A DNA stretch of 64,000 nucleotides. It comes from an uncultured Gammaproteobacteria bacterium (GTDB lineage Bacteria > Patescibacteriota > Patescibacteriia > Magasanikbacterales > UBA922). Location: assembly GCA_964344965.1 (NCBI GenBank), contig CAYFPJ010000001.1:22771-86770 (forward strand), written 5' to 3'. Position 1 is the stretch's first letter, and each line of letters starts with the position of its first letter. The position numbers were made by a program, and so were the translations under genes. Under the pieces are notes generated by a model. That model saw only the letters and a list, made by a program, of their open reading frames with translations. It did not search any database and had not been told where the DNA came from. Shown here one piece after another: positions 1-64,000 of the stretch.

Positions 1-324
1 ATTTCTAATTTTAAAGTTAGAGAAGGTACTGCAGTAGGTGTGTCTGTAACTTTACGTGGAGAAAAGATGTATGATTTTTTGCAAAAATTGGTAAGCATCA
101 CATTCCCTCGTGTCCGTGATTTTCGCGGTATCAGCCCACACAGTTTTGATAAGCAAGGAAATTATAGTGTTGGTTTCAAAGAAAACATTGCCTTTCCAGA
201 GATAAATTCAGATGCTGTGGAACGTATTCACGGATTAGAGGTCGTAATTCAGACTACAGCAACCAAGAAGGAAGAAGGTTTTGAATTGCTGAAAGGACTT
301 GGTTTTCCATTTAAGAAAAAATAA
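1..324 (+). CDS. rplE: 50S ribosomal protein L5, C-terminal part (5' end lies outside window)
   Basis: Frame-1 translation from nt 1 ([27 protein letters not shown]...NIAFPEI...) matches the conserved L5 C-terminus. It is followed by S14, S8, L6, L18, S5, L15 and SecY in canonical spc order. Confidence 0.9.
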
Positions 325-342
325 TATAATAAAATAATTCCA

Positions 343-425
343 ATCTACAAATAAATCCTAATGCTACTAATATATACTAAGAATGATGTAGCAAGTATTC
401 GCAACATTAGGATTTATTTGTAGAT
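343..425. repeat. 21-bp perfect inverted repeat (atctacaaataaatcctaatg / cattaggatttatttgtagat) forming a long hairpin between rplE and rpsN
   Basis: The arms are exact reverse complements, read directly from the sequence. An inner gctac/gtagc pairing extends the stem. Confidence 0.6.
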
Positions 426-445
426 TCGGATTATCCCATTCGTGT

Positions 446-631
446 ATGGCTACAAAAGCACAAATTGCAAAATCAAATAAAAAAGTCAAATTTAGTACCA
501 GAAAAGTTCAAAGATGTTGGAAATGTGGCAGAAAGCGTGGATTTATGCGTAAATTTGGTTTGTGCAGAATTTGTTTTCGAGAATTGGCAAATGATGGTAA
601 GCTGCCTGGTGTCCGAAAATCAAGTTGGTAA
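446..631 (+). CDS. rpsN: 30S ribosomal protein S14, zinc-binding type Z
   Basis: 61 aa with CWKCGRKRG...CRICFRE (CxxC...CxxC) and ending in W, typical of short S14 type Z. Position between L5 and S8. Confidence 0.9.
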
Positions 632-690
632 TTAAATTAGTATCAAGATTATAAATAAGAAATAAAAAATTTTATAAACACGTCAATTTT

Positions 691-1080
691 ATGATGACCG
701 ATCCAATTGCAGATTTGTTAACACGTATCAGAAACGCCTACAAAGCAAAAAAGGCTACTCTTGAAGCACCTCTTTCCAAAACAAAGAAGGCTTTGTCTGA
801 TATTCTTCTATCTGAAGGTTATCTTGAGGCGGTCGAAGTTACAGATACTAAGCCAGCAAAACTTATTTTGAAATTAAAATACCATGGCAAACAGCCTGCA
901 ATACAGTCAATCAAAAGAAACAGTAAGCCAGGACACAGAATCTACAAGAAAGCAGACGAATTACCAAAAGTCTTGAATAATTATGGTATCGCAATTATTT
1001 CTACCTCCAAAGGATTGATGACTAATAAACAGGCCAAGAAAGAGGGGATTGGAGGAGAAGTGCTTTGTAGTGTGTATTAA
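691..1080 (+). CDS. rpsH: 30S ribosomal protein S8
   Basis: N-terminus MTDPIADLLTRIRNA is the S8 signature. 129 aa. Operon position. Confidence 0.93.
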   Translation: MMTDPIADLLTRIRNAYKAKKATLEAPLSKTKKALSDILLSEGYLEAVEVTDTKPAKLILKLKYHGKQPAIQSIKRNSKPGHRIYKKADELPKVLNNYGIAIISTSKGLMTNKQAKKEGIGGEVLCSVY

Positions 1081-1210
1081 AACACAGATGACACAGATTA
1101 TGAATGGATTACGCGGATAGTTTTATGAAGATTGTTGCTATCCAAATTGGCCACATATAATCTGTGAAATCTATATATAATCTATGTAATCTGTGTTAAG
1201 ATAAAAAAAT

Positions 1211-1756
1211 ATGTCACGTGTTGGAAAACAGACAATTGAATTACCAAGTGGAGTAAGTGTGGAATTGAAGGAAGGTAATATAGTGGTGAAAGGGCCAAAA
1301 GGTCAACTTGAGCGCACTGCAAATCCTCTGGTTCAAATTAACATTGCCGATGGTCAGTTGACTGTGAGCGTAAAGAATGAGGGAAACAAAAAAGAAAGAT
1401 CTCTGTGGGGTACATATGCTGCACACATGAAGAATATGGTTGTGGGCGTGACAGAAGGTTTCAAAAAACAATTGGAAATCAACGGTGTGGGTTATCGTGT
1501 TGGTATGCAAGGTTCAGATCTAAAGATTGAAGTTGGATTTTCTCATCCTGTAATTTTTAAGATTCCAGAAGGTATAAAGGCTGCCGCAGAAAAAAATATT
1601 ATCACCATTGAAGGAATTGACAAAGAATTGGTAGGTCAAGTTGCGTCAGAAATAAGAGCAATCAGAAAACCAGAACCGTATAAGGGTAAGGGTATCAAAT
1701 ATGTAGATGAACAGATTCGCAGAAAAGCTGGTAAGACAGCCAAGAGTGCTGAATAA
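1211..1756 (+). CDS. rplF: 50S ribosomal protein L6
   Basis: MSRVGKQTIELPSGVSVELKEGNIVVKGPKG is a typical L6 N-terminus. 181 aa. Confidence 0.93.
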   Translation: MSRVGKQTIELPSGVSVELKEGNIVVKGPKGQLERTANPLVQINIADGQLTVSVKNEGNKKERSLWGTYAAHMKNMVVGVTEGFKKQLEINGVGYRVGMQGSDLKIEVGFSHPVIFKIPEGIKAAAEKNIITIEGIDKELVGQVASEIRAIRKPEPYKGKGIKYVDEQIRRKAGKTAKSAE

Positions 1757-1776
1757 AAAATTACTTTAGTTATAAT

Positions 1777-2151
1777 ATGAATACAAAAAATCAATCTAGA
1801 GAATCAAAGAGAAATAGACGTAGAATTAGGGTACGCTCTACTATTTTTGGCACAAAAGAAAGGCCACGTCTGAATGTTTCAAGAGGTCTTCGTCATACCT
1901 ATGTCCAACTTATTGATGATCAGAGTGGTAAGACACTGGTTGGTTTGCACAGTAAAAATAGTGAAGTAAAGGGTGATGCCGGTGAAAGAACTGGAAAGCA
2001 AGCCGCTGCCTACTTGCTCGGTAAGATTTTGGCTGAAAAAGCAAAAGCAATGAAGATCTCAAGTGTTGTCTTCGACAGAGCTGGTTATAAATATCACGGG
2101 AGAGTGAAAGCTGTAGCAGAAGGAGCTCGTGACAATGGTCTAGTATTCTAA
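1777..2151 (+). CDS. rplR: 50S ribosomal protein L18
   Basis: Basic N-terminus, RLNVSRGLRHTYVQLIDD and a C-terminal GYKYHGRVKAVAEGARDNGL match L18. Operon position. Confidence 0.9.
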   Translation: MNTKNQSRESKRNRRRIRVRSTIFGTKERPRLNVSRGLRHTYVQLIDDQSGKTLVGLHSKNSEVKGDAGERTGKQAAAYLLGKILAEKAKAMKISSVVFDRAGYKYHGRVKAVAEGARDNGLVF

Positions 2152-2204
2152 AATTGTACACCGTTGATTAAAAAAACATTTTATAATAAAATTACCTAGT
2201 CTAT

Positions 2205-2765
2205 ATGGAAGGAAAGAGAAAAAGAAAAATGAGAAAACCAAAAGAAAAGCCTGAGTTTGACCAGCAGATTGTTGACTTGGCCCGTGTTACTCGTGTGACC
2301 AAAGGTGGTAAGCAGCTCAGTTTTCGAGTTTGTGTTTTGATTGGAGATAGAAAAGGTAGAGTAGGATATGGTATTTCAAAAGGAAAAGATGTTCAGATCG
2401 CTGTCGAAAAGGCTGTATCACAAGCCAAGAAAAGACTCATCAAAGTACCAATTACCAAAGGTACCATCCCTCACATGGCAGAAGCAAAATATAAGGCCGC
2501 CAAAGTAATTTTGAAACCTGCTCCTCAAGGTTCTGGTGTTATTGCTGGCTCTGTGATTCGTACTGTTCTTGAGATGGCTGGTGTACCAAATGCTTCTTCT
2601 AAGATGCTTGGTAGAACTAATAATAAAATCAACAACGTTAAGGCAACATTCGCTGCTATTGAATTTTTGAAGACTTTTAAAGGAAGAAAAAAACCTTCTT
2701 CAAAAAAACAAGATGACAAGAATGATTCAGAGGGTGAGAGTAAGGAAAAAAAGGAAAAGAAATAG
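2205..2765 (+). CDS. rpsE: 30S ribosomal protein S5 with Lys-rich C-terminal tail
   Basis: RVTRVTKGGKQLSFRVCVLIGDRKGRVGYGISKGKDVQIAVEKA is the S5 dsRBD/S5 core. The C-terminal KK-rich extension is low complexity. Confidence 0.9.
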   Translation: MEGKRKRKMRKPKEKPEFDQQIVDLARVTRVTKGGKQLSFRVCVLIGDRKGRVGYGISKGKDVQIAVEKAVSQAKKRLIKVPITKGTIPHMAEAKYKAAKVILKPAPQGSGVIAGSVIRTVLEMAGVPNASSKMLGRTNNKINNVKATFAAIEFLKTFKGRKKPSSKKQDDKNDSEGESKEKKEKK

Positions 2766-2782
2766 TTTAAAATAATTTTAGT

Positions 2783-3226
2783 ATGACTCTAACAGCACAT
2801 ACAATTTCAGCCAAGACTGGATCAAAGAAGACTAAAAAACGTGTTGGACGTGGTAATTCTTCTGGTAAAGGCACTTATTCTTCTCGTGGTCTCAAAGGTC
2901 AGCGTTCTAGATCTGGTGGTAAGAGTGGGGGTAAGTTGAGAGGTTTCAAACAAGCCTTACAAAAAGTACCAAAAGTACGAGGATTTAAGAGTGGTAGGCC
3001 GAAAGCGCAGTCAGTTGCTCTTGCAACATTGGAACGTGTAGCTGTGGAAGGGAAAGAAATTACCCCTCGATTTTTGAAAAATGTCAAAGTAGTTAAGGAT
3101 TTTAGAAAACCTGTAAAGATAGTAGCTACTGGTGTGATCAAAAAGAAAGTGGTCATCAGTGGTTGCTTGGCTACCAAAAATGCTATAGAAATGATTGAGA
3201 AGGCTGGCGGTAGTGTGAAATTTTAG
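2783..3226 (+). CDS. rplO: 50S ribosomal protein L15
   Basis: KKRVGRGNSSGKGTYSSRGLKGQRSRSGG Gly/Arg-rich N-terminus typical of L15. Located before secY. Confidence 0.9.
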   Translation: MTLTAHTISAKTGSKKTKKRVGRGNSSGKGTYSSRGLKGQRSRSGGKSGGKLRGFKQALQKVPKVRGFKSGRPKAQSVALATLERVAVEGKEITPRFLKNVKVVKDFRKPVKIVATGVIKKKVVISGCLATKNAIEMIEKAGGSVKF

Positions 3227-3319
3227 TAATTACTGATGCGTTAATAATCAGTTTGCTTCGTTCAGTTTTATACTAATTGTCCTTTTGATTTTTGGAAAAC
3301 GAAAATTATATCGTGTAAT

Positions 3320-4585
3320 ATGTGGCAGAAATTTCAGAGAATTTGGAAAATTAAAGATCTTCGCAACAGCATCCTTTTTGTATTAGGGATGCTTGTTATA
3401 TTTCGTGCTGCTGCTCATATTCCGGTGCCTGGTGTGAATCCCGAAGGGTTGAAGCAGTTGTTTGCTGGCAACCAAGTTCTTGGTCTCTTGAATGTATTTT
3501 CTGGTGGTACTATTGAGAATTTTTCTATTGTGATGCTTGGTGTTGCTCCTTATATTACTTCATCTATTATTTTCCAACTTCTGGTGATGGTCATTCCTCG
3601 TTTGGAGGAATTACAAAAAGAAGGTGACTCTGGCCAACAAAAAATCAACATGTACACACGCATCGTGTCTGTACCTCTTGCTATATTGCAAGCTTTTGGA
3701 TTGATCAAGCTTCTTAGCTCTAGTCAGGCCAATATTTTGGGAGATGTGAATACTTTCAAATGGGTCGCCATTCTTACTACAGTAACAGCAGGTACAGTCT
3801 TCCTCATGTGGATTGGTGAGCTTATTACAGACAAGAGAATTGGTAATGGTATCTCTCTCCTAATTTTTGCAGGTATCATCGCAGCCCTGCCGACAGCTGT
3901 CCAGAATGCTATTGTAAACTATACTCCATCTGACCTTACTACTTATATCTTGTTCTTGGTGATTGCTATTGTGACCATTGTTGGTGTAGTGATAATTACA
4001 GAAGGGCAGAGAAATATTCCAATCAGCTATGCACGTCAGGTGCGAGGTAGAGGTGCTGGGTCTAATTCTAGTTTACCGCTTCGAGTGAATATGGCTGGTG
4101 TGATTCCGATCATCTTTGCTATTTCAGTTGTCCTATTTCCACCAATGATTGCGCAGCTTTTTGTAAACAGTGGAGGATTTTTGGGCAGATTTTCCACCAT
4201 GACGATCAACTTGTTTAACAATCAAATATTTTACGGAGCAGTTTATTTCCTACTTGTATTCGGATTTACATATTTTTATACAGCAGTGATCTTTCGTCCA
4301 GAAAAGATGGCCGAGAATCTTCAGCGCCAAGGAGCTTTCATCCCAGGCATTCGTCCTGGTAAGCAAACTGAAGAGTATCTGGCTAGGACCATGAACAGAT
4401 TGCTATTTAGCGGAGCTACTTTCTTGGCTGCGATTGCTGTCTTGCCACTTCTCATGCAAACGGTGACCAACTCCCAGTCTATGGTAGTCGGTGGTACTAG
4501 TCTTCTTATTGTTGTCAGCGTAGCGATTGATATTGCCAAGCAGATCGATGCTCAGCTTACTATGCATGCGTATGATCGGGTGTAG
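3320..4585 (+). CDS. secY: preprotein translocase subunit SecY
   Basis: 421 aa with 10 predicted TM segments and conserved SecY N-terminal motifs (FRAAAHIPVPGV, GTIENFSIVMLGVAPYITSSII). Ends with TAG. Confidence 0.93.
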   Translation: MWQKFQRIWKIKDLRNSILFVLGMLVIFRAAAHIPVPGVNPEGLKQLFAGNQVLGLLNVFSGGTIENFSIVMLGVAPYITSSIIFQLLVMVIPRLEELQKEGDSGQQKINMYTRIVSVPLAILQAFGLIKLLSSSQANILGDVNTFKWVAILTTVTAGTVFLMWIGELITDKRIGNGISLLIFAGIIAALPTAVQNAIVNYTPSDLTTYILFLVIAIVTIVGVVIITEGQRNIPISYARQVRGRGAGSNSSLPLRVNMAGVIPIIFAISVVLFPPMIAQLFVNSGGFLGRFSTMTINLFNNQIFYGAVYFLLVFGFTYFYTAVIFRPEKMAENLQRQGAFIPGIRPGKQTEEYLARTMNRLLFSGATFLAAIAVLPLLMQTVTNSQSMVVGGTSLLIVVSVAIDIAKQIDAQLTMHAYDRV

Positions 4586-4660
4586 TTTGAAAATTAACAA
4601 TTAACAATTAACAAAACCCGCGGAAGTGGGATTTTTGTTCAGTTGGCAACTTATAGGCAA

Positions 4661-4689
4661 TTGTAAAACTGGTGGTTTGATGATATAGT
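4661..4689 (+). promoter_or_regulatory. candidate sigma70-like promoter (TTGTAA, 17-bp spacer, TATAGT) upstream of the small ORF at 4721
   Basis: Hexamers and spacing read directly from the sequence. No experimental support. Confidence 0.25.
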
Positions 4690-4720
4690 GTTAAGGTTAA
4701 AGAGGTAAAATTGCTAATTT

Positions 4721-5035
4721 ATGGGCTTTTTTGCATATCTTTTTGGGACAGGTGCTCCAAAGAATAAAATATCCAATGTCGAACATCCTCTTGGTAAAGA
4801 TGAGATTTTTCTTCTTGTCTCGACTGCCAAAATTAAGACTCTTGATCGCAAAGAAAGAGACCTAATTCGTGAATTAATTTTGAAGCGTCGTCTGGGAGAC
4901 GGGAAGATTTCTGCCAGGCAGATTGATGAAGTACTTGCTCAAGCAGAACATGAAAACTTGATTAGTAAGTATGATAGGCAAAATGTGGTGAGAGTAATTG
5001 GTGAACATTTCAATAAAAAATTTGGAAATGCCTGA
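4721..5035 (+). CDS. hypothetical protein (104 aa) inserted between secY and adk
   Basis: Complete ORF with no recognisable motif. It occupies a slot that is normally empty in spc operons. Confidence 0.45.
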   Translation: MGFFAYLFGTGAPKNKISNVEHPLGKDEIFLLVSTAKIKTLDRKERDLIRELILKRRLGDGKISARQIDEVLAQAEHENLISKYDRQNVVRVIGEHFNKKFGNA

Positions 5036-5045
5036 AATACTGAAA

Positions 5046-5106
5046 AAGCTTAAAAGGCTACTATTTTTCAAGCCTTTTAAGCTTTTCAAGCCTTTTAAGT
5101 TTTTTT
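5046..5106 (+). terminator. hairpin with alternative pairings plus T-run (attenuator/terminator-like) immediately before adk
   Basis: aagcttaaaaggct (5046-5059) is the exact reverse complement of agccttttaagctt (5071-5084). A third copy, caagccttttaag (5088-5100), could pair alternatively and is followed by a T-run. Confidence 0.35.
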
Positions 5107-5108
5107 GT

Positions 5109-5768
5109 ATGAAAAAAATAATTATATTAATGGGGGTCCCTGGTAGTGGTAAAGGAACTCAAGCCAAAAAATTAGTCGAACGACATGGCTATGGTCATAT
5201 CTCTACTGGAGATCTGCTTCGTGCTCTTGCAGTAGATGAAAATGCTGATCCAGAAGACAAGCAAATGCTAGTTGACATGAAGGCTGGTAAGCTTGTTGCC
5301 GACAAATTGATTTACAAACTTGCTTTTGCAGAAATAGAAAAATATCTGTCAAAAGACACTGGAGTGGTGTTGGATGGAGCGATTCGAAATGTTGAGCAGG
5401 CAAAAAAGTATCAAGAATTTTTTGTTGAAAATAACTTGGCAGAAGAGGTGGTAGTAGTTGAAGTTTCCCTCAGTGATGAGACTAGCTTTCTACGCCTATC
5501 AAGACGCAAAGTTTGTTCTGGTTGTGGGGATATCATCCCGTACTCCAAAGAAAATGAATCAAAAAAAGAATGTGAAAAGTGCGGTGGGGAGCTGGTAGTA
5601 AGAGAAGACGACAACGAAGAGGTGATCAGAAAAAGAATCGAGGAACAAGGTAATGAAAAGCTACAACCAATTTTGGATTTTTATCGTGATCTCGGAATAT
5701 TACAATCTGTAGATGGTGAGATGAGTATTAATGAGGTAGATGGGGAGATTATCAAAATACTAGAGTAG
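5109..5768 (+). CDS. adk: adenylate kinase with zinc-binding lid
   Basis: P-loop GVPGSGKGTQ and a CSGCGD...CEKCGGEL Cys4 lid. The start is chosen at MKKIIILMG; the track ORF extends upstream in-frame across the hairpin. Confidence 0.9.
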   Translation: MKKIIILMGVPGSGKGTQAKKLVERHGYGHISTGDLLRALAVDENADPEDKQMLVDMKAGKLVADKLIYKLAFAEIEKYLSKDTGVVLDGAIRNVEQAKKYQEFFVENNLAEEVVVVEVSLSDETSFLRLSRRKVCSGCGDIIPYSKENESKKECEKCGGELVVREDDNEEVIRKRIEEQGNEKLQPILDFYRDLGILQSVDGEMSINEVDGEIIKILE

Positions 5769-5776
5769 AACGAAAG

Positions 5777-5846
5777 GATTCCTGCCGAAAGGCAGGTCAG
5801 TCCGGACAGCGTTCGTAGACCGCCTTTCGGTGGCAATCCTAAGTTT
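5777..5846. repeat. about 68-bp structured element, copy 1: outer stem aggatt/aatcct enclosing two GNRA-loop hairpins (cctgcc-gaaa-ggcagg and ccgcc-tttc-ggtgg)
   Basis: Seen directly. The reverse-complement copy is at 12187-12256. Confidence 0.7.
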
Positions 5847-5872
5847 AGCACAACACTTGTTTTAAAATTAAA

Positions 5873-5892
5873 CCTGCCTGCCGGCAGGCAGG
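5873..5892. repeat. 20-bp perfect GC palindrome CCTGCCTGCCGGCAGGCAGG (copy 1 of 7)
   Basis: Perfect palindrome in an AT-rich adk-map intergenic region. Related copies are at 8087, 30188, 31548 (split), 36298 and 52490. Confidence 0.8.
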
Positions 5893-5917
5893 AATTTCAA
5901 ATTAAAAATTACCAATT

Positions 5918-6733
5918 ATGTCTTATAAAAAAACTGCCGAGGAGGTAAAATTAATTATCGAAGGTGGAAAATTGATGGGAGGAATATTAGAAAAAATATC
6001 CAAGCTTGCTGTAGTTGGTGCCGTGCCAGCTGATATTGATCGTGAGGCAGAGAGATTGATTCGTGAAGCTGGCGGTATTCCTGCATTCAAGGGCTATGGT
6101 GGGGGAAATGGTGTACCAGCATTTCCATCTACTATTTGTTCCTCTATCAATGATGGGTTGGTTCATGGTGTCCCACGTGAAGATATTACACTTCAGGATG
6201 GAGATATCTACAGTATTGATATTGGGATGCAATATCCTGCCAATAGCGGTCTTGGTAAGAATGGTAATGGATTCTTCACAGATACAGCTCTGACTATTCC
6301 AATTGGCGAAATTCCTGAAAAAACCAAGCAATTACTCAGTGTTACCAAAAGGGCACTGGAAATCGGAATTGAGCAGTGTCAAGTTGGCAATACTATAGCT
6401 GATATTGGAAAAGCGATTCAGGATTACATCGATCCTCAAGGTTATGGAATTGTCCGTGATCTAGTCGGGCATGGTGTGGGTCATGAAGTGCACGAAGAGC
6501 CGCGAGTGCCAAATTATCATGATGATAAATTAAAAACTTGGGTTCTGGAGCCGGGGGTAGTGATTGCAGTAGAGCCGATGATCACTATTGGGGATTATCA
6601 AGTTGAGACAGACGAAGAAGATGGTTGGACGATTCGTACCAAGGATCGTAGTCTCAATGCTCATTTTGAGCATACTATTGCTATTACAGAGGATGGACCG
6701 GTGGTGGTTACTAGAAGACCTAGTGAGGTTTAG
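5918..6733 (+). CDS. map: methionine aminopeptidase, type I
   Basis: Metal-ligand motifs DGDIYSIDIG and HGVGHEVHEEP, with a C-terminal E ligand region. 271 aa. Confidence 0.92.
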   Translation: MSYKKTAEEVKLIIEGGKLMGGILEKISKLAVVGAVPADIDREAERLIREAGGIPAFKGYGGGNGVPAFPSTICSSINDGLVHGVPREDITLQDGDIYSIDIGMQYPANSGLGKNGNGFFTDTALTIPIGEIPEKTKQLLSVTKRALEIGIEQCQVGNTIADIGKAIQDYIDPQGYGIVRDLVGHGVGHEVHEEPRVPNYHDDKLKTWVLEPGVVIAVEPMITIGDYQVETDEEDGWTIRTKDRSLNAHFEHTIAITEDGPVVVTRRPSEV

Positions 6734-6736
6734 ATT

Positions 6737-7675
6737 ATGCACAAGATAATATCTATATTTAGTCCGAAAGATGACGCCAAGAAGTTATTGGGAAATATAA
6801 ATTTGTCTGATGTTGATGATATTTATTTTTGCGACAATGCTGCAGATGCAAAAATTCATACCAAAGACGCTACAATCCTTTTTGGCAGACCTCCAGAATT
6901 GATCAAGATTGTGGATGATACACCAAACCTGCAGTGGATTCATTCTAGCTTTACTGGAGTAGATGCCCTTTTCAATTCTCCTAGACGTGACTATCTGCTT
7001 TCCAACACAAGAGGTATATATGGTCAACATATTACTGAATATGTGATTGGACATCTTATTTTGATAGAGAGAAATTTTTTGAAATATACCGAACAAAAAA
7101 AGCAGGCAATATGGAAGCATCATCAGTATTCCGGACTAGCTAACAAAACCATTGGCATCATGGGTTATGGCTCTATCGGCTCTCATCTTTCAAAAGTGTC
7201 AGCTACTTTTGGAATGAATGTCTGGGTATACAGACACAATAGAGAAAAGCCGTCAGAAGCTCAGGCTGTTTTTGTTGGAGATCAACTTAAAGATTTTTTA
7301 AAGGGATGTGATTATGTCGTCAATGTTCTTCCTGCCACAGAAGAGACTTCATCTCTAATAAATTCAGATGCTTTTGATCACATGAAAGATCAATCTATTT
7401 TTATAAATGTTGGCAGGGCAAGTGTTGTAGATTCAGAAGCTTTGGTTGCGGCCCTAAGAGACGGTAGAATAAGATCTGCAGTCCTTGATGTTTTTCCAGA
7501 AGAGCCTCTTCCAGATTCTAGCCCTTTGTGGGAAATGGATAATGTTTTTGTAACTCCACATAATGCGGCCAGAGGGTCCTCTTCTGACATTTTGGGTCAA
7601 TTTGTAGAGAATTACAACAGATTTATAAAAGGTCAAGAATTAAAAAATATTGTAAATTTTGAGAGAGGATACTGA
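6737..7675 (+). CDS. D-isomer-specific 2-hydroxyacid dehydrogenase family protein (NAD-binding)
   Basis: Rossmann GIMGYGSIGSHL, catalytic R/E/H region (VGRASVVD...VTPHNA). 312 aa. Confidence 0.8.
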   Translation: MHKIISIFSPKDDAKKLLGNINLSDVDDIYFCDNAADAKIHTKDATILFGRPPELIKIVDDTPNLQWIHSSFTGVDALFNSPRRDYLLSNTRGIYGQHITEYVIGHLILIERNFLKYTEQKKQAIWKHHQYSGLANKTIGIMGYGSIGSHLSKVSATFGMNVWVYRHNREKPSEAQAVFVGDQLKDFLKGCDYVVNVLPATEETSSLINSDAFDHMKDQSIFINVGRASVVDSEALVAALRDGRIRSAVLDVFPEEPLPDSSPLWEMDNVFVTPHNAARGSSSDILGQFVENYNRFIKGQELKNIVNFERGY

Positions 7676-7678
7676 TTT

Positions 7679-8053
7679 ATGAACATACTAGGTATTGACT
7701 ATGGTAAAAAGAGAATTGGACTTGCTTGGGTGCAGTCTGGTCTTGATGTGGTGTTGCCCTACGGAACAATTAACAATGAACAATTAACAATTAACAAACT
7801 TATTGAATTTGTTAGAGATGAAAAGATAGATAGAGTTGTCGTGGGTTTACCACTTGGTTTGGATGGGGGAGAAAATGAAAATACCAAAAAAGTTCGTGGT
7901 TTTGTAGAAGAATTTAAAAAAGAAATAAGTATACCTGTTGAATTTGTAGACGAACGTTTTTCTTCTCGTCAGGCTGATGTCATGGGTGGCGAGGTAAGCC
8001 GAGATGAGAAAGCAGCTATGGTTATTCTTCAGTCGTATTTGGATAAGGTTTGA
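7679..8053 (+). CDS. ruvX: Holliday-junction resolvase-like protein RuvX/YqgF
   Basis: MNILGIDYGKKRIGLAWV N-terminus with the RNase-H-like YqgF fold signature. Contains an in-frame caattaacaa-type tandem repeat at 7764-7798. Confidence 0.85.
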   Translation: MNILGIDYGKKRIGLAWVQSGLDVVLPYGTINNEQLTINKLIEFVRDEKIDRVVVGLPLGLDGGENENTKKVRGFVEEFKKEISIPVEFVDERFSSRQADVMGGEVSRDEKAAMVILQSYLDKV

Positions 8054-8086
8054 ATTTCAAATCACAGTTCCCCTCCTTAGAAAGCC

Positions 8087-8105
8087 ATGCCTGCCGGCAG
8101 GCAGG
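8087..8105. repeat. GC palindrome family member (gcctgccggcaggcagg)
   Basis: Seen directly. It is adjacent to an imperfect long hairpin (8104-8185) with an ACGAATATTCGT apex, and to a ccccctttccaaggggg hairpin. Confidence 0.7.
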
Positions 8106-8220
8106 GAGGGGTTAGAGGTGGTTGATTCATAGTACGAATATTCGTGGTGCTATCATCAACCCCCTCTAACTCCCCCTTTCCAAGGGGGAGGATTTACTTG
8201 GTAGATATGCCCTAATTTAT

Positions 8221-8982
8221 ATGAGAGCAATAGTACTAGCCAGACGTGACTTTCGTGAGTCCAATCAGGTGATCACAGTCTATACTCCTGACAAAGGGAA
8301 ACTCGAATTGATCGCACGTGGTCTAAAAAAAATTACAGCAAAAAACTCGGCTCATCTTGAGCCTTTTTCTTTCGTGGATATTGATACAGTGCCTGGCAAG
8401 GAATATGACTATCTGACCCGCGTCCATCCATTAGAGTATTTTACAGATATTCGTAAAGATTTGGACAAGAGTCTCGTGGCTCAGTACCTTCTCAATTTGG
8501 TCTATCGATTACTAAACATCGGTGAATCAGACAAGAGGGTTTTTGATCTTCTATACTCATGGTTTCGTTTTGTAGACAGCATAGATATTTTCAAAATTAT
8601 CCTCTTGGATTCTTTTGTTATGAAATTTTTCGCCTTGCTTGGTTTTCAGCCGGCACTAGAAGCTTGTGTGATTTGTGATCGTACTTACAGAAGTATGATG
8701 AAGGCTGATATCAAAGGTAAGCACAAACCTGGATTTTATTTTGCTGGGGGCGGATTAGTTTGCGAGGATTGTAAGCTTGAGAAAAGGAAAATAGGGGAGC
8801 AGATCGTGGATTGTGGAATTCGAGAGGTGAGTGACATGCAGATGATCTTGCGCGGAGATTGGCGAGAAGTGGCAAGTTTTGAGATTGATGAAGTAGAATA
8901 TAATAAGCTACACAAGTTAGTCTACGAGTTTGTGATTTATCATAGTGAGAAGAAGGTTGGGGATTGGGGTGAGGTGTTGTAG
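8221..8982 (+). CDS. recO: DNA repair protein RecO
   Basis: N-terminal OB region (AIVLARRDFRESNQVITVYT) and a C-terminal CxxC...CxxC zinc motif (CVICD...CEDC). 253 aa. Confidence 0.85.
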   Translation: MRAIVLARRDFRESNQVITVYTPDKGKLELIARGLKKITAKNSAHLEPFSFVDIDTVPGKEYDYLTRVHPLEYFTDIRKDLDKSLVAQYLLNLVYRLLNIGESDKRVFDLLYSWFRFVDSIDIFKIILLDSFVMKFFALLGFQPALEACVICDRTYRSMMKADIKGKHKPGFYFAGGGLVCEDCKLEKRKIGEQIVDCGIREVSDMQMILRGDWREVASFEIDEVEYNKLHKLVYEFVIYHSEKKVGDWGEVL

Positions 8983-9225
8983 ATGTTGGATCACTTCGTT
9001 TGTTGTAAATGTTTTATTGTTGTATTACTTTGTGGTATTTAATGCCTTTCATTATGTAAATTTGTCCAAGTTGGCACGAACCCCTCCTAACCTCCCCTAC
9101 GAGAGGAGGAATAATTCTGTATTAAAAAACACCTCGATGACCATCGGGGTGTTTTGATAGATTGGGAATGGGCGAGCAGCTGCAGCATGCAGATTGACCT
9201 CTGCTGCCCTCCCCCCTCCGCGTCG

Positions 9226-9387
9226 TCAGGTGACCATCGCCGCAACGATGGCCGCCAGGATGGCGACACGGAGGACGTGCATGGCGACGCGCCATGCACG
9301 AGTTCGCCGGATGGGCTCGGTGAGCCACCCGACGAACGAAGCTGCTGCCCACAAGAGGAGCAGCAGCATGATCACCACGAACCACAT
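9226..9387 (-). CDS. small hydrophobic protein (53 aa) inside a high-GC island, preceded by a perfect AGGAGG Shine-Dalgarno sequence
   Basis: The minus-strand ATG at 9387 is preceded by AGGAGGAACAA. The product is MWFVVIMLLLLLWAAASFVGWLTEPIRRTRAWRVAMHVLRVAILAAIVAAMVT. Local GC is far above the window average. Confidence 0.45.
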   Translation of the reverse strand: MWFVVIMLLLLLWAAASFVGWLTEPIRRTRAWRVAMHVLRVAILAAIVAAMVT

Positions 9388-9631
9388 TTGTTCCTCCTGT
9401 GGGTCTGGGTGAAGAAAAAGCACATTTTTGTAAATATATCTTTTCTTCACCCTATTTTTTCTAAAAATAGACTATTAAATATAACATGCTTTAGCCGTTT
9501 TGTCAACTTTTATGATCAAAAAACTTGCTTATCTTAGCAAAAAATGATAAATTACAGGCATAAGGTTTAAGATTTAAGACATAAGAATTTTCTTATCTTA
9601 TACCTTAAGTTTTATTTCTTATTTCTAAAAT

Positions 9632-10924
9632 ATGCATATTTTAATCAAAGATATCTCTAAGCATGTTGATCAAGAAGTGACGATCAAAGGCTGGCTCTAC
9701 AACAAGCGTTCTTCAGGTAAGATTGCCTTCCTTGAGTTGCGTGATGGGTCGGGGTTTATCCAAGCTATTGTTTCTCAGGCAGAAGTTAGTGAGCAAATTT
9801 GGCAAGATGTCGACAAGACTACCCAAGAATCTGCAGTAATCGTCACTGGAAAAGTTAGTAAACATCCCAAAAAAGAAAATATTTTTGAGTTGCAAGTTAC
9901 TGATTTTGTGCTGCATTCTCTTGCTCAGGAATATCCAATTACTAAGAAAGAACATGGCCCAGACTTCCTTCTCGACAATCGTCATCTCTGGCTCCGAAGT
10001 AAAAAGCAATGGGCTATCCAACGAGTCCGTGATGTAGTGATCCAGGCAATTTATGATTTTTATCATGCCAACGGATTTATAAAAATCGATACTCCAATCA
10101 TCACACCAAACGCATGTGAAGGAGCGACAACACTTTTTGGAATAGAGTATTTTGATCAGGGCGAAGTATTTCTCTCCCAATCTGGACAACTTTATCTCGA
10201 AGCAGCGATTATGTCTGTTGGTAGAGGATTTGATTTTGGTCCTACTTTTCGGGCAGAGAAAAGCAAAACCAAACGCCATCTGACAGAATTCTGGATGATG
10301 GATGCAGAGGCTGCTTATGTCGAACATGAGGAAAGCATGGAAATTCAAGAAAATATGATCGTATTTATTGTTGAGCAATGTCTTGAAAAATGTCAGCAAG
10401 AATTAGCTATCTTGGAGAGAGATCTCGAGCCACTTAAAAAAATACAAGCACCTTTCACTCGTTTGACCTATAGCGAAGCAATAGAAAAATTGAATTCACT
10501 CGGTTCAGATATAAAATTTGGTGAAGATCTTGGTAATGATGACGAAGGTACACTGACCCAGGATTCAGACGTGCCAGTATTTATTCACAAATGGCCCAAA
10601 GCAATCAAGCCATTCTATATGAAGCAAGATCCAGATAATCCAGAATTAGTGCTAAACAATGATCTAATAGGTACAGAAGGATCTGGAGAGCTAATCGGAG
10701 GATCTCAGCGTGAGGATGATTATGAGATATTGAAAGCTGCTATTGAAAAAGAAGGTCTAGAAGGAGAAGAATATCAGTGGTACCTAGATCTTCGCAAGTA
10801 TGGCTCTGTGCCTCATTCTGGCTTCGGTCTAGGATTAGAAAGGACTGTAGGGTGGATATGTGGTGTGAAGCACATCAGAGAGACTATCCCTTTCCCAAGA
10901 CTTATCAATAGAGTCAGACCTTAG
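9632..10924 (+). CDS. asnS: asparaginyl-tRNA synthetase (class IIb)
   Basis: N-terminal OB anticodon-binding domain and class II motifs (FRAEKSKTKRHLTEFWMMDAE, GSGELIGGSQRE, GFGLGLERTV). At 430 aa the length fits AsnRS rather than AspRS. Confidence 0.88.
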   Translation: MHILIKDISKHVDQEVTIKGWLYNKRSSGKIAFLELRDGSGFIQAIVSQAEVSEQIWQDVDKTTQESAVIVTGKVSKHPKKENIFELQVTDFVLHSLAQEYPITKKEHGPDFLLDNRHLWLRSKKQWAIQRVRDVVIQAIYDFYHANGFIKIDTPIITPNACEGATTLFGIEYFDQGEVFLSQSGQLYLEAAIMSVGRGFDFGPTFRAEKSKTKRHLTEFWMMDAEAAYVEHEESMEIQENMIVFIVEQCLEKCQQELAILERDLEPLKKIQAPFTRLTYSEAIEKLNSLGSDIKFGEDLGNDDEGTLTQDSDVPVFIHKWPKAIKPFYMKQDPDNPELVLNNDLIGTEGSGELIGGSQREDDYEILKAAIEKEGLEGEEYQWYLDLRKYGSVPHSGFGLGLERTVGWICGVKHIRETIPFPRLINRVRP

Positions 10925-10932
10925 ATTTTTGT

Positions 10933-12129
10933 ATGCCTGAAGGTGGTGGAAAACACGACATGGATCCCAAAGTTTCTGGACCAGATGATGCTGATTTTGT
11001 TGCTGCCCCGGAAGAAGAGGTGGTAGAGCAAGAAGCCAGATTTGAAGATGAGCCAACAGACGTTGCAGATTCGATAGAGAATGAAGAAGAGCGGGCTGTT
11101 CGACAGCAATCTCTGGAAGAGTTGAAAGCTGCTTATCTTGGCTATAGAATTAACCAAGACGGAAAAGAATTATCTTTTGCTGGGGCAATTGATAGAATTG
11201 AATCTCTAGCAGAAAAAATTTCTGGTTTTACTGCTGAAGAACAGTCTGAACAAGAAAATTACTCAGATGTGGATGGTGATGAATCAACCTTGGTTTATTC
11301 TGCCATAGACTCAAAGCTTAATGATATTTTTGTTTTTTCCTCTGAAAACGATTCAAGTAGAGAATTGAAAAGTAGTATTGAACAAAAATTTGATTCAGTA
11401 CTTGATAAAATCAAGAAGTTATTTTCTAGCGATGATACCATTGATGAACAAAAGATGGAGGAACAGATTAATAATATTTTGAAGAATTTTTTCAATTTTC
11501 TTGATAAATTATACAATAAATTGACCGCTGAGGGAGATGAAGAAGATGCTGCATCTTCTTTTAGAGAAGATTTGGCTACTTTAGATGAGGATGATTATTT
11601 CGATGATGAGCAAGAGGAAATAAAAGATGCTTCTCACTTACGTTTGGTTTCAACTGCTACTGATGATACAGATGAGAATAATGATGATGACGCAGCTGCG
11701 GCAGCTACCATGCTCCTTCTCAATAATGACGAAGCAGAAGGTTCCTTTGGTGCTGTAACAAAAGATCCTGAGATCGGCGAGAGGTGGAAGAAAATGATTG
11801 TCAGTGGATTTATGAACGGTTCTTTAATTAGAGAGAGTGACGGATCTTATAAAATGGAAGTTCGCAATCCGGTGATTCCATGGATTGCAGATAAGCCGGA
11901 AGAATTTTTCCGTAAGAATTATGAACGCCATGCCGGTGATCCAGAATATTTTTCTACCCGCCGTAATCCAGCTCGCGATGGAGAATTTTTTCCACGTGAG
12001 GTGTTTTTGGATGAGACTGGGACAGCATTAGACTTGTATATCAATGGACGATTTGATGAATTTGCCAGCACTGAGGCGGGGAAGAATTTTTATGCTGAGG
12101 AGCAGAGCCCCTTTGAGATAGCGGCATAG
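10933..12129 (+). CDS. hypothetical highly acidic protein (398 aa, D/E-rich)
   Basis: Complete ORF tightly following asnS. No recognisable domain. Confidence 0.55.
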   Translation: MPEGGGKHDMDPKVSGPDDADFVAAPEEEVVEQEARFEDEPTDVADSIENEEERAVRQQSLEELKAAYLGYRINQDGKELSFAGAIDRIESLAEKISGFTAEEQSEQENYSDVDGDESTLVYSAIDSKLNDIFVFSSENDSSRELKSSIEQKFDSVLDKIKKLFSSDDTIDEQKMEEQINNILKNFFNFLDKLYNKLTAEGDEEDAASSFREDLATLDEDDYFDDEQEEIKDASHLRLVSTATDDTDENNDDDAAAAATMLLLNNDEAEGSFGAVTKDPEIGERWKKMIVSGFMNGSLIRESDGSYKMEVRNPVIPWIADKPEEFFRKNYERHAGDPEYFSTRRNPARDGEFFPREVFLDETGTALDLYINGRFDEFASTEAGKNFYAEEQSPFEIAA

Positions 12130-12186
12130 AATGTATTTGCGAAATTACGAAAGGTGCGAAATATACGAACCATTAATAATACTAAA

Positions 12187-12256
12187 GGATTACCACCGAA
12201 AGGCGGTACCACGAAGATTGTGTGTGCTAGCCTGCCTTTCGGCAGGAATCCTAACG
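12187..12256. repeat. about 68-bp double-GNRA-hairpin element, copy 2 (reverse complement orientation of 5777-5846)
   Basis: The reverse complement reproduces aggattcctgccgaaaggcagg...accgcctttcggtgg..aatcc, with a different 22-nt centre. Confidence 0.7.
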
Positions 12257-12359
12257 TTTTGGTTGTTTTTTTGTACTTTTCGTAATTTTGCACATCTTAG
12301 ATATTTGCCAAAACTATATTATTTTGCTAAGATATTACTGTTAATTTAGCAAAATATTT

Positions 12360-14171
12360 ATGGAATATCGTACTCACAATTGTGGACAATTAAACACAAA
12401 ACAAGCTGGACAAGAAGTAATTCTTTCTGGTTGGGTACACCGTCGTCGAGACCTTGGTGGTCTTATTTTTATTGACCTCCGAGATCGTTATGGGATTACT
12501 CAGGTAGTTTTTCATCCTGATCAGTTGGCTGATTTTGCTGTAGCAGAAAGTCTGAAATACGAATACGTGGTCAGAGTAAAAGGTAAAATAGAAAACAGAA
12601 AGAAAGAAAATGTTAATAAAGATCTGAAGACTGGTGAGATTGAAGTGATGGCTACAGAACTGAGTGTCCTCAGTACAGCGAAGGCTATGCCTTTTGAGAT
12701 TTTTGAAACAAACAAAGGTGAAGAAGACGAAGAGCTGAGATTGAAATATCGTTTTCTTGAATTGCGTCGAGAAAGATTGCGTGAAAATATTATCTTCCGC
12801 GCCAAGATGGTCTCCCACATTCGTAAATATATGGACGAGCACGACTTTGTCCACATTGATACGCCAATCTTGACTGTTAGTTCACCAGAAGGGGCACGAG
12901 ATTTCCTCGTCCCATCTAGACTACATCCTGGTAAATTTTATGCCCTACCGCAAGCTCCGCAGCAGTACAAGCAGCTTTTGATGGTGGCTGGCTTTGATCG
13001 TTATTATCAGATTGCTCCTTGCATGCGTGATGAAGACCCGAGAGCCGACCGTTCTCCGGGAGAATTTTACCAGCTGGATTGTGAGACTAGTTTCATGAGT
13101 CAAGACGAGTTTTTTGAACTCATGGAACCCTTGTTTATCGAATTGACAGAAAAAGTTGCAGGTAAAAAAGTAAAATCAAAACCACTACCAAGGATTCCAT
13201 TCAAAGAGTGTATGGAGACTTATGGTAGTGACCGACCAGACTTGCGCTATGATCTTGAAATTCAAGAAGTAACAGAATGGGCCAAAGGAACAGACTTCAA
13301 AGTTTTCAACAGTGCAGAGCATGTCCGTGTTTTGGTGATCCCTGGAGGTGATAAATTTACTCGCAAAGAGATTGACAAAGAGTTTACAGATGTGGCCAAG
13401 AGAGCGCACGCCAAAGGACTGGCTTGGATGAAATATATAGATGGCAAGTTTGAAGGAGGGGTGAGTAAATTTTTTGATGATGATCAGCTAGAAAAGTTGT
13501 TGAATTTACTTAAGGCGAGACCCCCCTCCGACTCCCCCCTACAAGGGGGGAGGGAATCGGGTGGACTTGGGGATGCTATTCTTTTTTTCTCGGCTGATGA
13601 TTGGGAAGTGAGTTGTACAGCTCTTGGGGCGGTGAGGCATATGGCAGGAGAGAAGCTTGATCTGGCAGATCCAAATGAGGTTGCTTGGGCTTGGATAGTG
13701 GATTTTCCATTTTATGAGAAAGATGCGGAGACTGGCAAGATAGATTTTTCACACAATCCATTCTCAATGCCTCAAGGTGGTATGGAGACTCTAGAAAACA
13801 CAGATCCACTAGATATCAAGGCTTTTCAGTATGACATCATTGCTAATGGTCTTGAACTTAGCTCTGGCGGAGTACGAAACAAAGATCCAGAAATAATGTA
13901 CAAAGCATTTGAAATAGCTGGCTATACCAAGGAAGACGTGGATGCCAAATTTGGTCACATGATCAGAGCTTTTGAATTTGGTGCTCCTCCTCATTGTGGA
14001 TTTGCTCCTGGTATCGAGAGGATGGCTATGCTCCTCTTGGGAGAGAAAAATATTCGTAGCGTAGTTCCATTCCCCAAGAATCAAAAAGCAGAAGAACCAA
14101 TGGTGGGTAGTCCTGCTGAGGCCGATGAAGGGCAGTTGAAAGAATTAGGATTGGAAATAAAAAATATATGA
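12360..14171 (+). CDS. aspS: aspartyl-tRNA synthetase (bacterial type with GAD insertion)
   Basis: 603 aa. Motifs QQYKQLLMVAGFDRYYQIAPCMRDED, GGVRN, GFAPGIERM. Contains a GC-rich in-frame insert at about 13505-13562. Confidence 0.92.
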   Translation: MEYRTHNCGQLNTKQAGQEVILSGWVHRRRDLGGLIFIDLRDRYGITQVVFHPDQLADFAVAESLKYEYVVRVKGKIENRKKENVNKDLKTGEIEVMATELSVLSTAKAMPFEIFETNKGEEDEELRLKYRFLELRRERLRENIIFRAKMVSHIRKYMDEHDFVHIDTPILTVSSPEGARDFLVPSRLHPGKFYALPQAPQQYKQLLMVAGFDRYYQIAPCMRDEDPRADRSPGEFYQLDCETSFMSQDEFFELMEPLFIELTEKVAGKKVKSKPLPRIPFKECMETYGSDRPDLRYDLEIQEVTEWAKGTDFKVFNSAEHVRVLVIPGGDKFTRKEIDKEFTDVAKRAHAKGLAWMKYIDGKFEGGVSKFFDDDQLEKLLNLLKARPPSDSPLQGGRESGGLGDAILFFSADDWEVSCTALGAVRHMAGEKLDLADPNEVAWAWIVDFPFYEKDAETGKIDFSHNPFSMPQGGMETLENTDPLDIKAFQYDIIANGLELSSGGVRNKDPEIMYKAFEIAGYTKEDVDAKFGHMIRAFEFGAPPHCGFAPGIERMAMLLLGEKNIRSVVPFPKNQKAEEPMVGSPAEADEGQLKELGLEIKNI

Positions 14172-14529
14172 AAAGGTCTGGAGGATTAGAATATAAAAGT
14201 TCAAAGAGAAGTGCAGATAGCAGACTCTCTCAAGCCTTGGCTCATGCGAAAAGAGATTTACGCAATCATTTTGTTTCAAAAAACAGAGAGATAGACGAAG
14301 ATTTTTTTAATTCAGCGGGAACTCCCCGCCTGTTAAGGTGGGGATGAGAGTCAAATCCTGCTCAAGCAGGACAAGCCCAGCTTGAACTGTAGGCCTCAAG
14401 GCCACAAGTGCCACGGCTGTTAAGCCGTGGGTATCTACTGCTTTTCAGGAAAATGAGGCCCGACTTGCTTTTCAGGGAAATCCTCATGGGGATATCGAAA
14501 AACTAAGAGAAAAATTTTATCGTCCTGAT

Positions 14530-14721
14530 GTGACAGATCCGTCTCTGTGGCTAGAAGATACAAAAGGTAGGGTGATGGCAGAGCAGGCCCAGATTTTGGT
14601 GGGAGCGTTGGATATGGTGCGTAGTGGCAAGTCTAAGTCATTGGAGGTCTCACAAGCTTTGGCTTTGGCTGATTTGTTTATAAATCCTCCAAAAGACGTA
14701 TCTACTGGTGAATCATTTTAA
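14530..14721 (+). CDS. small hypothetical ORF (63 aa, GTG start) in a long intergenic region
   Basis: Only ORF-track support. Confidence 0.2.
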   Translation: MTDPSLWLEDTKGRVMAEQAQILVGALDMVRSGKSKSLEVSQALALADLFINPPKDVSTGESF

Positions 14722-14846
14722 AGTTTTTTAGAATAAAAATTACTATCCTCAGAGATAGTTTTTTATTGTATGAAGATAAAAAATATGCTATAATTATTTC
14801 GTTTTTTATGCCTTATTTTAGCAAAAATTTTGGAAATTATTGATTT

Positions 14847-15539
14847 ATGAATACTCCTATAAGCCTTGAGGAATTTAGTGGGCCACTTGATCTATTACTA
14901 TCTCTTGTACATGAAGAGAAGTTGGACATTACAGCTATTGCGCTTTCTCAGGTGACAGAACAATATATTGGCTATATAGAAGGTCTGGAGGAAAGTTCTG
15001 GTGAAGAGTTGGCTGACTTCGTAGTGGTGGCAGCCAGACTACTCCTCCTCAAATCTAGTAGACTAATGCCTCAGTTTGCGCCAGCAGAAGACGAAGGTCC
15101 AAGACTTGAAGATCAACTACGCTTATATCAGTCTTTTGTAAAAGCAAGCAAAGGTTTTAATCTTCTTTGGGAAAATGATAGGCAAAGTAGATTTCGTATC
15201 GAGCCACCACGGGTGTCGGAAGAATTTGTCATGCCAGCAAATACTACTCTAGCAAGCCTATACGAGTTCATGGTACAATTGATAAACCGGATCAAGCCTG
15301 CCAAACCATTACCGCAGACTCAGATTGACAGAGCAATATCCATCAAAGAAAAAATTGCAAATATTAGAAAATTGTTGAGAAGTAAAAAGAAGTTTAGTTT
15401 TCAGGAGGTACTAGAAGATTCAGAAAATAAGACAGATGTGATAGTAGGATTTTTGGCTTTACTCGAGCTGGTAAAACAAAAGCATGTGGGTCTAAAGCAA
15501 GAAGGTAATTTTGGGGATATTATGGTGAATCGGGCTTAA
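14847..15539 (+). CDS. scpA: segregation and condensation protein A
   Basis: N-terminus EEFSGPLDLLLSLVHEEKLDITAIALSQVTEQY is typical of the ScpA kleisin. Confidence 0.85.
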   Translation: MNTPISLEEFSGPLDLLLSLVHEEKLDITAIALSQVTEQYIGYIEGLEESSGEELADFVVVAARLLLLKSSRLMPQFAPAEDEGPRLEDQLRLYQSFVKASKGFNLLWENDRQSRFRIEPPRVSEEFVMPANTTLASLYEFMVQLINRIKPAKPLPQTQIDRAISIKEKIANIRKLLRSKKKFSFQEVLEDSENKTDVIVGFLALLELVKQKHVGLKQEGNFGDIMVNRA

Positions 15540-15584
15540 CACTTAAACACTTTAACACCTTAGCACTTAAACACTTGGTTTATT

Positions 15585-16121
15585 ATGAGTTCATTATTAT
15601 CAAAAATTGAGTCAATCCTCTTCGTAGCATCGAAGCCTTTGTCTTTCAAAAAGATTGCCAAAGCGGTGGGGAAGATGAGTGGAGAGGTGGCTCAGACGAT
15701 TGAGACTCTACAAATGAAATATAATAAAGAAGATTCTGGAATTCATTTGCTGGTGGAAGGAGAAACTGTTCAGATGGCCACTAATCCAAGTAATTCGGAT
15801 GTAATCGAGGGATTTGTAAAAGATCAGACCAGAGGAGAGCTGACTAAAGCTCAACTTGAGACTTTGACCGTGATAGCGTATCGCAGTCCCGTCACTCGTC
15901 CAGAATTGGAACAAATTAGAGGGGTGAATTGTGCTGTCATTATTCGAAATCTTCTTATAAGAGGTCTGATAAAAGAAAAGTCAGACAGTGACGCTCTTTT
16001 GCCAGAATATTCACTTTCTATAGAAGCTTTAAGTAATCTGGGTATTAGTTCTGTGAGTGAATTAAATAATTATGAAGATTTACATGCTCATGAGTATGTG
16101 GAGAACGTGGTAAATCAATAA
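15585..16121 (+). CDS. scpB: segregation and condensation protein B
   Basis: Winged-helix motif ETLTVIAYRSPVTRPELEQIRGV. Follows scpA. Confidence 0.85.
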   Translation: MSSLLSKIESILFVASKPLSFKKIAKAVGKMSGEVAQTIETLQMKYNKEDSGIHLLVEGETVQMATNPSNSDVIEGFVKDQTRGELTKAQLETLTVIAYRSPVTRPELEQIRGVNCAVIIRNLLIRGLIKEKSDSDALLPEYSLSIEALSNLGISSVSELNNYEDLHAHEYVENVVNQ

Positions 16122-16126
16122 ATAAT

Positions 16127-17158
16127 ATGGGAAATAATTTTTTGCAAATCGAACCAGGCAATGAAAGGTCTAATCGTTGGCGGAATTTTTTTGCTGTTTT
16201 TGTGGTTGCAACAGTATTTTTGACTGTAGGATTTTTTTCTACTGATTTGTCTACTAAATTTTTGATAAGTGGAGAAAAATTTGTAGAAAAAACTTTTCCA
16301 GTTTCTTCTGATCGAGAAGTGCAAGCCAGTGTAGGTGGAGATATAGTAGTGCAGCCAAAGAGAATTTTGTTGCCAGTTTTGGATGGAGATTTGCTTCCCT
16401 CTGACCAACTTACTGCCGCTAGTATATTTGCAAAAGATGTGGAGACTGGAGCAACTTTGTATGAAAAAAATACTTATCAGACAAGACCGATCGCTAGTAT
16501 AACTAAGCTGATGAGTGCTCTAGTAATTTTAGAAAAAAATCCAGATTGGGATTTGTCAGCTGTTGTTGTTTCAGACAATATACTTGATACTCATATGTAT
16601 GCTGGCGATACTTATACTCTTGATGAGCTATGGATTTCATCTCTGGTTGGTTCTTCCAATAAAGCCATCCTCACGCTTGCTGATGCTGTTGGTTGGCCAA
16701 GAGAAGCCTTTGTAGAACGCATGAACCAAAAGGCTCTAGAACTTGGAATGAGTGACAGTAACTTCGTTGATCCAACAGGTATAGAAGCTGGCAATATTGC
16801 TACTGCTTCTGATGTTGCTTTGCTTCTAGAAGAGAGTATGAGACAAGAAAAAATAGTAGAAGCATTGTTGACAAGAGAACAAGATTTGTATTCAAAAGAA
16901 AGAGAAAATTCCCACCATATTTGGAATACAAACTGGCTACTTCTTGGTTGGATTCCTCATACTCTCCCAGAAATACTTGGTGGTAAGACTGGTTATATTC
17001 CAGCTTCTGGATACAATTTTGCTATGCAAATCGTGAATGAGCAAGGGAAAATAATTGATGTCGTAGTGCTCGGGGCTGATGTTCATGAAGCCAGATTTAC
17101 CGAAGCTCGTGATGTGGCAGAATCTGTTTTTGGAAATTATACTTGGCCAGAAAATTAG
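16127..17158 (+). CDS. D-alanyl-D-alanine carboxypeptidase (S11 serine peptidase, PBP5/6-like)
   Basis: SxxK (ASITKLM), SxN (GSSNKA) and KTG (GGKTGYI) motifs in the correct order. N-terminal TM anchor. Confidence 0.8.
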   Translation: MGNNFLQIEPGNERSNRWRNFFAVFVVATVFLTVGFFSTDLSTKFLISGEKFVEKTFPVSSDREVQASVGGDIVVQPKRILLPVLDGDLLPSDQLTAASIFAKDVETGATLYEKNTYQTRPIASITKLMSALVILEKNPDWDLSAVVVSDNILDTHMYAGDTYTLDELWISSLVGSSNKAILTLADAVGWPREAFVERMNQKALELGMSDSNFVDPTGIEAGNIATASDVALLLEESMRQEKIVEALLTREQDLYSKERENSHHIWNTNWLLLGWIPHTLPEILGGKTGYIPASGYNFAMQIVNEQGKIIDVVVLGADVHEARFTEARDVAESVFGNYTWPEN

Positions 17159-17271
17159 GCACATAGGTAGATTTAGGTGCTTAGGTTATTAGGTTTTTGT
17201 GACTTGGTAATTTAAATTCCTAACAACCTAAAGACCTGTAGCCTATACTTACTTATACTTATCTAAGACCT

Positions 17272-17769
17272 ATGCTTAATCCCGTCGAATGGTTCACTAG
17301 CATCCCTCCTGAATGGGCAGTTTTTTTTCTGTCCATGATTCCTGTCACTGAACTTAGAGCTTCTATCCCTATTGGTATAGAGGTCTACAACCTTGCTGTA
17401 TGGAAAGTCTGGATTATTGCTGTTATTGGCGATCTTGTCCCAGCTTTATTTATTCTTTATTTTATTCCTTATGCTCATAAGTGGATAATGAAGAAAAAGT
17501 TTTTGGGACGTGTTTTGACTAAAAAACTTGAACATGCCGAAAAGGCTTTTGGTGGAAAATACCAAAAGTATGGAGCCATTGCTTTGGTTGTGTTTGTGGG
17601 AATACCCTTGCCAATGACTGGATCTTGGACAGGGTCACTGGCTGCATTTATATTTAATATTCCTTTCAAAAAGTCAGTACCTCTTATTACTGCTGGGATT
17701 TGCGTGGCAGCTACTTTGGTGACTTTGATTACATTGTTTGCTGGTGAAGCTATCCGTTCTGTAATATAA
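17272..17769 (+). CDS. small multi-pass membrane protein (COG2426-like putative small exporter family)
   Basis: 4 TM segments. The TELRASIP motif is reminiscent of COG2426 proteins. Low certainty. Confidence 0.4.
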   Translation: MLNPVEWFTSIPPEWAVFFLSMIPVTELRASIPIGIEVYNLAVWKVWIIAVIGDLVPALFILYFIPYAHKWIMKKKFLGRVLTKKLEHAEKAFGGKYQKYGAIALVVFVGIPLPMTGSWTGSLAAFIFNIPFKKSVPLITAGICVAATLVTLITLFAGEAIRSVI

Positions 17770-17773
17770 TTTT

Positions 17774-18397
17774 ATGAATAATATTGTCAGAAAAAGAGAA
17801 GAAGGAGAGCCAACAATGTTAAAAAATGGTGAGCCAAAAATAGTTTTTGAGGCTAGGATTGGGGCTGTGATAAATTTTCCTGTACTTGAAGACGCAGGAG
17901 AAGGCTATGTCCAAAAGATGTATGAAAAGTATGTCCGTTCACCGGGGACAAGAATTATAGCTCTCAGAGATGATAAAATTTATCTCCAAAAAGAAGATCG
18001 AGTAGAAAGTGAGAAAAAATGGGATTGGAGATTGCCTGGTGGGAAAGTAGTTGATTCCTTTGTTGCTTACAAAGAATATCTTAACAAGCCACTACCAGAA
18101 GAAATAGTATTTGAGGCTGCAAGAAAAGAATTACAAGAAGAAGCTCATCTTGATTCTGAAAATATGATGATCTTTGACAAAAAAATTTGTGGCACACTTG
18201 TGGAATGGGATCTTTACTATGTCATAGCCAAAGATGTGGTAGGTTTTGATTTTGAGGGAACACATGCGGAAGGTGAAGAGATTGGAGAATCGGGATGGTT
18301 TGAATTTTCAAAAGTTCTTGAGATGTGTCAGACTGGGGAGATATCTGAAGGTAGGACAGTGTCTGCTCTCCTGCAATTTATACATAAACAAAAATAA
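17774..18397 (+). CDS. Nudix-like hydrolase
   Basis: Partial Nudix box around RKELQEEAHL preceded by LPGGKV. Divergent. Confidence 0.45.
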   Translation: MNNIVRKREEGEPTMLKNGEPKIVFEARIGAVINFPVLEDAGEGYVQKMYEKYVRSPGTRIIALRDDKIYLQKEDRVESEKKWDWRLPGGKVVDSFVAYKEYLNKPLPEEIVFEAARKELQEEAHLDSENMMIFDKKICGTLVEWDLYYVIAKDVVGFDFEGTHAEGEEIGESGWFEFSKVLEMCQTGEISEGRTVSALLQFIHKQK

Positions 18398-18413
18398 TCC
18401 TGAATAGGATTAT

Positions 18414-19385
18414 TTATTTTAGAGTAATTAATACTACCTCCGGGGGATTAAACAATCTCGCCCTCGTCCCAGACTCTCCAGTACCACTACTGACAAACAA
18501 TTTAAAATTTTTAACATCGTGTAAACCCTGGTACCATTGTGCTGGGGTTTTATTATCTATTCTTCCAAGTGGCCCCAAAAAAGGCAGGCGGATTTGTCCA
18601 CCGTGGGTATGTCCTGACAGCATCAAGTCAAAGTGATAATTTGATAAATCTTCCAGAGCTGCAACTGGATTGTGGATGAGAGCAATGGTTGGGGTGGTAG
18701 AGCTTGATGCGTTTATGTTTTTCCAGTTCAAATTACCAGACCAAGGGGCGTCCCCACCAAAAATGTCAATTTCTTGATTATCTATTTTGATTGTTTCTAA
18801 TTCGTTTACCAGATATTTTATTTCTAAGCTTTCTATTTTTTCTTTGGCTTCTTTTGAAACATCGGCTATACGATATCGAGGGTCAGTCACTGCTTTGCCA
18901 GAGCCAATACCGTATTCATGGTTGCCATGAATAGCAAAGGTTGGAAATTTTTCTACTAATTTTTTTAAAGGATCTAACATTACTAGCTCTTCTTCAATAG
19001 ACAGACTATTGTCTACTTGATCTCCACCTAGTAGGACAATATCAGGATTGAGAGAAATAACTCTCTCTACTATTTTTTCTGTATTTTTTACGTTACGATA
19101 CTGTCCAACTTGCATGTCAGTCACCAGAACTATCTCTATTTCCTGACCTAGATTTTCTAAATCAATTGATACTTTGTTTGTTACCAGGAGATGTGGCTCT
19201 ATGAAGCTCCCATATACTAATATTGCTGTCCCAAATAGCAACATTGTAGACATTAGGACTGTAGATTTTTTATGCTTGTATTCCCATGATTTTTTGTCTC
19301 TATTTTTGTGATATAACAAAATAACGGCTGGGAGAGCCGTGATAATAATTCCGATAGTGATGAGAAGGTCAAAGTATTTTTTCAT
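18414..19385 (-). CDS. membrane-anchored calcineurin-like metallophosphoesterase (YkuE-like)
   Basis: Phosphoesterase motifs are present in order: GDQVD, GNHEY and GHTHGG. The start is chosen at MKKYFDLL because the longer track ORF runs in-frame through two tRNA-type sequences. Confidence 0.8.
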   Translation of the reverse strand: MKKYFDLLITIGIIITALPAVILLYHKNRDKKSWEYKHKKSTVLMSTMLLFGTAILVYGSFIEPHLLVTNKVSIDLENLGQEIEIVLVTDMQVGQYRNVKNTEKIVERVISLNPDIVLLGGDQVDNSLSIEEELVMLDPLKKLVEKFPTFAIHGNHEYGIGSGKAVTDPRYRIADVSKEAKEKIESLEIKYLVNELETIKIDNQEIDIFGGDAPWSGNLNWKNINASSSTTPTIALIHNPVAALEDLSNYHFDLMLSGHTHGGQIRLPFLGPLGRIDNKTPAQWYQGLHDVKNFKLFVSSGTGESGTRARLFNPPEVVLITLK

Positions 19386-19394
19386 GTTGTCTTG

Positions 19395-19473
19395 TGCCCG
19401 AGGAGAGAATCGAACTCTCACTCCCGAAGGAACACGATTTTGAGTCCCGCCTTCGCTAAAGCTACGGCGGGCA
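19395..19473 (-). tRNA. degenerate tRNA-like sequence (CUCAAAA loop, long variable arm, canonical T-arm) lacking a proper D-arm and acceptor pairing; possible pseudo-tRNA or integration scar
   Basis: Reverse complement: GCCCGCC...GGCGGGACTCAAAATCGTGTTCCTTCGGGAGTGAGAGTTCGATTCTCTCCTCGGGCA. The T-arm is perfect. The 5' GCCCGCC pairs locally with GGCGGGC instead of with the 3' end. Confidence 0.35.
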
Positions 19474-19495
19474 GGCGTGCGTTTAATTATTTTCG

Positions 19496-19579
19496 TGCCG
19501 AAGGAGGGACTTGAACCCTCAAGAGCTTGCGCTCGCAGCATTTTGAGTGCTGTGCGTTTACCAATTTCACCACTTCGGC
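19496..19579 (-). tRNA. tRNA-Leu (anticodon CAA)
   Basis: Reverse complement: GCCGAAGTGGTGAAATTGGTAAACGCACAGCACTCAAAATGCTGCGAGCGCAAGCTCTTGAGGGTTCAAGTCCCTCCTTCGGCA. Cloverleaf with long variable arm. Close to E. coli tRNA-Leu(CAA). CCA is not encoded. Confidence 0.8.
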
Positions 19580-19629
19580 ATATCACTTGAGCAAGGGATA
19601 TTATATATTTTATTGTTCATTTTGTCAAT

Positions 19630-20418
19630 TTGAGGTATAATATGCTACATATGTCCCGTGTTATAGCTATTGTCAACCAAAAAGGCGGAGTGGGAAAGAC
19701 CACGACAGCCATGAATTTGGCCGCTCATTTGGCTGAGCTTGGTAAATTTGTCTTACTCATAGATATGGATCCACAAGGTAATGCCAGTAGTGGACTTGGA
19801 TTTTCCAAAGACGATACACCTCATGGTATATACGAAGTTCTCGCTAGGCAAAAAAGAATGCATGATGTTGTTTTCAATACTGGACATGAGGGTCTGAGAA
19901 TAATTCCGGCTACTACCAATTTGGCTGGAGCGAACATAGAGCTGGTAGACATGGAAGATAGAGAGAGGCAACTCTTCAATTTGGTTGAAGAGGCTAAGCA
20001 CGCTTATGATTATATTATTATAGATTGTCCACCTTCTCTTGGTCTCCTTACAATCAATAGCTTGGTGGCTGCAGACGAACTTCTTATTCCTGTACAAGCA
20101 GAGTACTATGCTCTTGAAGGTCTTGGTCAACTTTTACAGACTATCAATTTAATTCAAGAACACATCAAGCCAGATCTGGGAATTCTTGGAGCAGTGATTA
20201 CTATGTTTGATAAGCGTACCAAGCTTTCTGGAGATGTCATGGATCAGCTATATCAGTATTTTCCAGATACCATATTCCGTTCTGTCATACCACGGACAGT
20301 CCGATTGGCAGAAGCTCCAAGTTTTGGTCAAACAATATTACAATACGATCCAAGAGGAAAAGGTTCGCGAGCCTATGAGAGGTTGGCTGTAGAAATTCTT
20401 GACAAACATAACAACTAA
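19630..20418 (+). CDS. parA: chromosome partitioning ATPase ParA/Soj
   Basis: Deviant Walker A IAIVNQKGGVGKTTTAMNLA and MDPQGN. The true start may be 19645 or 19651. Confidence 0.88.
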   Translation: MRYNMLHMSRVIAIVNQKGGVGKTTTAMNLAAHLAELGKFVLLIDMDPQGNASSGLGFSKDDTPHGIYEVLARQKRMHDVVFNTGHEGLRIIPATTNLAGANIELVDMEDRERQLFNLVEEAKHAYDYIIIDCPPSLGLLTINSLVAADELLIPVQAEYYALEGLGQLLQTINLIQEHIKPDLGILGAVITMFDKRTKLSGDVMDQLYQYFPDTIFRSVIPRTVRLAEAPSFGQTILQYDPRGKGSRAYERLAVEILDKHNN

Positions 20419-20457
20419 CAATTAACAACTAACAATCTTTGTCTGACTTGTTAATTG

Positions 20458-20604
20458 TTAAATCTTTAAGCGGTTTTATTCCTCGATGCTTGCATCGAAA
20501 AAGTGAAAACTAACATTGGTTGAAATAAGATTTTCTGCCAATACCCCGCAGCTTGCTGCGGGGATGGCCCGATGAAGTCTTACTTAAACCAAATTTACTT
20601 TTAT
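20458..20604. repeat. 147-bp element, copy A (exact duplicate of 27204-27350), ending 22 nt upstream of the parB ATG
   Basis: Identical sequence, read directly. Contains hairpins cgatg-cttg-catcg and ccccgcag-cttg-ctgcgggg (CUUG tetraloops). Confidence 0.85.
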
Positions 20605-20625
20605 TGTTAATTGTCAATTGTCATT

Positions 20626-21489
20626 ATGGCTTTAGGAAAAGGATTAAATTCTCTTATTCCACAATCTAAGTCTCGCAAAAGAATACGTAAGGAGACTAGC
20701 TCAGATAAAAATAATCATGAGCGTATTTGGTATATCCCTTTGTCAGAAATAACACCAAATAGTGAACAGCCTCGAAAGAATTTTTCTCACAAAGAGATCG
20801 AAGACTTGGTACAATCAATTAAAAAACACGGCATTTTACAACCCATTACCGTTACAGAAAAAGAAGACGGGGGGTATGAGCTTATTGCGGGGGAAAGAAG
20901 ATTGAGATCTTCTGAGATTGCGGGCTTGGCCACGATTCCAGCCATTGTGCGCAGTGCCACAAGTCAGGAAAAATTGGAGTTGGCTCTCATTGAAAATATT
21001 CAACGTCAAAATCTTGATCCAATCGAAGAGGCTTTTGCTTATCAGAGATTGATACAAGAGTTTGGGCTTACTCAGCAGGAAGTTTCTGCTCAGGTGGGCA
21101 AAAGTCGTCCTGTAATTGCCAATACTATTAGGTTGTTGGACTTGCCAGACAAGATTCAAAAAGCTTTGGTGGATAGGCAGATTAGTGTTGGGAAAGCAAG
21201 AGCATTGCTTAGTCTCAAAAGTGACAAAGAACAAATGAAAGTATTCATAGAAATGATAGGTCAAAAGGCTACTGTCCGTGATGTCGAAAAAGCTGTGGCT
21301 GCCAAGGGGCAGAGTTCACGCAAAGGTTCTGTGAGACGTGATCCTAATATCAGAGCTACAGAACAATTGATAGAAGAAAGAGTTGGTTCTAAAGTGCATA
21401 TTACCCAAAAGGGGGAGCGGGGTACTATAGTGATTGAGTATAACTCCAAAGGAGAGCTGAAGAGGATTGTGGAGGAGATAATCATTTGA
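20626..21489 (+). CDS. parB: chromosome partitioning protein ParB (Spo0J)
   Basis: ParB box GILQPITV...LIAGERRLRSSEIAG, HTH region. Start chosen at MALGKGLNSLIP. Confidence 0.88.
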   Translation: MALGKGLNSLIPQSKSRKRIRKETSSDKNNHERIWYIPLSEITPNSEQPRKNFSHKEIEDLVQSIKKHGILQPITVTEKEDGGYELIAGERRLRSSEIAGLATIPAIVRSATSQEKLELALIENIQRQNLDPIEEAFAYQRLIQEFGLTQQEVSAQVGKSRPVIANTIRLLDLPDKIQKALVDRQISVGKARALLSLKSDKEQMKVFIEMIGQKATVRDVEKAVAAKGQSSRKGSVRRDPNIRATEQLIEERVGSKVHITQKGERGTIVIEYNSKGELKRIVEEIII

Positions 21490-21530
21490 GGGCCCATGAT
21501 CTATGAACCAAGAACCATGAACTCCAATAA

Positions 21531-23009
21531 TCACTTGTTCGGTAACATGGATTTAATCCAGCCAGTTATTTTATTTTTTTGTGTAGTCTTGATGTGGGTT
21601 TTTGCAGTTGTTGTTTTTACAAAGGATAACCAGTCTGGATTTGGGCCTTTTCTATTTTTGTCTAGTATTATTTCTACTACATCACCATTCTTCAATTCAG
21701 TATCAAGACTTACCATCATGTCATTCACTAGAGCTCCGTTACACTTGTTGCCGACTTCTGTATGGATATGATATGCAAAGTCTACAGGACTAGCACCTTC
21801 TGGCAGGTCTATTACATCTCCTTTGGGGGTGAAGACAAAAATTCTGGTCTGCAAAAAATCTACTTTCATTTGTTCTAGGTCAGAAAGTTTGTTGAGCATG
21901 TCTTTTTGGATACTCACTAATTCTTTGATCCAGGCTATTTCTTTTTTTTGGGCTTTAGAACCATTTTCATCATAGTGCCAGTGTGCAGCTACACCATACT
22001 CTGCCTCTTCGTGCATTTCTGGTGTTCTGATTTGGAATTCAATAATATCTCCAGAGTCTCCAAAAACTGTGGTGTGGAGTGATTTGTAACCATTTGGTTT
22101 TGGTTGGGAGATATAATCCTTTATTCTTCCTTTCAGTGGTTTGTAAGTGTGGTGTAGTATTCCAAGAGTGGCGTAGCAGTCAGCTATGTTGGATACAATT
22201 ACTCTAATGGCAACTAGATCATATATTTTGGCAACAGAATTTTCTTTTCTAAGTAATTTTTTGTACAAACTGTACAGTCTTTTACTTCTGCCATAAATAG
22301 AGATTGTCTTTACGTTCGCCTCTTTGAATGCTTTTTCTGTTTTTTTGATTATATCTTTCAGGTATTGTTTTTTCCCCTTTATTTTTTCATCTCTGATTTT
22401 CTTCACCCTCTCATACTCCTTTGGATATACATACTTGAAGGACAAGTCTTCCAATTCTCCTTTCATTTCAGCCATCCCGAGACGGTTGGCAATCGAAGCA
22501 TATATCTCTAGACTTTCTAAGGCTATACGATATTTTTTTTGTGGAGGAAGGGCATCTAGAGTACTCAAATTATGAATTCTGTCTGCGAATTTTATAATCA
22601 TCACTCTTACATCTTCTGCCATGGCAATAAACATCTTTCTTAGATTTTCAATATATCTCTCTACCCCCCGATATTTTAGTTTCCCTAATTTTGTAATACC
22701 TCTTACTAATCCTTCTATCTCGCTGCCAAAATTTTTCCTTATATCTTCCAGTGTCACTTCGGTATCTTCTGGAACATCATGCAATAAGGTGGCTACGATA
22801 ATAGTCGGGTCAATTTTCATGTCTGCTAAAATGTGGGCTGCTGCCAAGGGGTGAGTGATGTATGGCTCTCCGGTACGCCTCTTTTGTCCTTCGTGAGCAG
22901 AGGCGGCAAAATCATAAGCAAGCTGGATCATGTCTAGATCAGCCTTGTCATGGTATTCTTTTATTTTCTCAAGCAATTTCTCAATTGTTTGTTTTTTGTG
23001 CTTGCTCAT
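21531..23009 (-). CDS. short RelA/SpoT homologue (HD hydrolase + synthetase + TGS, no C-terminal regulatory domains)
   Basis: HD motif (HDVPEDT), synthetase region (RSKRLYSLYKK...YKSLHTTV), TGS (IFVFTPKGDVIDLPEGASPVDFAYHIHTEVG). Only 492 aa. Confidence 0.85.
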   Translation of the reverse strand: MSKHKKQTIEKLLEKIKEYHDKADLDMIQLAYDFAASAHEGQKRRTGEPYITHPLAAAHILADMKIDPTIIVATLLHDVPEDTEVTLEDIRKNFGSEIEGLVRGITKLGKLKYRGVERYIENLRKMFIAMAEDVRVMIIKFADRIHNLSTLDALPPQKKYRIALESLEIYASIANRLGMAEMKGELEDLSFKYVYPKEYERVKKIRDEKIKGKKQYLKDIIKKTEKAFKEANVKTISIYGRSKRLYSLYKKLLRKENSVAKIYDLVAIRVIVSNIADCYATLGILHHTYKPLKGRIKDYISQPKPNGYKSLHTTVFGDSGDIIEFQIRTPEMHEEAEYGVAAHWHYDENGSKAQKKEIAWIKELVSIQKDMLNKLSDLEQMKVDFLQTRIFVFTPKGDVIDLPEGASPVDFAYHIHTEVGNKCNGALVNDMMVSLDTELKNGDVVEIILDKNRKGPNPDWLSFVKTTTAKTHIKTTQKNKITGWIKSMLPNK

Positions 23010-23080
23010 AATATTTCTATATTATATGAGGTTTGGTGTTTTGGCAAGGTGTAGACCTTATTTTTTTGCTAATTTAAGAT

Positions 23081-23120
23081 AAAAAAATAAAAACTCTTTA
23101 TGTATTTATAAAGAGTTTTG
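23081..23120 (-). terminator. rho-independent terminator-like hairpin (aaaactcttta/taaagagtttt) followed by a U-run on the minus strand, downstream of the topA operon
   Basis: 11-bp perfect stem plus T-run, seen directly. Confidence 0.4.
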
Positions 23121-23166
23121 TGCTTTATTCTTGAAGGTGGAAGTTTTGCTCTATCTATTTTGATGA

Positions 23167-24360
23167 TTATTGTAATTCTATTATGTCCTCTTCGATGTCA
23201 TATGCTATAGAAATATCCTCGTCACCGATATAAACTTCTTGATTTTTTGAATTTACATCAGAATTTCCCTCTTCTTTACTATGTATTTTTTTGGGAAGTA
23301 CTCTGCTTCTTTTTTTGATATATCCAGAGGGGGGATTATTTCGAGCCCCTAATGCCTCTATAAACATTTCCATGACAATTTTTGGACTAAAATATTCCCT
23401 CCCCCTTCCTATTTTACCGACCTTTACCCATTTATCTTTGTTATTTTTTCCACCTCCGTATGCCCATTTGACCACATCCAGAGCATCTAGCACTTCTTTC
23501 GCCTTAAGTGGACGATCTATTATTAATGGTGGATTTGGACCTGGGTAGTCAATTTCTTCTGTAGATTTTATTTTCATAATACTCTCTTTGTCCAACCAAC
23601 CTGAGGGTGGCTGATCTAACATTTTAATATGTTTGCCTCCTTCATATTTTTGTACCAAATATGTCAAAAGCTCGTCAACTTTTTCGTCTGGTATGGCAAA
23701 TAAATCATCATCATGCCCTGGGAACATTTTCGATCTTTCTTTAAAAGAGTTTTTTTCTATGATATTTATAAATTCTTGTTCTTTAAGAGAGGATGATATT
23801 AATTTTTGTAATCTTGTTTCCCAATTATCCTTACTGCCACCATTTGCTACTCTTTCCATAAACATTGACAAAAATGTTGAAGATGGTATCCACCCCTCTT
23901 CAATCGTGTGAGGAGCACTTTCTATTTTTTTTGCCAGACTTTCTGAGATATATACTTCTTTTGTGGTTGCGCTACTTCTGCCGTCCCCCTTTTTTCTTTC
24001 TGTACGAAATATCTTTATATCTGTAAGTAGGTCTTCTGCCCCTGCAATTTCTAGGAATCTTGTTTCTGTGATATGCATTTTTTTACAAAAGAAAACCATC
24101 GGTTCCCAACCTTCTGGAGCTGCCTCATTGATATCATTTATGTATGTTCGTAGCTCTTCAGCCTGAGCAGGCTTGATCAAAGCAGACATTTTCATTTGAC
24201 TTGTGATGTCAGCTGTCATTAACTTATATGCGTACAATAAGGTGGTAAAATCTACACCAAGCTCTCCTTGTAATTTTGTAACGAGGACACCTTTCTCTCT
24301 TTCTCTTTTTTGTGGTCTTTCTGCTACTGTTGGTGGTTTGTATATTCTTGCCCTTACCAT
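23167..24360 (-). CDS. hypothetical protein (397 aa) translationally coupled downstream of topA
   Basis: 9-nt gap after the topA stop. No recognisable domain. Confidence 0.55.
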   Translation of the reverse strand: MVRARIYKPPTVAERPQKREREKGVLVTKLQGELGVDFTTLLYAYKLMTADITSQMKMSALIKPAQAEELRTYINDINEAAPEGWEPMVFFCKKMHITETRFLEIAGAEDLLTDIKIFRTERKKGDGRSSATTKEVYISESLAKKIESAPHTIEEGWIPSSTFLSMFMERVANGGSKDNWETRLQKLISSSLKEQEFINIIEKNSFKERSKMFPGHDDDLFAIPDEKVDELLTYLVQKYEGGKHIKMLDQPPSGWLDKESIMKIKSTEEIDYPGPNPPLIIDRPLKAKEVLDALDVVKWAYGGGKNNKDKWVKVGKIGRGREYFSPKIVMEMFIEALGARNNPPSGYIKKRSRVLPKKIHSKEEGNSDVNSKNQEVYIGDEDISIAYDIEEDIIELQ

Positions 24361-24369
24361 ATGAGTGTA

Positions 24370-26643
24370 TTATTTTTTTGTTTTTTTACGACCTCTCTTC
24401 TTTGTGGGATTTTCTTTTAGCTCTATCTCACATTCTTCCAGTGTCAGATCTTTAGGCTCTTTGTCCTTGGGAATTTTGGCATTAGTATTCGTACTTGGGT
24501 CGGTGATGTATGGTCCATACCGGCCATTGAGGACTTGGATTTTGCTTCCTTCAAATGTCTTAATTATTTTTTCAGCCTCAGCTTTTTTCTTGGCAGCAAT
24601 TACTTCGAGAGCAGTTTCAATTTTTATGGTATAAGGATCTTCGTCTTTAATCGAATAAAATTTTCCTTCCACTTTCACATATGGACCGAATCTGCCAATA
24701 TTGGCGATTACTTCATTATCATTTTCATCTTTTCCTACCACCCTTGGGAGCTTGAAAAGTTCTAGAGCTTCTTCTAGAGTGACTGTGTCCACTCTTTGAC
24801 CCTTAGCAAGTTTGGCAAAGGCTGGTTTTTCTTCATCATCTTTGGTTCCTTTTTGGACAAATGCTCCGTATCGTCCGACTCGGGCGTAGATTGGTTTACC
24901 GCTCTTTGGATCAGCACCCAATTCTCGCATGGCCACTGTTTCTTCTTTGGTAAGGTTTTCAGTTTTGTCCACCAGATTCTCATGAAAGGGGTGGTAAAAT
25001 GTGGAGATGATTGGCTTCCAATCTTTTTCACCATCAGCAATAGCATCTAGATTATCTTCCATTTGAGCTGTAAATTTGTAATCTACAATGTTTGAAAAAT
25101 GTTCTACCAAGAGGTCATTGACCACAAAAGCAATATCGAGTGGTTCTAATTTTTTATTATCATCTCTCTCTACATAGCCGCGATTTTCAATAGTGCCAAT
25201 AGTCGGAGCATAGGTTGAAGGTCTTCCGATGCCATACTCTTCCATTGCTTTGACAAGTGTAGCGTCAGAATATCTGGCTGGTGGCTGGGTGAAGTGTTGC
25301 TCTGGCTTTAGTTCTTTGCAATCTACTGCATCTCCTTCAGATAGCTCTGGGAGCATTTCTTCTTTGGTTTGTTCTGGATATAGTTTGAGCCAACCTGGGA
25401 AAATGATAGTCTGACCACTAGTGCGGAACATATAATTTTTGGCAGTAGTGTCAATTGAAGTCCGATTCAATTTTGCTTCTGCCATCTGGGTGGCAAGAGC
25501 TCTTTTCCAAATCAGTGTATACACTTTTAGCTGCTTGTCATCGAGATGGGCTGACAGGAATTCTGGAGTCCAGGCAGGATTGGTCGGTCGGATTGCTTCG
25601 TGAGCTTCTTGTGCTCCTTTGGATTTTGTTTTGTATTTGCGAGGAGTTTTCAAAACATATTTATCACCATACTCTTTGCCAATAAAATTTTTAGCTTCAT
25701 CCAAAAATTTGGCTGATAAATTGACCGAGTCGGTACGCATGTAGGTGATGAGACCAGTCTGACCTTCTGCTCCAACATTTACACCTTCATACAGTTGCTG
25801 GGCAAGACGCATGGTCTGGCGAGCTGAATAACCACATTTATGACTAGCTTGTTGTTGCAAGGTTGAGGTTGTAAATGGAGGTGGGGGAGTGCGTTTTGTT
25901 TCTTTTTTGGCTACCTTGGCAATTTCATATTTGGCACCATCTAGATCAGCCAAGATTTCATCTACTCTTTTTTTATTACCAATTTCCAACTTGTCTAGTT
26001 TCTTATCATCGATAGAATGTAGCTTACCGACAAAGTCGTGTTTTTCTTTATTAAATATTCCTTGAACAGTCCAGTATTCTTCTTCTTTGAAAGCTTGTCT
26101 TTCACGCTCACGCTCCACAATCAATCGTACTGCAACAGACTGGACGCGACCAGCAGACAGTCCACGAGCCACCTTTTTCCATAAGAATGGAGAAAGTTCA
26201 TAACCAACCAGTCTGTCGAGCACTCGACGAGCTTGCTGAGCATCTACTAGTTTTTGGTTGATTGTACGAGGATTTTTCAAGGCTTCTTCGATGGCATGCT
26301 TGGTGATTTCATGAAAGGCTATCCTTTTTGCCTTACTTGGGTCTACATCAAGGATATGAGCTAAGTGCCAGGAGATAGCTTCTCCTTCGCGGTCTTCATC
26401 AGTAGCAAAGATGATTTCATCAGCTTTTTTGGCAAAGTCTTTGAGCTTTTTTACTTGTTTGGTTTTGTCCTTAGAAATAGCATAAGTAGGCTCAAAAGTA
26501 CCGCCTTCGATATCTACCCCCATCTTACTTTTCGGTAGATCTCGGAGATGCCCAAAAGAAGACTCTACTTTGTAGTCTTTGCCAAGGAATTTGGAGATTG
26601 TCTTGGCCTTGGTAGGGGACTCGACGATTACTAGTTTGGTCAT
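24370..26643 (-). CDS. topA: DNA topoisomerase I
   Basis: Toprim N-terminus (LVIVESPTKAKTI), active-site region (TYMRTDS), C-terminal Lys-rich tail. 757 aa. Confidence 0.92.
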   Translation of the reverse strand: MTKLVIVESPTKAKTISKFLGKDYKVESSFGHLRDLPKSKMGVDIEGGTFEPTYAISKDKTKQVKKLKDFAKKADEIIFATDEDREGEAISWHLAHILDVDPSKAKRIAFHEITKHAIEEALKNPRTINQKLVDAQQARRVLDRLVGYELSPFLWKKVARGLSAGRVQSVAVRLIVERERERQAFKEEEYWTVQGIFNKEKHDFVGKLHSIDDKKLDKLEIGNKKRVDEILADLDGAKYEIAKVAKKETKRTPPPPFTTSTLQQQASHKCGYSARQTMRLAQQLYEGVNVGAEGQTGLITYMRTDSVNLSAKFLDEAKNFIGKEYGDKYVLKTPRKYKTKSKGAQEAHEAIRPTNPAWTPEFLSAHLDDKQLKVYTLIWKRALATQMAEAKLNRTSIDTTAKNYMFRTSGQTIIFPGWLKLYPEQTKEEMLPELSEGDAVDCKELKPEQHFTQPPARYSDATLVKAMEEYGIGRPSTYAPTIGTIENRGYVERDDNKKLEPLDIAFVVNDLLVEHFSNIVDYKFTAQMEDNLDAIADGEKDWKPIISTFYHPFHENLVDKTENLTKEETVAMRELGADPKSGKPIYARVGRYGAFVQKGTKDDEEKPAFAKLAKGQRVDTVTLEEALELFKLPRVVGKDENDNEVIANIGRFGPYVKVEGKFYSIKDEDPYTIKIETALEVIAAKKKAEAEKIIKTFEGSKIQVLNGRYGPYITDPSTNTNAKIPKDKEPKDLTLEECEIELKENPTKKRGRKKTKK

Positions 26644-26807
26644 AAGGTCAGCAGATTAGGCAGAATATGCAGATCAAGCAGATTATGCCAGTCAAGTTTA
26701 CCTGATTTTAGGTAATTTATGCTTAGATCTTTTTTAGACTTTTAACAGCATAGTCGATATTGCACTGCATGTCAAATGGTGGTATTCTGTATTATGTAAT
26801 TTTTTAA

Positions 26808-27089
26808 TTGTATTTTCATATGGACAATCTAGGCATTGAGCAATCGAGAGTGAACGAAGTTCGTTCAGAAGTATCTAGTTTCATAAAAGATGTATCTGGT
26901 TCTGAGAGTGATATTTCTTTAGACAGTGTTATAAATGAGTTACTGTCAGAACCACGTCAAATATCTGATTTAGAGAGTAGAATAAATGCAGATTTTGGCA
27001 TCTCCTTTACAAGAGAGGAGATTGATAGTATTTCTACAGGTACAGTTGCTCAATTGATGGAGCTTGTCTCCAAAAAAATTGGGTGGTAG
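26808..27089 (+). CDS. small acidic protein with acyl-carrier-protein-like (PP-binding) features
   Basis: DISLDSV then ...ADFGISFTREEIDSISTGTVAQLMELV resembles the ACP DSLD / EEEFGI / helix-4 layout. Weak. Confidence 0.35.
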   Translation: MYFHMDNLGIEQSRVNEVRSEVSSFIKDVSGSESDISLDSVINELLSEPRQISDLESRINADFGISFTREEIDSISTGTVAQLMELVSKKIGW

Positions 27090-27203
27090 TATATATCGCA
27101 CCATATTGAGAGAAAGTAAATTTTAGATATATTTATATATCTCTTACGGAATATAGGATTAACTAACTAAATATATATTTTACATTAACTTTACTAAATA
27201 ATT

Positions 27204-27350
27204 TAAATCTTTAAGCGGTTTTATTCCTCGATGCTTGCATCGAAAAAGTGAAAACTAACATTGGTTGAAATAAGATTTTCTGCCAATACCCCGCAGCTTG
27301 CTGCGGGGATGGCCCGATGAAGTCTTACTTAAACCAAATTTACTTTTATT
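27204..27350. repeat. 147-bp element, copy B, ending 4 nt upstream of the ATG at 27354
   Basis: Exact duplicate of 20458-20604. Confidence 0.85.
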
Positions 27351-27353
27351 TAT

Positions 27354-27713
27354 ATGAAAAGAATGGACGCAGGGAAACCAAGAAAAAACGTTGATGCTCA
27401 AGAGTTGTCACATGGACATGTAAAAAGTAAAATTTTGGGTTTGACAAAATTTATAACTTCCAGTAGGGAAGGTCATATATTTCCGCAAGTAGATCAATCG
27501 CAATTGGTGCTTAACACTTTAGAAGAAGGTCGCGTCTTGGAAGATGCTGATTTAAGCTCAGTTGATTTGATATCATTTGTAGGTTCTATTGAAGAGGAGT
27601 TTGGTATTAATTTTGTTGGTCAGGAAATACACGGCTTACAACAATCAACTATAGATAAGATTGCTGAAAAAGTAATGGAAAAAATTAAAAATAAACCTAC
27701 TATGGATAGCTAG
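27354..27713 (+). CDS. acyl-carrier-protein-like protein (PP-binding domain with N-terminal extension)
   Basis: DADLSSVDLISFVGSIEEEFGINF...STIDKIAEKV aligns well with ACP [24 protein letters not shown]...helix 4. Confidence 0.5.
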   Translation: MKRMDAGKPRKNVDAQELSHGHVKSKILGLTKFITSSREGHIFPQVDQSQLVLNTLEEGRVLEDADLSSVDLISFVGSIEEEFGINFVGQEIHGLQQSTIDKIAEKVMEKIKNKPTMDS

Positions 27714-27719
27714 TGCTAG

Positions 27720-29033
27720 CTATTTTTTTGTATGTAATTCTCCGCTCAAAAAAATAGAACCGGTAACTAAAATTAGATCATCTTTCGAGGTGATCTTTTT
27801 TATACTCTCAAGAGCCTCTTTCGGATCAAGAAAAATTTTCATCTTAGTTTTTGGCAGAAGTTTTTTTAGCTTTTTATATATTGTTTGCGGGTCAGCTACT
27901 TTGCGAAAAGGGTTGCTGGTATAGCGAGTGATAGCTATTGATTTTGGGTTTAGTTTGGCAAGTTCGCGGAGCATGGTTGAGACATCTTTGTTGGCGGAGA
28001 AACCTATAATTAGGTGTATGGGTTTGCAAGTTTGCAAGTTTGCAAGTTTGCAAATTGCTTCCACTGTGGTTTTCATCTTATATGGATTGTGGGCGGCGTC
28101 GAGAATAATCGTTGGGTTTTGAGAGACTATTTCCATGCGGAGAGGTTGGTGTGCATTTTTGAGACCAAGCTTTATTTTGTTTTCTGGAACACCAAGTGAT
28201 CTTGCTATTTCTATACACAAAATTGCGTTCCTGATTTGATGTTGTCCAGGTACATTTATTTTGTAGTTTTGTTTATGGTAATTAAAAATTTGTTCATTAA
28301 AAAATTGTTTGAAAATTGAAAATTGAAAATTGAAAATTTTAAGCGAGGCTTTTTGTTTTTTACATTCATTTTCAATAATTTTCAATACTTTTTTGTTTTT
28401 TTCTGCTGTGAATACAAGATTGCCTTGCTTGATAATACCCGCTTTCTCATATGCAATTTCCTCCTTATTATTCCCAATGATTCCGACATGATCTAATCCG
28501 ATGTTGGTAATTACAGCAACATCTTTGTGAGGGATGACATTGCTAGCATCGTAGCGTCCACCGCAAGCCACCTCAAGTACTGCCCATTTTACTTTTTTAC
28601 GCGCAAAATAGACAAAACCGATTGCTTCGGTTAATTCAAAAAAAGATAGCATGTCGTACGGGGTGGTCCTGATATACTCATCCAACTTTGGTTTGATGTA
28701 TTCTATTAGCTCAACAAATTCACGTTTGCTCATGTATTTATTCCCGACCTTCCAGCGCTCAGTAATTGTAGTAGGGTGAGGAGAATAGGTTGATCCGACA
28801 TTTTTTTCACTTTCTTTCAAGATAGAGTGAAGGAAGCTGGTGACAGAGCCTTTGCCGCTAGTACCAGTAACATGTATGTAGTGAGAGATTTTTTTTTCTG
28901 GATTGTCTAGAATATCTAGGAAGAATTGAAGACGCTTAAGATACCACTCACATTTTCGTGGGTCGGTCATGTATTCTTTGCGGGGTAAGTTGAAGAGGGA
29001 GATGAGGTAGTTGTAGGCGGATTGGAAGTTCAC
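27720..29033 (-). CDS. folC: Mur-ligase-family folylpolyglutamate synthase / dihydrofolate synthase-like protein
   Basis: ATP-binding loop HVTGTSGKGS, the Mur ligase central and C-terminal domains. Carries in-frame tandem repeats (gtttgcaa x4; gaaaatt x4). Confidence 0.75.
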   Translation of the reverse strand: MNFQSAYNYLISLFNLPRKEYMTDPRKCEWYLKRLQFFLDILDNPEKKISHYIHVTGTSGKGSVTSFLHSILKESEKNVGSTYSPHPTTITERWKVGNKYMSKREFVELIEYIKPKLDEYIRTTPYDMLSFFELTEAIGFVYFARKKVKWAVLEVACGGRYDASNVIPHKDVAVITNIGLDHVGIIGNNKEEIAYEKAGIIKQGNLVFTAEKNKKVLKIIENECKKQKASLKIFNFQFSIFKQFFNEQIFNYHKQNYKINVPGQHQIRNAILCIEIARSLGVPENKIKLGLKNAHQPLRMEIVSQNPTIILDAAHNPYKMKTTVEAICKLANLQTCKPIHLIIGFSANKDVSTMLRELAKLNPKSIAITRYTSNPFRKVADPQTIYKKLKKLLPKTKMKIFLDPKEALESIKKITSKDDLILVTGSIFLSGELHTKK

Positions 29034-29097
29034 AAGTTAGCAAGTTAGCAAGTATTCAGGTTGGCAAGTATTCAGCCAACCTAAACTTGTTGATTTA

Positions 29098-29469
29098 TTA
29101 CATTGTTTTTTTATTTTCTATATTCATCCAACCACGAAGGGTTCTACCTGCTTCATTAGCTTTGCTATACAATACTCTTGCCGTTTCAATGGATATATAA
29201 TTAAGATCTTTTGATAGTATGATATAATATTTTACCTCTTCGAGAGAGCTCATTGATATCCCATAAAAGCATAATTTTTCACGAGAGGTTTTTCTATAAA
29301 AACCCTCAACAATATTAGCTGCTACAGAGGTTGAAGATCGACGCATTTGTGAAGATAATCCACATCTTTCTTCCTTTGGGAATTGTTGGGTTATTTGCTA
29401 CACGTCTAGATTAAAGGTATGTGCATGTTGCCATGCTCTTATATCTATAAATTTGGTAATTGTAGCCAT
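29098..29469 (-). pseudogene. four-helix-bundle protein (TIGR02436-like) gene interrupted by a single in-frame TAG at codon 24
   Basis: Minus-strand translation: MATITKFIDIRAWQHAHTFNLDV-stop-QITQQFPKEERCGLSSQMRRSSTSVAANIVEGF...SLEEVKYYIILSKDLNYI matches the family consensus end to end. The stop is at 29398-29400. Confidence 0.55.
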
Positions 29470-29529
29470 ATATAAAAACTTGTCAACTTGCTAACTTGAG
29501 TACTTGATGATTTGTTGTCTAGAAGTTAA

Positions 29530-30171
29530 TTATTTTTTATTACCAACTTTTTCACTGCGTAGCCACTTCACCAACGCATAAACAAGCGGAGTATCTAGCG
29601 CAGCAAAAGCAATCTTGAAGAGCCAATAGGTGACAGAAAGTTCTAGAATGAAGCCAACTGTGAATTTGTCATTGATACCATAGAAGGCAATGAACATGAA
29701 GAGCAGAGTGTCGATAGCCTGGCTGCCAAAGGTAGAGAGATTGTTTCTAAGCCACAAGTGTTTGCCTCCAGTTTTTTTCTTCCAAAATTCAAAGGCCCAC
29801 ACATCATGGACTTGAGCAACAATAAAGGCGATCAGGCTGGCGATGATCATACGGATGCTCCCGCCAAAGACTTGGACGTATTCTTCATTGAGATGATAGC
29901 GGTCTGCAGCTGGTAGTTTTACTGATATGTAAGTAAGTATTAAGACTAGAACTTGGGCGATAAGAGCAGCATAAACTAGTTGTTTTGCTTTCTTCTTACC
30001 ATAGACTTCAGAGATGGCGTCAGTCATGAGAAATGTAAGAGGATAAGCAAAGATTCCTACGGACACTGCAATTCCAAATAATGTTGTTACTTTCGAACCA
30101 AGTAGGTTGGCAGCGAGTAGTCCTGCCACAAAAATGGCAGAGACAATAGTGAGTTTGAATTCTTTTGTCAT
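29530..30171 (-). CDS. YhhQ/DUF165-family membrane protein (queuosine-precursor transporter family)
   Basis: 6 TM segments. Conserved TFLMTDAISEVYG and C-terminal motifs of DUF165. Confidence 0.65.
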   Translation of the reverse strand: MTKEFKLTIVSAIFVAGLLAANLLGSKVTTLFGIAVSVGIFAYPLTFLMTDAISEVYGKKKAKQLVYAALIAQVLVLILTYISVKLPAADRYHLNEEYVQVFGGSIRMIIASLIAFIVAQVHDVWAFEFWKKKTGGKHLWLRNNLSTFGSQAIDTLLFMFIAFYGINDKFTVGFILELSVTYWLFKIAFAALDTPLVYALVKWLRSEKVGNKK

Positions 30172-30187
30172 AATAAAAAGATGCTAA

Positions 30188-30207
30188 CCTGCCTGCCGGC
30201 AGGCAGG
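30188..30207. repeat. 20-bp GC palindrome CCTGCCTGCCGGCAGGCAGG
   Basis: Perfect copy, followed by ACGAAT-word-rich AT sequence. Confidence 0.8.
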
Positions 30208-30373
30208 TATACGAATTGTACTAATGATACTAATTGTATACGAATAATAAGATTAAGATAATTTGGTTGACTTTACTGACAATAGAATGATTTGAAAAAT
30301 ATATTAGTATTCATTCGTATCATTAGTAAAGTTAGTATATTGGTATCATATTTACAACATATGTTTGTATCGT

Positions 30374-31450
30374 TTACCTTGCTAACACATAATTCATATT
30401 CCCCACATTCCGTACTTTACCCTTCATCTCCATCATGGTGAGAGTGGCGTTTACTTCTGGACTAGAAAGCCCAGATTGCTTGGTGAGATGATCGACATGA
30501 GCTGGTTCTCGCGATAGATGTTCAAGTAGCTTTGCCTCAGTAGGGGAGTCGGGCAATATTTCTTTATTTGTAACATACTTCTCAATGTCCTGCAAATTGA
30601 GAGCCTCCAGTATGTCTGTGGCAGTAGTGACCACCTTCGCTCCCATTTTGATAAGATTGTTGGGGCCTGCTGCTGTAGGTGAGGTGATGTTTTGGGGGAT
30701 GGCAAATACTTCTCGCCCATCATTGAGGGCACATTCAGCTGTGATGAGAGCTCCAGATTTTTCTGGGGCTTCTATGACTAGGGTTCCGAGAGACATGCCA
30801 GCAATGATGCGGTTTCTTCTTGGGAAAGTGAATTTACTAGGTAAAGCTCCTGGGGGATATTCTGAGATTATAGCTCCGCCTGCTTCTATTATTTTTTCTG
30901 ATAAACTACGATGGGCAGCTGGATATATGTGGGATTTGTTTATCCCTGACCCCAGAACTGCCACTGTATTTCCGTGGTTGCTTATAGCCGTGCTGTGAGC
31001 AATACCATCTATCCCAAAGGCCAATCCGCTAATAATATTTATTCCTTGGCTAGCTAGTTGACTGACAATTTCTTCTGTCACTTGTTTGCCATAGGGTGTG
31101 TACTTTCTAGTACCTACCACACCTAGATTGAAGCCTTTTTTTACCTCACCACGGACAAATAAACAAAATGGAGGGTCATATATTTCTTTCAATAATTCCG
31201 GATATTCTTCATTGTCTTTGAAGACACATTTGATTTGTTCTTTTTCTAATATTTTATTTATTTTTTCTTCGTTTATCTTTTTTCGCCAATTTACAAATTC
31301 TGTAATTATTTCTTCTTTCCACTTACTTTTTTTTAATTCTTTAGCACTAGCTTGCCACACTTCCTCCAGAGAAGAAAAAACTGCCAGTAGCTGCTGATAG
31401 CGATTGACAGTTATTTTTGGAAAAAATGATAGGAGAATTCTTTTGTCCAT
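30374..31450 (-). CDS. dprA: DNA processing protein DprA (Smf)
   Basis: Rossmann-like DprA core (GVVGTRKYTPYGKQV...SGLAFGIDGIAHSTA...AVLGSGI). 358 aa. Confidence 0.88.
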   Translation of the reverse strand: MDKRILLSFFPKITVNRYQQLLAVFSSLEEVWQASAKELKKSKWKEEIITEFVNWRKKINEEKINKILEKEQIKCVFKDNEEYPELLKEIYDPPFCLFVRGEVKKGFNLGVVGTRKYTPYGKQVTEEIVSQLASQGINIISGLAFGIDGIAHSTAISNHGNTVAVLGSGINKSHIYPAAHRSLSEKIIEAGGAIISEYPPGALPSKFTFPRRNRIIAGMSLGTLVIEAPEKSGALITAECALNDGREVFAIPQNITSPTAAGPNNLIKMGAKVVTTATDILEALNLQDIEKYVTNKEILPDSPTEAKLLEHLSREPAHVDHLTKQSGLSSPEVNATLTMMEMKGKVRNVGNMNYVLAR

Positions 31451-31485
31451 ATGAGTATGCAGATATACGGATAATTCAGATCTAC

Positions 31486-31645
31486 GGATATTTAATCCCG
31501 ACCTCGTTCCTCGGTACGGGACGAGGGACTGGTTTAACCTGCCTGCCGGTCTTCGACTATGAAGCTCAGACTGAATAGCAGGCAGGCCCCCCGAGACTTG
31601 CTTCGGAAAAAAGGGTCCAGGGGCTTGTCTTAGGGTTCATACCTT
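31486..31645. repeat. about 150-bp structured repeat, copy 1; its internal GC palindrome is split by a 28-nt insert
   Basis: ttaatcccgacctcgttcctcggtacgggacgag...ggtttaacctgcctgccgg[tcttcgactatgaagctcagactgaata]gcaggcagg...gggtccag...catacc..ttgatt. Shared with 36248-36400. Confidence 0.75.
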
Positions 31646-31662
31646 TGATTGGATTTATAAAT

Positions 31663-32205
31663 TTAAAGTAATTTATTTATCTCATCGACACTTTGTTCTA
31701 GTATTTTATTTAGTTCTCTTTTTTCGAGCAGACCAAATTTTCCCAAAACAAATCTAGAGGTGTTTTCCATTTTTTTTTCGTTATTACTAGCTATGCCAAT
31801 GCGGATGCGAGTAAAGTCTTTGGTGCCAAGATGATTAATAATTGATCTGATGCCATTATGCCCAGCATGGCCACGGTCACTTTGCACTTTTATTTCTCCA
31901 AGTTTCAGATCTTTGTCGTCGTGAGCCACCACAATATCATCAATGCCAATGTTGTAGAAGTTGGTAATAAGCCAGACTGATTGGCCAGAGTGATTCATAT
32001 AGGTCATTGGTTTGGCAAGAATAATTTTCTCTCCATTTAGGCTTGTTTCATAGATCTCTGCATTGAATTTTTTGCTTAGCTTCCATATCTCTTTAGATCC
32101 TGGTTCCAGCTTTTTTTTCAATGCATCGAGCACCATAAAACCCACGTTATGACGGGTACGTGCGTATTGTCTACCTGGATTGCCAAGTCCGATGATGAGT
32201 TTCAT
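31663..32205 (-). CDS. pth: peptidyl-tRNA hydrolase
   Basis: MKLIIGLGNPGRQYARTRHNVGF and the HDDKDL / GHNG catalytic motifs. Confidence 0.9.
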   Translation of the reverse strand: MKLIIGLGNPGRQYARTRHNVGFMVLDALKKKLEPGSKEIWKLSKKFNAEIYETSLNGEKIILAKPMTYMNHSGQSVWLITNFYNIGIDDIVVAHDDKDLKLGEIKVQSDRGHAGHNGIRSIINHLGTKDFTRIRIGIASNNEKKMENTSRFVLGKFGLLEKRELNKILEQSVDEINKLL

Positions 32206-32285
32206 AAGGCTAGTTCATAGCAAATAGTTCTTGGCCAATATTCTTGTCATCTATGAACTATTGGCTTTGAACTATGAACTGTAAA

Positions 32286-33683
32286 TTATCTTTTCATCTT
32301 AGTTAATTTAATTATAATCGGTGTACCATAAAAATCAAATCTTTCTCGTAGCTTATTTTCTAGATAATTGATGTATGATCTGTGTACTGAGGTGCGATAT
32401 TTTACAAAGATTTCAAATACTGGCGGGGCTGTATCTATTTGTCTTATACCCATCAATTTTGGGTGCCTAGTCCCTTTTCCTCTAGAGGGGCGATGTTCTT
32501 TTGTTACTTGCTCCAAAAAGTTTTCTAGCACCTTTACAGGTATTTTGGTTTTTCTAGAGTTCCACACTCGCATAATTTCTGGTAGTATGCTGTGAACATG
32601 TAGTCCAGTTTTACCGCTCACCAAGAGCATAGGGGCGAATTTTAGATGTGGAAAATATGAATAGACCATTCTCTTTACGTACTTTTGATTTTGTTCACTA
32701 TTGTCTTCTGCAAGGTCCCATTTGTTAACAAGTATAATGACACTTCTGCCATGTCTTTCTAATAATCCTCCAAGCTGCATATCTTGTGATGATATAGATT
32801 CCTTTCCGTCAATCACAAATAGGACAACTTCTGACTCACTGGCGGCGTCAATACTTTTGAAAATTCCCTCTCTTTCCAATTTTCCTTTTACTTTGGATTT
32901 ACGTCTTATACCGGCAGTGTCAATAAAATTTATTTTTTGGTTTATTTTTTTTGAACCAATTTTGTGTTCATATATTACTAATGTGTCATGTGGTTCACGA
33001 GTTGTATGAGCCATGTCGCTGACTATCACTTTTTCTTGACCAATTAGCTTGTTGAATAATGATGATTTGCCTACATTTGGTTTACCTATCAGGCTTACAT
33101 TTATGACAGAGTCATCCAAATTGTAACTTTTTTTGGGACGTCTTTTGGATTTATTTAATAATTTGTAAATAAGATCCAACAAGTCGCCAGTATTGGCACC
33201 GCTGGTGGCTGAGATAGCAAACGGTTCGCCAAGACCAAGAGAAAACCACTCTTTTTCATAAAGGTTTTTTTGATACTTTTTGCTATCCACCTTATTGGCA
33301 ATTAAGATTACTGGTTTTTCGATGATTCTTCTGAGACGCCTGGCTAGATCTTTTTCTTGGGGGAGTACTCCTGTTTGTGCATCAGTCATAAACAATATTA
33401 TGTCAGCCTCCTTCATTGCTTTTTTTGACTGCTTCAAAATATCTTCTTCTAGAGGAACACCTTCTTCAAATCTAAGACCTCCTGTGTCTACAAGACGAAT
33501 ATATTTGCCACGCCATATCACCACCCCCTCATTGTTGGTCCTCGTTGTGCCCGGCACATTGGAAACAATTGCTTTTTGCTCTTCTGTGAGGCGATTAAAT
33601 AGGGTAGATTTACCGACATTTACTCTACCTACTAAGGCCACCACTGGCAAATTATCTATACTTCTTTTTGTGTTTTTTGACAT
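32286..33683 (-). CDS. der: ribosome-associated GTPase Der (EngA), tandem GTPase domains + KH-like domain
   Basis: Two G1 loops (GRVNVGKST, GKPNVGKSS), two DTAG/DTGG motifs, C-terminal KH. 465 aa. Confidence 0.9.
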   Translation of the reverse strand: MSKNTKRSIDNLPVVALVGRVNVGKSTLFNRLTEEQKAIVSNVPGTTRTNNEGVVIWRGKYIRLVDTGGLRFEEGVPLEEDILKQSKKAMKEADIILFMTDAQTGVLPQEKDLARRLRRIIEKPVILIANKVDSKKYQKNLYEKEWFSLGLGEPFAISATSGANTGDLLDLIYKLLNKSKRRPKKSYNLDDSVINVSLIGKPNVGKSSLFNKLIGQEKVIVSDMAHTTREPHDTLVIYEHKIGSKKINQKINFIDTAGIRRKSKVKGKLEREGIFKSIDAASESEVVLFVIDGKESISSQDMQLGGLLERHGRSVIILVNKWDLAEDNSEQNQKYVKRMVYSYFPHLKFAPMLLVSGKTGLHVHSILPEIMRVWNSRKTKIPVKVLENFLEQVTKEHRPSRGKGTRHPKLMGIRQIDTAPPVFEIFVKYRTSVHRSYINYLENKLRERFDFYGTPIIIKLTKMKR

Positions 33684-33716
33684 AATGTTTATTTTAGTAA
33701 CTAGTAACTAGAAATT

Positions 33717-35162
33717 TTATAGTGAATCATAGTCAAAGTCTTCTCCCAAGATTATCAGTATGTCTGATCCAGGGGCAAAGCTTTCTGTGCTGGGGAGATT
33801 TTCTTTGACAGGAATATCTAGTATTTCTTTCAGGGCTGGTGTAATATCTTTTTTCCCCTTATTGCTAACTTGGTATATACCACTTTCCAGTATTGGTCTT
33901 TCTGATGTGTTGCCTACTTTTGTGATAAGAAAATTATTTTTTTCTAATTCTTTTTTGGTCCGAGCTGCGAGACCAGCTTGCCATGTGCCATTTTGGATTT
34001 CTACATTTGCCTGACTGACAGTTGGTGTTTCTTGTTTGGGGGTATTGTCTTTTATTTTTACTGGGTTTTTTTGATCAAAAATCATCTCTATCATTTCACT
34101 TATTTCTTTAAAATTTCCAGAAGATGGCTCCAGAATGAAAGCTCCTTCTAGGCTGCGGGCATTTTTTAGGTATCCGTCAACACTATTGTCAAGCACCACT
34201 GTATTTATATTGTCGGTGTCTAATGTCTTACTTAATTTCAACATGGCAATAATATCTGAAAATTCCATGTTGGTGGTTATGTGCTTGTCTAAGGTTTTTA
34301 TAATATTGTGGATACGAATTGGATTGGCAAGTGTCTCAAAAGATATAACTTTTTCTTTTAGGGCTAGGATCATTTTTTGTTGCCTTTTTGCTCTTGCGAA
34401 GTCGGAGCCTTCTCCGTTATTGCCATGTCTTGATCTGGCGTACTGAAGAGCCTCTTCTCCATTCATATTGGTTATCCCTTTTTCGAAGTGGACAGTTTGA
34501 TATTCATGGTTGTCTGCTGGATATTCTAGATCTGTGAATGTCCGTTCTACATTTATTTTTATGCCACCTATCTCTTCTATCACATCTTTTACAGCCTGGA
34601 AGTCTACTCTTATGTAATAATGAATGTCTATATCGAACGTGTCGGAGATAACTTCTGTTGCTAATTTTGCTCCACTATTTTCTTTTTTTGCTTCACCTAT
34701 AGCGTTGGCACTGTTTATCTTTCTCCAGCCATACCCTGGAATTTTTACACCAAGATCACGAGGAATCGAGACCATCGATACTTGGTTGGTGGAAGGTTTG
34801 ATACTAGCAATGATGACGGTATCAGTCAAGAAGGGTCCGTCATGCCCAAGACCTCCCATGCCAAGAAGAAGGACATTGATACGGTCGTCTCTCTGCCCTT
34901 CTAATGTTATGTCTTTGCTGAATACGAAGTTCTTTATTCTTTTCAATAGACTGGCAGGTTTTTTTGGTTCCAGTGTAACCGGATCGTAAGCTTCTGGGTC
35001 GTTTGGTATGTTTTGTTGGATCATGCTTTTTGCTCCATATCCGCCAACCAAGACAACAGCAATAATTATGAAATATAAAAAAAAACGTGGTTTTTTATTC
35101 CGGTTTTTTATTCTTTTTTCTCTAGTATTTTCTTCTAAGAAATTTGTTTTCCTATTTTCCAT
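33717..35162 (-). CDS. LytR-CpsA-Psr (LCP) family cell-envelope phosphotransferase
   Basis: N-terminal TM, then LCP core INVLLLGMGG...DTVIIASI...SIPRDL. Confidence 0.85.
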   Translation of the reverse strand: MENRKTNFLEENTREKRIKNRNKKPRFFLYFIIIAVVLVGGYGAKSMIQQNIPNDPEAYDPVTLEPKKPASLLKRIKNFVFSKDITLEGQRDDRINVLLLGMGGLGHDGPFLTDTVIIASIKPSTNQVSMVSIPRDLGVKIPGYGWRKINSANAIGEAKKENSGAKLATEVISDTFDIDIHYYIRVDFQAVKDVIEEIGGIKINVERTFTDLEYPADNHEYQTVHFEKGITNMNGEEALQYARSRHGNNGEGSDFARAKRQQKMILALKEKVISFETLANPIRIHNIIKTLDKHITTNMEFSDIIAMLKLSKTLDTDNINTVVLDNSVDGYLKNARSLEGAFILEPSSGNFKEISEMIEMIFDQKNPVKIKDNTPKQETPTVSQANVEIQNGTWQAGLAARTKKELEKNNFLITKVGNTSERPILESGIYQVSNKGKKDITPALKEILDIPVKENLPSTESFAPGSDILIILGEDFDYDSL

Positions 35163-35316
35163 AATGGACCCTAGTATACGTGATTTTTTTATTTTTTACA
35201 ATCGATCTCTCTTTTTCTATTTTTAATCTTGTCTTGCTCAAAATGTCTTGCTCAAAATATTAGCTTTGTGCTATACTTAGTTTAAATTTGAACTCATATC
35301 AAGTTTTTCAAACCCA

Positions 35317-35399
35317 CCAAAATATTAACTTATTTTTTAGCCCCAAAACTCGTCTTTGGACTCACACAATTGTGTCTAAAAAATAAGTTAATATTTTGG
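35317..35399. promoter_or_regulatory. 24-bp perfect inverted repeat (ccaaaatattaacttattttttag / ctaaaaaataagttaatattttgg) with a nested 12-bp palindrome ACACAATTGTGT, in a divergent intergenic region
   Basis: Arms are exact reverse complements. The inner palindrome is at 35363-35374. Confidence 0.5.
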
Positions 35400-35462
35400 C
35401 TCTATTTTGGTCAAAAATAGGTAAAACTTAATACAAGTTCTTTAAGGAGTATTTTTCTGTTT

Positions 35463-35966
35463 ATGCCAGAAGCATTGTCAGAACAAACAACAATTGGAGA
35501 TATAAAGCACCGATGGACTATCCAAGAGTATGATAGCCATGATCGAGGTACTTTATGGCACATCCTCATGATCACTTTGGGGATAATATTTGTGGTGTAT
35601 GCCTTATGGACTGGTAATTTTTTGTTTGCCTTGATAGTGGTACTATTTTCAATAGTAATTTTTTTACAGTCTAATCAAGAAGCCTTACAAGTCAATTTCG
35701 CAATTACAGATCTTGGTATAGTGATTGGTCGTAGATTTTATGCTTATTCTGAATTTGAAAGTTTTTATGTGATTTACCAGCCACCGGAAGTAAAGACTCT
35801 GTTTCTAGAGACCAGAAGCACCTTCCGTCCATCGATTCGTATCCCTCTACTTGACGAAGATCCTGTGCAGGTCAGGAAAGATCTTTCTATTTTTTTGGAA
35901 GAGGATCTCGAAAAGGAAGATGAGCCACTTAGTGACAGAGCTGCGAGGAGATGGAAGATACATTAG
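35463..35966 (+). CDS. hypothetical membrane protein (2 TM, 167 aa)
   Basis: ORF with two hydrophobic helices. No motif. Confidence 0.45.
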   Translation: MPEALSEQTTIGDIKHRWTIQEYDSHDRGTLWHILMITLGIIFVVYALWTGNFLFALIVVLFSIVIFLQSNQEALQVNFAITDLGIVIGRRFYAYSEFESFYVIYQPPEVKTLFLETRSTFRPSIRIPLLDEDPVQVRKDLSIFLEEDLEKEDEPLSDRAARRWKIH

Positions 35967-36138
35967 TGAAATTTTCAATTTTTAATTTTCAATTTTTAAA
36001 ATTGTCTTATTGACAGTTTTATTTTTTTACGATATATTGTTGACGTCAAATGCCCCTGTTGCCCCTGTAGTTTCCCGACTTTGTCGGGATCAGCCTTTGG
36101 CTGATAATGGATAGTCCCGATATATAGATTTTGGTTCA

Positions 36139-36210
36139 GCTCTCGTCGTTCAACGGATAGGACACCAGTTTGCGGAACTGGCAATGCAGGTTCGATTCCT
36201 GCCGAGAGCA
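36139..36210 (+). tRNA. tRNA with anticodon GCG (reads as tRNA-Arg)
   Basis: GCTCTCG-TC-GTTC-AACGGATA-GGAC-A-CCAGT-TTGCGGA-ACTGG-CAAT-GCAGG-TTCGATT-CCTGC-CGAGAGC-A. All four stems pair. U33 and G37 are present. Confidence 0.75.
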
Positions 36211-36247
36211 CTATTTTTGAAGGTTTTGTACTACGTACGTTTCCTAC

Positions 36248-36400
36248 GATTTTAATCCCGACCTCGTTCCTCGGTACGGGACGAGAGATCGGTTTAACCT
36301 GCCTGCCGGCAGGCAGGTTCCCCGGGGCTTGCCCCGGAAAAATGGGTCCAGTCCCGATAAAATCGGGACTGGGGCTCATACCATTGATTTAAACTTTTTG
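36248..36400. repeat. about 150-bp structured repeat, copy 2 (intact GC palindrome at 36298-36317), 38 nt downstream of the tRNA
   Basis: Aligns with 31486-31645. Contains hairpins ccgggg-cttg-ccccgg and agtcccgat-aaaa-tcgggact. Confidence 0.75.
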
Positions 36401-36437
36401 GTATACTAGGATTGAAATGTTCTAGTTTTATTTTTTT

Positions 36438-37061
36438 ATGCAGAAGATAGAAAAAAATACTCCAAAAACACAAATTATTTTTTCAGTTATTATATTGTTG
36501 TTTGCCAATATACTTGTTATTGGTTTAGCCTTATTTTATTACTGGTCGCTTCATACATTTTTTTTGGTATTTTGGGCCCAAAGTTTGATTATTGGTTTTT
36601 TCTATATTTTGAAAATACTTGATCTAAAAAATTTTTCTACCGAGGGAGTAAAGGTCAATGGAAAATTGGTAAAACCAACAAAAAAGTTTAAAAAAGAAAG
36701 TGCTTGGTTTTTCTTACTCCATTATGGTTTTGTGCATTTTTGTATTTATTTTGCTATTGGTGATATGGCTGGGGAGGTTGATTGGAAAATGGTAATAATC
36801 GGGTCAATTATCTTCTTTGTAAATCACTGTTTGTCTTTTATCATAAATAGAAAACAAGATCGTCTACGGGTTTTTCATATTGGTAAAATTATGATTTTCC
36901 CATATTTGCGTATTTTTCCAATGATTATATTAATTTGGTTAGCATTGAACTTTGCTTCAGACCAATCAACACTTTTATTTTTTTTGGCATTTAAAATTGT
37001 GGCTGATATGACTATGCATGTTGTGGAGCATATTTGGCATGGTGAGACATCATTTTTGTAG
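36438..37061 (+). CDS. hypothetical polytopic membrane protein (207 aa)
   Basis: 5-6 hydrophobic segments. No motif. Confidence 0.45.
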   Translation: MQKIEKNTPKTQIIFSVIILLFANILVIGLALFYYWSLHTFFLVFWAQSLIIGFFYILKILDLKNFSTEGVKVNGKLVKPTKKFKKESAWFFLLHYGFVHFCIYFAIGDMAGEVDWKMVIIGSIIFFVNHCLSFIINRKQDRLRVFHIGKIMIFPYLRIFPMIILIWLALNFASDQSTLLFFLAFKIVADMTMHVVEHIWHGETSFL

Positions 37062-37065
37062 ATAC

Positions 37066-39336
37066 ATGAAATTAGATTCGCAGGTTTCACAATTGAATAG
37101 AGTCGGTAAAGTTCTGGAAAAAAAGCTAGGACGTCTTGGTATTGTTACAGTTGTAGATTTGCTAAATTATTTTCCTTTCCGTTATGAGGATTTTAGTCAG
37201 ATCGTAGATATAAAAGATTTACAAGAAGGATTGGAGGTGACTGTGCGAGGTAGAGTGGAATTGATAGCCAACAAGAGAAGTTCTCGTAAGCGAAAAATTA
37301 TTACAGAAGCAATAGTCAGTGACGGCACCGATAGTTTGCGAATTATCTGGTTTGGCCAACCCTTTATTACCAAGATTTTGAAAGCTGGAGATGATGTATT
37401 TTTTTCTGGTAAGGTGAAGGATGATATGTTTGGGTTACAGATGGTGGGACCGGGGTATGAGAAAGCTGGACAGAGGACTTCCCGCAGGACCTCACCCGCA
37501 CTCGCTTCGCTCGTGTCGACCTCTCCTGAAAGGAGAGGTGAATATGGTGGTGCTTCCAAACCTGCTTTAGATACGACGCACACCGCTCGTATTGTACCGA
37601 TATATCCTCTGACTGCGGGGGTTACACAGAAGCAAGTGCGTTTTTTGATGAAGCAGGTTATTGATTTGTCTAGTAGTATGGAAGATTGGCTGCCGGATGA
37701 TATTCAGGATCGGGTGGATGTCATGGAATTCTCAGAAGCCATAAAAGCAATTCATTTTCCTGATTCTCAAGATGAGCTTAGACATGCTGAAAGGAGATTG
37801 AAATTTGATGAGTTATTTCTCTTACAACTTCGAGCAGAGATGATCAGACAATCGATCAAGAGATCAAAGGCTCCAGAGATCAAATTTCAAGAAAATGAAA
37901 TCAAAACTTTTGTAGACTCACTTCCATTCAAATTAACTAAAGATCAAAAGATTGCTGCTTGGGAAATATTGCAGGATCTGGAAAAAGCAGAACCGATGAA
38001 TAGATTGCTGGAGGGAGATGTGGGGTCTGGAAAGACTGTGGTGGCAGCGATGGCTCTCTACAGTTCGGTGCTGAATGGTTTTCAAGGGGTGCTGATGGCA
38101 CCGACAGAGATTTTGGCGAAACAGCATTTTTCTTCACTGTGTGAATTGCTTGGCGGTAAAGTTAGTATTGGTTTGCTGTCACGTTCAGAACGAACAACGA
38201 ACAACGAACAACGAACAAGTGACAAAGAAGAAAGTTCGTCGATGGTTGATCGTAGTTCGTCAAAAAAATTGTCAAAGAAAAAAATGTTAGAGAAAATAGA
38301 GAATGGTGAATTGGAAATAATTGTTGGTACTCATGCCTTACTTTCTGATGACATAGGATTTGCAGACTTGGGTTTGGTCATCGTGGATGAGCAGCACAGA
38401 TTTGGAGTGGAACAGAGAAAAAAGATTCGAGAAAAGTCTGGTAATAAAAAAACATCTCCACATTTCTTATCTATGACAGCTACACCTATTCCACGTTCTT
38501 TTGCCCTCACTGTGTATGGTGATCTCGATTTGTCTATCATACGAGAGATGCCGGCAGGTCGGAAGCCAGTGCAGACTAGACTTGTGGACCCACATCAAAG
38601 GGATAAGGCGTATAGGTTTATCCGGGAGCAGGTGAGCGACGGTAGGCAGGTTTTTGTAGTGTGTCCTTTGATACAAGAAAAAGGAAAAGAGATAAGAGAT
38701 AAAGAGATACCTTTTATCTCGCAGCCTGCTAAACAGAATGCCTATCTTGTATCTCCATCTGTAGAAAAAAAATCAGTGCTTGCAGAATATGAGAAACTTT
38801 CTAAACAAATATTTCCAGATTTGAAAATTAGTTTTCTTCATGGCAAGATGAAGGCAAAAGAAAAGGATGAGGCGATGGCAAATTTTGTGACAGGGGAGAC
38901 AGATATCCTGGTCTCTACTTCGGTGGTGGAGGTGGGGGTGAATATTCCTAATGCCAGTGTGATGATGATCGAAGGTGCTGAAAATTTTGGCCTGGCCCAG
39001 CTACATCAGTTTCGTGGGCGTGTAGGTAGGAGTGGGCATCGATCTTATTGCTTTTTGTTTACTGATAGTGATAGCCAAAAAGTACAAGAAAGACTTTCTT
39101 TTTTTGAAAAAAATAATAGTGGTTTTGATGTGGCAGAATATGATCTGGAGATGCGCGGCCCAGGAGAGGTCTATGGTAAAGCTCAGAGTGGGATGGAGCA
39201 ACTGCGTCTGGCTTCGATGCGAGACGGTGAGTTGATTAAACTGGCTAGAGAAGTGGCGAGAGGAATTGATTTTGAGAAGTATCCTGAGCTGAGGGAGAAA
39301 GTGGAGGAATGGGAAGATTCTGTTCATTTAGAATGA
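37066..39336 (+). CDS. recG: ATP-dependent DNA helicase RecG
   Basis: Wedge/OB N-terminus, helicase motifs I (GDVGSGKT), II (DEQHRFGV), VI (QLHQFRGRVGRS). Start chosen at MKLDSQ. Carries a GC-rich in-frame insert (37448-37560) and a cgaacaa x4 tandem repeat (38191-38218). Confidence 0.9.
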   Translation: MKLDSQVSQLNRVGKVLEKKLGRLGIVTVVDLLNYFPFRYEDFSQIVDIKDLQEGLEVTVRGRVELIANKRSSRKRKIITEAIVSDGTDSLRIIWFGQPFITKILKAGDDVFFSGKVKDDMFGLQMVGPGYEKAGQRTSRRTSPALASLVSTSPERRGEYGGASKPALDTTHTARIVPIYPLTAGVTQKQVRFLMKQVIDLSSSMEDWLPDDIQDRVDVMEFSEAIKAIHFPDSQDELRHAERRLKFDELFLLQLRAEMIRQSIKRSKAPEIKFQENEIKTFVDSLPFKLTKDQKIAAWEILQDLEKAEPMNRLLEGDVGSGKTVVAAMALYSSVLNGFQGVLMAPTEILAKQHFSSLCELLGGKVSIGLLSRSERTTNNEQRTSDKEESSSMVDRSSSKKLSKKKMLEKIENGELEIIVGTHALLSDDIGFADLGLVIVDEQHRFGVEQRKKIREKSGNKKTSPHFLSMTATPIPRSFALTVYGDLDLSIIREMPAGRKPVQTRLVDPHQRDKAYRFIREQVSDGRQVFVVCPLIQEKGKEIRDKEIPFISQPAKQNAYLVSPSVEKKSVLAEYEKLSKQIFPDLKISFLHGKMKAKEKDEAMANFVTGETDILVSTSVVEVGVNIPNASVMMIEGAENFGLAQLHQFRGRVGRSGHRSYCFLFTDSDSQKVQERLSFFEKNNSGFDVAEYDLEMRGPGEVYGKAQSGMEQLRLASMRDGELIKLAREVARGIDFEKYPELREKVEEWEDSVHLE

Positions 39337-39380
39337 TTTTAAGTTATAAAAAATTAGTTATTCATTTTAAAAATAAATCT

Positions 39381-39812
39381 ATGGGTATAGATGCAGAAAG
39401 AGTTTTTGAGCACCAGTTGTTTGAGGAAAGGGCTGGTTTTATTAGAGAGCATTATCCTGGAGACGAAGAAAGGGTGGTGGAGGTTATAAATTCTGCCCTA
39501 GATGGATTTGAAGTGCTTGAAAAAAGAAAAGATGGAGATCTCTTGGCATTATTAACTTATTGTTTTGCTGAAAACTCTTTTAAAACTAAATATTGTCAAT
39601 TTGGTATGCATGTTGTAGACGAAGGAGAAAGAGGTGAAGGTCATGCTTATGAACTTTTTGAGATTTTAAAAGAAAAGGCTAGAGGTAGTGGCTGTCAATA
39701 TATTACTGCGATGGCCGACACAGAGAGTGGAAATGATTTTCTAAGAAGACAGGGTTTTGATATTGAAGAAGATCCTGTAACTGGATCTGAGTATTACCAT
39801 CTTGATCTATAG
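39381..39812 (+). CDS. putative GNAT-family acetyltransferase
   Basis: Weak GNAT-like C-terminal pattern (HVVDEGERGEGHAYELFEILKEKARGSG). Low certainty. Confidence 0.35.
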   Translation: MGIDAERVFEHQLFEERAGFIREHYPGDEERVVEVINSALDGFEVLEKRKDGDLLALLTYCFAENSFKTKYCQFGMHVVDEGERGEGHAYELFEILKEKARGSGCQYITAMADTESGNDFLRRQGFDIEEDPVTGSEYYHLDL

Positions 39813-39943
39813 TCTGTATTAAACATTTTGCTTTACGTAGATCTTATTGTTATAAAGTATCTCTATGGAGAGGATCAGTTGGTTCCACCTTCATTCGAGT
39901 ATGTAGAAGATGTTGCGATAGTCACAATGTTGTATGTTCATAT

Positions 39944-41290
39944 TTATGTCTTCGCAATCAACTCCTCAATATTTTTCACTCCTGTCATTTTTACATCTTT
40001 CATATTTGGTAAATTTTTTCCAGCAGCAGTGATTACTCGTTTCATACCCAGTGCGCTACTTTCTTTGATCCTTTTTTCCACATGTCTAACTGAGCGTACT
40101 TCGCCACCAAGGCCCACTTCACCAAATACTACCAGATCCTTACCCCCAGCTTTGTCTTTGAAGCTACTAGCAATAGCTAGGCAGACTGCCAAGTCAGCTG
40201 CTGGTTCATTAGCTTTCATTCCACCGACCACATTGATGTGAATATCATACTGACCAAGATTTAGTTTGGCACGTTTTTGTAATACTGCCACTAAGACATG
40301 AAGACGATTTAGGTCAAAGCCGCTGGCTTTCCTGACTGGATACCCAAAGCTGGTTTTATTCACAAGAGCTTGTATTTCTACGAGTATTGGTCTGGTTCCT
40401 TCCATAAGACAGGTGACAATGCTGCCAGGCATATCTTCTCCACGTTCCTCTAGAAAATTGGCAGAAGGATTTTTGACTCCATTTAGGCCGGTTGCAGTCA
40501 TTTCAAATATGCCGACTTCGTCTGTGGGCCCAAAACGATTTTTGACAGTCCTGAGTATTCTGTGCTGGTGATATCTGTCTCCTTCGAGATATAGGACTGT
40601 GTCCACCAGATGTTCAAGTGTCCGTGGGCCAGCCACAGATCCATCTTTGGTGACATGACCAATGAGCACTATTGCTGTATTGGTTGATTTGGCACATTCC
40701 AATAGTTTGGTGGTGCAAGCCCGGATTTGGTTGACATTCCCTGGCTCTCCACTGACATCATTGGAATAAAGTGTCTGAATGGAATCAATAATTGCCAAAG
40801 ATGGTTTGTTATTTTTGATGGTTGCTGAGACAGATTCGACATTTGTTTCGTTGGCCAGTTGTAGAGATGCAAAATTTTGTGTCTCTACGATACGGTCAGC
40901 TCGAAGTTTTATTTGTTCTATAGATTCTTCTCCAGAAATATATAGAGTAGGGGAAACACTGGCAGCAAGTTGAATCGACAAAGTGGATTTGCCAATCCCG
41001 GGTTCACCACCAAGCAATATTAGGCTGCCAGGTACCAGGCCACCCCCAAGCACACGATCAAGTTCAGAAAGTTTAGTATTAATTCTTTTTACATTCTCAC
41101 CTTTGATTTCAGTGAGAGTTTTTGTTTTTGCAGGTGCGTGTTGTTGCACCTTGTCAGTAGTCTGTGGTCCATAGTTCGTAGTCTGTTCTAAAGTTCCCCA
41201 CTTGCCGCATTCTAGACATCTTCCAGTCCATTTTCCAAATTGAGCTCCGCAATGAGAGCACTCAAAGATTTTATTATTTTTTTTATTCAT
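39944..41290 (-). CDS. radA: DNA repair protein RadA (Sms)
   Basis: N-terminal C4 zinc finger (CSHCGAQF...CLECGKW), RecA-like Walker A GEPGIGKST, KNRFG motif, Lon-protease-like C-terminus. ATG start at 41290 preferred over GTG at 41308. Confidence 0.9.
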   Translation of the reverse strand: MNKKNNKIFECSHCGAQFGKWTGRCLECGKWGTLEQTTNYGPQTTDKVQQHAPAKTKTLTEIKGENVKRINTKLSELDRVLGGGLVPGSLILLGGEPGIGKSTLSIQLAASVSPTLYISGEESIEQIKLRADRIVETQNFASLQLANETNVESVSATIKNNKPSLAIIDSIQTLYSNDVSGEPGNVNQIRACTTKLLECAKSTNTAIVLIGHVTKDGSVAGPRTLEHLVDTVLYLEGDRYHQHRILRTVKNRFGPTDEVGIFEMTATGLNGVKNPSANFLEERGEDMPGSIVTCLMEGTRPILVEIQALVNKTSFGYPVRKASGFDLNRLHVLVAVLQKRAKLNLGQYDIHINVVGGMKANEPAADLAVCLAIASSFKDKAGGKDLVVFGEVGLGGEVRSVRHVEKRIKESSALGMKRVITAAGKNLPNMKDVKMTGVKNIEELIAKT

Positions 41291-41301
41291 ATCTATACAG
41301 T

Positions 41302-43443
41302 TTAACACGAAGTTTCAAAACAACTAACAGTCCTGCTATCCTCTAATGGATTTTTTGGATATTCAAAGTGCCATACCTCTGATTTCAACCTCTTCCATCC
41401 TGCGGCATACATAATCTCAGCTAGTTTTTTGTTGAATTTTCTGTATTCTTTATTGTTTTGCACAGCACGTTTTGTTGGCGCACTGATGCCAGTTTCTTTT
41501 TTCCCATTTATGATCGTAGTACCTTTCAATTGGACATCTATTGCTGTCCCAGAGCCGTGTCTTGAGCCACCTGGCCAAGCTATACTTGAGGGATTGAAGG
41601 TGCCTTTGATAATTTTGTCGCAGGCTATCTCTAGTTGTTCTTCCAAAGATCTGAATCCATAATAAACATTTATTTCTAATCCTTGACTACTGGCTAGTTT
41701 ACCAGCTTTTTTCAAAGGACCTACTATGCTAGGTAGAATGCGAGCAGGCTTACCGGTTGTAGCACTGGATCTGGCTACAATACCTACCATGTTGTGTTTC
41801 TTGACAGCATCTGACAATAGTATAACTTCTGATTCATCAGGAATGCCAGCTAGTTTATATTCACCCCATTTTTCCTTATTTTTACAGATTGGTAGACATT
41901 CCTTTTCTGAGCTACACAGCCTCTTGGCTGTTGATGGGTTAAGCTCATCTTCGGGATGAATGTGTTCTCCCTCTAAAGCATAATCTAGAGATTGTGGAGT
42001 GAAAGTGATTACTCTTAGATTTTTGAATTTTACCAATTCAGGATTTACTAGGTATAAAATAGTATAAGATCCTACCGCCAAGAGTAATCCAGTGATCGAG
42101 TTCAAAAGCATCTTCTTTGCCTCTGTCACCTTCTCACTATTTCCTCCAGAAATGATAAGGGTAAAACCAGAATTAATAATCATCACAACAGCAATAATAC
42201 TCATAATAGCTACGCCATATCTATAGATGGCAGCTAGGTATTCGCCGAGGTAGGGGATAGACAAAAATTCATTTCCATGCTCATCTGCATGTAATACAAG
42301 ATTTTCAGGACTAAAGTTGAGGCCGGGAATATTTATTTTTGGTTGTGGTCTGTGGGTGATTTGTTCTATTTCACCTATTACTCCAGATCCATGCTCTGGG
42401 ATAAGCACATCATCCTTTATTGTTTCACATGTTGATTCTACTCCAGATACGTGACCATTGTATTTACCTATATGCGCCTTCACTTCACCTGGAAAATTAT
42501 CTTTATCAAACAAAACCATCTCTGTACCGTCAAAATAATAGAAAGAAACAGACAGTAGGCCACTTTTCAAAACATCTACCCACACAAATGACTGAGTAGC
42601 TTTGTCTTTTTGGCCGATTTTTTTGGAGTTCCAGTAATTGACCATACCTTTGATTGGTAGTACTACTCTTTTTCCCAGTGTGCCTGTGTTAACATATCTA
42701 AAATTATTGCAGGTCGCATCATAAAAGGCGTGATTGTGGCCAGAAAACAGTGTGCTTATATTTTTTTCTTCTAATTTTTTTACAAATAGAGGATAGTTTT
42801 TTATATCTCCAGAATCATTTAGAGCTAGAGCGCTTTCTGTATTTACATTGTAGGGGTGAATATGCTTGAAGACCAGGTCTCCGGACTGAACATTGTTTTC
42901 TATCCAACTCATTTCTTCATTTTGGAGCCCCCATGACTTGTAGTAACTGATCATAGAGAAGTAAACCCCCTTGTAAGTGAAACGATAAGAGCTCTCTGGA
43001 AATCCAGAAGCATTTTTGGCTTGAGATAGAACACTACTCTTGTTGTTGTCCCAGAATTTTTCCCAAAATATCATGCCATTATCCTTACCAATACCAAACC
43101 CGTCGTGATTTCCTGCCACTGGTACAAAGGGTACTTTCAATTTATCTAAATACACTTTCTTAAATTCGGCCCACTGTTCTTCGGCAGTATGAAAAGGATG
43201 TGTGTGTTTGCATTCTCCGCCACCACCAATTAGATCTCCCGCACCCACTACAAATGCTGGTTTTCGATCGTTGATAATCTCTACAGCATATTTTGACCAC
43301 TTTCCTTGTCTAATGTGGCATTTATTTATATCATGAGTATCTGATATTACTGCGAAACTAAATAAGACGTCTTCTTCAGCCAAAGAGGGAAGAGGGAAAA
43401 GGATAATGATTAATAAAAATATTACATACCAAATATTTTTCAT
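41302..43443 (-). CDS. mosaic envelope protein P1: signal peptide + calcineurin-like metallophosphoesterase + conserved two-TM pilin-like module + VanY-like M15 D,D-carboxypeptidase domain
   Basis: Phosphoesterase motifs (ISDTHD, GDLIGGG, GNHDG, SGHNHAFY). Module YLAAIYRYGVAIMSIIAVVMIINSGFTLIISGGNSEKVTEAKK...LLAVGSYTILYLVNPELVKFKNLR. C-terminal SRHGSGTAIDV and EVWHFEY match the M15B (VanY) SxHxxGxAxD / EWWHF motifs. Confidence 0.7.
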   Translation of the reverse strand: MKNIWYVIFLLIIILFPLPSLAEEDVLFSFAVISDTHDINKCHIRQGKWSKYAVEIINDRKPAFVVGAGDLIGGGGECKHTHPFHTAEEQWAEFKKVYLDKLKVPFVPVAGNHDGFGIGKDNGMIFWEKFWDNNKSSVLSQAKNASGFPESSYRFTYKGVYFSMISYYKSWGLQNEEMSWIENNVQSGDLVFKHIHPYNVNTESALALNDSGDIKNYPLFVKKLEEKNISTLFSGHNHAFYDATCNNFRYVNTGTLGKRVVLPIKGMVNYWNSKKIGQKDKATQSFVWVDVLKSGLLSVSFYYFDGTEMVLFDKDNFPGEVKAHIGKYNGHVSGVESTCETIKDDVLIPEHGSGVIGEIEQITHRPQPKINIPGLNFSPENLVLHADEHGNEFLSIPYLGEYLAAIYRYGVAIMSIIAVVMIINSGFTLIISGGNSEKVTEAKKMLLNSITGLLLAVGSYTILYLVNPELVKFKNLRVITFTPQSLDYALEGEHIHPEDELNPSTAKRLCSSEKECLPICKNKEKWGEYKLAGIPDESEVILLSDAVKKHNMVGIVARSSATTGKPARILPSIVGPLKKAGKLASSQGLEINVYYGFRSLEEQLEIACDKIIKGTFNPSSIAWPGGSRHGSGTAIDVQLKGTTIINGKKETGISAPTKRAVQNNKEYRKFNKKLAEIMYAAGWKRLKSEVWHFEYPKNPLEDSRTVSCFETSC

Positions 43444-43505
43444 ATTTTCCTAATTTTATAACATTGATTCTACTCCAGGCAAACAAGTATACAGGCTAAA
43501 ATAGA

Positions 43506-45431
43506 TTACAATTTTTTTGTGATCAAGTCTGTGTCTATTAGTGGACATTTTGTATCATTCCTGTCTTTGAACTTGAAAGTTGAGCCAAGGGACTTGGCTG
43601 TATCAATAACCCCTTTCCCTCCTTTGAAACCATCGTTTGTATGTCTTTTGGCACAATAATATTTCCTTTTTGTTTTTGGGTTTATTGTGTTGCACAGTTT
43701 TTCATCACCAGCCTTTGTTGCCTCTCCCATAATAACTTGTTTCGTAGGATTTTTGAATTCATGCTTGATCCACATATCATATATTACATCATGTGCTTTA
43801 TTCCAATCGCATGTGGGATCTATAATTTTTAATTTTGTCATAATATTTTTTGCACCACCAAGTCCACTGTGGTGACCTGTGTACATAAAGAATACTTTTG
43901 ATTCATTTGTGGCTTTTGGGCAGACTTTTTCGACTAGCTTATAGGAGGCGCGCAGTGAGCTTGCTCCCACCATGGTGCTTACCTCAGGATCAGTTATTTC
44001 TTCACAGTAGTCACTAAGCCCGTATTTTCCTAGATACCCGTTACTTCCATTTCCTTCACAATTTTTTTTTGTCGTTTGGAATAATCCTTTATATCCTGTA
44101 TCACTCACTGCATCTGGATTTAGCCTGGATTCTCTATAAGCAACCGCCTTTAGAATTTTCCAATCTACATCAAGACAAGATTCATATTTTTGGAATATAG
44201 AATCGTAAGTAGCATTTCCTGTAGATGATTTTGAGGATGAAGAAATTTTTAAGGGTTGACCTTTGTCTAAGATATCCAAAGGAAGACCTTGTACAGTGAG
44301 TATGCGTAAATTTTTAAATTTTACCAACTCTGGATTAATAGTATAGAGTAGGGTGTAAGAGCCTACTGCAAGGATAAGAGCTGTAATGGAATGGATTATT
44401 TTATCTTTTGCTTTGGTGATTTTTTCACTATTGCCACTGGATATGATGTATTGGAAACCAGCGTCGATAATCATCACAACAGCAATTATACTGATGATGA
44501 CTACTGCATATCTATAGATGGCAGCTAGATATTCTCCGAGGTAGGGGATTAAGATGAACTTACTACCCACCTCATCTTCTTCTTGGAGTAAATTTTCGGG
44601 ATTAGAAAAATCAAGACCAGGAATTTTTATTTTTGTTTGCGGTTTTTCTATCTTTAGTTCAATGTCACCGAACACTGATAAATCTGAGACAACTATTGAG
44701 CCATCAAAATCAAATTTTTTGTCGCCGTAAGCTAAAACCATTATCAATTGGTGAAGTAGTTTATGTCCTTCACTATTCATATGAAGACCATCCCCACTGT
44801 CGTAGATGGTCTGCATGCCTTGACCCCCATCTTCTATATATGGATATATATCTACAAATACGTCGAGACCATAAGGTTTGGAACTCAACCACAGAGCATT
44901 GTCTCGAACATTTTTCCCCCACAATTTGGTCCACTCAACTGTTTTCCCTTCCTTGGTGACAGTTTTATAATTGGCAAATGGTTGGGCCCCAGTGACTATC
45001 GTCCTTATTCCCTCTAATTCAGCTTGTTGGAGTATTTTTTTAAAACTGTCTTTGGATTTGTCTGGTGCTTTTGTAGATCCCATGAAGTTTAGACCAGAAT
45101 AAATTATCAGATCATCGTAGCCTCGCCCTTTGACCTTGTCATTGAATTGATCTAAAAACCATTTGTGACCGGTACTACTTTTTACGAAGCAATCAATTTT
45201 GTGTTTTGGTAAAGAATTTTTTAATCTTTTTATCACTCCCCAGTTTTTATTACATCCAGCTGCATAGGTGGATGATCCTATGACTGCAATTTTACCACCC
45301 TCCTCTGTCTCAGCTATGCTGGTGACTGGATAAAAAAAATAAAATGTGAATATAACACAAAATATAAAACTAATTGTTTTCACTACTTTATTTCCAAAGA
45401 TGCTGTTCATAGTTGTAAAATAGTCTCCCAA
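43506..45431 (-). CDS. mosaic envelope protein P2: SGNH/GDSL-like esterase + the same two-TM pilin-like module + lytic transglycosylase (SLT) domain
   Basis: SGNH block V DGLHMNSEGHKLL. Module YLAAIYRYAVVIISIIAVVMIIDAGFQYIISSGNSEKITKAKDK...ILAVGSYTLLYTINPELVKFKNLR is about 75% DNA-identical to P1. SLT motif AYRESRLNPDAVSDTGYKGLFQ. Confidence 0.7.
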   Translation of the reverse strand: MGDYFTTMNSIFGNKVVKTISFIFCVIFTFYFFYPVTSIAETEEGGKIAVIGSSTYAAGCNKNWGVIKRLKNSLPKHKIDCFVKSSTGHKWFLDQFNDKVKGRGYDDLIIYSGLNFMGSTKAPDKSKDSFKKILQQAELEGIRTIVTGAQPFANYKTVTKEGKTVEWTKLWGKNVRDNALWLSSKPYGLDVFVDIYPYIEDGGQGMQTIYDSGDGLHMNSEGHKLLHQLIMVLAYGDKKFDFDGSIVVSDLSVFGDIELKIEKPQTKIKIPGLDFSNPENLLQEEDEVGSKFILIPYLGEYLAAIYRYAVVIISIIAVVMIIDAGFQYIISSGNSEKITKAKDKIIHSITALILAVGSYTLLYTINPELVKFKNLRILTVQGLPLDILDKGQPLKISSSSKSSTGNATYDSIFQKYESCLDVDWKILKAVAYRESRLNPDAVSDTGYKGLFQTTKKNCEGNGSNGYLGKYGLSDYCEEITDPEVSTMVGASSLRASYKLVEKVCPKATNESKVFFMYTGHHSGLGGAKNIMTKLKIIDPTCDWNKAHDVIYDMWIKHEFKNPTKQVIMGEATKAGDEKLCNTINPKTKRKYYCAKRHTNDGFKGGKGVIDTAKSLGSTFKFKDRNDTKCPLIDTDLITKKL

Positions 45432-46075
45432 CCCTCTACATATGAAGGAGGAGCAATTTGTTCATTGTCTATGAATATTGCTGGTACTGCTTGTATATTT
45501 AGTAGAATGGCAAGTTGTTTGTTTCTTTCTACATAGTCGGTTGGTGCTGAAGTGGCAAGGCATCCAGCCATTTTTTCTGTATCTAGTCCTATGTCAGATG
45601 ATATGGCAGCCAATGTTTCTGGAGATAGATTTTCCAAATTATCAAAGGCTAGATTTTTGAATTCTTCAAATTTTCCTTGTAGGGCAGCACAATAAGAGTA
45701 GCGATGGGATGGCTCACTAGATACAGGGAATGTTTTTACAGGCAGTCCTTTCCAGATTACTTTTATCCGACCCGGATGCTTTTTTCTAAGTCCGTCTAAG
45801 ATTACCATCTGATTTTTACATCCTTGGCAGGCAAAATCTTCAAAAACTACAATAGTCTTGCCGGCATTTACACTTCCAAGCACAGGATCATCTGGGAATA
45901 TTGGTACTAGCTCTATTCCTGTATTTGCCTGATTTTTTATCTGCGGTTTTTGAAAAATATTGTTGTGCTGTATCAGACGGATGCCAAATATAATAGTGAT
46001 TAGAAGTATGGCAGGGACAAAAACAGATAAAATGTGTTTTGTTTTGATCATATTTGTAACATTTATTCCACCCAA
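45407..46075 (-). CDS. membrane-anchored DsbA-like thiol:disulfide oxidoreductase (thioredoxin fold)
   Basis: N-terminal TM, CxxC active site FACQGCKN, DsbA-like helical insert. The start may be 46051. Confidence 0.65.
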   Translation of the reverse strand: MGGINVTNMIKTKHILSVFVPAILLITIIFGIRLIQHNNIFQKPQIKNQANTGIELVPIFPDDPVLGSVNAGKTIVVFEDFACQGCKNQMVILDGLRKKHPGRIKVIWKGLPVKTFPVSSEPSHRYSYCAALQGKFEEFKNLAFDNLENLSPETLAAISSDIGLDTEKMAGCLATSAPTDYVERNKQLAILLNIQAVPAIFIDNEQIAPPSYVEGWETILQL

Positions 46076-46189
46076 GGCAGAAAAGTAGACTGATTAAAAA
46101 AGGTAGCACAGATACTTTATTGCATGATAAGAGTTTTATTTTACCATGACTCCATATACCTGTTACCTCTGACTTATTTCAGTAAAAGT

Positions 46190-47428
46190 TTATAATTCCA
46201 CATTAAATAAACCATCTTGGTTTTTGTCTGTAAAATAAATTTTGTCACCCTTGTCATCCAAAAATAGATTATCTATTGTGTGCGGCTTGTCCATGATAAT
46301 TTCTTTTTTTAGGCCGGTCTGAGTATCTATCTTATACAATTTGTCAGGAGTATTGTCAGCTAACTCTGGGACAAATCCAGACCCTTTGGAAAGATCAGTT
46401 GGGACTCCGCAATATACAAATCTATCATCAGCAAACGTGCATTTGTCTGCCCAGGTGTTCACATTCAAGAGCTTTCTGCCTGTTCCTATATTGTCTCCTT
46501 GAGCATTAACTATCCAGAGTTCTGGCTGAAAGTTGCTTCTTGAGCTATAGACGCTGTGCAGAAGCTTGTCTCCACTGGTAGACCATTTGGTCTTCAGGTC
46601 TCTCCCTTCCACAATGATGGATTTGAAATTCTCTCCATGTAGTCCGACCAGTAGCACTTCTTGCCTATCATTGCCAAGCACCTCTCCAGTCCTAGAGAGA
46701 GCCACTACCTGCTTATTTGGGGACCAATCCATGATTACTTTGTAAGCATTTTTTCCCATTGGCTCTACAGCTTTCACATTGTTTCCATCTGGATCGGATG
46801 TTACCAACCAACGGTTTTCTGGAGAAAAGCCCATACTCTTTGAAGCGATTTGACTTCCGTCATCTGAAAAGGTGAATTCTTGCCAATGCTGAGGTAGGGT
46901 AACCTGTTTTTTGGTGGTGAAATTGTAATAAATATTGGATCCGTCAGGATACTCAATGATGGATTCATTTTTTGTCGGTGACCATGTCACTTTTTGGACT
47001 TCGTAAAATACCTCATCACTGAGAGGTTGGGCCGTACCATCATCCATTAGTCTATAAAATTTACCATCTCCTTCATTATAAAATTTTGCCGCTCCAATAC
47101 TATCTTTTTGGACACCAACAAGTGGTGATTCTATCACTTGCTCTATATTTATGTCTTCCTCAAAAAATGTATCATCATCGTCAAAGTCTATTCCGCCACC
47201 GCCCGGTACTGTGCCTATGGTAGGTAGGTCACTGGTCCCACTTCCTGCAGACCCTGTATCGACAGACCCTTCTCCTGAAGCAGGGAATTGACCAGCCTCT
47301 CCAGTGGTTGTGGTAGTAGCCTCCGGGTCAATTTTTGGTGGAGCAAAAAATATGCGATACAGTAAGTATCCTAGTGCAATAGTGATTATTATGAACCCGA
47401 CTATGAGAGCAAGAAGTTTTTTGTCCAT
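46190..47428 (-). CDS. membrane-anchored beta-propeller (TolB/PD40-like) protein with Thr/Gly-rich linker
   Basis: N-terminal TM, poly-T/G linker, repeated ...PDG(S/N)...(I/V)Y... blades. Low-confidence fold call. Confidence 0.4.
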   Translation of the reverse strand: MDKKLLALIVGFIIITIALGYLLYRIFFAPPKIDPEATTTTTGEAGQFPASGEGSVDTGSAGSGTSDLPTIGTVPGGGGIDFDDDDTFFEEDINIEQVIESPLVGVQKDSIGAAKFYNEGDGKFYRLMDDGTAQPLSDEVFYEVQKVTWSPTKNESIIEYPDGSNIYYNFTTKKQVTLPQHWQEFTFSDDGSQIASKSMGFSPENRWLVTSDPDGNNVKAVEPMGKNAYKVIMDWSPNKQVVALSRTGEVLGNDRQEVLLVGLHGENFKSIIVEGRDLKTKWSTSGDKLLHSVYSSRSNFQPELWIVNAQGDNIGTGRKLLNVNTWADKCTFADDRFVYCGVPTDLSKGSGFVPELADNTPDKLYKIDTQTGLKKEIIMDKPHTIDNLFLDDKGDKIYFTDKNQDGLFNVEL

Positions 47429-47450
47429 ATTTTATTATTTTGTTAAGTTT

Positions 47451-49766
47451 TTAATTTTTTGTTTTTTTGGAGAGGAGTGTTTGTCTTTCTCTTTCTTTTG
47501 ATTCTATTTCTTTGCTTACTTTTTTTGATGCACTCCTGTTATCTTGTTCATTTATAAATTCAAAAATAACCAGAAGTATGTTGACGCCAGGAATCATCTT
47601 TAGCAAAAATGTCACACAACTTCCACTTTTGTAGGGTTTACCTTGGGTCAGTTTCATCAGTGCTACTATGGGCATTCCAATCCCTGAAAGTGTAAGTAAA
47701 TGTACAAAACACCCGGTAAGCTCATCTTCATTATCTATTTGATTGTCTATTTTCTTTTTTTGTTTTTTTAGTTTGCTAATGTCCTTATCCAGGTCCTGTG
47801 CTTTTTTATTATTTTTATTTTTTTGCTCTCTTTTTTTGTTATCCAACTCATTTTTTCTGTCTTTCTCTGTTTCGGATCTTTCCTTATTTTTTTCTTTATC
47901 CTTATCTTTTCCTTTTCCTTCTCCTTCTCCTTCTTGTTTATCTTTTTTTTCTGAATCATCTCCCTCATTTTTACTCTCATCTTCAGCCTCTTCTTCCTTT
48001 TCTTCTTCCTTTTTTTCGTCTATGGCAGAATCTTTTTTTCCGTCCAGCGCGTCAGCTGCTTGCTGCCACTTGTCAGCATTCCAAAAACTTGGCATACCAC
48101 CGGGCATTTTTTGCTTACTGTCTTCTTCTGGATCACTGCCATCTTCTGTATCACCATCTTGTTTGTCATCATTTTTTTCTTTGTCATCTTTTACATACTC
48201 TTCACCACCTGGCGCACTCTTTGCAGATTCTTCGTCAGCTTTTTTCTCTTTTTCAGATGGTTCATCACTTTCATCATCTCCGTCATCGTCCTCTTCATCT
48301 TCTTCTGCGTCTTCTGGTGAATCAGTATCATCGTCTGCATTCTCACCATCTACTGGCTGATCTTCTCCCTCGTCGTCATCATCATCAAAAAAATCATCCA
48401 TGCCTGGCACACCTTGTGCCATTCCTGCCAGTCCGTGTCCACCATCTGGTGCATCTTCATCAGTTGTATCTTTTTCATCGTCAGCTTTATCTTCGTCATC
48501 ACCTGCATCTTTTTTTTCATCAGGCCTTTTTTCACCTTCATCGGGTGTTGGTTTTTCGTCTGATGGTAGCAGATCACCACTCGGCGTATCATCAAGGCTG
48601 TCAGCTGCTTGTTGCCACTGATCATCACCCCACATGCTTGCCGGTCCTTTTGGGTTACTTGGTTTTTTTGGTTCTTCGCTTTTTTCATCTCCGCTATCAT
48701 CACCATCATTTTTACCACCTGCATCTTTATCTTTGTCACCACCTTCTTCCTCTTTTGGTTTGTCTGTTTCTGTACCATCTTTTTTTTCGTCTTCTGGTTT
48801 TTTTTGATCTTCCTTTTGCGGTGTATTGTCAGACTTGTTATTGGATTTATCGGAACCTTCTTCTACTTTTTTACCGCCATTATCTGATGCCGGATCACCA
48901 CTCGGCGTATCATCAAGGCTGTCAGCTGCTTGTTGCCACTGATCATCACCCCACATGCTTGCCGGTCCTTTTGGTCTACCTGGTTTTTCTTGGTTTTCAT
49001 CTTTTTTATTTTTATTCTCATCCTCATTTTCACCATCTCCACCTTCTTTCGATTTCTCTGGCTCTGCTTCATCTTTTGGTTCTCCTGCTTTTGTGCCATC
49101 TTTGTCGCCATCTGACTTTTCTGGATTTCCTTTTTCTTTTGGTGCGTCATCAGATTTACCATCTGACTCATTGGATTTGTTGTCGGAACCTTCTTCATTT
49201 TTTTTGTTATCATCGTTTGTTGGCGCATCAAGACTATCTGCAGCTTGTTGCCACTTGTCTGCACCCCAAAAGCTTGGCAATCCGCCTGGCATGACTGTTC
49301 TTGGCTTGCTTGGTTCAGTCGAAGCTTGTCCAGATTCTTGCTTCGGTACCTCAGCTTTTTCAGAGGCGGGTTTAGTTTGTGCTTTTTCTGGTTTTTTGGG
49401 AGTTTGTTTTTTGGGAGTAGGCTGTCGTCCTCTTTCTTGGTTTTCCTTCCTTTTTGCTTTCTTTGCCTTATCCCTCTTTTTTTTTGCTCGTTTGTTTGCT
49501 GCCTTTCTTTTCTTTTTTCTTTCTTGCGCCCTCCTTTGTCCTGGAGTTAGTTGATTGCTATCTCTGGCAGAATTTTTCAGATCCTCTCTGTTTGATGATG
49601 CTCCCCGCGTTCTATTGGTAGCTGATCGCGAACTAGGCTCTCTTCTTTTTGCTTCTTTCTTATTGCCTTGACGACGTGGAGCATCCTGATCATCACCCAC
49701 AAGAGGGGCTGGCACCTTTCTGGCAGCATTTGATTTTCTGTTTTGCTGATCAGATTGATCTGCCAT
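47451..49766 (-). CDS. 771-aa intrinsically disordered poly-acidic/Lys-rich repeat protein with four (M/F)WG(D/A)D(Q/K)WQQAADSLD motifs and a C-terminal hydrophobic anchor
   Basis: Repeats PASMWGDDQWQQAADSLDDTPSGD (x2, encoded by an exact 83-bp direct repeat), PSFWGADKWQQAADSLDAPTNDD, PSFWNADKWQQAADALDGKKD. Basic N-terminus. Hydrophobic GMPIVALMKL...VNILLVIFEF near the C-terminus. Confidence 0.6.
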   Translation of the reverse strand: MADQSDQQNRKSNAARKVPAPLVGDDQDAPRRQGNKKEAKRREPSSRSATNRTRGASSNREDLKNSARDSNQLTPGQRRAQERKKKRKAANKRAKKKRDKAKKAKRKENQERGRQPTPKKQTPKKPEKAQTKPASEKAEVPKQESGQASTEPSKPRTVMPGGLPSFWGADKWQQAADSLDAPTNDDNKKNEEGSDNKSNESDGKSDDAPKEKGNPEKSDGDKDGTKAGEPKDEAEPEKSKEGGDGENEDENKNKKDENQEKPGRPKGPASMWGDDQWQQAADSLDDTPSGDPASDNGGKKVEEGSDKSNNKSDNTPQKEDQKKPEDEKKDGTETDKPKEEEGGDKDKDAGGKNDGDDSGDEKSEEPKKPSNPKGPASMWGDDQWQQAADSLDDTPSGDLLPSDEKPTPDEGEKRPDEKKDAGDDEDKADDEKDTTDEDAPDGGHGLAGMAQGVPGMDDFFDDDDDEGEDQPVDGENADDDTDSPEDAEEDEEDDDGDDESDEPSEKEKKADEESAKSAPGGEEYVKDDKEKNDDKQDGDTEDGSDPEEDSKQKMPGGMPSFWNADKWQQAADALDGKKDSAIDEKKEEEKEEEAEDESKNEGDDSEKKDKQEGEGEGKGKDKDKEKNKERSETEKDRKNELDNKKREQKNKNNKKAQDLDKDISKLKKQKKKIDNQIDNEDELTGCFVHLLTLSGIGMPIVALMKLTQGKPYKSGSCVTFLLKMIPGVNILLVIFEFINEQDNRSASKKVSKEIESKERERQTLLSKKTKN

Positions 49767-49773
49767 AAATTTT

Positions 49774-52326
49774 TTAGACCAATCTATACTCTTTGGCCAC
49801 TCTCTTTAGAGTATAGTCTTTTTTGGTTATTTTTTTTCTTAATATATTAGATACAGCCTCACTAATAATTTTTTCTACCACAGTTTCAAGTATTCTGGCT
49901 CCTGTGTCTTCATCGTACGATTCTTTGATGATACTCTTTATGGTAGGTTTGTCTGAGGAAATTGTGATATTGTCTTTAACCAACTTTTTATTTATTTGTT
50001 CTATCCTATTTTTTATTATCTCTTCTAGTGTTTCTTCTGATAGAGTAGAGAAGAAGCAAGTTTGATCCAGTCTTCCGAGCAGCTCTGAACCAAATTGTTC
50101 TTTTAGTTTGGAGTTGATGGCGGAGTTTATTTCTTTTTTTATTTCAGCAGTCTCTTTATCTCTGGAATGACCAAATCCAATACCGTGAGATTTGTATAGC
50201 TCTGATCCAACATTGGAAGTGAGAATTATAGTGGCATGCGAAAAGTTTATTTTTTTACCAGCACTATCTGTCAATTCCCCTTCATCCAAAATTTGCAATA
50301 ACAAACGAACGACATCTGGATGAGCCTTGTCCACTTCATCGAATAGTACGACCGAGTATGGTCTTTTTTTGATCTCATCTGCAAACCTATTTCTTTCTTT
50401 GTGCCCTATATATCCAGCAGGGGAGCCAAGGAGCTTCGATATTCCATGCTGCTCAGCAAATTCGCTCATATCTAGTTTGACAAGAGCTTTCTCATCAAAA
50501 TACATTTCTTTGGCTAAGACTTTGGCTAGTTTGGTTTTACCCACTCCACTTGGGCCCACGAAGAGTAGAGAGGCAAAAGGTTTTTTTTCTGATTTGAATC
50601 CAAGGTGGGATTGCTTGAGAGAGGAGACTATCTGATCTATTGTTTTGTCTTGGCCAAAAATTTGTTTTTTTATTTTCTTACCCAAGACGTCGAGCTGCTT
50701 CCAGGTACTACTAGTCAATATTTTAGGGTCGACGTTCAATCTTTTTCCTACTATCTTGGCAATATGGGTCACTGTAATTGGTTTTTTGGGGATTGATTTG
50801 CTGTTGGCTATCTTTTTCTCTAGATTAGAAATTTGTTTTTGCAGTTTCTCAGCCTGTTTTTTCAATTCCATTGCTGCTGAAAATTCTTCGGCATGAATAG
50901 CCTGAGCCTTACATTCCAATACATTTTCCAATTCTTTTTTTATTTTTTCTAATTTTTTTTGGGTAGGATGCATTTTTTGCTTGTTCTTCACAGAAGCTGC
51001 TGCCTCGTCAATTAGGTCAATTGCCTTGTCTGGCAAGAAATTGTCATGCACATACTTGATGCTGAGATCCACTGCTGATTCGACTACCTTTGATGATATC
51101 TGGACGTGATGGAATTTTTCATACTGCTTTTTCACACCCTCTAGGATTTCTAAGACTTCTTCCCGTGTTGGCTCATCGATGTCAATGGACTGAAATCTTC
51201 TTTCAAGTGCTGGGTCAGATGAGATATGTTTTTTATACTCATCAATTGTGGTTGCACCGATACAGCGTAGCTGACCTCTTGCCAAAGCTGGCTTGAGGAT
51301 ATTTGCCGCATCCATGGTGCCTTGATTTGATCCTGCTCCAATGATGTTGTGGATTTCATCAATAAAAAGAATAATGTTCGGATTCATTTGTACTTCTTCA
51401 ATGATTTGTTTCAATCTACTTTCAAATTCACCGCGGTAGATTGTCCCCGCAATCAGAAGGGTCATATCAAGAGAGAGAATTTTTTTATTTCTCAGCACAT
51501 CTGGGACTTGACCTTTGAATATTTTTTTTGCCAAGCCTTCTACAATTGCTGTCTTTCCTACACCCGGCTCACCAACTAGGACAGGATTGTTTTTGTTTCT
51601 TCTGCCTAGTATATTTATCAGTCTTTCCATTTCGTCTTTTCTGCCTATCACTGGGTCCAGGTCGGCCTGAATATTCTTACTTGTCAGATCTGTAGCAAAG
51701 GTTTCAAGAGCAGTCATTTGCTTATGGTGATTTTTGTTATTTCTCTCTCTCTTTTTAATTTGTAATTTTGGAGAAGAGATGGCAGGCGGACCTATATCTT
51801 GCTCCATGTGATCCATGGCTTCTGCCACATCATCCACAGTCGGGAAACGGCTTGTATTTTGGACAATAGCCAGGATCTGCTCCTCTATTTCTTCGGTTGC
51901 AGTTTTTGTTTGATTTATTACTTTTTGAACATGTAAGTCTTTTGTTTTGATGAGTCCGTATAGAAGATGCTCTGTACCGACGTAGCCGTTGCCATACTCA
52001 TAAGCCAAGAGCATGGCTTTTTCGAGAGCATTTTTTGAGGCAGAATTTAGATTTGGTAAGGTGGCGGTCAGTGTGTGTCCTGAGCCCTCTTCGTTTTGGT
52101 GAGGTTTTATGATGATAGAAGAAAGCAGAGTGGAAATTTTTGTTGGGGTTATTTTATTGTTTTGTAAAATTTGGTTGGCTATCGAACCTTTTTCTTCACT
52201 CAGTGCTAGGAGAATATGGAGAGGAGTGACATCTGGATGTTTATTTTCAGATGCAGTAGATATACTTCTTGCAATGACATTTTTTAGGTGAGTCGATAAT
52301 TTGTCTAGCAGATGATCGGTATTCAT
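49774..52326 (-). CDS. clpC: Clp-family AAA+ chaperone ATPase (ClpC/ClpB type, two AAA modules, Clp_N repeats, coiled-coil M-domain)
   Basis: Walker A GEPGVGKTAIVEGLA and GPSGVGKTKLAKVLA, sensor/arginine fingers, a GIGFG loop at the ClpP-docking position. 850 aa. Confidence 0.85.
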   Translation of the reverse strand: MNTDHLLDKLSTHLKNVIARSISTASENKHPDVTPLHILLALSEEKGSIANQILQNNKITPTKISTLLSSIIIKPHQNEEGSGHTLTATLPNLNSASKNALEKAMLLAYEYGNGYVGTEHLLYGLIKTKDLHVQKVINQTKTATEEIEEQILAIVQNTSRFPTVDDVAEAMDHMEQDIGPPAISSPKLQIKKRERNNKNHHKQMTALETFATDLTSKNIQADLDPVIGRKDEMERLINILGRRNKNNPVLVGEPGVGKTAIVEGLAKKIFKGQVPDVLRNKKILSLDMTLLIAGTIYRGEFESRLKQIIEEVQMNPNIILFIDEIHNIIGAGSNQGTMDAANILKPALARGQLRCIGATTIDEYKKHISSDPALERRFQSIDIDEPTREEVLEILEGVKKQYEKFHHVQISSKVVESAVDLSIKYVHDNFLPDKAIDLIDEAAASVKNKQKMHPTQKKLEKIKKELENVLECKAQAIHAEEFSAAMELKKQAEKLQKQISNLEKKIANSKSIPKKPITVTHIAKIVGKRLNVDPKILTSSTWKQLDVLGKKIKKQIFGQDKTIDQIVSSLKQSHLGFKSEKKPFASLLFVGPSGVGKTKLAKVLAKEMYFDEKALVKLDMSEFAEQHGISKLLGSPAGYIGHKERNRFADEIKKRPYSVVLFDEVDKAHPDVVRLLLQILDEGELTDSAGKKINFSHATIILTSNVGSELYKSHGIGFGHSRDKETAEIKKEINSAINSKLKEQFGSELLGRLDQTCFFSTLSEETLEEIIKNRIEQINKKLVKDNITISSDKPTIKSIIKESYDEDTGARILETVVEKIISEAVSNILRKKITKKDYTLKRVAKEYRLV

Positions 52327-52461
52327 AGGTTATTTTTTCAAATATATATAAACAAAATACCCTAATATTTTTAGGTCGATTTTTGCTTTAGTAATATGAT
52401 TAGTATATAATAAAACGCATCATTTATCAACCAGAATTGCAGCTAAAATATATTGATAATT

Positions 52462-52602
52462 AACATACGAATTGCGAATTGTACGCCGTGCCTGCCGGCA
52501 GGCAGGAATGTTCGAATACTATTTCCAGAGTTTTATTTACAAAATGATAGATAGTAGTGTAACCGGTATTCGTACATTAGAAATATTCGTAATTCGTATG
52601 TT
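52462..52602. mobile_element. MITE-like element: terminal inverted repeats AACATACGAATTGCGAAT / ATTCGTAATTCGTATGTT enclosing a GC palindrome (52490-52506)
   Basis: TIRs read directly. The same 18-mer TIR is found at 56255-56374. Confidence 0.55.
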
Positions 52603-52633
52603 AAGTTATTATCACGTAACTAAATTTCATATT

Positions 52634-53998
52634 ATGAATTTTCCTACCCATATTTTCAAAGCATACGATATTAGAGGTCTTTATCCAGAGGAGATCGATG
52701 AAAAGTTGGCCTACAAAATTGGGTCTGCTTATGCACAGTTTATGAAAAGTGATCTTGGGAGAGAAGATTTGACTCTGGTGGTTTGTCAAGATATGAGGAG
52801 TTCTTCTATCCCAATTAAGAAAGAAGTGATTCGAGGTATGCTCGATCAGGGTGTGGATGTGGTCGATATTGGTCTTGCTTCTACTCCTACATTTTATTTT
52901 GGCGTAGGATTTCATGATTATGATGGTGGGATCCAGGTCACAGCTTCCCATAATCCTGCCGAGTACAATGGTTTCAAGATGGTCCGACCCAAAGCCAGGC
53001 CAATCAGTGGAGAGAGTGGCATTCAAGAGATTAGGGATATGGTCGAGAAAGAGGATTTCACACCGCTCAAAAATGTGGGAAGTATGAGTAGTAGAGAAGG
53101 TGTGCTCGAAGAGCAAATTGCCTATGCCCTCAAGAAGGAAGATCCAGACATTATCAAACCATTCCACATTGTAATCGACACTGGCAATGGCATGGGTGCT
53201 CCGATTATGGAAGAATTGTTCCAGCATCTACCTTGCAAATTGGAAAAAATGTATTTTGATCTTGATGGGAATTTTCCAAATCACGAAGCTAATCCGTTCA
53301 AAGAAGAAAATAATGTTGATATCCAAAATAAGATCCGAGAAGTGAAGGCTGACCTGGGGATTGCGCTAGATGGTGATGGAGATCGAGTATTCTTTTTTGA
53401 TGAGACTGGGAAAACTATCGAGCCAGCCATAGTGCGTGGGATACTGGCTCGCGCTGTTTTGCAAGATCATCCTGGTGCCAATATTGGCTATGACATCAGA
53501 CCAGGCAAGATTACCCGGGATATGATAGAAGAGGCTGGGGGCAAGCCTTTTGTGACGAGGGTAGGACATTCACTGATCAAAGAGAAGGGGATTGAGATGA
53601 ATGCTCCTTTTTCTGGTGAGTCGTCTGGACATTTTTTTTACAACGAGCCTCATGGATTTTTTGAGATGCCCGCTATTATTGTTCTCAATTTTCTGAAAGA
53701 AATATCTGAGAGTGGTCAGACTGTTAGCGAGTACACTAAGCCATTTTATAAATATGCTCATTCTGGAGAGATCAATTTTGAAGTCGAGGATAAGGAATCT
53801 GTATTCGCGAGGTTGAAAGAAAAATATGGTGATCATTTGACGACTGAGATCGACGGAGTCACCTTTGAATGGGAAGATTGGTGGTTCAATGTCAGACCGA
53901 GTAATACGGAGAATGTAGTAAGGCTCAATTTGGAAGCTGTGTCGGAAGATGTGATGAGAGAGAAGGTGGGGGAAGTTTCAAATGTTATTGGATCTTGA
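52634..53998 (+). CDS. phosphoglucomutase/phosphomannomutase family protein
   Basis: Active-site TASHNPAEYNG, Mg loop DGDGDR, sugar-binding GESSGH. Start chosen at MNFPTHIFKAYDIRG. The upstream in-frame extension runs through the MITE-like element. Confidence 0.85.
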   Translation: MNFPTHIFKAYDIRGLYPEEIDEKLAYKIGSAYAQFMKSDLGREDLTLVVCQDMRSSSIPIKKEVIRGMLDQGVDVVDIGLASTPTFYFGVGFHDYDGGIQVTASHNPAEYNGFKMVRPKARPISGESGIQEIRDMVEKEDFTPLKNVGSMSSREGVLEEQIAYALKKEDPDIIKPFHIVIDTGNGMGAPIMEELFQHLPCKLEKMYFDLDGNFPNHEANPFKEENNVDIQNKIREVKADLGIALDGDGDRVFFFDETGKTIEPAIVRGILARAVLQDHPGANIGYDIRPGKITRDMIEEAGGKPFVTRVGHSLIKEKGIEMNAPFSGESSGHFFYNEPHGFFEMPAIIVLNFLKEISESGQTVSEYTKPFYKYAHSGEINFEVEDKESVFARLKEKYGDHLTTEIDGVTFEWEDWWFNVRPSNTENVVRLNLEAVSEDVMREKVGEVSNVIGS

Positions 53999-54054
53999 CA
54001 AATTGTATGATAATATAGTATGATAATATCATATTATATAATCATATATTTAGT

Positions 54055-54261
54055 ATGACTACACTTTCTGTACCACTTACTGCTGATCTTATCAAACAGA
54101 TTGATCAGCTTGTCCAATCTGGTGTCGGAGCAAACAAGGCTGATGTAATGCGCAAAGCTCTCAAATTCTTTGCTGAAGAACAGGCTGTGCAGGCTGTTCT
54201 TCGGGCAAGGACTGAACCTTCGCTTGAAGGTGATTTGGATGAATTGGTAAGTAAGATATAG
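54055..54261 (+). CDS. putative antitoxin (68 aa) of a type II toxin-antitoxin pair
   Basis: Small protein, 2 nt upstream of a RelE/ParE-like ORF. N-terminus consistent with a ribbon-helix-helix/Phd-type fold. Confidence 0.5.
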   Translation: MTTLSVPLTADLIKQIDQLVQSGVGANKADVMRKALKFFAEEQAVQAVLRARTEPSLEGDLDELVSKI

Positions 54262-54263
54262 AC

Positions 54264-54521
54264 ATGAAAATTCTCTATAAGCCGACATTTTTGAGGCAGT
54301 ACAAAAAGTTACCAAAAAATCTTCAGAAAGAGGTAAAAGAAAAGATAAATCTATTTGAAGATGATCCGTCTCACCCTTTCTTAAAGACGCATAAATTGCA
54401 TGGACCATTGAAAGGAAGTTATAGCTTTTCTGTTAATTATAAGTATCGAATTGTGTTTGAGTATACAAAAGAAGGGGATGCAGAGTTGCTTGCGGTGGGT
54501 GATCATAGTGTGTACTCCTAG
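54264..54521 (+). CDS. RelE/ParE-family toxin
   Basis: 85 aa. ...LKTHKLHGPLKGSYSFSVNYKYRIVFEY... matches the RelE/ParE fold pattern (K..L.G.L.G.....V...YRI.Y). Confidence 0.7.
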   Translation: MKILYKPTFLRQYKKLPKNLQKEVKEKINLFEDDPSHPFLKTHKLHGPLKGSYSFSVNYKYRIVFEYTKEGDAELLAVGDHSVYS

Positions 54522-54639
54522 ATTTAATTTGAGTAAGTATTGAAAAACATCGCTTCTCTAAGCGATGTTTTTTGTGATAATAGATTTTAAAGCCCCCCCG
54601 TGGGATTAAATCCCTCCCGACTTGGTCGGGAATATTTCA

Positions 54640-54760
54640 AGTCCATGTATCTCATGACTACTTGTCATTCTGAGTGAAACGAAGAATCTCTTAAACATCA
54701 AATTTGTATGAATATACAAAGTATAAGGGATCCTTCGTTTCACTCAGGATAACGTACTAT
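54640..54760. repeat. long imperfect hairpin element (15-bp arms ctgagtgaaacgaag / cttcgtttcactcag around an inner tttgtat-gaa-atacaaa hairpin), flanked by two similar terminator-like hairpins (54545-54572, 54858-54886)
   Basis: Arms are exact reverse complements. The flanking catcgcttctctaagcgatg and catcgcttgggagagcggtg hairpins are each followed by a T-run. Confidence 0.5.
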
Positions 54761-54986
54761 CACTATAAATTTATACTCTTTAGCGTCCTTCAGGACGACA
54801 AAGTTATAGATTCTTTCGGCTTTAGCCGATAGTGGTTCAATTTAAGTAAGTATTATAAAACATCGCTTGGGAGAGCGGTGTTTTTTCTCTAACTGAGGAG
54901 TAAGCAAAGCAAGCTATCCCATGAAAAATATTTTGTGCCAACTTTTTTGAACCTCATATCTTTTGTTGTGTAATGTAGATTTTTTT

Positions 54987-55385
54987 CTACATTGCTTTCA
55001 TTGCTCTTTTTTTCAAGTAGTTAATGACAACAGTTATTGCTTCATCAGCACGTTTTATTTCATTAGCAGTTCTGTATTCTTTAAAATTAATATTCTCTGT
55101 AAATTTTATAAATTGTCTAACTTGTTCTGCTACGGTTGGATCTTCAATTACCACTTCATTTTCGCCTGTGCCCATTTCAATTCCAAGTAATAATCTAAAT
55201 CTTCCGATTATTCCATTCCACCAATTAGTTCTACATTTAGCCTGATAATATATTTCAGGATAGTTGCTAATGTGTTTTTCCGGAAGCTCATCAGTACATT
55301 CATCTCTCTCTTCTCTTAAAAATTCTAGATGTAAATTAATTTCCTGGAGCTCTGGACTCATGTTGTTTTCCGTTTTTTCAGCCAT
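54987..55385 (-). CDS. hypothetical protein (132 aa)
   Basis: ORF only. Confidence 0.4.
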   Translation of the reverse strand: MAEKTENNMSPELQEINLHLEFLREERDECTDELPEKHISNYPEIYYQAKCRTNWWNGIIGRFRLLLGIEMGTGENEVVIEDPTVAEQVRQFIKFTENINFKEYRTANEIKRADEAITVVINYLKKRAMKAM

Positions 55386-55449
55386 AGGTTAAAAAGGGAT
55401 ATTGATTTAATTTTTATTATTTTCTAAATGCATAGTTTTTGTACAACTA

Positions 55450-55860
55450 TTATTTTTTTGGAATTTGGCTAGACAAAATAGTAAGAATAGAATCACATTT
55501 TTTGTTTTGTTTTTTGTCTGTTTTTGAGTTGTGTATTTTGTTTGTATAAGTGTCTGCACTGCCGTCATAGGAGACAACAAACCAACACTCGTCTGTAATT
55601 TTTTTTAGATGTGTTTTATCAAATTGTTTTCTTGTGTCTGAGAAATATATACTAATTTTTGTTCCACCGGCGAAGTTGCTGGTATGCCAGTCGCCAGGAT
55701 ACTTAAAGTCAGGTAATATGCCCAGCATACCTTCTTTTTGTTCGTCAAAAATAACCCAACTAGAGTCAATGATTTTTTCTTGATTTTGTTTTAGCGCTAT
55801 TTTTGTTGCAATTATTCCTATTAGCGCAGCTACCATAAAAATAACAAATAATTTTTTCAT
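55450..55860 (-). CDS. hypothetical secreted/membrane-anchored protein
   Basis: Start at MKKLFVIFMVAALIGIIATKIA (signal/TM). No motif. Confidence 0.45.
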   Translation of the reverse strand: MKKLFVIFMVAALIGIIATKIALKQNQEKIIDSSWVIFDEQKEGMLGILPDFKYPGDWHTSNFAGGTKISIYFSDTRKQFDKTHLKKITDECWFVVSYDGSADTYTNKIHNSKTDKKQNKKCDSILTILSSQIPKK

Positions 55861-55879
55861 AAGTGTGCAAGAGTTATTT

Positions 55880-56224
55880 TCACAAAATCCCCAAAACACT
55901 TTCCGGCGGTCTACCCAAGACTGCTTTTTTATTATCCTTAATCACAATCGGTCTTTCAATCAACTTCGGATATTTCACCATAGCATTTAACACCTCTACA
56001 TCACTGCTATCTTTTGATAATCCAGCTTGTTTGAATTCTGACTCTTTTCTTCTAGTGAACTCGATTGGTTTCATGCCAAGCAGTTTAGCTATATCTTGTA
56101 ATTCAGATTTGTTTGGTGGATTTTCAAGATAAAGAATTACCTCTGGTTCGATACCATTGTCCTTTAGGAGTTGGAAAGTTTGTCTGCTTTTGGAGCAGCG
56201 GGGGTTGTGATATATATGGTACAT
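55880..56224 (-). CDS. ArsC/Spx-family protein (YffB-like arsenate-reductase fold)
   Basis: IYHNPRCSKSR N-terminal motif with thioredoxin-like fold length (114 aa). Confidence 0.8.
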   Translation of the reverse strand: MYHIYHNPRCSKSRQTFQLLKDNGIEPEVILYLENPPNKSELQDIAKLLGMKPIEFTRRKESEFKQAGLSKDSSDVEVLNAMVKYPKLIERPIVIKDNKKAVLGRPPESVLGIL

Positions 56225-56254
56225 AGAATTGTTAATGGATATTAGGAGTAGATA

Positions 56255-56374
56255 AACATACGAATTACGAATATTTCGAATATACGAATACCTGTAACAT
56301 TGCTCTTTGTAATATTGTAAATAAAACTATGGAAACAATATTCGAACATTCGTACAATTCGTAATTCGTATGTT
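56255..56374. mobile_element. MITE-like element with TIRs AACATACGAATTACGAAT / ATTCGTAATTCGTATGTT (second copy of the family)
   Basis: 18-mer right TIR identical to that at 52585-52602. About 120 bp. Confidence 0.55.
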
Positions 56375-56922
56375 CACAATATTCTTCTCTTAAACTCTTC
56401 CAACTCATCATTCTCCAACTTCATCCTCAAAAAACTCTCCACCACTTCACGACTATCAAAGTCAGGTTCTAATGTTTTATCTACAAACTGATCAAAACTA
56501 AGCTCAAGGACTTCTATCTTTTCTCCAGCGTCAAGATTTTGCTCTGCTACCTTCCTACAGTTCTTGGCAATATATGTGTACACTCCCCACTCAATTTTGC
56601 TGTAGGGCTCGGTAACTTGCCAGAGCTCCCAGTCACCACTCTCCATCCCAGCTTCTTCCAGGAGTTCACGTTTGGCAGTGTCTAGAGGATCTTCACTCTC
56701 GTCCTGCCTGCCACCAAGAAGACAATGAAATTCTCCTTTGGAAGGTTGGGATTGTTTTGCAATGAAGACTTTGTCACCAGCAGTAGCGATGACATTGACA
56801 GTGTTTGGTCGTTTGAGCATTTCAAAAGTGGCTGTTGATCCATCAAACATTTCCTGCTCCCACTGGTAAGTATCGAAGATATTGCCTTTGAAGGCTAGTT
56901 TGGCATTGATGGGTAATTTCAT
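56374..56922 (-). CDS. Nudix hydrolase
   Basis: Nudix box GGRQDESEDPLDTAKRELLEEAGM (GX5EX7REUXEEXGU). Confidence 0.8.
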   Translation of the reverse strand: MKLPINAKLAFKGNIFDTYQWEQEMFDGSTATFEMLKRPNTVNVIATAGDKVFIAKQSQPSKGEFHCLLGGRQDESEDPLDTAKRELLEEAGMESGDWELWQVTEPYSKIEWGVYTYIAKNCRKVAEQNLDAGEKIEVLELSFDQFVDKTLEPDFDSREVVESFLRMKLENDELEEFKRRIL

Positions 56923-56945
56923 ATGTGGTTATGGTACTAAGTGTT

Positions 56946-57626
56946 TTAATCGTCCTTGATTACTATATCTCCTTTTTCATTTTTTGTTAAATTGTGGGAT
57001 AAGAAAATTAGTTCTAAATTTTTAGCCTTTATAAAATCTACTGGGTAAATTACATTTTTTATTTTTCTAAGATCCTGATCCAAAATATGTTTGTTTTTTT
57101 CTGTGTTGTAGGCTTTTAGATCAAATCCAGCTTGCCTGTAGGCATGATCTACAAGTTGGGTACAAAAAAAATCTTCAATATCATTTTTGAAATAAAAATC
57201 ATAAGGTTTGCCAAGTTGTTTTTTGGCAAACCCTATTGCTTTGTGGATTATTTTTTTTCTTTTTTTTGAATTTATTTTTGGTCTTAGAATAGCTAGAGTA
57301 TCATATTGTTTGAATATCTCTTTCATGTTGATATAACAAACTCCCTCTACAACAGAGTGAATCATTTTTTTTTTGGATACATAAAGAAGAGAGTGGGTAA
57401 CAGGGCCGGGAATGACCAGTGAGCTGGCATAGGTGAGATTACCAGCTACCACAATATCTCCTTTTTTTACAAGACGAGCAGTTTTTTTATAATCAGAATG
57501 AGTAAGAAGATTATTGCGAAATTTTATTTTCAATTTTCCCAAAAATGTTAGAACATTACCAAAAATCTTATGGAAGATTGTTGAACCTTTTTTGAAATTT
57601 TTGATAATATGATATTTGCCAGTCAT
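56946..57626 (-). CDS. YiiX/YaeF-like (DUF830, permuted papain-fold) protein
   Basis: Pattern ...SHSLLYV...YDFYF...FCTQLVDHAY resembles the permuted NlpC/P60-like C92 family. Moderate to low certainty. Confidence 0.4.
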   Translation of the reverse strand: MTGKYHIIKNFKKGSTIFHKIFGNVLTFLGKLKIKFRNNLLTHSDYKKTARLVKKGDIVVAGNLTYASSLVIPGPVTHSLLYVSKKKMIHSVVEGVCYINMKEIFKQYDTLAILRPKINSKKRKKIIHKAIGFAKKQLGKPYDFYFKNDIEDFFCTQLVDHAYRQAGFDLKAYNTEKNKHILDQDLRKIKNVIYPVDFIKAKNLELIFLSHNLTKNEKGDIVIKDD

Positions 57627-57632
57627 ATTTTT

Positions 57633-58415
57633 TCATTTTATCAATTTGCCAACTATTTTGGCAACAATATTCCTTGGGGTAAGGCGATTGAGCCATATCA
57701 AGACTTTATTTTTAGTACCAGTTATGATAAATGTTTTATTTTTTTTCATAGCTTGGTACCCTATCTCAGCCACACGTTTGGCTGTCAGTATTTTTCCTTT
57801 GAAAAAATCATTTCTACCAGCTGTTTTTTCAAAATTGGTTTTGGTCGGGCCGGGACAAAGTGCTGTGACAGATACACCGGTCCCAGCTAATTCGACAACC
57901 AAGGCTTCAGAAAAATGCAAAACATAGGCCTTGGTAGCGAAATATACAGCCATAAAAGGCCCGGGCTGGAAAGCTGCTGTCGAGGCGACATTGAGAATTT
58001 TTCCAGATTTATTTTCTAGCATTGAAGGAAGAAATAATTTTGTCAGAGCTGTTAGTGAAGAAATATTTAATTCAATCATATCCAGCTCTCTTTCTAGGTC
58101 ATTTTTGGCAAACTCACCAGTCAGTCCGAAGCCAGCATTATTGACCAGCACATCTACTGGTCCGGATTTTTCAAATACTATTTTAGAGTTTTCTTTTTTA
58201 GACAAGTCTGCAATAATTATTTTTATATTACTATTATATTTTTCTTCTAGATCTTTTTTTAGCTTCTCAAGCTTCTCTTCATTTCTAGCTACAAGAGTTA
58301 GATCATAATTATCACGAGCAAAAAGATGAGCAAATTCTAGGCCGATTCCTGAGCTGGCGCCGGTGATGAGGACTTTTTTGGATATTGATTGTGCGAATTT
58401 ATTTGATGATGTCAC
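57633..58415 (-). CDS. short-chain dehydrogenase/reductase (SDR)
   Basis: TGASSGIG cofactor motif, NNAG, catalytic YxxxK (YFATKAY). 260 aa. Confidence 0.85.
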   Translation of the reverse strand: MTSSNKFAQSISKKVLITGASSGIGLEFAHLFARDNYDLTLVARNEEKLEKLKKDLEEKYNSNIKIIIADLSKKENSKIVFEKSGPVDVLVNNAGFGLTGEFAKNDLERELDMIELNISSLTALTKLFLPSMLENKSGKILNVASTAAFQPGPFMAVYFATKAYVLHFSEALVVELAGTGVSVTALCPGPTKTNFEKTAGRNDFFKGKILTAKRVAEIGYQAMKKNKTFIITGTKNKVLIWLNRLTPRNIVAKIVGKLIK

Positions 58416-58437
58416 AGACTTTGGTTTATATTAAGTG

Positions 58438-59328
58438 TTATGCCATATTGCGCAATTTTGAAATTCGATCTTTGATCGGTGGGTGTGTTGAAAATAGTCC
58501 GGATATACTTCTTTTTTTAAATGGATTGGAGATGAAGAGGTGGGCAGTGGCGGCACTAGCATGAGGAAGAGTTTCTTTTGACCCGCTTATTTTTTCTAGA
58601 GCTCCAGCCAGCCCTTCTGGATAGCGGGTCAAGAGGGCACCAGAAGCGTCAGCCAGATATTCACGTTTTCTTGAGATTGCCAGTTTGATTAGCTCGGCAA
58701 TGATGGGGGAGAGGACTAATAGGATAATACCTATCAAGACTATAATACCACCTGCTTTTCCACCACCATTATTGGATGACCTGTTGCTTCCCGCACCAAT
58801 CCAACGAGCACGGAAGAACATATCAGAAATTAGGGCAATAAATCCAACAAGCACAGCTGCGATGGTCATAATACGAATATCATAATTTTTTATATGAGCT
58901 AACTCATGAGCAATCACTCCTTCCAATTCTTCATTCTCTAGTTCCTCTATGATTCCTGTGGTGAGGGCGATGGAGGCATGCTCTGGATCGCGACCAGTGG
59001 CAAAGGCATTGAGAGCAGGGGAGTCGATAATATGTACTCTCGGCACTGGTAGTCCGGCTGTGATACAGAGATTTTCTACCATTCGATAGACATATGGATT
59101 GTCTTCTTTTTTTATTCCTTTTGCTCCTGTCGTTGCTAGAGCTATTCTGTCGCCTTTGAAATAGCTGAGCATGGTCATCCCAAAAGAGAATAAAATGGCG
59201 ACAGCCATGGCGTTGTATCCATAACCCATATATTCAGCCAAAAAATAGCCTATACCGAGAATGATGGCGATGAAGATTGATATGAGAATTACTGTTTTTC
59301 TTTTGTTGGAATCGATTTGGGAGTACAT
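58438..59328 (-). CDS. htpX: HtpX-like M48 zinc metalloprotease
   Basis: HELAHIKNYD (HExxH) between TM segments. 296 aa. Confidence 0.85.
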   Translation of the reverse strand: MYSQIDSNKRKTVILISIFIAIILGIGYFLAEYMGYGYNAMAVAILFSFGMTMLSYFKGDRIALATTGAKGIKKEDNPYVYRMVENLCITAGLPVPRVHIIDSPALNAFATGRDPEHASIALTTGIIEELENEELEGVIAHELAHIKNYDIRIMTIAAVLVGFIALISDMFFRARWIGAGSNRSSNNGGGKAGGIIVLIGIILLVLSPIIAELIKLAISRKREYLADASGALLTRYPEGLAGALEKISGSKETLPHASAATAHLFISNPFKKRSISGLFSTHPPIKDRISKLRNMA

Positions 59329-59402
59329 ATAAAAAGTTCATAGTAGGTAGCCAATAGCCAATAGTTTTTATCTATTGGCTATGAATTATTGGCTATGAAC
59401 TA

Positions 59403-59966
59403 TTATAATTCTACTTTTACGTTTTCCCTCTCATTTGCATCTGCAATTTCGAAGAATTCAAACTTTTTGAATTTTAGAGTGTCCGCAACCATATTGGCAG
59501 GGAAGCTCTCGATAGATGTATTGAAGCCATTTACTTGGCTGTTGTAGAATCTGCGTGAGGCTTGGATTTTATTTTCAGTATCACTTAGCTCATCCATTAA
59601 TTGAGCTACATTTTGATTAGCTTTTAGGTCTGGGTAAGCTTCGACTGCGATTTGCAATTTACCAAGCATGCCACCGAGCATGCTTTCGGCACTTGCTAGC
59701 TCTGCTGTGTTGCCAGCCTCTTGAGCTGACATGGCTTGGGAGCGAGCCTTGGTAATGTTTTCAAGTAGCTCGCGTTCGTGTGTCATGTATCCTTTCACAC
59801 TGGTTACAAGATTTGGAATCAAGTCGTGACGACGTTTTAGTTGGACGTCGATATCACTCCAGGCTTCTTTTACTCTGTTTCTTTCTCTGACAAGCTTGTT
59901 GTAAAGGCCGATCAGCCAAAGAGTTATGACGACGGCAATTACTATAATTATAGCTAGAAAAGACAT
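59403..59966 (-). CDS. lemA: LemA family protein
   Basis: N-terminal TM, then LIGLYNKLVRERNRVKEAWSDIDVQLKRRHDLIPNLV, characteristic of LemA. Adjacent to htpX. Confidence 0.85.
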   Translation of the reverse strand: MSFLAIIIVIAVVITLWLIGLYNKLVRERNRVKEAWSDIDVQLKRRHDLIPNLVTSVKGYMTHERELLENITKARSQAMSAQEAGNTAELASAESMLGGMLGKLQIAVEAYPDLKANQNVAQLMDELSDTENKIQASRRFYNSQVNGFNTSIESFPANMVADTLKFKKFEFFEIADANERENVKVEL

Positions 59967-60181
59967 AGTATTTATTTTTAGCAGATTGTGCAGAATGGAC
60001 AGAGTATGCAAAATAAGCTGTTCTTAGCTTAATTTGCCTATTCTGCTTAATCTGCCTATTCTGCAAGTGATTAATAAGTATGTATTTGATTTGGTAATCA
60101 GTCTTGCTCTTTAGATTTTTTTATGCAATAATATTACCATTATTTTACGCTAATCTAGCCTATTTAGTCAACTATTCCGTT

Positions 60182-61369
60182 ATGCTCACTATTATACTTT
60201 TCATATTGATCCTCAGTCTCCTTGTATTTGTCCATGAATTTGGGCATTTTATTGTTGCTCGAAAATCTGGAATGAAAGTATATGAATTTGGGTTTGGGTT
60301 TCCACCACGGGCATTGGGATTTTATAAAGACCCAAAAACCGGCAAAATTATACGAGTAAAAAAGAATAAAAATAAGAATAAAGAAAAAGACTCTACTCTG
60401 ACTAATACTGTCGGCGGGGGAGCGCGGGAAGAGGAATGCCCAGCCACAGTCTATTCTGTCAACTGGCTGCCTCTTGGTGGTTTTGTGAAGATCAAGGGTG
60501 AAAACGGTGAGATGGCTAGTGAACCGGATAGCTTTGGTTATCACAAGTATTGGAAAAAGGCTCTGGTTTTGGTAGCTGGAGTAACAATGAATTTTTTGCT
60601 TGCTGCCGTTTTGCTTGGAATTGGCTTCATGATTGGACTGCCTGCTGATTCTACTTCTTTGCAAGACCCGCGCGCTATCATAGTTGAGGAGGCTGCTGTC
60701 ACAGCTCAGCAAGTAGAAGATGATTCGCCGGCAGAAGAAGCTGGAATATTGTTTGGTGACAAGATTTTATCTGTCAATGGGGTAAAAATAACAGACGCTG
60801 CTCAAATGGCGGAAGTGGTAAACAAAAACGCAAACCAAGAAACAATTGTAAAAATTCAAAGAGCGGATGAAGAGATTAGTCTCAATATGGCCCCTATAAA
60901 ATTGGCTGAAGAAGAAACCGCCAGAATTGGGATTACAGTAGTCGAGGCAGGGATCATTCGCTATCCGTGGTATATTGCAATTTACAAAGGATTTGTCGGA
61001 GCTGTGGTTACTACTATCAATATCTTTTTTGCTTTTGCCATATTGATCAAGAATTTAATCTTGGGTCAAGGTCTTGCTTTTGCAGTCTCTGGTCCAGTGG
61101 GTATTGCTGTTATTGTGGGGGAGAGTGCTCGTCTTGGATTATCCTATTTGATAAATATCACGGCCATGTTATCATTAAGCTTGGCAGTGATAAATATTTT
61201 GCCCATTCCAGCTCTGGACGGTGGGCGACTACTATTTGTTACTCTTGAAAAAATATTCAAGCGTCCAGTCCCGTTGAAGTATGAACAAATGGCTCACACT
61301 GTCGGGTTCTTGCTTTTGATGGCTCTCATTGTGGTGGTGACTTGGAGGGATATAGTAGGATTATTCTAA
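60182..61369 (+). CDS. rseP: RIP site-2 metalloprotease RseP (M50, PDZ domain)
   Basis: HEFGHF zinc motif in TM1, PDZ region, LDGG motif (ALDGGRLLF). Start chosen at MLTIILF. Contains a Lys/Asn-rich low-complexity insert. Confidence 0.85.
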   Translation: MLTIILFILILSLLVFVHEFGHFIVARKSGMKVYEFGFGFPPRALGFYKDPKTGKIIRVKKNKNKNKEKDSTLTNTVGGGAREEECPATVYSVNWLPLGGFVKIKGENGEMASEPDSFGYHKYWKKALVLVAGVTMNFLLAAVLLGIGFMIGLPADSTSLQDPRAIIVEEAAVTAQQVEDDSPAEEAGILFGDKILSVNGVKITDAAQMAEVVNKNANQETIVKIQRADEEISLNMAPIKLAEEETARIGITVVEAGIIRYPWYIAIYKGFVGAVVTTINIFFAFAILIKNLILGQGLAFAVSGPVGIAVIVGESARLGLSYLINITAMLSLSLAVINILPIPALDGGRLLFVTLEKIFKRPVPLKYEQMAHTVGFLLLMALIVVVTWRDIVGLF

Positions 61370-61382
61370 GTAGAATTTTATT

Positions 61383-61793
61383 ATGAAAGATGAGGTTGTA
61401 TTAAATGATTTGGATAGACAAAGATTGAAACAAGAGCTTGTTAGGGAGTTTGGTGATATATGTGCCTATCCAGATAGTGCTCTTTTGGGAGGAGGGAAGA
61501 CAATGTCTGATTTCAAGAGAGATCTGTTAAATATTTTTAACAACGGAGAATTGAATTTTAAAAAATTGAGACAGAGTGTTAGAGAGGTTGTTTCTTCTTG
61601 GGTTAGTCATATTGATGGATGTAGGAGAGAAGTCAATGCTCCAATGCTTAAGGGGCTTGTCGGCGCTTTTCGTGACAGCTACCTGAGAAGGGTAGATGAA
61701 ATAGCAAATGATGAAGGACGAGAAGGAGGGCTGGTATCTGGAGAGGGTACTGATAATGTCGTGCATGCAGAGGATCGTTTTTCTAAGAGATAA
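61383..61793 (+). CDS. hypothetical protein (136 aa)
   Basis: ORF only. Confidence 0.4.
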   Translation: MKDEVVLNDLDRQRLKQELVREFGDICAYPDSALLGGGKTMSDFKRDLLNIFNNGELNFKKLRQSVREVVSSWVSHIDGCRREVNAPMLKGLVGAFRDSYLRRVDEIANDEGREGGLVSGEGTDNVVHAEDRFSKR

Positions 61794-61797
61794 ATAA

Positions 61798-62169
61798 ATG
61801 TCTATGCCAAAGATAGTAAGGGGAGATGGTAAGATCAGTAGAATAGCAGAAAATGAGCGAAGTGAGTCTGACAGGTTTTTAGACATTATTTCTCCTATTA
61901 TTGCTCGTGTACCTATAATGGAAAGTTCTCATCATTATGAATTGGTGGGTATTTTCACCGAATGGTTTGATGCTGTGACCCGTAACGACAGATATGCTGA
62001 AGATTCCTTTGATGAAAGGATTGGGGTTGCCATATGGTATGGCTTAATGGATGTGCATTTGAAGCATAAAAAATTTTCTTTAGAAACATACAATACTCTC
62101 AAGGAGGAGTTGCAGAAATTTTGGGATGACGGTAAGGCAAAAGTATTACAATTCCCATCAAAAAAGTAA
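61798..62169 (+). CDS. hypothetical protein (123 aa)
   Basis: ORF only. 5 nt after the previous ORF. Confidence 0.4.
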   Translation: MSMPKIVRGDGKISRIAENERSESDRFLDIISPIIARVPIMESSHHYELVGIFTEWFDAVTRNDRYAEDSFDERIGVAIWYGLMDVHLKHKKFSLETYNTLKEELQKFWDDGKAKVLQFPSKK

Positions 62170-62173
62170 TTTT

Positions 62174-63205
62174 ATGGAAAAACAGTTAAAACAAATACAA
62201 CAAGATTTTGAAAAAGAGATTAAACAAATCTCCAGTTTGACGACACTTGAGAAGCTGGAGCAACAATTTTTGGGACGCAAATCTGGATCCTTCACTCTTA
62301 TTACCAAGCAAATGAAAGATCTGTCAGAAGGAGACAGAAAAAAAATAGGACCGCTGATAAATGAAGTGCGAACAGAAATTGTAGATGGATTGGAAAAAAA
62401 GCGCAGTGAATTGCAGCTTGAGAAAATGAAAAATATTTTACAAACAGAAGCAATAGATGTCACCCAGCCTAAATTACCGAAAAAAAGTCGAGGACACCTT
62501 CATCCCATGACTATTGTCCATAATGAGTTGGAAGACTTGTTCACCTCTATGGGTTTCATGGTCCTTGATGGACCTGAGCTTGAGAGTGATTATTATAATT
62601 TTGAAGCTCTCAATATATCTGCTGATCACCCAGCCCGCGATTCCCAAGACACCTTCTTCATAAAAGATCACCCAGACTGGGTGATGAGGACACACACCTC
62701 TCCAGTCCAAGTGCGAGCTATGCAAAAGTATGGTGCCCCACTCAGAACAGTGGTGACCGGTAGGTGCTTTCGTAATGAAGCAACTGATGCTAGTCATGAA
62801 CATACATTTTATCAAATGGAAGGACTTGTGGTGGATAAGGATATTTCTATCGCCAATCTTATTGGCACTATGAAAGAATTGTTGCAAGGTGTATTGAAAC
62901 GTGAGGTGGAGGTTCGTCTGCGACCTGGGTATTTCCCATTTGTGGAGCCTGGATTTGAGCTTGATATGCGTTGTCTGGTTTGCGAAGGTCGAGGATGCGG
63001 TGCCTGTAAACACAGTGGTTGGGTAGAGACTTTGCCTTGTGGACTTGTCCACCCTCATGTCATCGAAGCTGGTGGTCTTGATCCAGATGTCTATAGCGGG
63101 TTTGCCTTTGGTCTTGGTTCTATGCGACTTGCTATGCAAAAGTATGGGATTGAAGATATTCGACATCTTCATTCAGGAGATCTTAGATTCTTAGAACAAT
63201 TTTAA
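62174..63205 (+). CDS. pheS: phenylalanyl-tRNA synthetase alpha subunit
   Basis: Class II motifs (FRNEATDASHEHTFYQMEGLVVD, GFAFGLGSMRLAM). Start chosen at MEKQLKQIQ. Confidence 0.9.
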   Translation: MEKQLKQIQQDFEKEIKQISSLTTLEKLEQQFLGRKSGSFTLITKQMKDLSEGDRKKIGPLINEVRTEIVDGLEKKRSELQLEKMKNILQTEAIDVTQPKLPKKSRGHLHPMTIVHNELEDLFTSMGFMVLDGPELESDYYNFEALNISADHPARDSQDTFFIKDHPDWVMRTHTSPVQVRAMQKYGAPLRTVVTGRCFRNEATDASHEHTFYQMEGLVVDKDISIANLIGTMKELLQGVLKREVEVRLRPGYFPFVEPGFELDMRCLVCEGRGCGACKHSGWVETLPCGLVHPHVIEAGGLDPDVYSGFAFGLGSMRLAMQKYGIEDIRHLHSGDLRFLEQF

Positions 63206-63300
63206 AAACATATAACACATATCATATAACATATAACAATTTTTTATTAAATTTCACTAAGTTTGTTACATGTTATATGGTACATGATACATGAAAAAAT

Positions 63301-64000
63301 ATGTTAGTAAGCTATAACTGGCTAAGACAATATGTAGACCTACTAGAATCTCTCACTCCAGAAGAACTGGCTTTGAAAATGACAATGGGTGTGGTAGAGG
63401 TAGAAGAAGTGAGTGCTCAGGGTGAGAATTTAGAAAATATTGTAATTGGTGAGATCACTGAATTGAAAAAACATCCAGATGCCGACAAGTTGCAGCTTTG
63501 TACAGTCAGTGATGGAAAGACAGACTTCCCAATCGTATGTGGAGGTTCAAATTTGAAACAGGGGATGAAAATTGCTTTGGGTAAAATTGGTGCCAAAGTA
63601 AGATGGCACGGAGAAGGTGATCTTATTGAATTGAAAAAAGTAAAAATTCGAGGCGAAGTATCTGAAGGTATGATTTGTCAATCTACAGAGATTGGTCTTG
63701 GTCTTCTTTATCCCATCTCTGATGAAGCTGAGATACTTGACCTAAGTCACATCGACGCCAAGCTCGGCACACCACTTGCAGAAGCTCTTGGGCTAGATGA
63801 TATTGTTTTTGATATTGACAATAAATCAATGACTCATCGTCCAGACCTTTGGGGACACTATGGCATGGCTAGAGAGTTGGCAGCTGCGTATGATCTAGAA
63901 TTGAAAGAATATAATCCTGCAAAAATTAAATCCAGTAAAGAAGTTAAAATTGATCTAAAAGTAAAAGAAAAAACTCTCTGTCCACGCTATATGGCTGTCG
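63301..64000 (+). CDS. pheT: phenylalanyl-tRNA synthetase beta subunit, N-terminal part (3' end outside window)
   Basis: Manual translation MLVSYNWLRQYVDLLESLTPEELALKMTMGVVEVEEV...HPDADKLQLCTV...GEVSEGMIC matches the PheT N-terminal and tRNA-binding domains. It is not in the ORF track because no stop lies within the window. Confidence 0.8.
   Translation, partial: MLVSYNWLRQYVDLLESLTPEELALKMTMGVVEVEEVSAQGENLENIVIGEITELKKHPDADKLQLCTVSDGKTDFPIVCGGSNLKQGMKIALGKIGAKVRWHGEGDLIELKKVKIRGEVSEGMICQSTEIGLGLLYPISDEAEILDLSHIDAKLGTPLAEALGLDDIVFDIDNKSMTHRPDLWGHYGMARELAAAYDLELKEYNPAKIKSSKEVKIDLKVKEKTLCPRYMAV

What the first reader, a model, noticed from the sequence alone, without database searches (positions are those of the whole stretch)
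13505..37560. GC-rich hairpin mini-elements inserted in-frame inside aspS and recG, matching intergenic hairpins
aspS has a GC-rich block at 13505-13562 with the hairpin cccccctacaagggggg (peptide PPSDSPLQGGRESGG). recG has a block at 37448-37560 with the hairpin cctctcctgaaaggagagg (peptide TSPERRGEYGG).

The same kind of C-run/G-run hairpin occurs intergenically at 8188-8206 and 9091-9109. This is consistent with one family of small structured elements that inserts anywhere and is tolerated when length preserves the frame. It is analogous to in-frame REP or MITE insertions reported in some bacteria.
Basis: partly seen in the sequence, partly recalled or inferred. Interest (0 to 1): 0.6.

Follow-up and report, generated by a model that had tools for sequence, protein, structure and literature searches.

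The report
In-frame GC-hairpin mini-elements in genes
Two essential genes of a tiny uncultured bacterium (aspS and recG) carry recently inserted, translated copies of a roughly 35-base GC-rich hairpin repeat that also lies between genes, occurs across many bacterial phyla, and elsewhere typically brackets a small endonuclease gene (DUF559) that may be what moves it.

Summary
The window comes from a Candidatus Magasanikbacteria (CPR) genome of about 39% GC.

- **aspS:** it carries a 48-nt in-frame GC-rich insert (13521-13568).
- **recG:** it carries a composite block of about 100 nt (37468-37572).
- **Orthologues:** both inserts are absent from the nearest orthologues and from solved structures.
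- **Family membership:** the aspS insert and the intergenic copies at 8158-8194 and 9079-9113 match a covariance model built only from unrelated metagenome copies. A nested inverted copy at 8070-8124 has the same anatomy but was not detected by the model. The unit reads CCCCNC-CTAAC-(C-arm)-loop-(G-arm).
- **recG hairpin:** on its own it is not a significant match. It is linked to the family through intermediate forms in other RecG orthologues.
- **Recurrence:** six of 120 AspRS and 33 of 121 RecG orthologues carry different inserts at the same loops. Each AspRS carrier is a phylogenetic singleton, so gain has been repeated and recent.
- **Element properties:** sharp ends, no target-site duplication, frequent inverted doublets and nesting. 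It occurs in Deinococcus, Alpha- and Gammaproteobacteria and metagenomes of 29-71% GC. It is also found in frame in RF3, LeuRS and TrmD.
- **New lead:** DUF559 (Vsr-fold endonuclease) genes are bracketed by inverted copies, 9 of 10 in a sample chosen by protein alone. No DUF559 gene lies in this window.

Verdict: a REP/RPE-like selfish hairpin family with a probably new nuclease partner.

The parts
12360..14171 (+). aspS (bacterial-type aspartyl-tRNA synthetase), host gene
   Evidence: phmmer E=1e-151 to T. thermophilus AspRS. 100% identical to P0001, whose longest contig is 186,031 bp; its relatives are named Cand. Magasanikbacteria.
13521..13568 (+). 48-nt in-frame insert in aspS (PPSDSPLQGGRESGGL). 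Anatomy: box CCCCCCTC, pentanucleotide CCGAC, arm TCCCCCC, loop TACAA, arm GGGGGGA, then a tail GGGAATCGGGTGG that pairs back to the box.
   Evidence: Gap of 15 residues against 1EFW/6HHV. Absent in P0002/P0003 (87% identity) and in L001/L002 DNA. Covariance-model hit at 13521-13557, 14.4 bits, E=0.036. AlphaFold pLDDT below 50 for residues 388-401, lying between helix 374-385 and strand 406-413.
37066..39336 (+). recG (ATP-dependent DNA helicase), host gene. The ORF is open from 37018.
   Evidence: E=3e-144 to T. maritima RecG 1GM5. Orthologues are named RecG.
37468..37572 (+). Composite in-frame block in the RecG wedge-domain loop: 35 codons where the nearest orthologue has 3. It reads ACCTCACCCGCA + variable module CTCGCTTCGCTCGTG + TCGAC + hairpin CCTCTCC-TGAAA-GGAGAGG (37520-37538) + TGAATATGGTGG.
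   Evidence: Empty site in L207/P0121 (76% identity): YEKA-TNN-TTHTAR. The same head, pentanucleotide and hairpin with a different middle module occur in L287 and L288. The hairpin alone scores E=2.3 against the family model. Local alignment to the aspS insert covers CGAC-hairpin-GAAT..GGTGG.
8158..8194 (+). Intergenic family copy (AACCCCCTCTAACTCCCCCTTTCCAAGGGGGAGGATT), right half of an inverted doublet between ruvX and recO
   Evidence: Covariance model 28.5 bits, E=6e-6. Same form as the metagenome subfamily CCCCCTCTAACTCCCCC.
8070..8124 (-). Inverted family copy (reverse complement: CCACCTCTAAC-CCCTCC-[27 nt]-GGAGGGG) with a CCTGCCGGCAGGCAGG element nested in its loop; left half of the doublet
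   Evidence: Sequence. The DNA fold of 8054-8220 gives -36.2 kcal/mol, z=-5.9; the two boxes pair with each other and the nested hairpin forms.
9079..9113 (+). Intergenic family copy downstream of recO (AACCCCTCCTAACCTCCCCTACGAGAGGAGGAATA)
   Evidence: Covariance model 36.6 bits, E=4e-8.
5871..5895 (.). Second hairpin family (AACCTGCCTGCCGGCAGGCAGGAAT). Other copies at 8084-8108, 30186-30210, 36296-36320 and 52485-52509. Short relatives at 5781-5796 and 12231-12246.
   Evidence: 10 pattern matches against 0.00 expected; repeat family D4. The same element occurs in frame in RecG of L209, nested in another palindrome.

Best explanation
The GC-rich blocks in aspS and recG are recent insertions of short, non-autonomous GC-rich stem-loop repeats. 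They belong to a dispersed family whose unit is about 33-38 nt and has sharp ends. The unit consists of a C-run box (CCCCNC), a pentanucleotide (CTAAC, with variants CCGAC, CCAAC, CTAGC), a C-rich arm, a 3-9 nt loop and a G-rich arm.

Copies land throughout the genome without duplicating the target. They often form inverted doublets and insert into one another. Inside genes, selection keeps only copies whose net length is a multiple of three, that carry no stop codon, and that fall in tolerant surface loops. There they are translated into Pro/Gly-rich disordered segments. This explains why the same loops of AspRS and RecG have been hit repeatedly in different Magasanikbacteria.

The most likely engine (inferred, not shown for this genome) is a small Vsr-fold endonuclease gene, DUF559/PF04480. 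In many phyla this gene is bracketed by inverted copies of this repeat. On this reading the gene plus its flanking repeats is the autonomous cassette, and the solo hairpins and gene-less doublets are its passengers or its landing sites. They would spread by nuclease-initiated nicking at the box/pentanucleotide junction followed by copy-repair.

- **Shown:** the anatomy, family membership of the aspS and intergenic copies, absence from close relatives, repeated independent gain, absence of a target-site duplication, cross-phylum distribution, and the DUF559 association.
- **Inferred:** that DUF559 moves them, the cleavage site, and that this genome encodes such a nuclease.
For: **Absence from relatives and repeated gain**
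- Both inserts are absent from solved homologues and from the nearest orthologues.
- Six of 120 AspRS orthologues carry different inserts at the same loop. Each is a singleton on the NJ tree, and its nearest neighbour at 75-91% identity lacks the insert.
- 33 of 121 RecG orthologues have at least 6 extra residues at the window's site. One clade of 86-92% identity shows four different states.
- Stepwise nesting is visible: P0152 has SAQGGSALGG where P0150 has SAQGAVPAGRQGSALGG, which is the CCTGCCGGCAGG element sitting in the loop of another palindrome.

**Family properties**
- A model built from 20 unrelated metagenome copies finds 9079-9113 (E=4e-8), 8158-8194 (E=6e-6) and the aspS insert (E=0.036).
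- The same model finds nothing in about 1.4 Mb of non-CPR control loci.
- In 127 metagenome copies with 126 distinct contexts, unqueried flanks are conserved only at -6..-1 (CCCCNC) and +1..+2 (RA).
- No target-site duplication or extended terminal repeat is seen.
- Inverted doublets with 2-40 nt spacers occur in at least 11 of 100 loci, as at 8070-8194 in the window.
- The syntenic relatives L001 and L207 have none.
- In-frame copies occur in RF3, LeuRS and TrmD of unrelated contigs.
- The element is present in Deinococcus, Rahnella, Azospirillum and Photobacterium.

**DUF559 link**
- Eight PF04480 genes lie next to elements, abutted by inverted copies.
- In an independent sample chosen by protein similarity alone, 9 of 10 show box-pentanucleotide-hairpin repeats at the gene ends by eye. 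Five of 10 reach E<0.01 with the model.
- One such cassette sits between sufB and sufC.
- The genera with DUF559 hits overlap those with element hits.
- DUF559 is reported as enriched among predicted inversion targets (PMC9881135).
- The Vsr/DUF559 clade includes a homing endonuclease (PMC3424549).
Against: - No DUF559 ORF lies in the 64-kb window or in about 250 kb of other Magasanikbacteria loci. The proposed engine is therefore unverified for this lineage.
- The rest of the source genome could not be read. P0001 is not in the contig index, and the genome-contig scan returned mostly distant taxa.
- The recG hairpin by itself is not a significant family match (E=2.3). Its upstream module has no other copy in the window.
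- The association of DUF559 with the repeats could mean that the nuclease gene targets pre-existing repeats rather than moving them.
- Both orientations of the bracketing repeats occur, which a single simple transposition model does not predict.
- No activity of any DUF559 protein on such DNA is known to me.
- The near-identical sequence across genomes of 29-71% GC is unexplained.
Confidence: 0.62

Rival explanations
1. The elements are classical REP/REPIN sequences mobilised in trans by a Y1 HUH transposase (a RAYT or IS200/IS605 TnpA) acting on single-stranded hairpin DNA.
For: - The unit is a short GC-rich hairpin with a conserved short motif at its foot.
- There is no target-site duplication or terminal repeat.
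- Inverted doublets are common.
- Insertion into hairpin loops occurs.
- A Y1_Tnp gene (PF01797, E=3e-6) lies next to aspS in the related locus L004.
Against: - No Y1 gene lies in the window.
- The L004 gene has an internal stop and is not flanked by these repeats.
- The only clear RAYT among about 200 element-bearing loci (L129) is flanked by its own GTAG-tagged REPs, not by this element.
- The motif is CTAAC plus a C-run, not GTAG or CGTC.
- The gene actually found bracketed by the repeats is DUF559.
Confidence: 0.13
2. The hairpins are host-selected functional structures, such as mRNA stabilisers, terminators, translation pause sites or protein-binding sites. On this reading they arose or were retained for function, and DUF559 is a bystander or a parasite of them.
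For: - Many copies in cultured bacteria sit just 3' of genes or between convergent genes.
- The sequence is conserved across phyla.
- The structures are stable.
Against: - Copies are patchy among close relatives.
- They occur inside unrelated essential coding regions in both orientations.
- No T-run follows the hairpin.
- The window's copy at 9079-9113 is followed by a separate terminator-like hairpin with a T-run.
- There is no Rfam match.
Confidence: 0.12
3. The inserts are old lineage features of AspRS and RecG loops, lost many times. Alternatively they are local products of slippage or palindrome-forming replication errors and not copies of a dispersed element.
For: - The same loops vary in many orthologues.
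- Some RecG inserts share a head and a hairpin across proteins of 65-68% identity.
Against: - The six AspRS carriers are scattered singletons with different lengths and sequences.
- The insert DNA matches intergenic copies and copies in unrelated phyla, including the non-palindromic box.
- Perfect 8-9 bp stems persist where the host genes differ by about 25% at the DNA level.
Confidence: 0.05

Closest known systems
REP / REPIN elements with RAYT transposases (Nunvar 2010; Bertels & Rainey 2011, PMC3116915; review PMC3184786)
   Same: - A GC-rich stem-loop of 20-40 nt with a short conserved motif at one end.
- Dispersed, mostly intergenic copies.
- Inverted doublets and no target-site duplication.
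- A small nuclease-type gene bracketed by inverted copies.
   Different: - The motif is CCCCNC-CTAAC, not GTAG or CGTC.
- The bracketed gene is DUF559 (Vsr / PD-(D/E)XK fold), not a Y1 HUH transposase.
- Nearly the same sequence is found across phyla, whereas REPs are species-specific.
- Copies are found in frame inside essential genes.
Rickettsia palindromic elements, RPE (Ogata et al. 2000, cited in PMC3184786 and PMC1779305)
   Same: Palindromic selfish DNA inserted in frame into conserved, even essential, protein genes; translated and located in surface regions; also intergenic.
   Different: RPEs are about 105-146 nt and restricted to Rickettsia. Here the unit is 33-48 nt, GC-rich in an AT-rich genome, cross-phylum, and recurrently hits the same loops.
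Cyanobacterial small dispersed repeats, SDR (Elhai et al. 2008; from my own knowledge, paper not held)
   Same: Very small (21-27 nt) hairpin-forming dispersed repeats that nest in one another and show presence/absence between relatives.
   Different: Sequence relationship not tested. No associated gene was reported, to my knowledge. The elements here have a box-pentanucleotide head and a candidate nuclease partner.
Free-standing or intron-borne homing endonuclease genes of the Vsr/DUF559 clade (I-Bth0305I type; PMC3424549)
   Same: A small Vsr-fold nuclease gene behaving as an insertion cassette, for example between sufB and sufC.
   Different: No intron or intein context. The cassette carries inverted hairpin repeats and has gene-less relatives scattered in the genome.
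GC clusters and double-hairpin elements of fungal mitochondrial genomes (from my own knowledge)
   Same: GC-rich palindromic mini-elements in an AT-rich genome, occasionally in frame in coding genes.
   Different: Organellar, with unrelated sequence and no nuclease partner identified here.

Membership tests
REP/REPIN-RAYT | Short (20-40 nt) GC-rich imperfect palindrome, dispersed in many copies | tested here: met
   Unit of 33-38 nt with sharp ends. Three model-detected copies, one further nested copy and a derivative (recG) in 64 kb.
REP/REPIN-RAYT | Conserved GTAG (or CGTC) tetranucleotide at one end of the palindrome | tested here: not met
   The head is CCCCNC + CTAAC. True GTAG REPs were seen only around the RAYT of L129.
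REP/REPIN-RAYT | Inverted doublets (REPINs) | tested here: met
   Window 8070-8194. At least 11 of 100 metagenome loci have an inverted partner 2-40 nt away.
REP/REPIN-RAYT | A Y1 HUH transposase gene flanked by the repeats | tested here: not met
   None in the window. The L004 Y1 gene is not flanked by them. The L129 RAYT is flanked by other REPs. DUF559 is the flanked gene.
MITE (DDE-transposon derived) | Terminal inverted repeats plus a target-site duplication; typically 100-400 bp | tested here: not met
   No direct or inverted flank repeats above shuffled expectation in 124 copies. The unit is about 35 nt.
Rickettsia palindromic elements | In-frame insertion of a palindromic repeat into conserved protein genes | tested here: met
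   aspS and recG; RF3, LeuRS and TrmD.
Rickettsia palindromic elements | Element of about 105-146 nt belonging to the RPE sequence families | tested here: not met
   The unit is 33-48 nt. Size as given in PMC3184786. Sequence comparison with RPE consensus sequences was not run.
Intrinsic terminators | GC-rich hairpin followed by a T-run | tested here: not met
   Downstream positions +1..+20 show A/G then random composition, with no T-run.
Integron attC sites | R'' (RYYYAAC) ... R' (GTTRRRY) in that order, with an integron integrase | tested here: not met
   Single units have only the RYYYAAC-like half. In the window doublet the order is GTTAGAG...CTCTAAC, the reverse. No integrase was seen among the 10 window ORFs scanned against Pfam; most window ORFs were not scanned.
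DUF559-bracketing hairpin repeats (grouping proposed here) | Box-pentanucleotide-hairpin unit matching the model built from metagenome copies | tested here: met
   9079-9113 E=4e-8; 8158-8194 E=6e-6; aspS E=0.036. The recG hairpin alone is not significant, E=2.3.
DUF559-bracketing hairpin repeats (grouping proposed here) | A PF04480 gene bracketed by inverted copies in the same genome | not testable with these tools
   None in the window or in other Magasanikbacteria loci. The remaining 122 kb or more of the source contig and the rest of the genome could not be fetched.

The most novel reading that the evidence does not exclude
A pan-bacterial family of GC-rich hairpin mini-elements of about 35 nt (CCCCNC-CTAAC-stem-loop) is propagated by, or co-propagates with, the hitherto uncharacterised DUF559 Vsr-fold endonuclease. 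On this reading it is a nuclease-plus-hairpin selfish system analogous to RAYT/REP but built on a different enzyme fold. It would have spread from CPR bacteria to Deinococcus, Proteobacteria and Cyanobacteria, and it repeatedly writes short Pro/Gly-rich loops into essential proteins such as AspRS, RecG, RF3, LeuRS and TrmD.
Probability: 0.35. Interest if true: 0.8.

Novelty: new variant of a known kind. Interest (0 to 1): 0.66.

Why it matters
- **A role for DUF559.** If DUF559 is the partner of these hairpins, a very common 'domain of unknown function' gets a role. A second enzyme class besides Y1 transposases would then be tied to REP-like repeats.
- **Spurious or odd annotations explained.** The elements account for many Pro/Gly-rich peptides (PPLxxPPLxGGE, PAGRQ, TSPxRRG) and for length variation in conserved proteins of CPR and other bacteria.
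- **Protein evolution and markers.** The elements show that even minimal genomes tolerate selfish DNA inside essential genes, which supplies raw material for new surface loops. The recurrent hot-spot loops are natural presence/absence markers for strain-level population studies.
- **Annotation pitfalls.** The hairpins can mislead gene callers, aligners and phylogenies.

Tried and rejected
**Searches and scans that led nowhere**
- Rfam at gathering threshold on the whole window, and at E-value threshold on 8000-9700 and 14100-14900, gave only two tRNAs and chance-level hits.
Only L005-L007 were Magasanikbacteria, and they had no elements.
- The apparent 360-nt 'extra' in the L007 AspRS match was the upstream paralogue, not an insert.
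- The source contig could not be retrieved by exact protein look-up.
- A concatenated protein from the two ORF fragments at 14169-14722 found no homologues, so whether a hairpin cluster split that gene is undecided.
- The viral contig scan gave only 74 stretches holding 77 copies, of which 43 have the family head, so phages are not an obvious reservoir.
- The DUF559 search of viral contigs failed because the alignment was too diverse and the single protein found nothing.
- MAFFT could not align copies with different loop lengths, so the model was built from 20 equal-length copies.

**Ideas tested and dropped**
- Triplex or mirror-repeat idea: box CCCCTC could act as a third strand for GGGGAG. 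Not supported, because the key position is T in only 33% of copies.
- attC-like reading: rejected because the order of the cores is reversed.
- A tRNA with an inserted element at 19381-19480: ARAGORN with introns allowed finds only tRNA-Leu.
- No transposase lies between paired copies in L201.

**Literature**
- Searches for CPR/Patescibacteria together with REP, palindromic or in-frame terms, and for the element sequence itself, found nothing relevant.

Full report
**Source and setting.** The window has about 39% GC. Its AspRS is 100% identical to a database protein whose longest contig is 186,031 bp, and the relatives of that protein are named Candidatus Magasanikbacteria, a CPR/Patescibacteria group. 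Against this AT-rich background, a 40-nt sliding GC scan picks out a handful of GC-rich islets. These include the two blocks named in the finding.

**Checking the observation.**
- aspS (12360-14171, +) aligns end to end with T. thermophilus AspRS (E=1e-151), apart from a 15-residue gap exactly at ARP|GD.
- The extra codons 388-403 (13521-13568) read PPSDSPLQGGRESGGL. They contain the perfect stem CTCCCCCC/GGGGGGAG.
- recG (37066-39336, +) aligns with T. maritima RecG in three pieces. The first break coincides with the GC-rich block that holds CCTCTCC-TGAAA-GGAGAGG at 37520-37538.
- The intergenic hairpin at 9091-9109 is as stated.

**Are they inserts?** Yes.
- The closest AspRS orthologues (P0002/P0003, 87% identity) and their DNA (L001/L002) lack the segment.
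- The closest RecG orthologue (P0121/L207, 76% identity) has YEKA-TNN-TTHTAR where the window has 35 residues.
- AlphaFold places AspRS residues 388-401 in a loop with pLDDT below 50, between a confident helix and a confident strand.

**Recurrent, independent gain.**
- Among 120 Magasanikbacteria AspRS sequences, six carry an insert within two residues of the same position (P0001, P0011, P0014, P0017, P0036, P0111). The inserts range from 12 to 43 residues and share a P-P-L...G-G-E flavour.
- On a neighbour-joining tree each of the six is a singleton. Its nearest neighbour (75-91% identical) lacks the insert.
- At the DNA level, the L003 insert is CCCCCCCCCAACCCTCCCCTAAAAGGGGAGGGGATT. The L004 insert is a related, more decayed copy.
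- In RecG, 33 of 121 orthologues have at least 6 extra residues at the window's site, and several other loops vary too.
- One clade of 86-92% identity shows four different states of that loop.
- P0152 has SAQGGSALGG where P0150 has SAQGAVPAGRQGSALGG. In DNA this is a CCTGCCGGCAGGCAGG element sitting in the loop of another palindrome. That is a direct snapshot of stepwise nesting.

**The family.** The window copies share a non-palindromic head as well as the hairpin: a C-run box, a pentanucleotide, a C-arm, a loop and a G-arm.
- In 127 copies with 126 distinct contexts, from contigs of 29-71% GC, the unqueried flanks are conserved only at -6..-1 (C93 C96 C88 C88 N C74) and +1..+2 (R, A). Beyond those positions the composition is random, so the unit has sharp ends.
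- There is no target-site duplication or extended terminal repeat.
- I built a covariance model from 20 equal-length metagenome copies, none from this window. With filters off it finds 9079-9113 (36.6 bits, E=4e-8), 8158-8194 (28.5 bits, E=6e-6) and the aspS insert (14.4 bits, E=0.036). The recG hairpin alone scores 7.6 bits (E=2.3).
- As a control, 1.58 Mb from 86 loci, mostly aspS neighbourhoods of Streptomyces, Alphaproteobacteria and others, gave hits only in the Magasanikbacteria loci L003, L208 and L209.
- The relatives L001 and L207, syntenic with the window, have no copies. The expansion is therefore lineage-specific.

**The recG block.** It is a composite.
- The RecG genes in L287 and L288 carry, at the same site, ACC(C/T)CACCCGC + a different 18-21 nt module + TCGAC + C(T/C)CCC hairpin + GTG.
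- The window has ACCTCACCCGCA + CTCGCTTCGCTCGTG + TCGAC + CCTCTCC hairpin + GTGAAT.
- The L287 version (CCCCACC...CGAC-CTCCCC-TAAAA-GGGGAGG) bridges to the canonical family.
- L208 carries a canonical copy at that very site.
- I therefore regard the recG insert as a derivative with a variable module between box and pentanucleotide. This rests on intermediates, not on a significant score.

**Other anatomy in the window.**
- Region 8054-8220 holds two family copies in inverted orientation 33 nt apart. A member of a second family (CCTGCCGGCAGGCAGG) is nested in the loop of the left copy. The region folds at -36 kcal/mol, z=-5.9.
- The second family has 10 pattern matches against none expected. 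Here all of them are intergenic, but the element is in frame in RecG of other genomes as PAGRQ peptides.
- Inverted doublets with 2-40 nt spacers recur in at least 11 of 100 metagenome loci.

**Breadth.**
- BLAST against plasmid and chromid records finds the unit in Photobacterium sp. GJ3 (at least 40 places on one replicon, partly in arrays), Rahnella, Deinococcus, Azospirillum, Aeromonas and Sphingomonas.
- Three of these were read directly and have the full anatomy, lying 3' of genes or between convergent genes.
- In metagenome contigs the unit also sits in frame in RF3 (two units between G2 and G3), in the N-terminus of LeuRS, and in TrmD. All three were confirmed by Pfam. Both orientations occur in genes.

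**Mechanism.**
- The REP/RAYT model was my first guess. However, the only clear RAYT among the element-bearing loci is flanked by its own GTAG REPs. The Y1 gene next to aspS in L004 is not flanked by these repeats.
- An all-against-all comparison of ORFs near elements instead revealed DUF559 (PF04480) genes in seven metagenome loci and in Photobacterium. All eight were confirmed at E=1e-30 to 1e-41. Inverted copies of the element abut their start and stop.
- None was found in the control loci or in the window.
- To remove the selection bias I sampled DUF559 genes by protein similarity alone from the plasmid collection and read ten of them. By eye, nine have box-pentanucleotide-hairpin repeats at the gene ends, at least seven of them on both sides in inverted orientation. 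The repeats come in lineage-specific sequence variants.
- The CTAAC-type model reaches E<0.01 in five of the ten.
- One cassette sits between sufB and sufC. Two Deinococcus species have it at different places in a hpa cluster.
- A published survey lists DUF559 as enriched among predicted inversion targets (PMC9881135). That fits flanking inverted repeats.
- The Vsr/DUF559 clade includes a homing endonuclease (PMC3424549).
- I therefore propose that the DUF559 gene plus its inverted hairpins is the autonomous unit, and that solo hairpins and gene-less doublets are its passengers or landing sites.
- This remains inference. No DUF559 gene is in the window or in about 250 kb of other Magasanikbacteria DNA. 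The direction of the relationship (mover or parasite of the repeats) is open.

**Comparison with known systems.** In-frame insertion of palindromic repeats is known from Rickettsia RPEs and a few other repeats (PMC3184786). Small hairpin repeats with a bracketed nuclease gene are known as REP/RAYT. This case shares their logic but differs in the following ways:
- its size, about 35 nt;
- its head motif;
- its cross-phylum sequence conservation;
- the recurrent hot-spot loops;
- the candidate partner enzyme.

I found no paper describing it, either for CPR bacteria or for DUF559. The library is incomplete, however.

**Verdict.** I rate it a new variant of a known kind, with moderately high interest. 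That interest rests mainly on the DUF559 lead and the cross-phylum reach, both of which can be tested directly.

Noticed in passing
window 20458-20605 and 27203-27350: Exact 148-nt duplicate 6.7 kb apart, containing the hairpin CCCCGCAGCTTGCTGCGGGG. The first copy lies upstream of parB and the second upstream of ORF 27354-27713. Its function is unknown.
   Followed up: no
window 9182-9353 (in orphan ORF 9154-9537): A 172-nt block of 67% GC in a 39% GC genome, with a perfect 11-bp palindrome at 9276-9300. The ORF has no Pfam hit and the region has no Rfam hit.
   Followed up: partly
window 14172-14846: A 676-nt stretch with no long ORF between aspS and scpA. A cluster of hairpins at 14300-14480 separates two ORF fragments in different frames. 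The joined protein has no homologues, so a gene split by hairpin insertion is possible but unproven.
   Followed up: partly
window 4585-4618, 7768-7801 (inside ruvX ORF 7679-8053), 20399-20439: AT-rich heptamer arrays (TTAACAA/AACAATT)n. One lies inside the ruvX reading frame, which hints at a second, AT-rich class of in-frame repeat.
   Followed up: no
window recG, residues about 378-419 and 556-580 of the 772-aa ORF (about 38150-38275 and 38685-38760): Two further lineage-specific, non-GC-rich extra segments in RecG. Orthologues show recurrent peptides at these loops (DTNKFQISN, EIEIINYPD), which suggests AT-rich repeat families (ACGAAT-type).
   Followed up: partly
RecG orthologues P0147, P0158, P0171, P0193, P0197, P0205: A GxxExxY (PF13366, PD-(D/E)XK-like) domain of about 180 aa is inserted in frame in the RecG helicase core of several Magasanikbacteria, next to GGSASGGK-type hairpin peptides. 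This is another small nuclease riding inside an essential gene.
   Followed up: no
window 31491-31549 and 36251-36309: A 59-nt repeat (95% identical) made of a CCCGACCTCGTTCCTCGGTACGGGACGAGG hairpin fused to the CCTGCCTGCCGG element. The second copy follows tRNA-Arg.
   Followed up: no
L004 9330-9911: A Y1_Tnp (IS200-like) gene next to aspS in a related genome has an in-frame stop. It also carries a long palindrome (CCGTAGGGAGAGGTCTAGACCTGTCCCTACGG) inserted after its HVH motif.
   Followed up: partly
window 19381-19480 (-): tRNA-like sequence (T-arm GAGAGTTCGATTCTCTC, acceptor-like ends) next to tRNA-Leu. Neither ARAGORN nor Rfam recognises it, so it may be a decayed or interrupted tRNA.
   Followed up: partly
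L205 3118-3686 and L206 20366-20995 (Photobacterium sp. GJ3): The hairpin unit is embedded in tandem arrays with a period of about 138-148 nt next to a DUF559 gene, a different organisation from the solo copies.
   Followed up: no

Follow-up and report, generated by a model that had tools for sequence, protein, structure and literature searches.

Members of the IS200/IS605 family of insertion sequences have no inverted repeats and produce no target duplication; they insert 3' of a tetra- or pentanucleotide, carry a hairpin at each end, and give rise to ends-only derivatives, PATEs, that are mobilized in trans (PMC7290912, PMC10055086). Such derivatives have been described in Haloquadratum walsbyi (PMC3119063), Halanaerobium (PMC7290912), and Geobacillus stearothermophilus, the latter being the ISGst PATEs (PMC10055086). 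The mechanistic reference for the family is IS608 from Helicobacter pylori (PMC3201880). A short repeat that occurs twice in the 64-kb stretch of DNA analyzed here (hereafter, the window) is very probably a non-autonomous, gene-less IS200/IS605-family derivative (a PATE or MITE), which has kept only two subterminal hairpins and their short flanks. Its hairpin and left-end module are those of a family that extends across phyla and in whose full-length members the two hairpins enclose a gene for a Y1 (IS200-like) transposase.

The repeat is 148 nt long. Copy 1 (positions 20458 to 20605) lies between parA (19630 to 20418) and parB (20626 to 21489), and copy 2 (27203 to 27350) lies between two orphan ORFs (26808 to 27089 and 27354 to 27713). 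The copies, both on the plus strand and offset by 6745 nt, are 100% identical, a match that cannot be due to chance, and they are the only two detected in the window by blastn and nhmmer. The original prediction had recognized this exact duplicate but described it as 147 bp long, with coordinates that were off by one, and quoted it without its first two bases (TT). It had also placed each copy 4 to 22 nt before a start codon on the same strand; such codons are indeed there, at distances of 20 nt for copy 1 (parB ATG at 20626) and 3 nt for copy 2 (ATG at 27354), the latter leaving no room for a Shine-Dalgarno sequence in front of the ORF. The mini-ORF that it had pointed out, ATGGCCCGATGA, is present at 20564 to 20575, but with just three codons followed by a stop, it is not supported as a gene. 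The gene after copy 2 had been called ACP-like; this 119-aa ORF matches PP-binding with an E value of 0.005, which is under the Pfam cutoff, and its sole relative in the databases is itself, so that it is an orphan.

In three related members of Magasanikbacteria, whose ParB proteins are 84%, 75%, and 74% identical to the one encoded here, there is no element between parA and parB. Their parA-parB spacers are 49, 77, and 18 nt long, as opposed to 207 nt in the window, which identifies copy 1 as an insertion. Approximately 95 kb of the relatives' loci contain neither the element nor any hairpin with a CTTG loop. The gene order over both window copies is that of the relatives, with parA followed by parB, and topA leading to the Mur-ligase gene. 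Copy 2 is located within a region of ∼1.1 kb (26644 to 27719) that is missing from the relatives, in which topA directly abuts the Mur-ligase gene.

Additional copies are found on three contigs (L139 to L141), each from a different sample, which consist of element positions 26 to 148, a 361-nt EamA fragment, and element positions 1 to 125, with the element in antisense. The element sequence in these contigs is 100% identical to that of the window copies, which makes at least four identical copies at three loci in a “Candidatus Magasanikbacteria” population. In the independent assemblies of the three samples, short-read contigs end inside every copy, and each of the different flanks is found attached. 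Given that all copies are identical, they likely result from a recent burst. Searches of plasmids and phages with the element (blastn) yielded no match, and a search of JGI metagenomes with an element-specific 20-mer yielded no exact element, the matches being nine chance ones in high-GC coding DNA and a single type I-E-like CRISPR array.

All three left junctions observed in these copies have the form of G, T, or T followed by TTAAATC (with flanks that end in AATTG, ATAAT, and TTTTT), and all three right junctions end in CTTTTATT, i.e., in TTTTATT, followed by the unrelated sequences GTTAA, TATAT, and ATATT. There are no terminal inverted repeats, as TTAAATCTTT at one end is not complementary to ACTTTTATT at the other, and there is no target duplication at copy 1 (AATTG before, GTTAA after) or copy 2 (ATAAT before, TATAT after). 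An apparent 11-nt target duplication at copy 1, TTGTTAATTGT (20448 to 20458 and 20604 to 20614), was rejected: the other copies do not have it, and the closest relative already has a tandem TTAATT motif at its empty site, so this repeat must have been there before the insertion. A classic MITE with inverted repeats, of the IS630/Tc1 or IS5 type, was likewise discarded, as none of the six junctions (three left, three right) showed TIRs or a fixed-length duplication.

The tetranucleotide TTAA at the left junction (20458 to 20461 and 27203 to 27206, plus strand) is the probable target and left cleavage site. In this role it possibly lies outside the element proper; it could equally represent the first four bases of the element. 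Family members L031, L082, L037, and L142 start directly after TTAA, and the same four bases also occur at the relative's empty site; the alignment of that site with the element-bearing locus is slightly more economical when TTAA is counted inside the element.

Each copy contains two hairpins with CTTG loops, as the original prediction had stated, both on the plus strand. The left-end hairpin, HP1 (20481 to 20498 and 27226 to 27243), folds and can be aligned with the left-end hairpins of the family. Its perfect stem, TCGATG/CATCGA, closed by the CTTG loop, is TCGATGCTTGCATCGA (20483 to 20498 and 27228 to 27243), and the canonical family foot, CC, is at 20481, 19 nt from TTAA, compared to 17 or 18 nt in the family relatives. 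This stem is weaker than those of the full-length elements, having lost the outer CCCC/GGGG pairs. The right-end hairpin, HP2, CCCCGCAGCTTGCTGCGGGG (20544 to 20563 and 27289 to 27308), also has a CTTG loop and shares identities with hairpins at two of the family loci, L036 and L072. HP2 forms the tip of an imperfect palindrome of ∼104 nt (20499 to 20602 and 27244 to 27347, with no strand assigned), which is seen in both RNA and DNA folds and as a match of the element to its own reverse complement in nhmmer. The fold of the element is far more stable than that of shuffled sequences on either strand (z = -5.4 and -6.0 for RNA; z = -4.1 for DNA). The long palindrome is specific to the copy family of the window element.

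A scan of a genome collection with the 20-mer hairpin revealed at least 118 loci; the source genome was not among the matches listed. These listed matches place the same 20-nt hairpin in Nitrospirota, Desulfobacterota, Omnitrophota, methanogens, Woesearchaeota, Saccharibacteria, and a viral contig. In 4 of the 118 loci listed (L036, L039, L072, and L108), two such hairpins bracket a gene of ∼150 aa, and the products of these genes match the Pfam domain Y1_Tnp with E values of about 2e-33 to 2.5e-40. Clustering of the ORFs found within 1.5 kb of the hairpin in the 118 loci listed showed that the only informative cluster is this 150-aa Y1 transposase; clusters of aminotransferases and epimerases turned out to be ordinary neighbors. 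HP2 with its flanks is identical over 28 nt to a hairpin upstream of the Y1_Tnp gene in L036, and the tnpA element in L072, which has the layout GGTAATTCCCCGTAGCTTGCTACGGGG - tnpA - GATACCCCGCAGCTTGCTGCGGGGAGGTTCATT, carries the exact HP2 20-mer as its right-end hairpin. Outside the hairpin, neither the tail nor the spacer showed significant homology to L036 (p = 0.76 and 0.81). Unrelated MAGs, along with one viral contig, contain gene-less two-hairpin units whose ends are the same. An nhmmer profile of the left end, built from eight such units of unrelated phyla, had no matches in the window other than the opening bases of both copies (E ∼1e-3, an only moderately significant match) and HP2. 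No transposase gene was found in the 64-kb window by tblastn or with an HMM of the four TnpA sequences, and a literature search on the hairpin sequence or the project accession returned no papers.

Within the family, the hairpin stem is maintained by compensatory changes at 6 of its 9 pairs, a level reached in none of 500 shuffles. The bases that precede the right hairpin vary in concert with the end of the element: the base located 4 nt 5' of HP2 covaries with the terminal tetranucleotide, G going with C and A with T. Thus, GATA is paired with TCATT in 26 cases and AATA with TTATT in 7, with 3 exceptions (26/0 versus 3/7; Fisher's exact P = 1.4e-5, a value that ignores shared ancestry). The window element, with AATA as the putative right guide (20540 to 20543 and 27285 to 27288, plus strand) and TATT as its terminal tetranucleotide (20602 to 20605 and 27347 to 27350, plus strand), follows the same pattern. 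This terminal TATT, constant at the observed right junctions, is the putative right cleavage site, but it lies 42 nt after HP2, whereas the family relatives end 9 to 10 nt past the hairpin, including those AATA-guide members that also end in TTATT. The 42-nt tail has no relative elsewhere. On the left side, the putative guide is TATT (20477 to 20480 and 27222 to 27225, plus strand), assigned from its position, as the four bases immediately 5' of the HP1 foot, by analogy with IS608; the family consensus at this position is AATT/TATT.

Transposition of the element can be envisaged as follows. A Y1 HUH transposase (TnpA), with its gene in another part of the genome, would bind both hairpins on the single-stranded top strand (the plus strand of the window) and find the cleavage sites by base interactions with the tetranucleotide just 5' of either hairpin. 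The top strand would be cut out as a circle and inserted 3' of a TTAA in a stretch of single-stranded DNA, such as that at a replication fork. Across the window, the cumulative GC skew climbs, with a flat stretch at ∼20 to 36 kb, so that the plus strand is G-rich; for the only two oriented copies available, this is the direction expected if the top strand is on the lagging-strand template. If the insertion influences parB or the adjoining ORFs, it would do so as a side effect.

The unusual right end also allows a more speculative view, which is unlikely to be correct: the element may be the Candidate Phyla Radiation member of a cross-domain, IS200-derived two-hairpin family, with a right end of its own that has been rebuilt so that TATT marks the foot of the 104-nt palindrome, 42 nt beyond the hairpin. 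If this copy is active, Y1 transposases would tolerate a right-end geometry not described for IS608; alternatively, the palindrome may have been co-opted as structural punctuation in the parAB operon.

The explanation favored in the original prediction was a functional 5' leader or small RNA, i.e., a promoter/UTR cassette, a cis-regulatory RNA, or an sRNA gene duplicated before parB and the 119-aa ORF; its second option was a very recent mobile insertion. Both window copies are on the coding strand just 5' of a start codon, their fold is very stable, and there is a weak local likeness to the Rfam family RT-14 (18.7 bits, the gathering score being 48.1; E = 2.4). That resemblance, which came from a permissive scan around copy 1, was dropped, as there is no reverse transcriptase context, and the Rfam search that had been proposed gave no match at the gathering score in the whole window except for two tRNAs. 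Consensus scans showed no promoter-like or terminator-like site in or beside the element. A leader, which is very unlikely, is also contradicted by the distribution of the element: the proposed comparison of parB upstream regions found it missing in three relatives, two more identical copies are in antisense on either side of the EamA gene fragment, and its kin occur in unrelated contexts in many phyla, in some cases with a transposase gene. Absence from relatives, antisense copies, and a scattered, diverged family are the very observations by which the leader was to be judged, and it fails on them. The mobile insertion, in turn, is supported by the absence of the element in relatives, the identical copies elsewhere, and the Y1-linked family. 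Recent copying to several sites thus argues for an ordinary selfish insertion rather than a parB regulatory leader. It is conceivable, albeit unsupported here, that the inserted hairpins secondarily affect the expression of parB.

REPs and RAYTs are evolutionary relatives of the IS200/IS605 ends and TnpA, respectively, and a REP- or REPIN-like domesticated repeat, kept by a single-copy RAYT and not by a mobile IS200 TnpA, would rely on similar biochemistry in a different relationship with the host. Being intergenic, palindromic, and multicopy, with no transposase nearby and a long palindrome that superficially resembles a REPIN hairpin, the element might be taken for such a repeat. However, the arms of the palindrome do not fold into REP-like hairpins, and the distinct left and right modules, which match the ends of tnpA-bearing elements, are in direct orientation and do not form an inverted pair of identical REPs. 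Copies that are 100% identical, two of them around a fragment of a gene, look like a recent selfish burst and not like a long-resident family, and the relatives of the source genome lack the element, so domestication of this kind appears quite improbable. Still harder to credit is an assembly or scaffolding artifact, or duplication by recombination instead of transposition. The repeat is unresolvable to short-read assemblers, and the long contig of the window must therefore have been joined across it, but the same junctions were recovered independently in several samples and by several assemblers (ENA k127 contigs and Logan), and the gene order agrees with that of the relatives. Segmental duplication is excluded by the three left and three right flanks, which have no homology outside the 148 nt. 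A CRISPR-like mini-array was also considered; the two hairpin units differ in sequence, the 20 window proteins scanned are housekeeping ones with no cas domains, and the idea was dropped because the full-length relatives carry tnpA, not cas.

The repeat should therefore be annotated as a mobile-element insertion, not as a regulatory leader or sRNA, and the 119-aa ORF as an orphan. As such, it documents recent transposition of the single-strand type in a small Candidate Phyla Radiation genome, with one insertion between parA and parB and two around a transporter gene fragment, and it explains why short-read assemblies of this Magasanikbacteria population break at these positions. The near-invariant hairpin, shared by bacterial and archaeal phyla, could serve for studying horizontal spread and the IS200-type guide/cleavage code. 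Nothing observed here is unexpected for the IS200/IS605 family.

Among the known systems that come closest is the IS200 group (here, L036, L039, L072, and L108), elements of about 0.6 to 0.7 kb with tnpA only, which have the same hairpin consensus, CCCCGNAGCTTGCTNCGGGG, at both ends. The likeness extends to the flanks: the left one in L072 ends in TAATT before the hairpin, and the right ones in L072 and L039 have GATA before the hairpin and end in TTCATT. In contrast to these elements, the window element has lost the transposase gene, and it shows no significant similarity to them beyond its hairpins and left-end module. With REP, BIME, and REPIN sequences and their RAYTs, it shares the properties of short intergenic palindromes that are related to the IS200/IS605 ends and recognized by Y1 HUH enzymes, but, with two ends arranged in direct orientation, it differs from both a lone REP and an inverted REP pair, and no RAYT is seen in the window.

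Similarly to IS608, the element has top-strand hairpins at both ends and, on the left, a tetranucleotide that precedes the hairpin foot by 19 nt (PMC3201880). Each hairpin of IS608 is preceded by four guide bases that match the cleavage tetranucleotide, and the covariation in the window family is in line with this arrangement. The differences are that IS608 uses TTAC and TCAA where the window element has TTAA and TATT, its hairpins are of a different sequence and imperfect, not perfect, its right-end spacing is 10 nt and not 42 nt, and it carries the tnpA and tnpB genes that are missing here. With the PATEs, the element has in common that it is short, gene-less, and multicopy, contains only two subterminal hairpins, has neither inverted repeats nor target duplication, and presumably depends on TnpA in trans. 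At 148 nt, it is shorter than the PATE-like element of Halanaerobium (∼271 nt; PMC7290912) and shows no sign of a TnpB guide (omega) RNA. It further differs from the PATEs in having a Candidate Phyla Radiation bacterium as its host and a putative right cleavage site that coincides with the foot of a 104-nt palindrome, 42 nt away from the hairpin.

An exact 148-nt sequence occurs twice in the window in the same orientation (positions 20458-20605 and 27203-27350, offset 6745), and no third copy, full or partial, was found in the 64 kb with blastn and nhmmer. The exact duplication reported in the original prediction is therefore real, although both its length (147 bp) and its coordinates need correction by one, and the string given there omits the first two bases. 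The G+C content of the element is 0.38, versus 0.39 in its surroundings. Both of the CTTG-loop hairpins noticed previously are indeed present, with perfect stems, on the plus strand: hairpin 1, at the left end (20483-20498), is TCGATG-CTTG-CATCGA, and hairpin 2, toward the right end (20544-20563), is CCCCGCAG-CTTG-CTGCGGGG and forms the tip of an imperfect palindrome of ∼104 nt. The element folds far more stably than shuffled sequences (z = -5.4 and -6.0 for RNA of the two strands and -4.1 for DNA). Six CTTG-loop hairpins with a stem of 5 bp or longer occur in the window, all on the plus strand, against 0.4 expected.

The organism, placed by its ParB homologues, belongs to “Candidatus Magasanikbacteria” (Patescibacteria/CPR). 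Copy 1 occupies the gap between parA (19630-20418) and parB (20626-21489), and copy 2 is flanked by a 93-aa and a 119-aa open reading frame (ORF), the latter followed by a Mur-ligase gene; the genes that separate the copies, namely, relA/spoT, a 397-aa ORF unmatched in Pfam, and topA, are all on the minus strand. The 119-aa ORF, previously described as an ACP-like gene, does show a PP-binding match, albeit a weak, subthreshold one (E = 0.005), and is an orphan whose sole database relative is itself. Only 33 of its residues resemble the 93-aa ORF.

Three relatives, with ParB identities of 84%, 75%, and 74%, have parA-parB spacers of 49, 77, and 18 nt, respectively, all without the element, as against 207 nt with the element in the window. 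The spacer of the closest relative (...TTTGTTAATTATTAATTGTAAAATG...) can be aligned to the window sequence minus the element, so that the 11-nt direct repeat TTGTTAATTGT that flanks copy 1, considered as a target duplication, was ruled out as a pre-existing tandem motif. In the relatives, topA directly adjoins the Mur-ligase gene, and the entire 26644-27719 segment, which holds copy 2, is therefore extra here. In ∼95 kb of the relatives' loci, no copy of the element, no CTTG/CAAG-loop hairpin, and no match to the family left-end profile described below were found. The 148-nt element is thus an insertion and not a conserved leader. Two larger features also look like lineage-specific insertions: the 26644-27719 stretch with its two orphan ORFs in the topA-Mur-ligase gap, absent from the relatives, and the 397-aa ORF (23167-24360, minus strand) in the relA-topA position, unique to the present genome in this comparison.

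Short-read contigs with an identical ParB begin and end within copies 1 and 2 (the 6846-nt contigs correspond to window positions 20484-27329), as expected of a k = 127 assembler at an unresolved repeat. Additional copies were sought with a protein query, a spurious 48-aa minus-strand ORF that runs through copy 2. This query retrieved the database protein P0122, its last 31 residues encoded by the element; the cluster mate of P0122, P0123, is found on 607- to 609-nt contigs from three samples of the same project. In the element orientation, these contigs consist of element positions 26 to 148, a 361-nt piece, and element positions 1 to 125, with both partial copies 100% identical to those in the window. 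The 361-nt piece derives from an EamA transporter gene, in antisense orientation; the Pfam EamA profile (135 positions) is matched from its position 60 onward, beginning at residue 4, so that the gene fragment is truncated on both sides by element copies. In the NCBI assembly, this locus is on a separate 75-kb contig. The population thus carries no fewer than four identical copies, distributed over three loci.

The element edges are sharp, with TTAA at the left and TATT at the right. Copy 1 follows ...AATTG, starting with TTAAATC, and its terminal TTTTATT is followed by GTTAA; for copy 2, the same ends are bounded by ...ATAAT and TATAT. At the EamA locus, the left junction has ...TTTTT before TTAAATC (the right side is not assembled), and the right junction has ATATT after TTTTATT (the left side is not assembled). 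Neither terminal inverted repeats nor a target duplication was seen at these three left and three right junctions.

A search of one genome per species with the 20-mer CCCCGCAGCTTGCTGCGGGG of hairpin 2 revealed at least 118 loci in many bacterial and archaeal phyla. The flanks of this hairpin are nonrandom: among the matches listed, 28 loci have GATA-hairpin-AG.TTCATT and 20 have AATA 5′ of the hairpin. The two-hairpin layout of the window element is common to a subset of the listed loci, with the consensus TTAAATCTCT.CGGGT.TAATTCCCCG.AGCTTGCT.CG, a spacer of ∼30 nt, and (G/A)ATA-hairpin-tail; the corresponding window sequence is TTAAATCTTTAAGCGGTTTTATTCCTCGATGCTTGCATCGA ... AATA-hairpin. Two loci of one Syntrophaceae metagenome-assembled genome (MAG), L031 and L082, are identical from TTAAATCT through 10 nt past the second hairpin, and another copy pair, ending in ...TTTTATT, is formed by L142, from a viral contig, and L037, from an Acetobacteraceae MAG. 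The L142 element, complete and closely similar to that of L037, occupies positions ∼5020-5170 of an IMG/VR predicted viral contig, which hints at phages as carriers of this family between hosts. The family hairpin is preserved by compensatory changes at 6 of its 9 pairs, with 13 double changes, a result equaled in none of 500 shuffles. An nhmmer profile of the left end, built from eight short elements and leaving out both the window element and the hairpin used for locus finding, matched in the window solely 20458-20498 and 27204-27243 (E = 1e-3), as well as hairpin 2; the match begins at the first base of the repeat. The same 20-mer hairpin also occurs in a second context, AGCGAGCGCATT-hairpin-TTAGCGAGCGAAT ... 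GTCGAAGATT-hairpin-AGCTTCAA, with two hairpins ∼40 nt apart and direct-repeat flanks, in Desulfobacterota and Syntrophales MAGs (L010, L021, L026, L028, L043, L046, L066, L068, L070, L080, L089, and others).

Clustering of the ORFs that neighbor the 20-mer loci yielded a single informative recurrent neighbor, a ∼150-aa protein flanked directly by one such hairpin on each side in L036, L039, L072, and L108 among the matches listed. All four proteins match the Pfam family Y1_Tnp, “Transposase IS200 like” (E = 2e-33 to 2.5e-40). In L072, the layout is GGTAATT-CCCCGTAGCTTGCTACGGGG, then tnpA, and then GATA-CCCCGCAGCTTGCTGCGGGG-AGGTTCATT; accordingly, the short elements correspond to an IS200-type insertion sequence that has lost its gene, their left and right modules being its two ends. 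The 28 nt that comprise hairpin 2 and its flanks recur without a mismatch at the hairpin upstream of the L036 tnpA. The 148-nt element is a nonautonomous member of the IS200/IS605 family (a palindrome-associated transposable element, PATE, or MITE) whose spread in this Magasanikbacteria genome is very recent.

Other explanations of the repeat fare less well. An assembly artefact is excluded by the agreement of independent assemblies and by synteny. A functional 5′ leader or small RNA, the reading favored in the original prediction, fails: the element is not conserved upstream of parB in the three relatives, the copies flanking the EamA gene fragment are antisense to it, and Rfam, promoter, and terminator scans were all unsupportive. 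The alternative offered there, a very recent mobile insertion, agrees with the element-free relatives and with the identity of all copies. The closest rival is a domesticated repeat of the REP type, associated with a RAYT (REP-associated Y1 transposase). Such repeats have the enzymology in common with the IS200/IS605 elements; however, the two end modules of the window element differ from each other, lie in direct orientation, and match those of tnpA-bearing elements, and the copies look like a recent burst.

Several other repeats are present in the window. A second structured family (31491-31650 and 36251-36410, plus strand) is 95% identical over the first 59 nt and diverged in the remainder; it starts with TTTAATCC, ends with GGG(T/C)TCATACC, and contains several hairpins, including the CTTG-loop hairpin CCGGGGCTTGCCCCGG at 36322-36337. 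Its copy at 31491-31650 occupies the DprA-Pth spacer, which is 215 nt long versus 3 to 9 nt in the relatives, and is therefore also an insertion. This family, which shows no blastn similarity to the 148-nt element, may nevertheless be an older representative of that element type. The palindrome AACCTGCCTGCCGGCAGGCAGG, found in intergenic regions at ∼5868, 8088, 30185, 36296, and 52489 and, in a related genome, in L128 and L129 (∼9108), resembles a shared hairpin of the terminator or REP type. A 97-nt inverted repeat (52506-52602/56255-56351), 86% complementary and rich in TTCGTA/TACGAA, brackets ∼3.6 kb, with a shorter internal inverted repeat at 56255-56374. Tandem repeats of ∼320 nt, 61 to 96% identical (48041-49302), within a 784-aa minus-strand ORF (47454-49805) suggest a repetitive protein domain.

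Ends-only derivatives such as PATEs are known and are thought to be mobilized in trans (PMC10055086). No Y1 transposase was found in the 64-kb window by tblastn or with an HMM of four TnpA sequences, and none of 20 window proteins scanned against Pfam (17 housekeeping proteins and 3 without a match) had transposase or cas domains. An element-specific 20-mer gave only chance matches in JGI metagenomes, and plasmid and phage collections contained nothing similar to the element. A type I-E-like CRISPR array in L131 (JGI contig Ga0164293_10198292), with the repeat GTTCTCCCCGCACACGCGGGGATGGCCCG, has GCGGGGATGGCCCG in common with the element, probably a coincidence between G+C-rich hairpins. For specialists, the points of interest are the unusual right-end geometry, the insertion located in the parAB operon of a CPR bacterium with a reduced genome, and a near-invariant hairpin common to this IS200 lineage across bacterial and archaeal phyla.

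The IS200/IS605 elements have neither inverted repeats nor target duplications, insert 3′ of a specific tetra- or pentanucleotide, and carry at either end a hairpin that is bound by TnpA on the single-stranded top strand, with the cleavage sites specified by four bases 5′ of each hairpin foot (PMC7290912, PMC3201880). By cumulative GC skew, the plus strand is G-rich over most of the window, a weak signal in the direction expected if the top strand is the lagging-strand template. Among the matches listed, GATA 5′ of the hairpin 2-type hairpin occurs with 26 ...TCATT ends and no ...TTATT ends, and AATA occurs with 3 and 7, respectively, so that the first base of this four-base segment covaries with the terminal tetranucleotide (Fisher p = 1.4e-5, relatedness ignored); the window element combines AATA with a terminal TATT. 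In IS608, the left site precedes the left hairpin by 19 nt and is external to the element, and the right site follows the right hairpin by 10 nt (PMC7290912, PMC3201880). Similarly, the TTAA at the left edge of the window element, which may be either the target or the first four bases of the element, precedes the canonical hairpin 1 foot by exactly 19 nt. In contrast, the right end of the element lies 42 nt, not ∼10 nt, past hairpin 2, and the long palindrome arises from pairing of the extra sequence, which has no detectable relative, with the spacer.

Follow-up and report, generated by a model that had tools for sequence, protein, structure and literature searches.

ORF1 and ORF2 are two small adjacent genes that resemble acyl carrier proteins (ACPs) in one and the same register, in which the phosphopantetheine-attachment serine falls on Ser69 of ORF2 and on Pro45 of ORF1. 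They are paralogs of each other, are absent from related genomes and are independent of the folC-family gene beside them, and we class them as divergent orphan members of a known fold. Our preferred explanation, to which we give about an even chance, is that ORF2 is a divergent carrier-fold protein that could be loaded at Ser69, that ORF1 is a serine-less and partly degenerate duplicate, and that the two are accessory genes of their lineage.

An insertion between folC and topA

The sequence-only reading had placed two ORFs on the plus strand of the window (the whole 64-kb stretch of DNA analyzed here) at 26808-27089 (ORF1) and 27354-27713 (ORF2); these coordinates are correct, and the motifs quoted for the two products are present. 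ORF1 encodes 93 aa from a TTG at 26808 or 89 aa from an ATG at 26820 (public gene call P0003), and ORF2 encodes 119 aa from an ATG at 27354 or 116 aa from an ATG at 27363 (public gene call P0001). They are separated by an AT-rich spacer of 113 nt (27090..27202) and a structured repeat of 148 bp (27203..27350, plus strand). One boundary is topA (24370..26643, minus strand), and the other is the folC-family gene (27720..29033, minus strand), which is convergent to ORF2, with the two stop codons 6 nt apart. The folC-topA gap measures 1076 nt in this genome, as against 155-188 nt in relatives. The relatives come from a FolC-anchored scan of species-representative genomes that returned six loci with FolC identities of 59-67%, three of them labeled Candidatus Magasanikbacteria/Magasanikiibacteriota, two labeled "Patescibacteria group", and the closest (67%) labeled "uncultured Gammaproteobacteria". 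In 5/6 of these loci folC is followed directly by topA across a gap of 155-188 nt, and upstream of folC the synteny with relatives continues through der, pth, and dprA, with Vut_1 in the closest locus. ORF1, ORF2, and the 148-bp element are all absent from the related folC-topA loci, and tblastn and HMM searches of the six loci returned no relative of either ORF. Because folC and topA are directly adjacent in five related genomes, the 906-nt block at 26808-27713 (ORF1, the element, and ORF2) is a lineage-specific insertion into a conserved folC-topA junction. The spacer contains a promoter-like site at 27106-27133 (plus strand) that agrees with 10/12 consensus positions, such sites being no commoner than in shuffles, and a sub-threshold match to the pan-motif RF01749 at 27080-27158 (23.7 bits against a cut-off of 36.2) in which the first hairpin alone aligns. 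No Rfam family covers the spacer or the 148-bp element.

Both ORFs are real genes. When the 1076-nt region was shuffled 5000 times, an ORF of at least 119 aa arose in 31/5000 shuffles, and both ORFs arose in 0/5000. With codon log-odds learned from 31 long genes of the window, ORF1 and ORF2 score +0.24 and +0.33 bits/codon in frame, like the known small genes of the window, and the other five frames of each are all negative; the basic N-terminal 45 codons of ORF2 score +0.32. Public assemblies annotate the 89-aa ORF1 and the 116-aa ORF2 as genes. The notion that the ORFs are unexpressed, as open frames in an intergenic insertion or as mobile-element remnants, would suit the lack of a Shine-Dalgarno sequence for either ORF, the lack of a significant promoter, their being missing from relatives, and the mobile hairpin repeat between them. 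It is very improbable in view of the shuffles and of a codon usage that is specific to the frame and equal to that of real genes. The ORFs are also paralogous to each other, other genes of this genome (parB and topA) likewise lack a Shine-Dalgarno sequence, and such ORFs are found neither with the other copy of the repeat nor in 671 kb of sequence from other organisms that surrounds the repeat core.

The 148-bp element is an exact direct repeat, 100% identical to a copy at 20458-20605 between parA and parB, and it ends 3 nt before the ORF2 ATG at 27354. The two ORFs had been said to flank a 147-bp element; they do flank it, but its length by exact repeat is 148 bp, and the flanking is incidental. 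The element folds as a long imperfect hairpin (fold z-scores of -5.4, plus strand, and -6.0, minus strand). Metagenome assemblies from short reads are interrupted within the element, with ORF2 contigs beginning ∼135 nt upstream of the gene, and one 6846-nt metagenome contig runs exactly from one copy to the other. The 26-nt apex, TACCCCGCAGCTTGCTGCGGGGATGG, is found exactly in more than 120 JGI metagenome contigs that range in GC from 28% to 57%, some of which carry archaeal-type genes (ADP-dependent glucokinase and PRK08655-type prephenate dehydrogenase). In the JGI contigs the apex heads short non-coding repeat units of ∼145, 205, or 580 nt, and in one family of these the opposite end also has a hairpin with this apex; the window element and these units have in common a core of 26-30 nt only. 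We discounted the ORFs as cargo of the element, since there is no ACP-like ORF with the parA/parB copy or near the core in 671 kb of other metagenome contigs. The element is an independent multi-copy mobile or repeat unit that is not cargo-linked to the ORFs.

Resemblance to acyl carrier proteins

The most probable identity of ORF2, with support that is reasonable though not of curated grade, is a very divergent protein of the ACP fold whose canonical site still has its serine. It had been credited with a convincing PP-binding core. The core is real and ACP-like in every library, but its PF00550 (PP-binding) score of 17.4 bits (E 0.0052) does not reach the gathering score of 20.8. ORF2 also matches seven NCBIfam ACP models at E 0.0024-0.097 (13-18 bits against cut-offs of 66-76); the curated family cut-offs of Pfam and NCBIfam are reached by neither ORF1 nor ORF2. 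When ORF2 was compared with the PDB by phmmer, 33/43 matches were ACPs, the top 33 all being ACPs (best E 0.042), and the ACP matches have one common register in which "EDADLSSVDLISFVGSIEEEFGI" is aligned to a 23-residue ACP stretch. Ser69 in the "DLSSVD" of ORF2 (119-aa numbering, Ser66 in the 116-aa form; codon 27558..27560, plus strand) is aligned with the ACP "DSL" serine by PDB phmmer, by an ACP mini-HMM, and by hhalign, and it is the candidate 4'-phosphopantetheine attachment site. In this register all six helix-II core positions are hydrophobic (6/6), and D71, E80, E81, and E82 of ORF2 fall on D38, E47, E48, and E49 of ACP in the PDB alignment. The residue preceding Ser69 is a Ser, where the attachment serine of carriers is usually preceded by Asp or His. 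The protein begins with a basic N-terminal tail of ∼20-30 aa, which is followed by the acidic ACP-like core (core pI 4.4).

The mini-HMM was built from five sequences, the E. coli and B. subtilis ACPs and three PDB fragments. ORF2 scores 17.5 bits on it, compared with a maximum of 11.2 in 4000 shuffles, and ranks 1st of 8880 six-frame peptides (∼810 kb), the next best scoring 7.8 bits; we note that the three PDB fragments are the best PDB matches of ORF2, which somewhat favors ORF2 in these figures. Alignment of ORF2 with ACP by hhalign gives P 4e-5 to 5.5e-5. ORF2 further matches a PHROG family annotated as ACP (E 0.16); PHROGs and PADLOC, taken as phage and defense libraries, gave no significant match.

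ORF1 had been put forward as a weaker PP-binding match, which did not hold up. A PF00550 search of ORF1 gives no match at E≤10, and the "DISLDSV" that had been quoted for it belongs to the loop-I region, 12 residues upstream of the attachment position. The best match of ORF1 is a full-length one to the specialized ACP of PDB entry 2LTE (phmmer, E 0.0053, residues 3-85 against 16-97), and 5/7 of its PDB matches are carrier proteins. The conserved-serine column, which had been set beforehand as telling against a carrier assignment should it hold another residue, contains Pro45: in every alignment (2LTE, mini-HMM, and ORF2) the ACP "DSL" serine falls on the Pro45 of "LSEPRQ" (89-aa numbering; codon 26952..26954, plus strand). 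Because the conserved Ser aligns to Pro45, ORF1 is, on the evidence of its sequence, no carrier of the usual kind. Two serines close to the attachment position, Ser43 and Ser49, are out of register, and strictly speaking the site might have shifted to one of them. Three of the six helix-II core positions of ORF1 are no longer hydrophobic. On the mini-HMM ORF1 scores 7.7 bits, a value that 6/2000 of its own shuffles exceed, and it ranks 4th of the 8880 peptides (E 1.7); by hhalign its C-terminal half alone aligns (P 0.0076). ORF1 is acidic (pI 4.25) and is predicted to be all-helical.

ORF1 and ORF2 are collinear paralogs. BLASTP aligns a C-terminal segment of 33 aa at 36% identity (E 2e-5), and an ungapped alignment that sets all 89 ORF1 residues on ORF2 at an offset of 21 scores 34, against -25 ± 10.5 in shuffles, of which 1/5000 reached 34. 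A MAFFT alignment of the pair places a 10-residue gap inside helix II, and we prefer the ungapped version, which the shuffles support. The likeness is strongest after the serine region, in "I..(D/E)FGI.F...EI" and helix IV; because the paralogs are most alike after the serine and not around it, the comparison suggests that a function common to the two may be independent of the serine. These adjacent paralogs are the two peptides of the window that look most like ACPs.

Structure prediction gave models of low confidence. AlphaFold2 single-sequence models have a pLDDT of 51.7 for ORF2 and 56.2 for ORF1, and their helices follow the ACP order: helix I, then a short helix in the loop, then helix II from the Ser/Pro position onward, and finally helix IV. 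This order is compatible with a four-helix ACP fold. With Foldseek, 9/10 of the top ORF1 matches are carrier proteins or complexes listed with one, at non-significant E values of 1-9, and ORF2 finds nothing significant. In a k-mer/HMMER search of 5.8 billion clustered proteins both ORFs find only the query itself, and exhaustive phmmer of ORF2 against 1.84 billion representative proteins returns no relative besides ORF2. A 1996-aa cadherin-repeat protein that appeared as a relative of ORF2 is spurious and reflects a repeated 26-aa match. Our literature search gave nothing useful on an ACP or a transferase in Magasanikbacteria/Patescibacteria, or on the hairpin sequence.

Genomic neighbors and competing explanations

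The sequence-only reading had raised a possible relation between the carrier proteins and the Mur-ligase-family gene beside them, in which case that gene would not be a true FolC. We give this next to no credence. The gene contains both Mur_ligase_M (PF08245) and Mur_ligase_C (PF02875) and scores 293.9 bits on the TIGR01499 folC model, for which the cut-off is 162.65. Because it is convergent to ORF2 the two do not form an operon, and FolC orthologs of 59-67% identity adjoin topA in five relatives that lack both ORFs. What can be said in favor of a link is physical adjacency only, with 6 nt between the stop codons, and that the gene scores below the cut-offs of the equivalog-level FolC models, which leaves its exact substrate unproven. 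To ORF1 and ORF2, FolC is an unrelated neighbor with a housekeeping role.

Essentially all genes of the 64-kb window were examined with Pfam, and among them there is no phosphopantetheinyl transferase (PF01648), AMP-binding enzyme, ketosynthase, or acyltransferase; nor does the window encode a Dlt protein or a fatty-acid or polyketide synthase. The genes it does contain encode ribosomal proteins, SecY, aminoacyl-tRNA synthetases, ParAB, RelA/SpoT, TopA, DprA, and Der, together with LytR-CpsA-Psr, RecG, RadA, a ClpB-like protein, PGM, and proteases (Pfam). A generic short-chain dehydrogenase (57633-58415) is the sole item related to fatty-acid or polyketide synthesis. The earlier remark that no genes of fatty-acid or polyketide synthesis are nearby thus holds for the whole window. 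A Patescibacterium is expected to be without fatty-acid synthesis, as are other CPR bacteria. Fatty-acid synthesis and the enzymes that process ACP, ACP synthase among them, are reported to be generally missing from CPR bacteria (bioRxiv 10.1101/465690), and an acpP gene has been inferred to be horizontally transferred into Patescibacteria (PMC12455944).

In the explanation that we favor, ORF1 and ORF2 would be tandem paralogs on a very divergent, lineage-restricted branch of the four-helix PP-binding (ACP) fold, carried, in a Magasanikbacteria-like Patescibacterium, by the accessory insertion of ∼0.9 kb that separates folC from topA. The features that a carrier needs are present in ORF2: helix II would begin with Ser69 and has hydrophobic residues at all six of its core positions, the recognition helix ends in the acidic "IEEEFGI", and the loop has the form "xLED....S.D". 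Given a phosphopantetheinyl transferase in the cell, ORF2 could become a holo-carrier that passes an acyl or aminoacyl group, bound as a thioester, to a partner whose gene lies elsewhere; the fold itself, the phosphopantetheinylation, and any cargo are inferred, and the partners of the pair may be encoded elsewhere or be absent. ORF1, with Pro at the serine position and the first half of helix II remodeled, could not be loaded at the canonical site; as a degenerate copy it would retain at most the half that binds partners, from the end of helix II through helix IV. The 148-bp hairpin repeat is a multi-copy element of its own that has landed immediately in front of ORF2.

The main rival accepts the ACP fold for both proteins and holds that neither is ever phosphopantetheinylated: they would serve as small, acidic, helical modules that bind some partner, perhaps as adaptors, as decoys, or as regulators, and the serine of ORF2 would be a relic. 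We consider it somewhat unlikely, since ORF2 has kept the complete serine context together with the helix-II core. Its appeal is that ORF1 has no serine and yet has host-like codon usage and an intact ORF, and that what the paralogs conserve is the "I..(D/E)FGI.F...EI" segment and helix IV, not the serine. It is also in keeping with a 64-kb window that has no transferase or partner enzyme and with CPR genomes reported to lack ACP synthase (bioRxiv 10.1101/465690). That the ACP resemblance is coincidental and the pair are lineage-specific orphan helical proteins of unrelated origin we judge unlikely. Independent libraries agree on ACP in one register, with Ser on Ser and hydrophobic on hydrophobic; the Pfam E-value of 0.005 already allows for the 24,736 models searched; and the window's two best ACP-like peptides turn out to be neighbors and paralogs. 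Coincidence would nonetheless fit hits that all lie under the curated cut-offs, an ORF1 that alone is non-significant against the FAS-type ACP model (7.7 bits, E 1.7), the lack of homologs in protein database searches, and uninformative AlphaFold2/Foldseek predictions. A more adventurous proposal, and a long shot, is that of a private ACP-fold pair, one member loadable (Ser69) and one not (Pro45), that serves a lifestyle-specific role in an episymbiont. Such a pair might capture or hand over host-derived acyl chains for membrane or envelope building, or might mimic host ACP and so interfere with host lipid enzymes; if true, the episymbiont would have put the carrier fold to a new use.

A functional carrier protein in this genome would provide a handle on how CPR/Patescibacteria obtain and handle lipids. 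What the evidence shows is an ACP-like pair that is restricted to one species, scores below thresholds, and has no partner enzyme in the window, and its weight is low. The analysis corrects the register of ORF1, which has no serine, clears FolC of involvement, and identifies the block as accessory and outside the conserved folC-topA neighborhood.

Comparison with known systems

Three kinds of specialized carrier resemble the pair in part. TIGR04069 (ocin_ACP_rel, an ACP-related family of peptide maturation) comprises small stand-alone proteins and is matched weakly by ORF2 (E 0.073, 13.6 bits), but this is far under the cut-off of 70, and there are no peptide-maturation genes nearby. DltC is a stand-alone D-alanyl carrier of ∼80 aa with which envelopes of the Gram-positive type are modified. 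Foldseek lists it among the weak matches to ORF1, and because the window encodes a LytR-CpsA-Psr ligase, wall polymers are plausible here; on the other hand, dltA, dltB, and dltD are missing from the window, and there is no significant sequence match. A DltC-like function of ORF1 and ORF2, in D-alanylation or envelope acylation, is purely a lead. PA3334 of Pseudomonas aeruginosa (2LTE), a specialized stand-alone ACP, is the best single match of ORF1 and belongs to the same length class. It differs in having the "DSL" serine where ORF1 has "EPR", and also in setting: PA3334 lies within a secondary-metabolite cluster, whereas ORF1 has no secondary-metabolite neighbors.

A more general counterpart is AcpP, the ACP of type II FAS (PF00550, TIGR00517). 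The pair departs from it in several respects: ORF2 scores ∼17 bits against cut-offs of 20.8 (Pfam) and ∼70 (NCBIfam), has Ser-Ser in place of Asp-Ser, and carries the basic N-terminal tail of ∼20-30 aa; ORF1 has Pro at the serine position; and neither has fab, pls, or acpS genes nearby or is conserved in sister genomes. Like AcpP, however, both ORF1 and ORF2 are small and acidic (pI 4.25 for ORF1 and 4.4 for the ORF2 core, compared with 4.05 for E. coli ACP) and have the same predicted order of helices. ORF2 in addition aligns with AcpP over "xLED....S.D", over "IEEEFGI" of helix II, and over helix IV, with its Ser placed on the attachment serine.

Placement and flanks of the 148-bp repeat

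The two copies of the 148-bp repeat, one between parA and parB (copy 1, 20458-20605) and one before ORF2 (copy 2, 27203-27350), share the same orientation, and each lies directly upstream of a start codon, that of parB and that of ORF2, respectively. The megahit k127 short-read assemblies break at both copies (window 20458-27350; metagenome contigs L005 and L006 of this region), which leaves a separate 6846-nt contig running from parB to ORF1. The adjacency of the two carrier-protein-like genes ORF1 (26808-27089, +) and ORF2 (27354-27713, +) therefore hinges on how the repeat is resolved. An alternative join would connect parA through the repeat to ORF2 and close the intervening sequence into a 6.7-kb circle, an arrangement that seems unlikely.

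Copy 1 is bordered on either side by the same 8 nt, GTTAATTG (window 20450-20613), and this pair could be a target-site duplication. The match may be a coincidence, because similar AACAATTAAC-type motifs abound in the intergenic region that holds copy 1. The sequences flanking copy 2 (window 27195-27358) are TAAATAAT and TATATGAA, with no clear duplication.

At 27080-27158, overlapping the ORF1 stop codon, there is a sub-threshold match to RF01749 (23.7 bits versus a gathering score of 36.2), the alignment of which covers just the first of the two hairpins. RF01749 is the pan motif, a leader of pantothenate genes. We regard this match as probably due to chance. Its position is curious given the carrier-like genes adjoining it.

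Variable sites and other repeats in the window

The stretch between folC and the Vut_1 gene contains an 82-aa ORF resembling 23S_rRNA_IVP/bAvd (29098-29346, -; PF05635, 67.8 bits), which has 31-nt inverted repeats on either side (29026-29056 and 29475-29505). The ORF is missing from L013, the closest relative, where Vut_1 and folC abut; this region is a second small lineage-specific insertion beside folC. Between relA/spoT and topA is a 397-aa ORF (23167-24360, -) that has no match in Pfam, PHROG or PADLOC. L013 carries different small ORFs on the opposite strand at this position, and the site is thus another variable spot.

A second short dispersed repeat of 59 nt (31491-31549 and 36251-36309, 95% identical) is GC-rich and hairpin-like, beginning TTTAATCCCGACCTCGTTCCTCGGTACGGGACGAGGGA, and one of its copies sits just 3' of a tRNA-Arg gene (36139-36211). 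Farther along, 97-nt inverted repeats (52506-52602 and 56255-56351, 86% complementary) flank a 3.65-kb segment. Besides the PGM gene and a ParE-toxin-like pair, this segment contains several ORFs that match no family. Repetition is also found inside a 771-aa ORF without a Pfam match (47451-49766, -), which contains tandem-like repeats of ∼321 nt with a 77-nt core present four times.

The repeat apex in other metagenomes

Within the 148-bp repeat, the 26-nt apex (TACCCCGCAGCTTGCTGCGGGGATGG) has exact matches in over 120 JGI metagenome contigs among the matches listed. The GC content of this set spans 28% to 57%, and archaeal-type genes are present on some of the contigs. The exact apex is also present in one IMG/VR contig. 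An exact 26-30-nt hairpin is common to a Patescibacterium and to contigs of probable methanogen origin, and this sharing may merit separate study.

The stem and flanks may also resemble a type I-E CRISPR repeat. In the metagenome contigs, the apex stands at the head of short non-coding repeat units of ∼145, 205 or 580 nt, and in one family of these units the same apex recurs in a second hairpin close to the opposite end. Judged by this layout, the units look like the hairpin MITEs derived from IS200/IS605 elements (PATEs), although no Y1 transposase was seen close to them.
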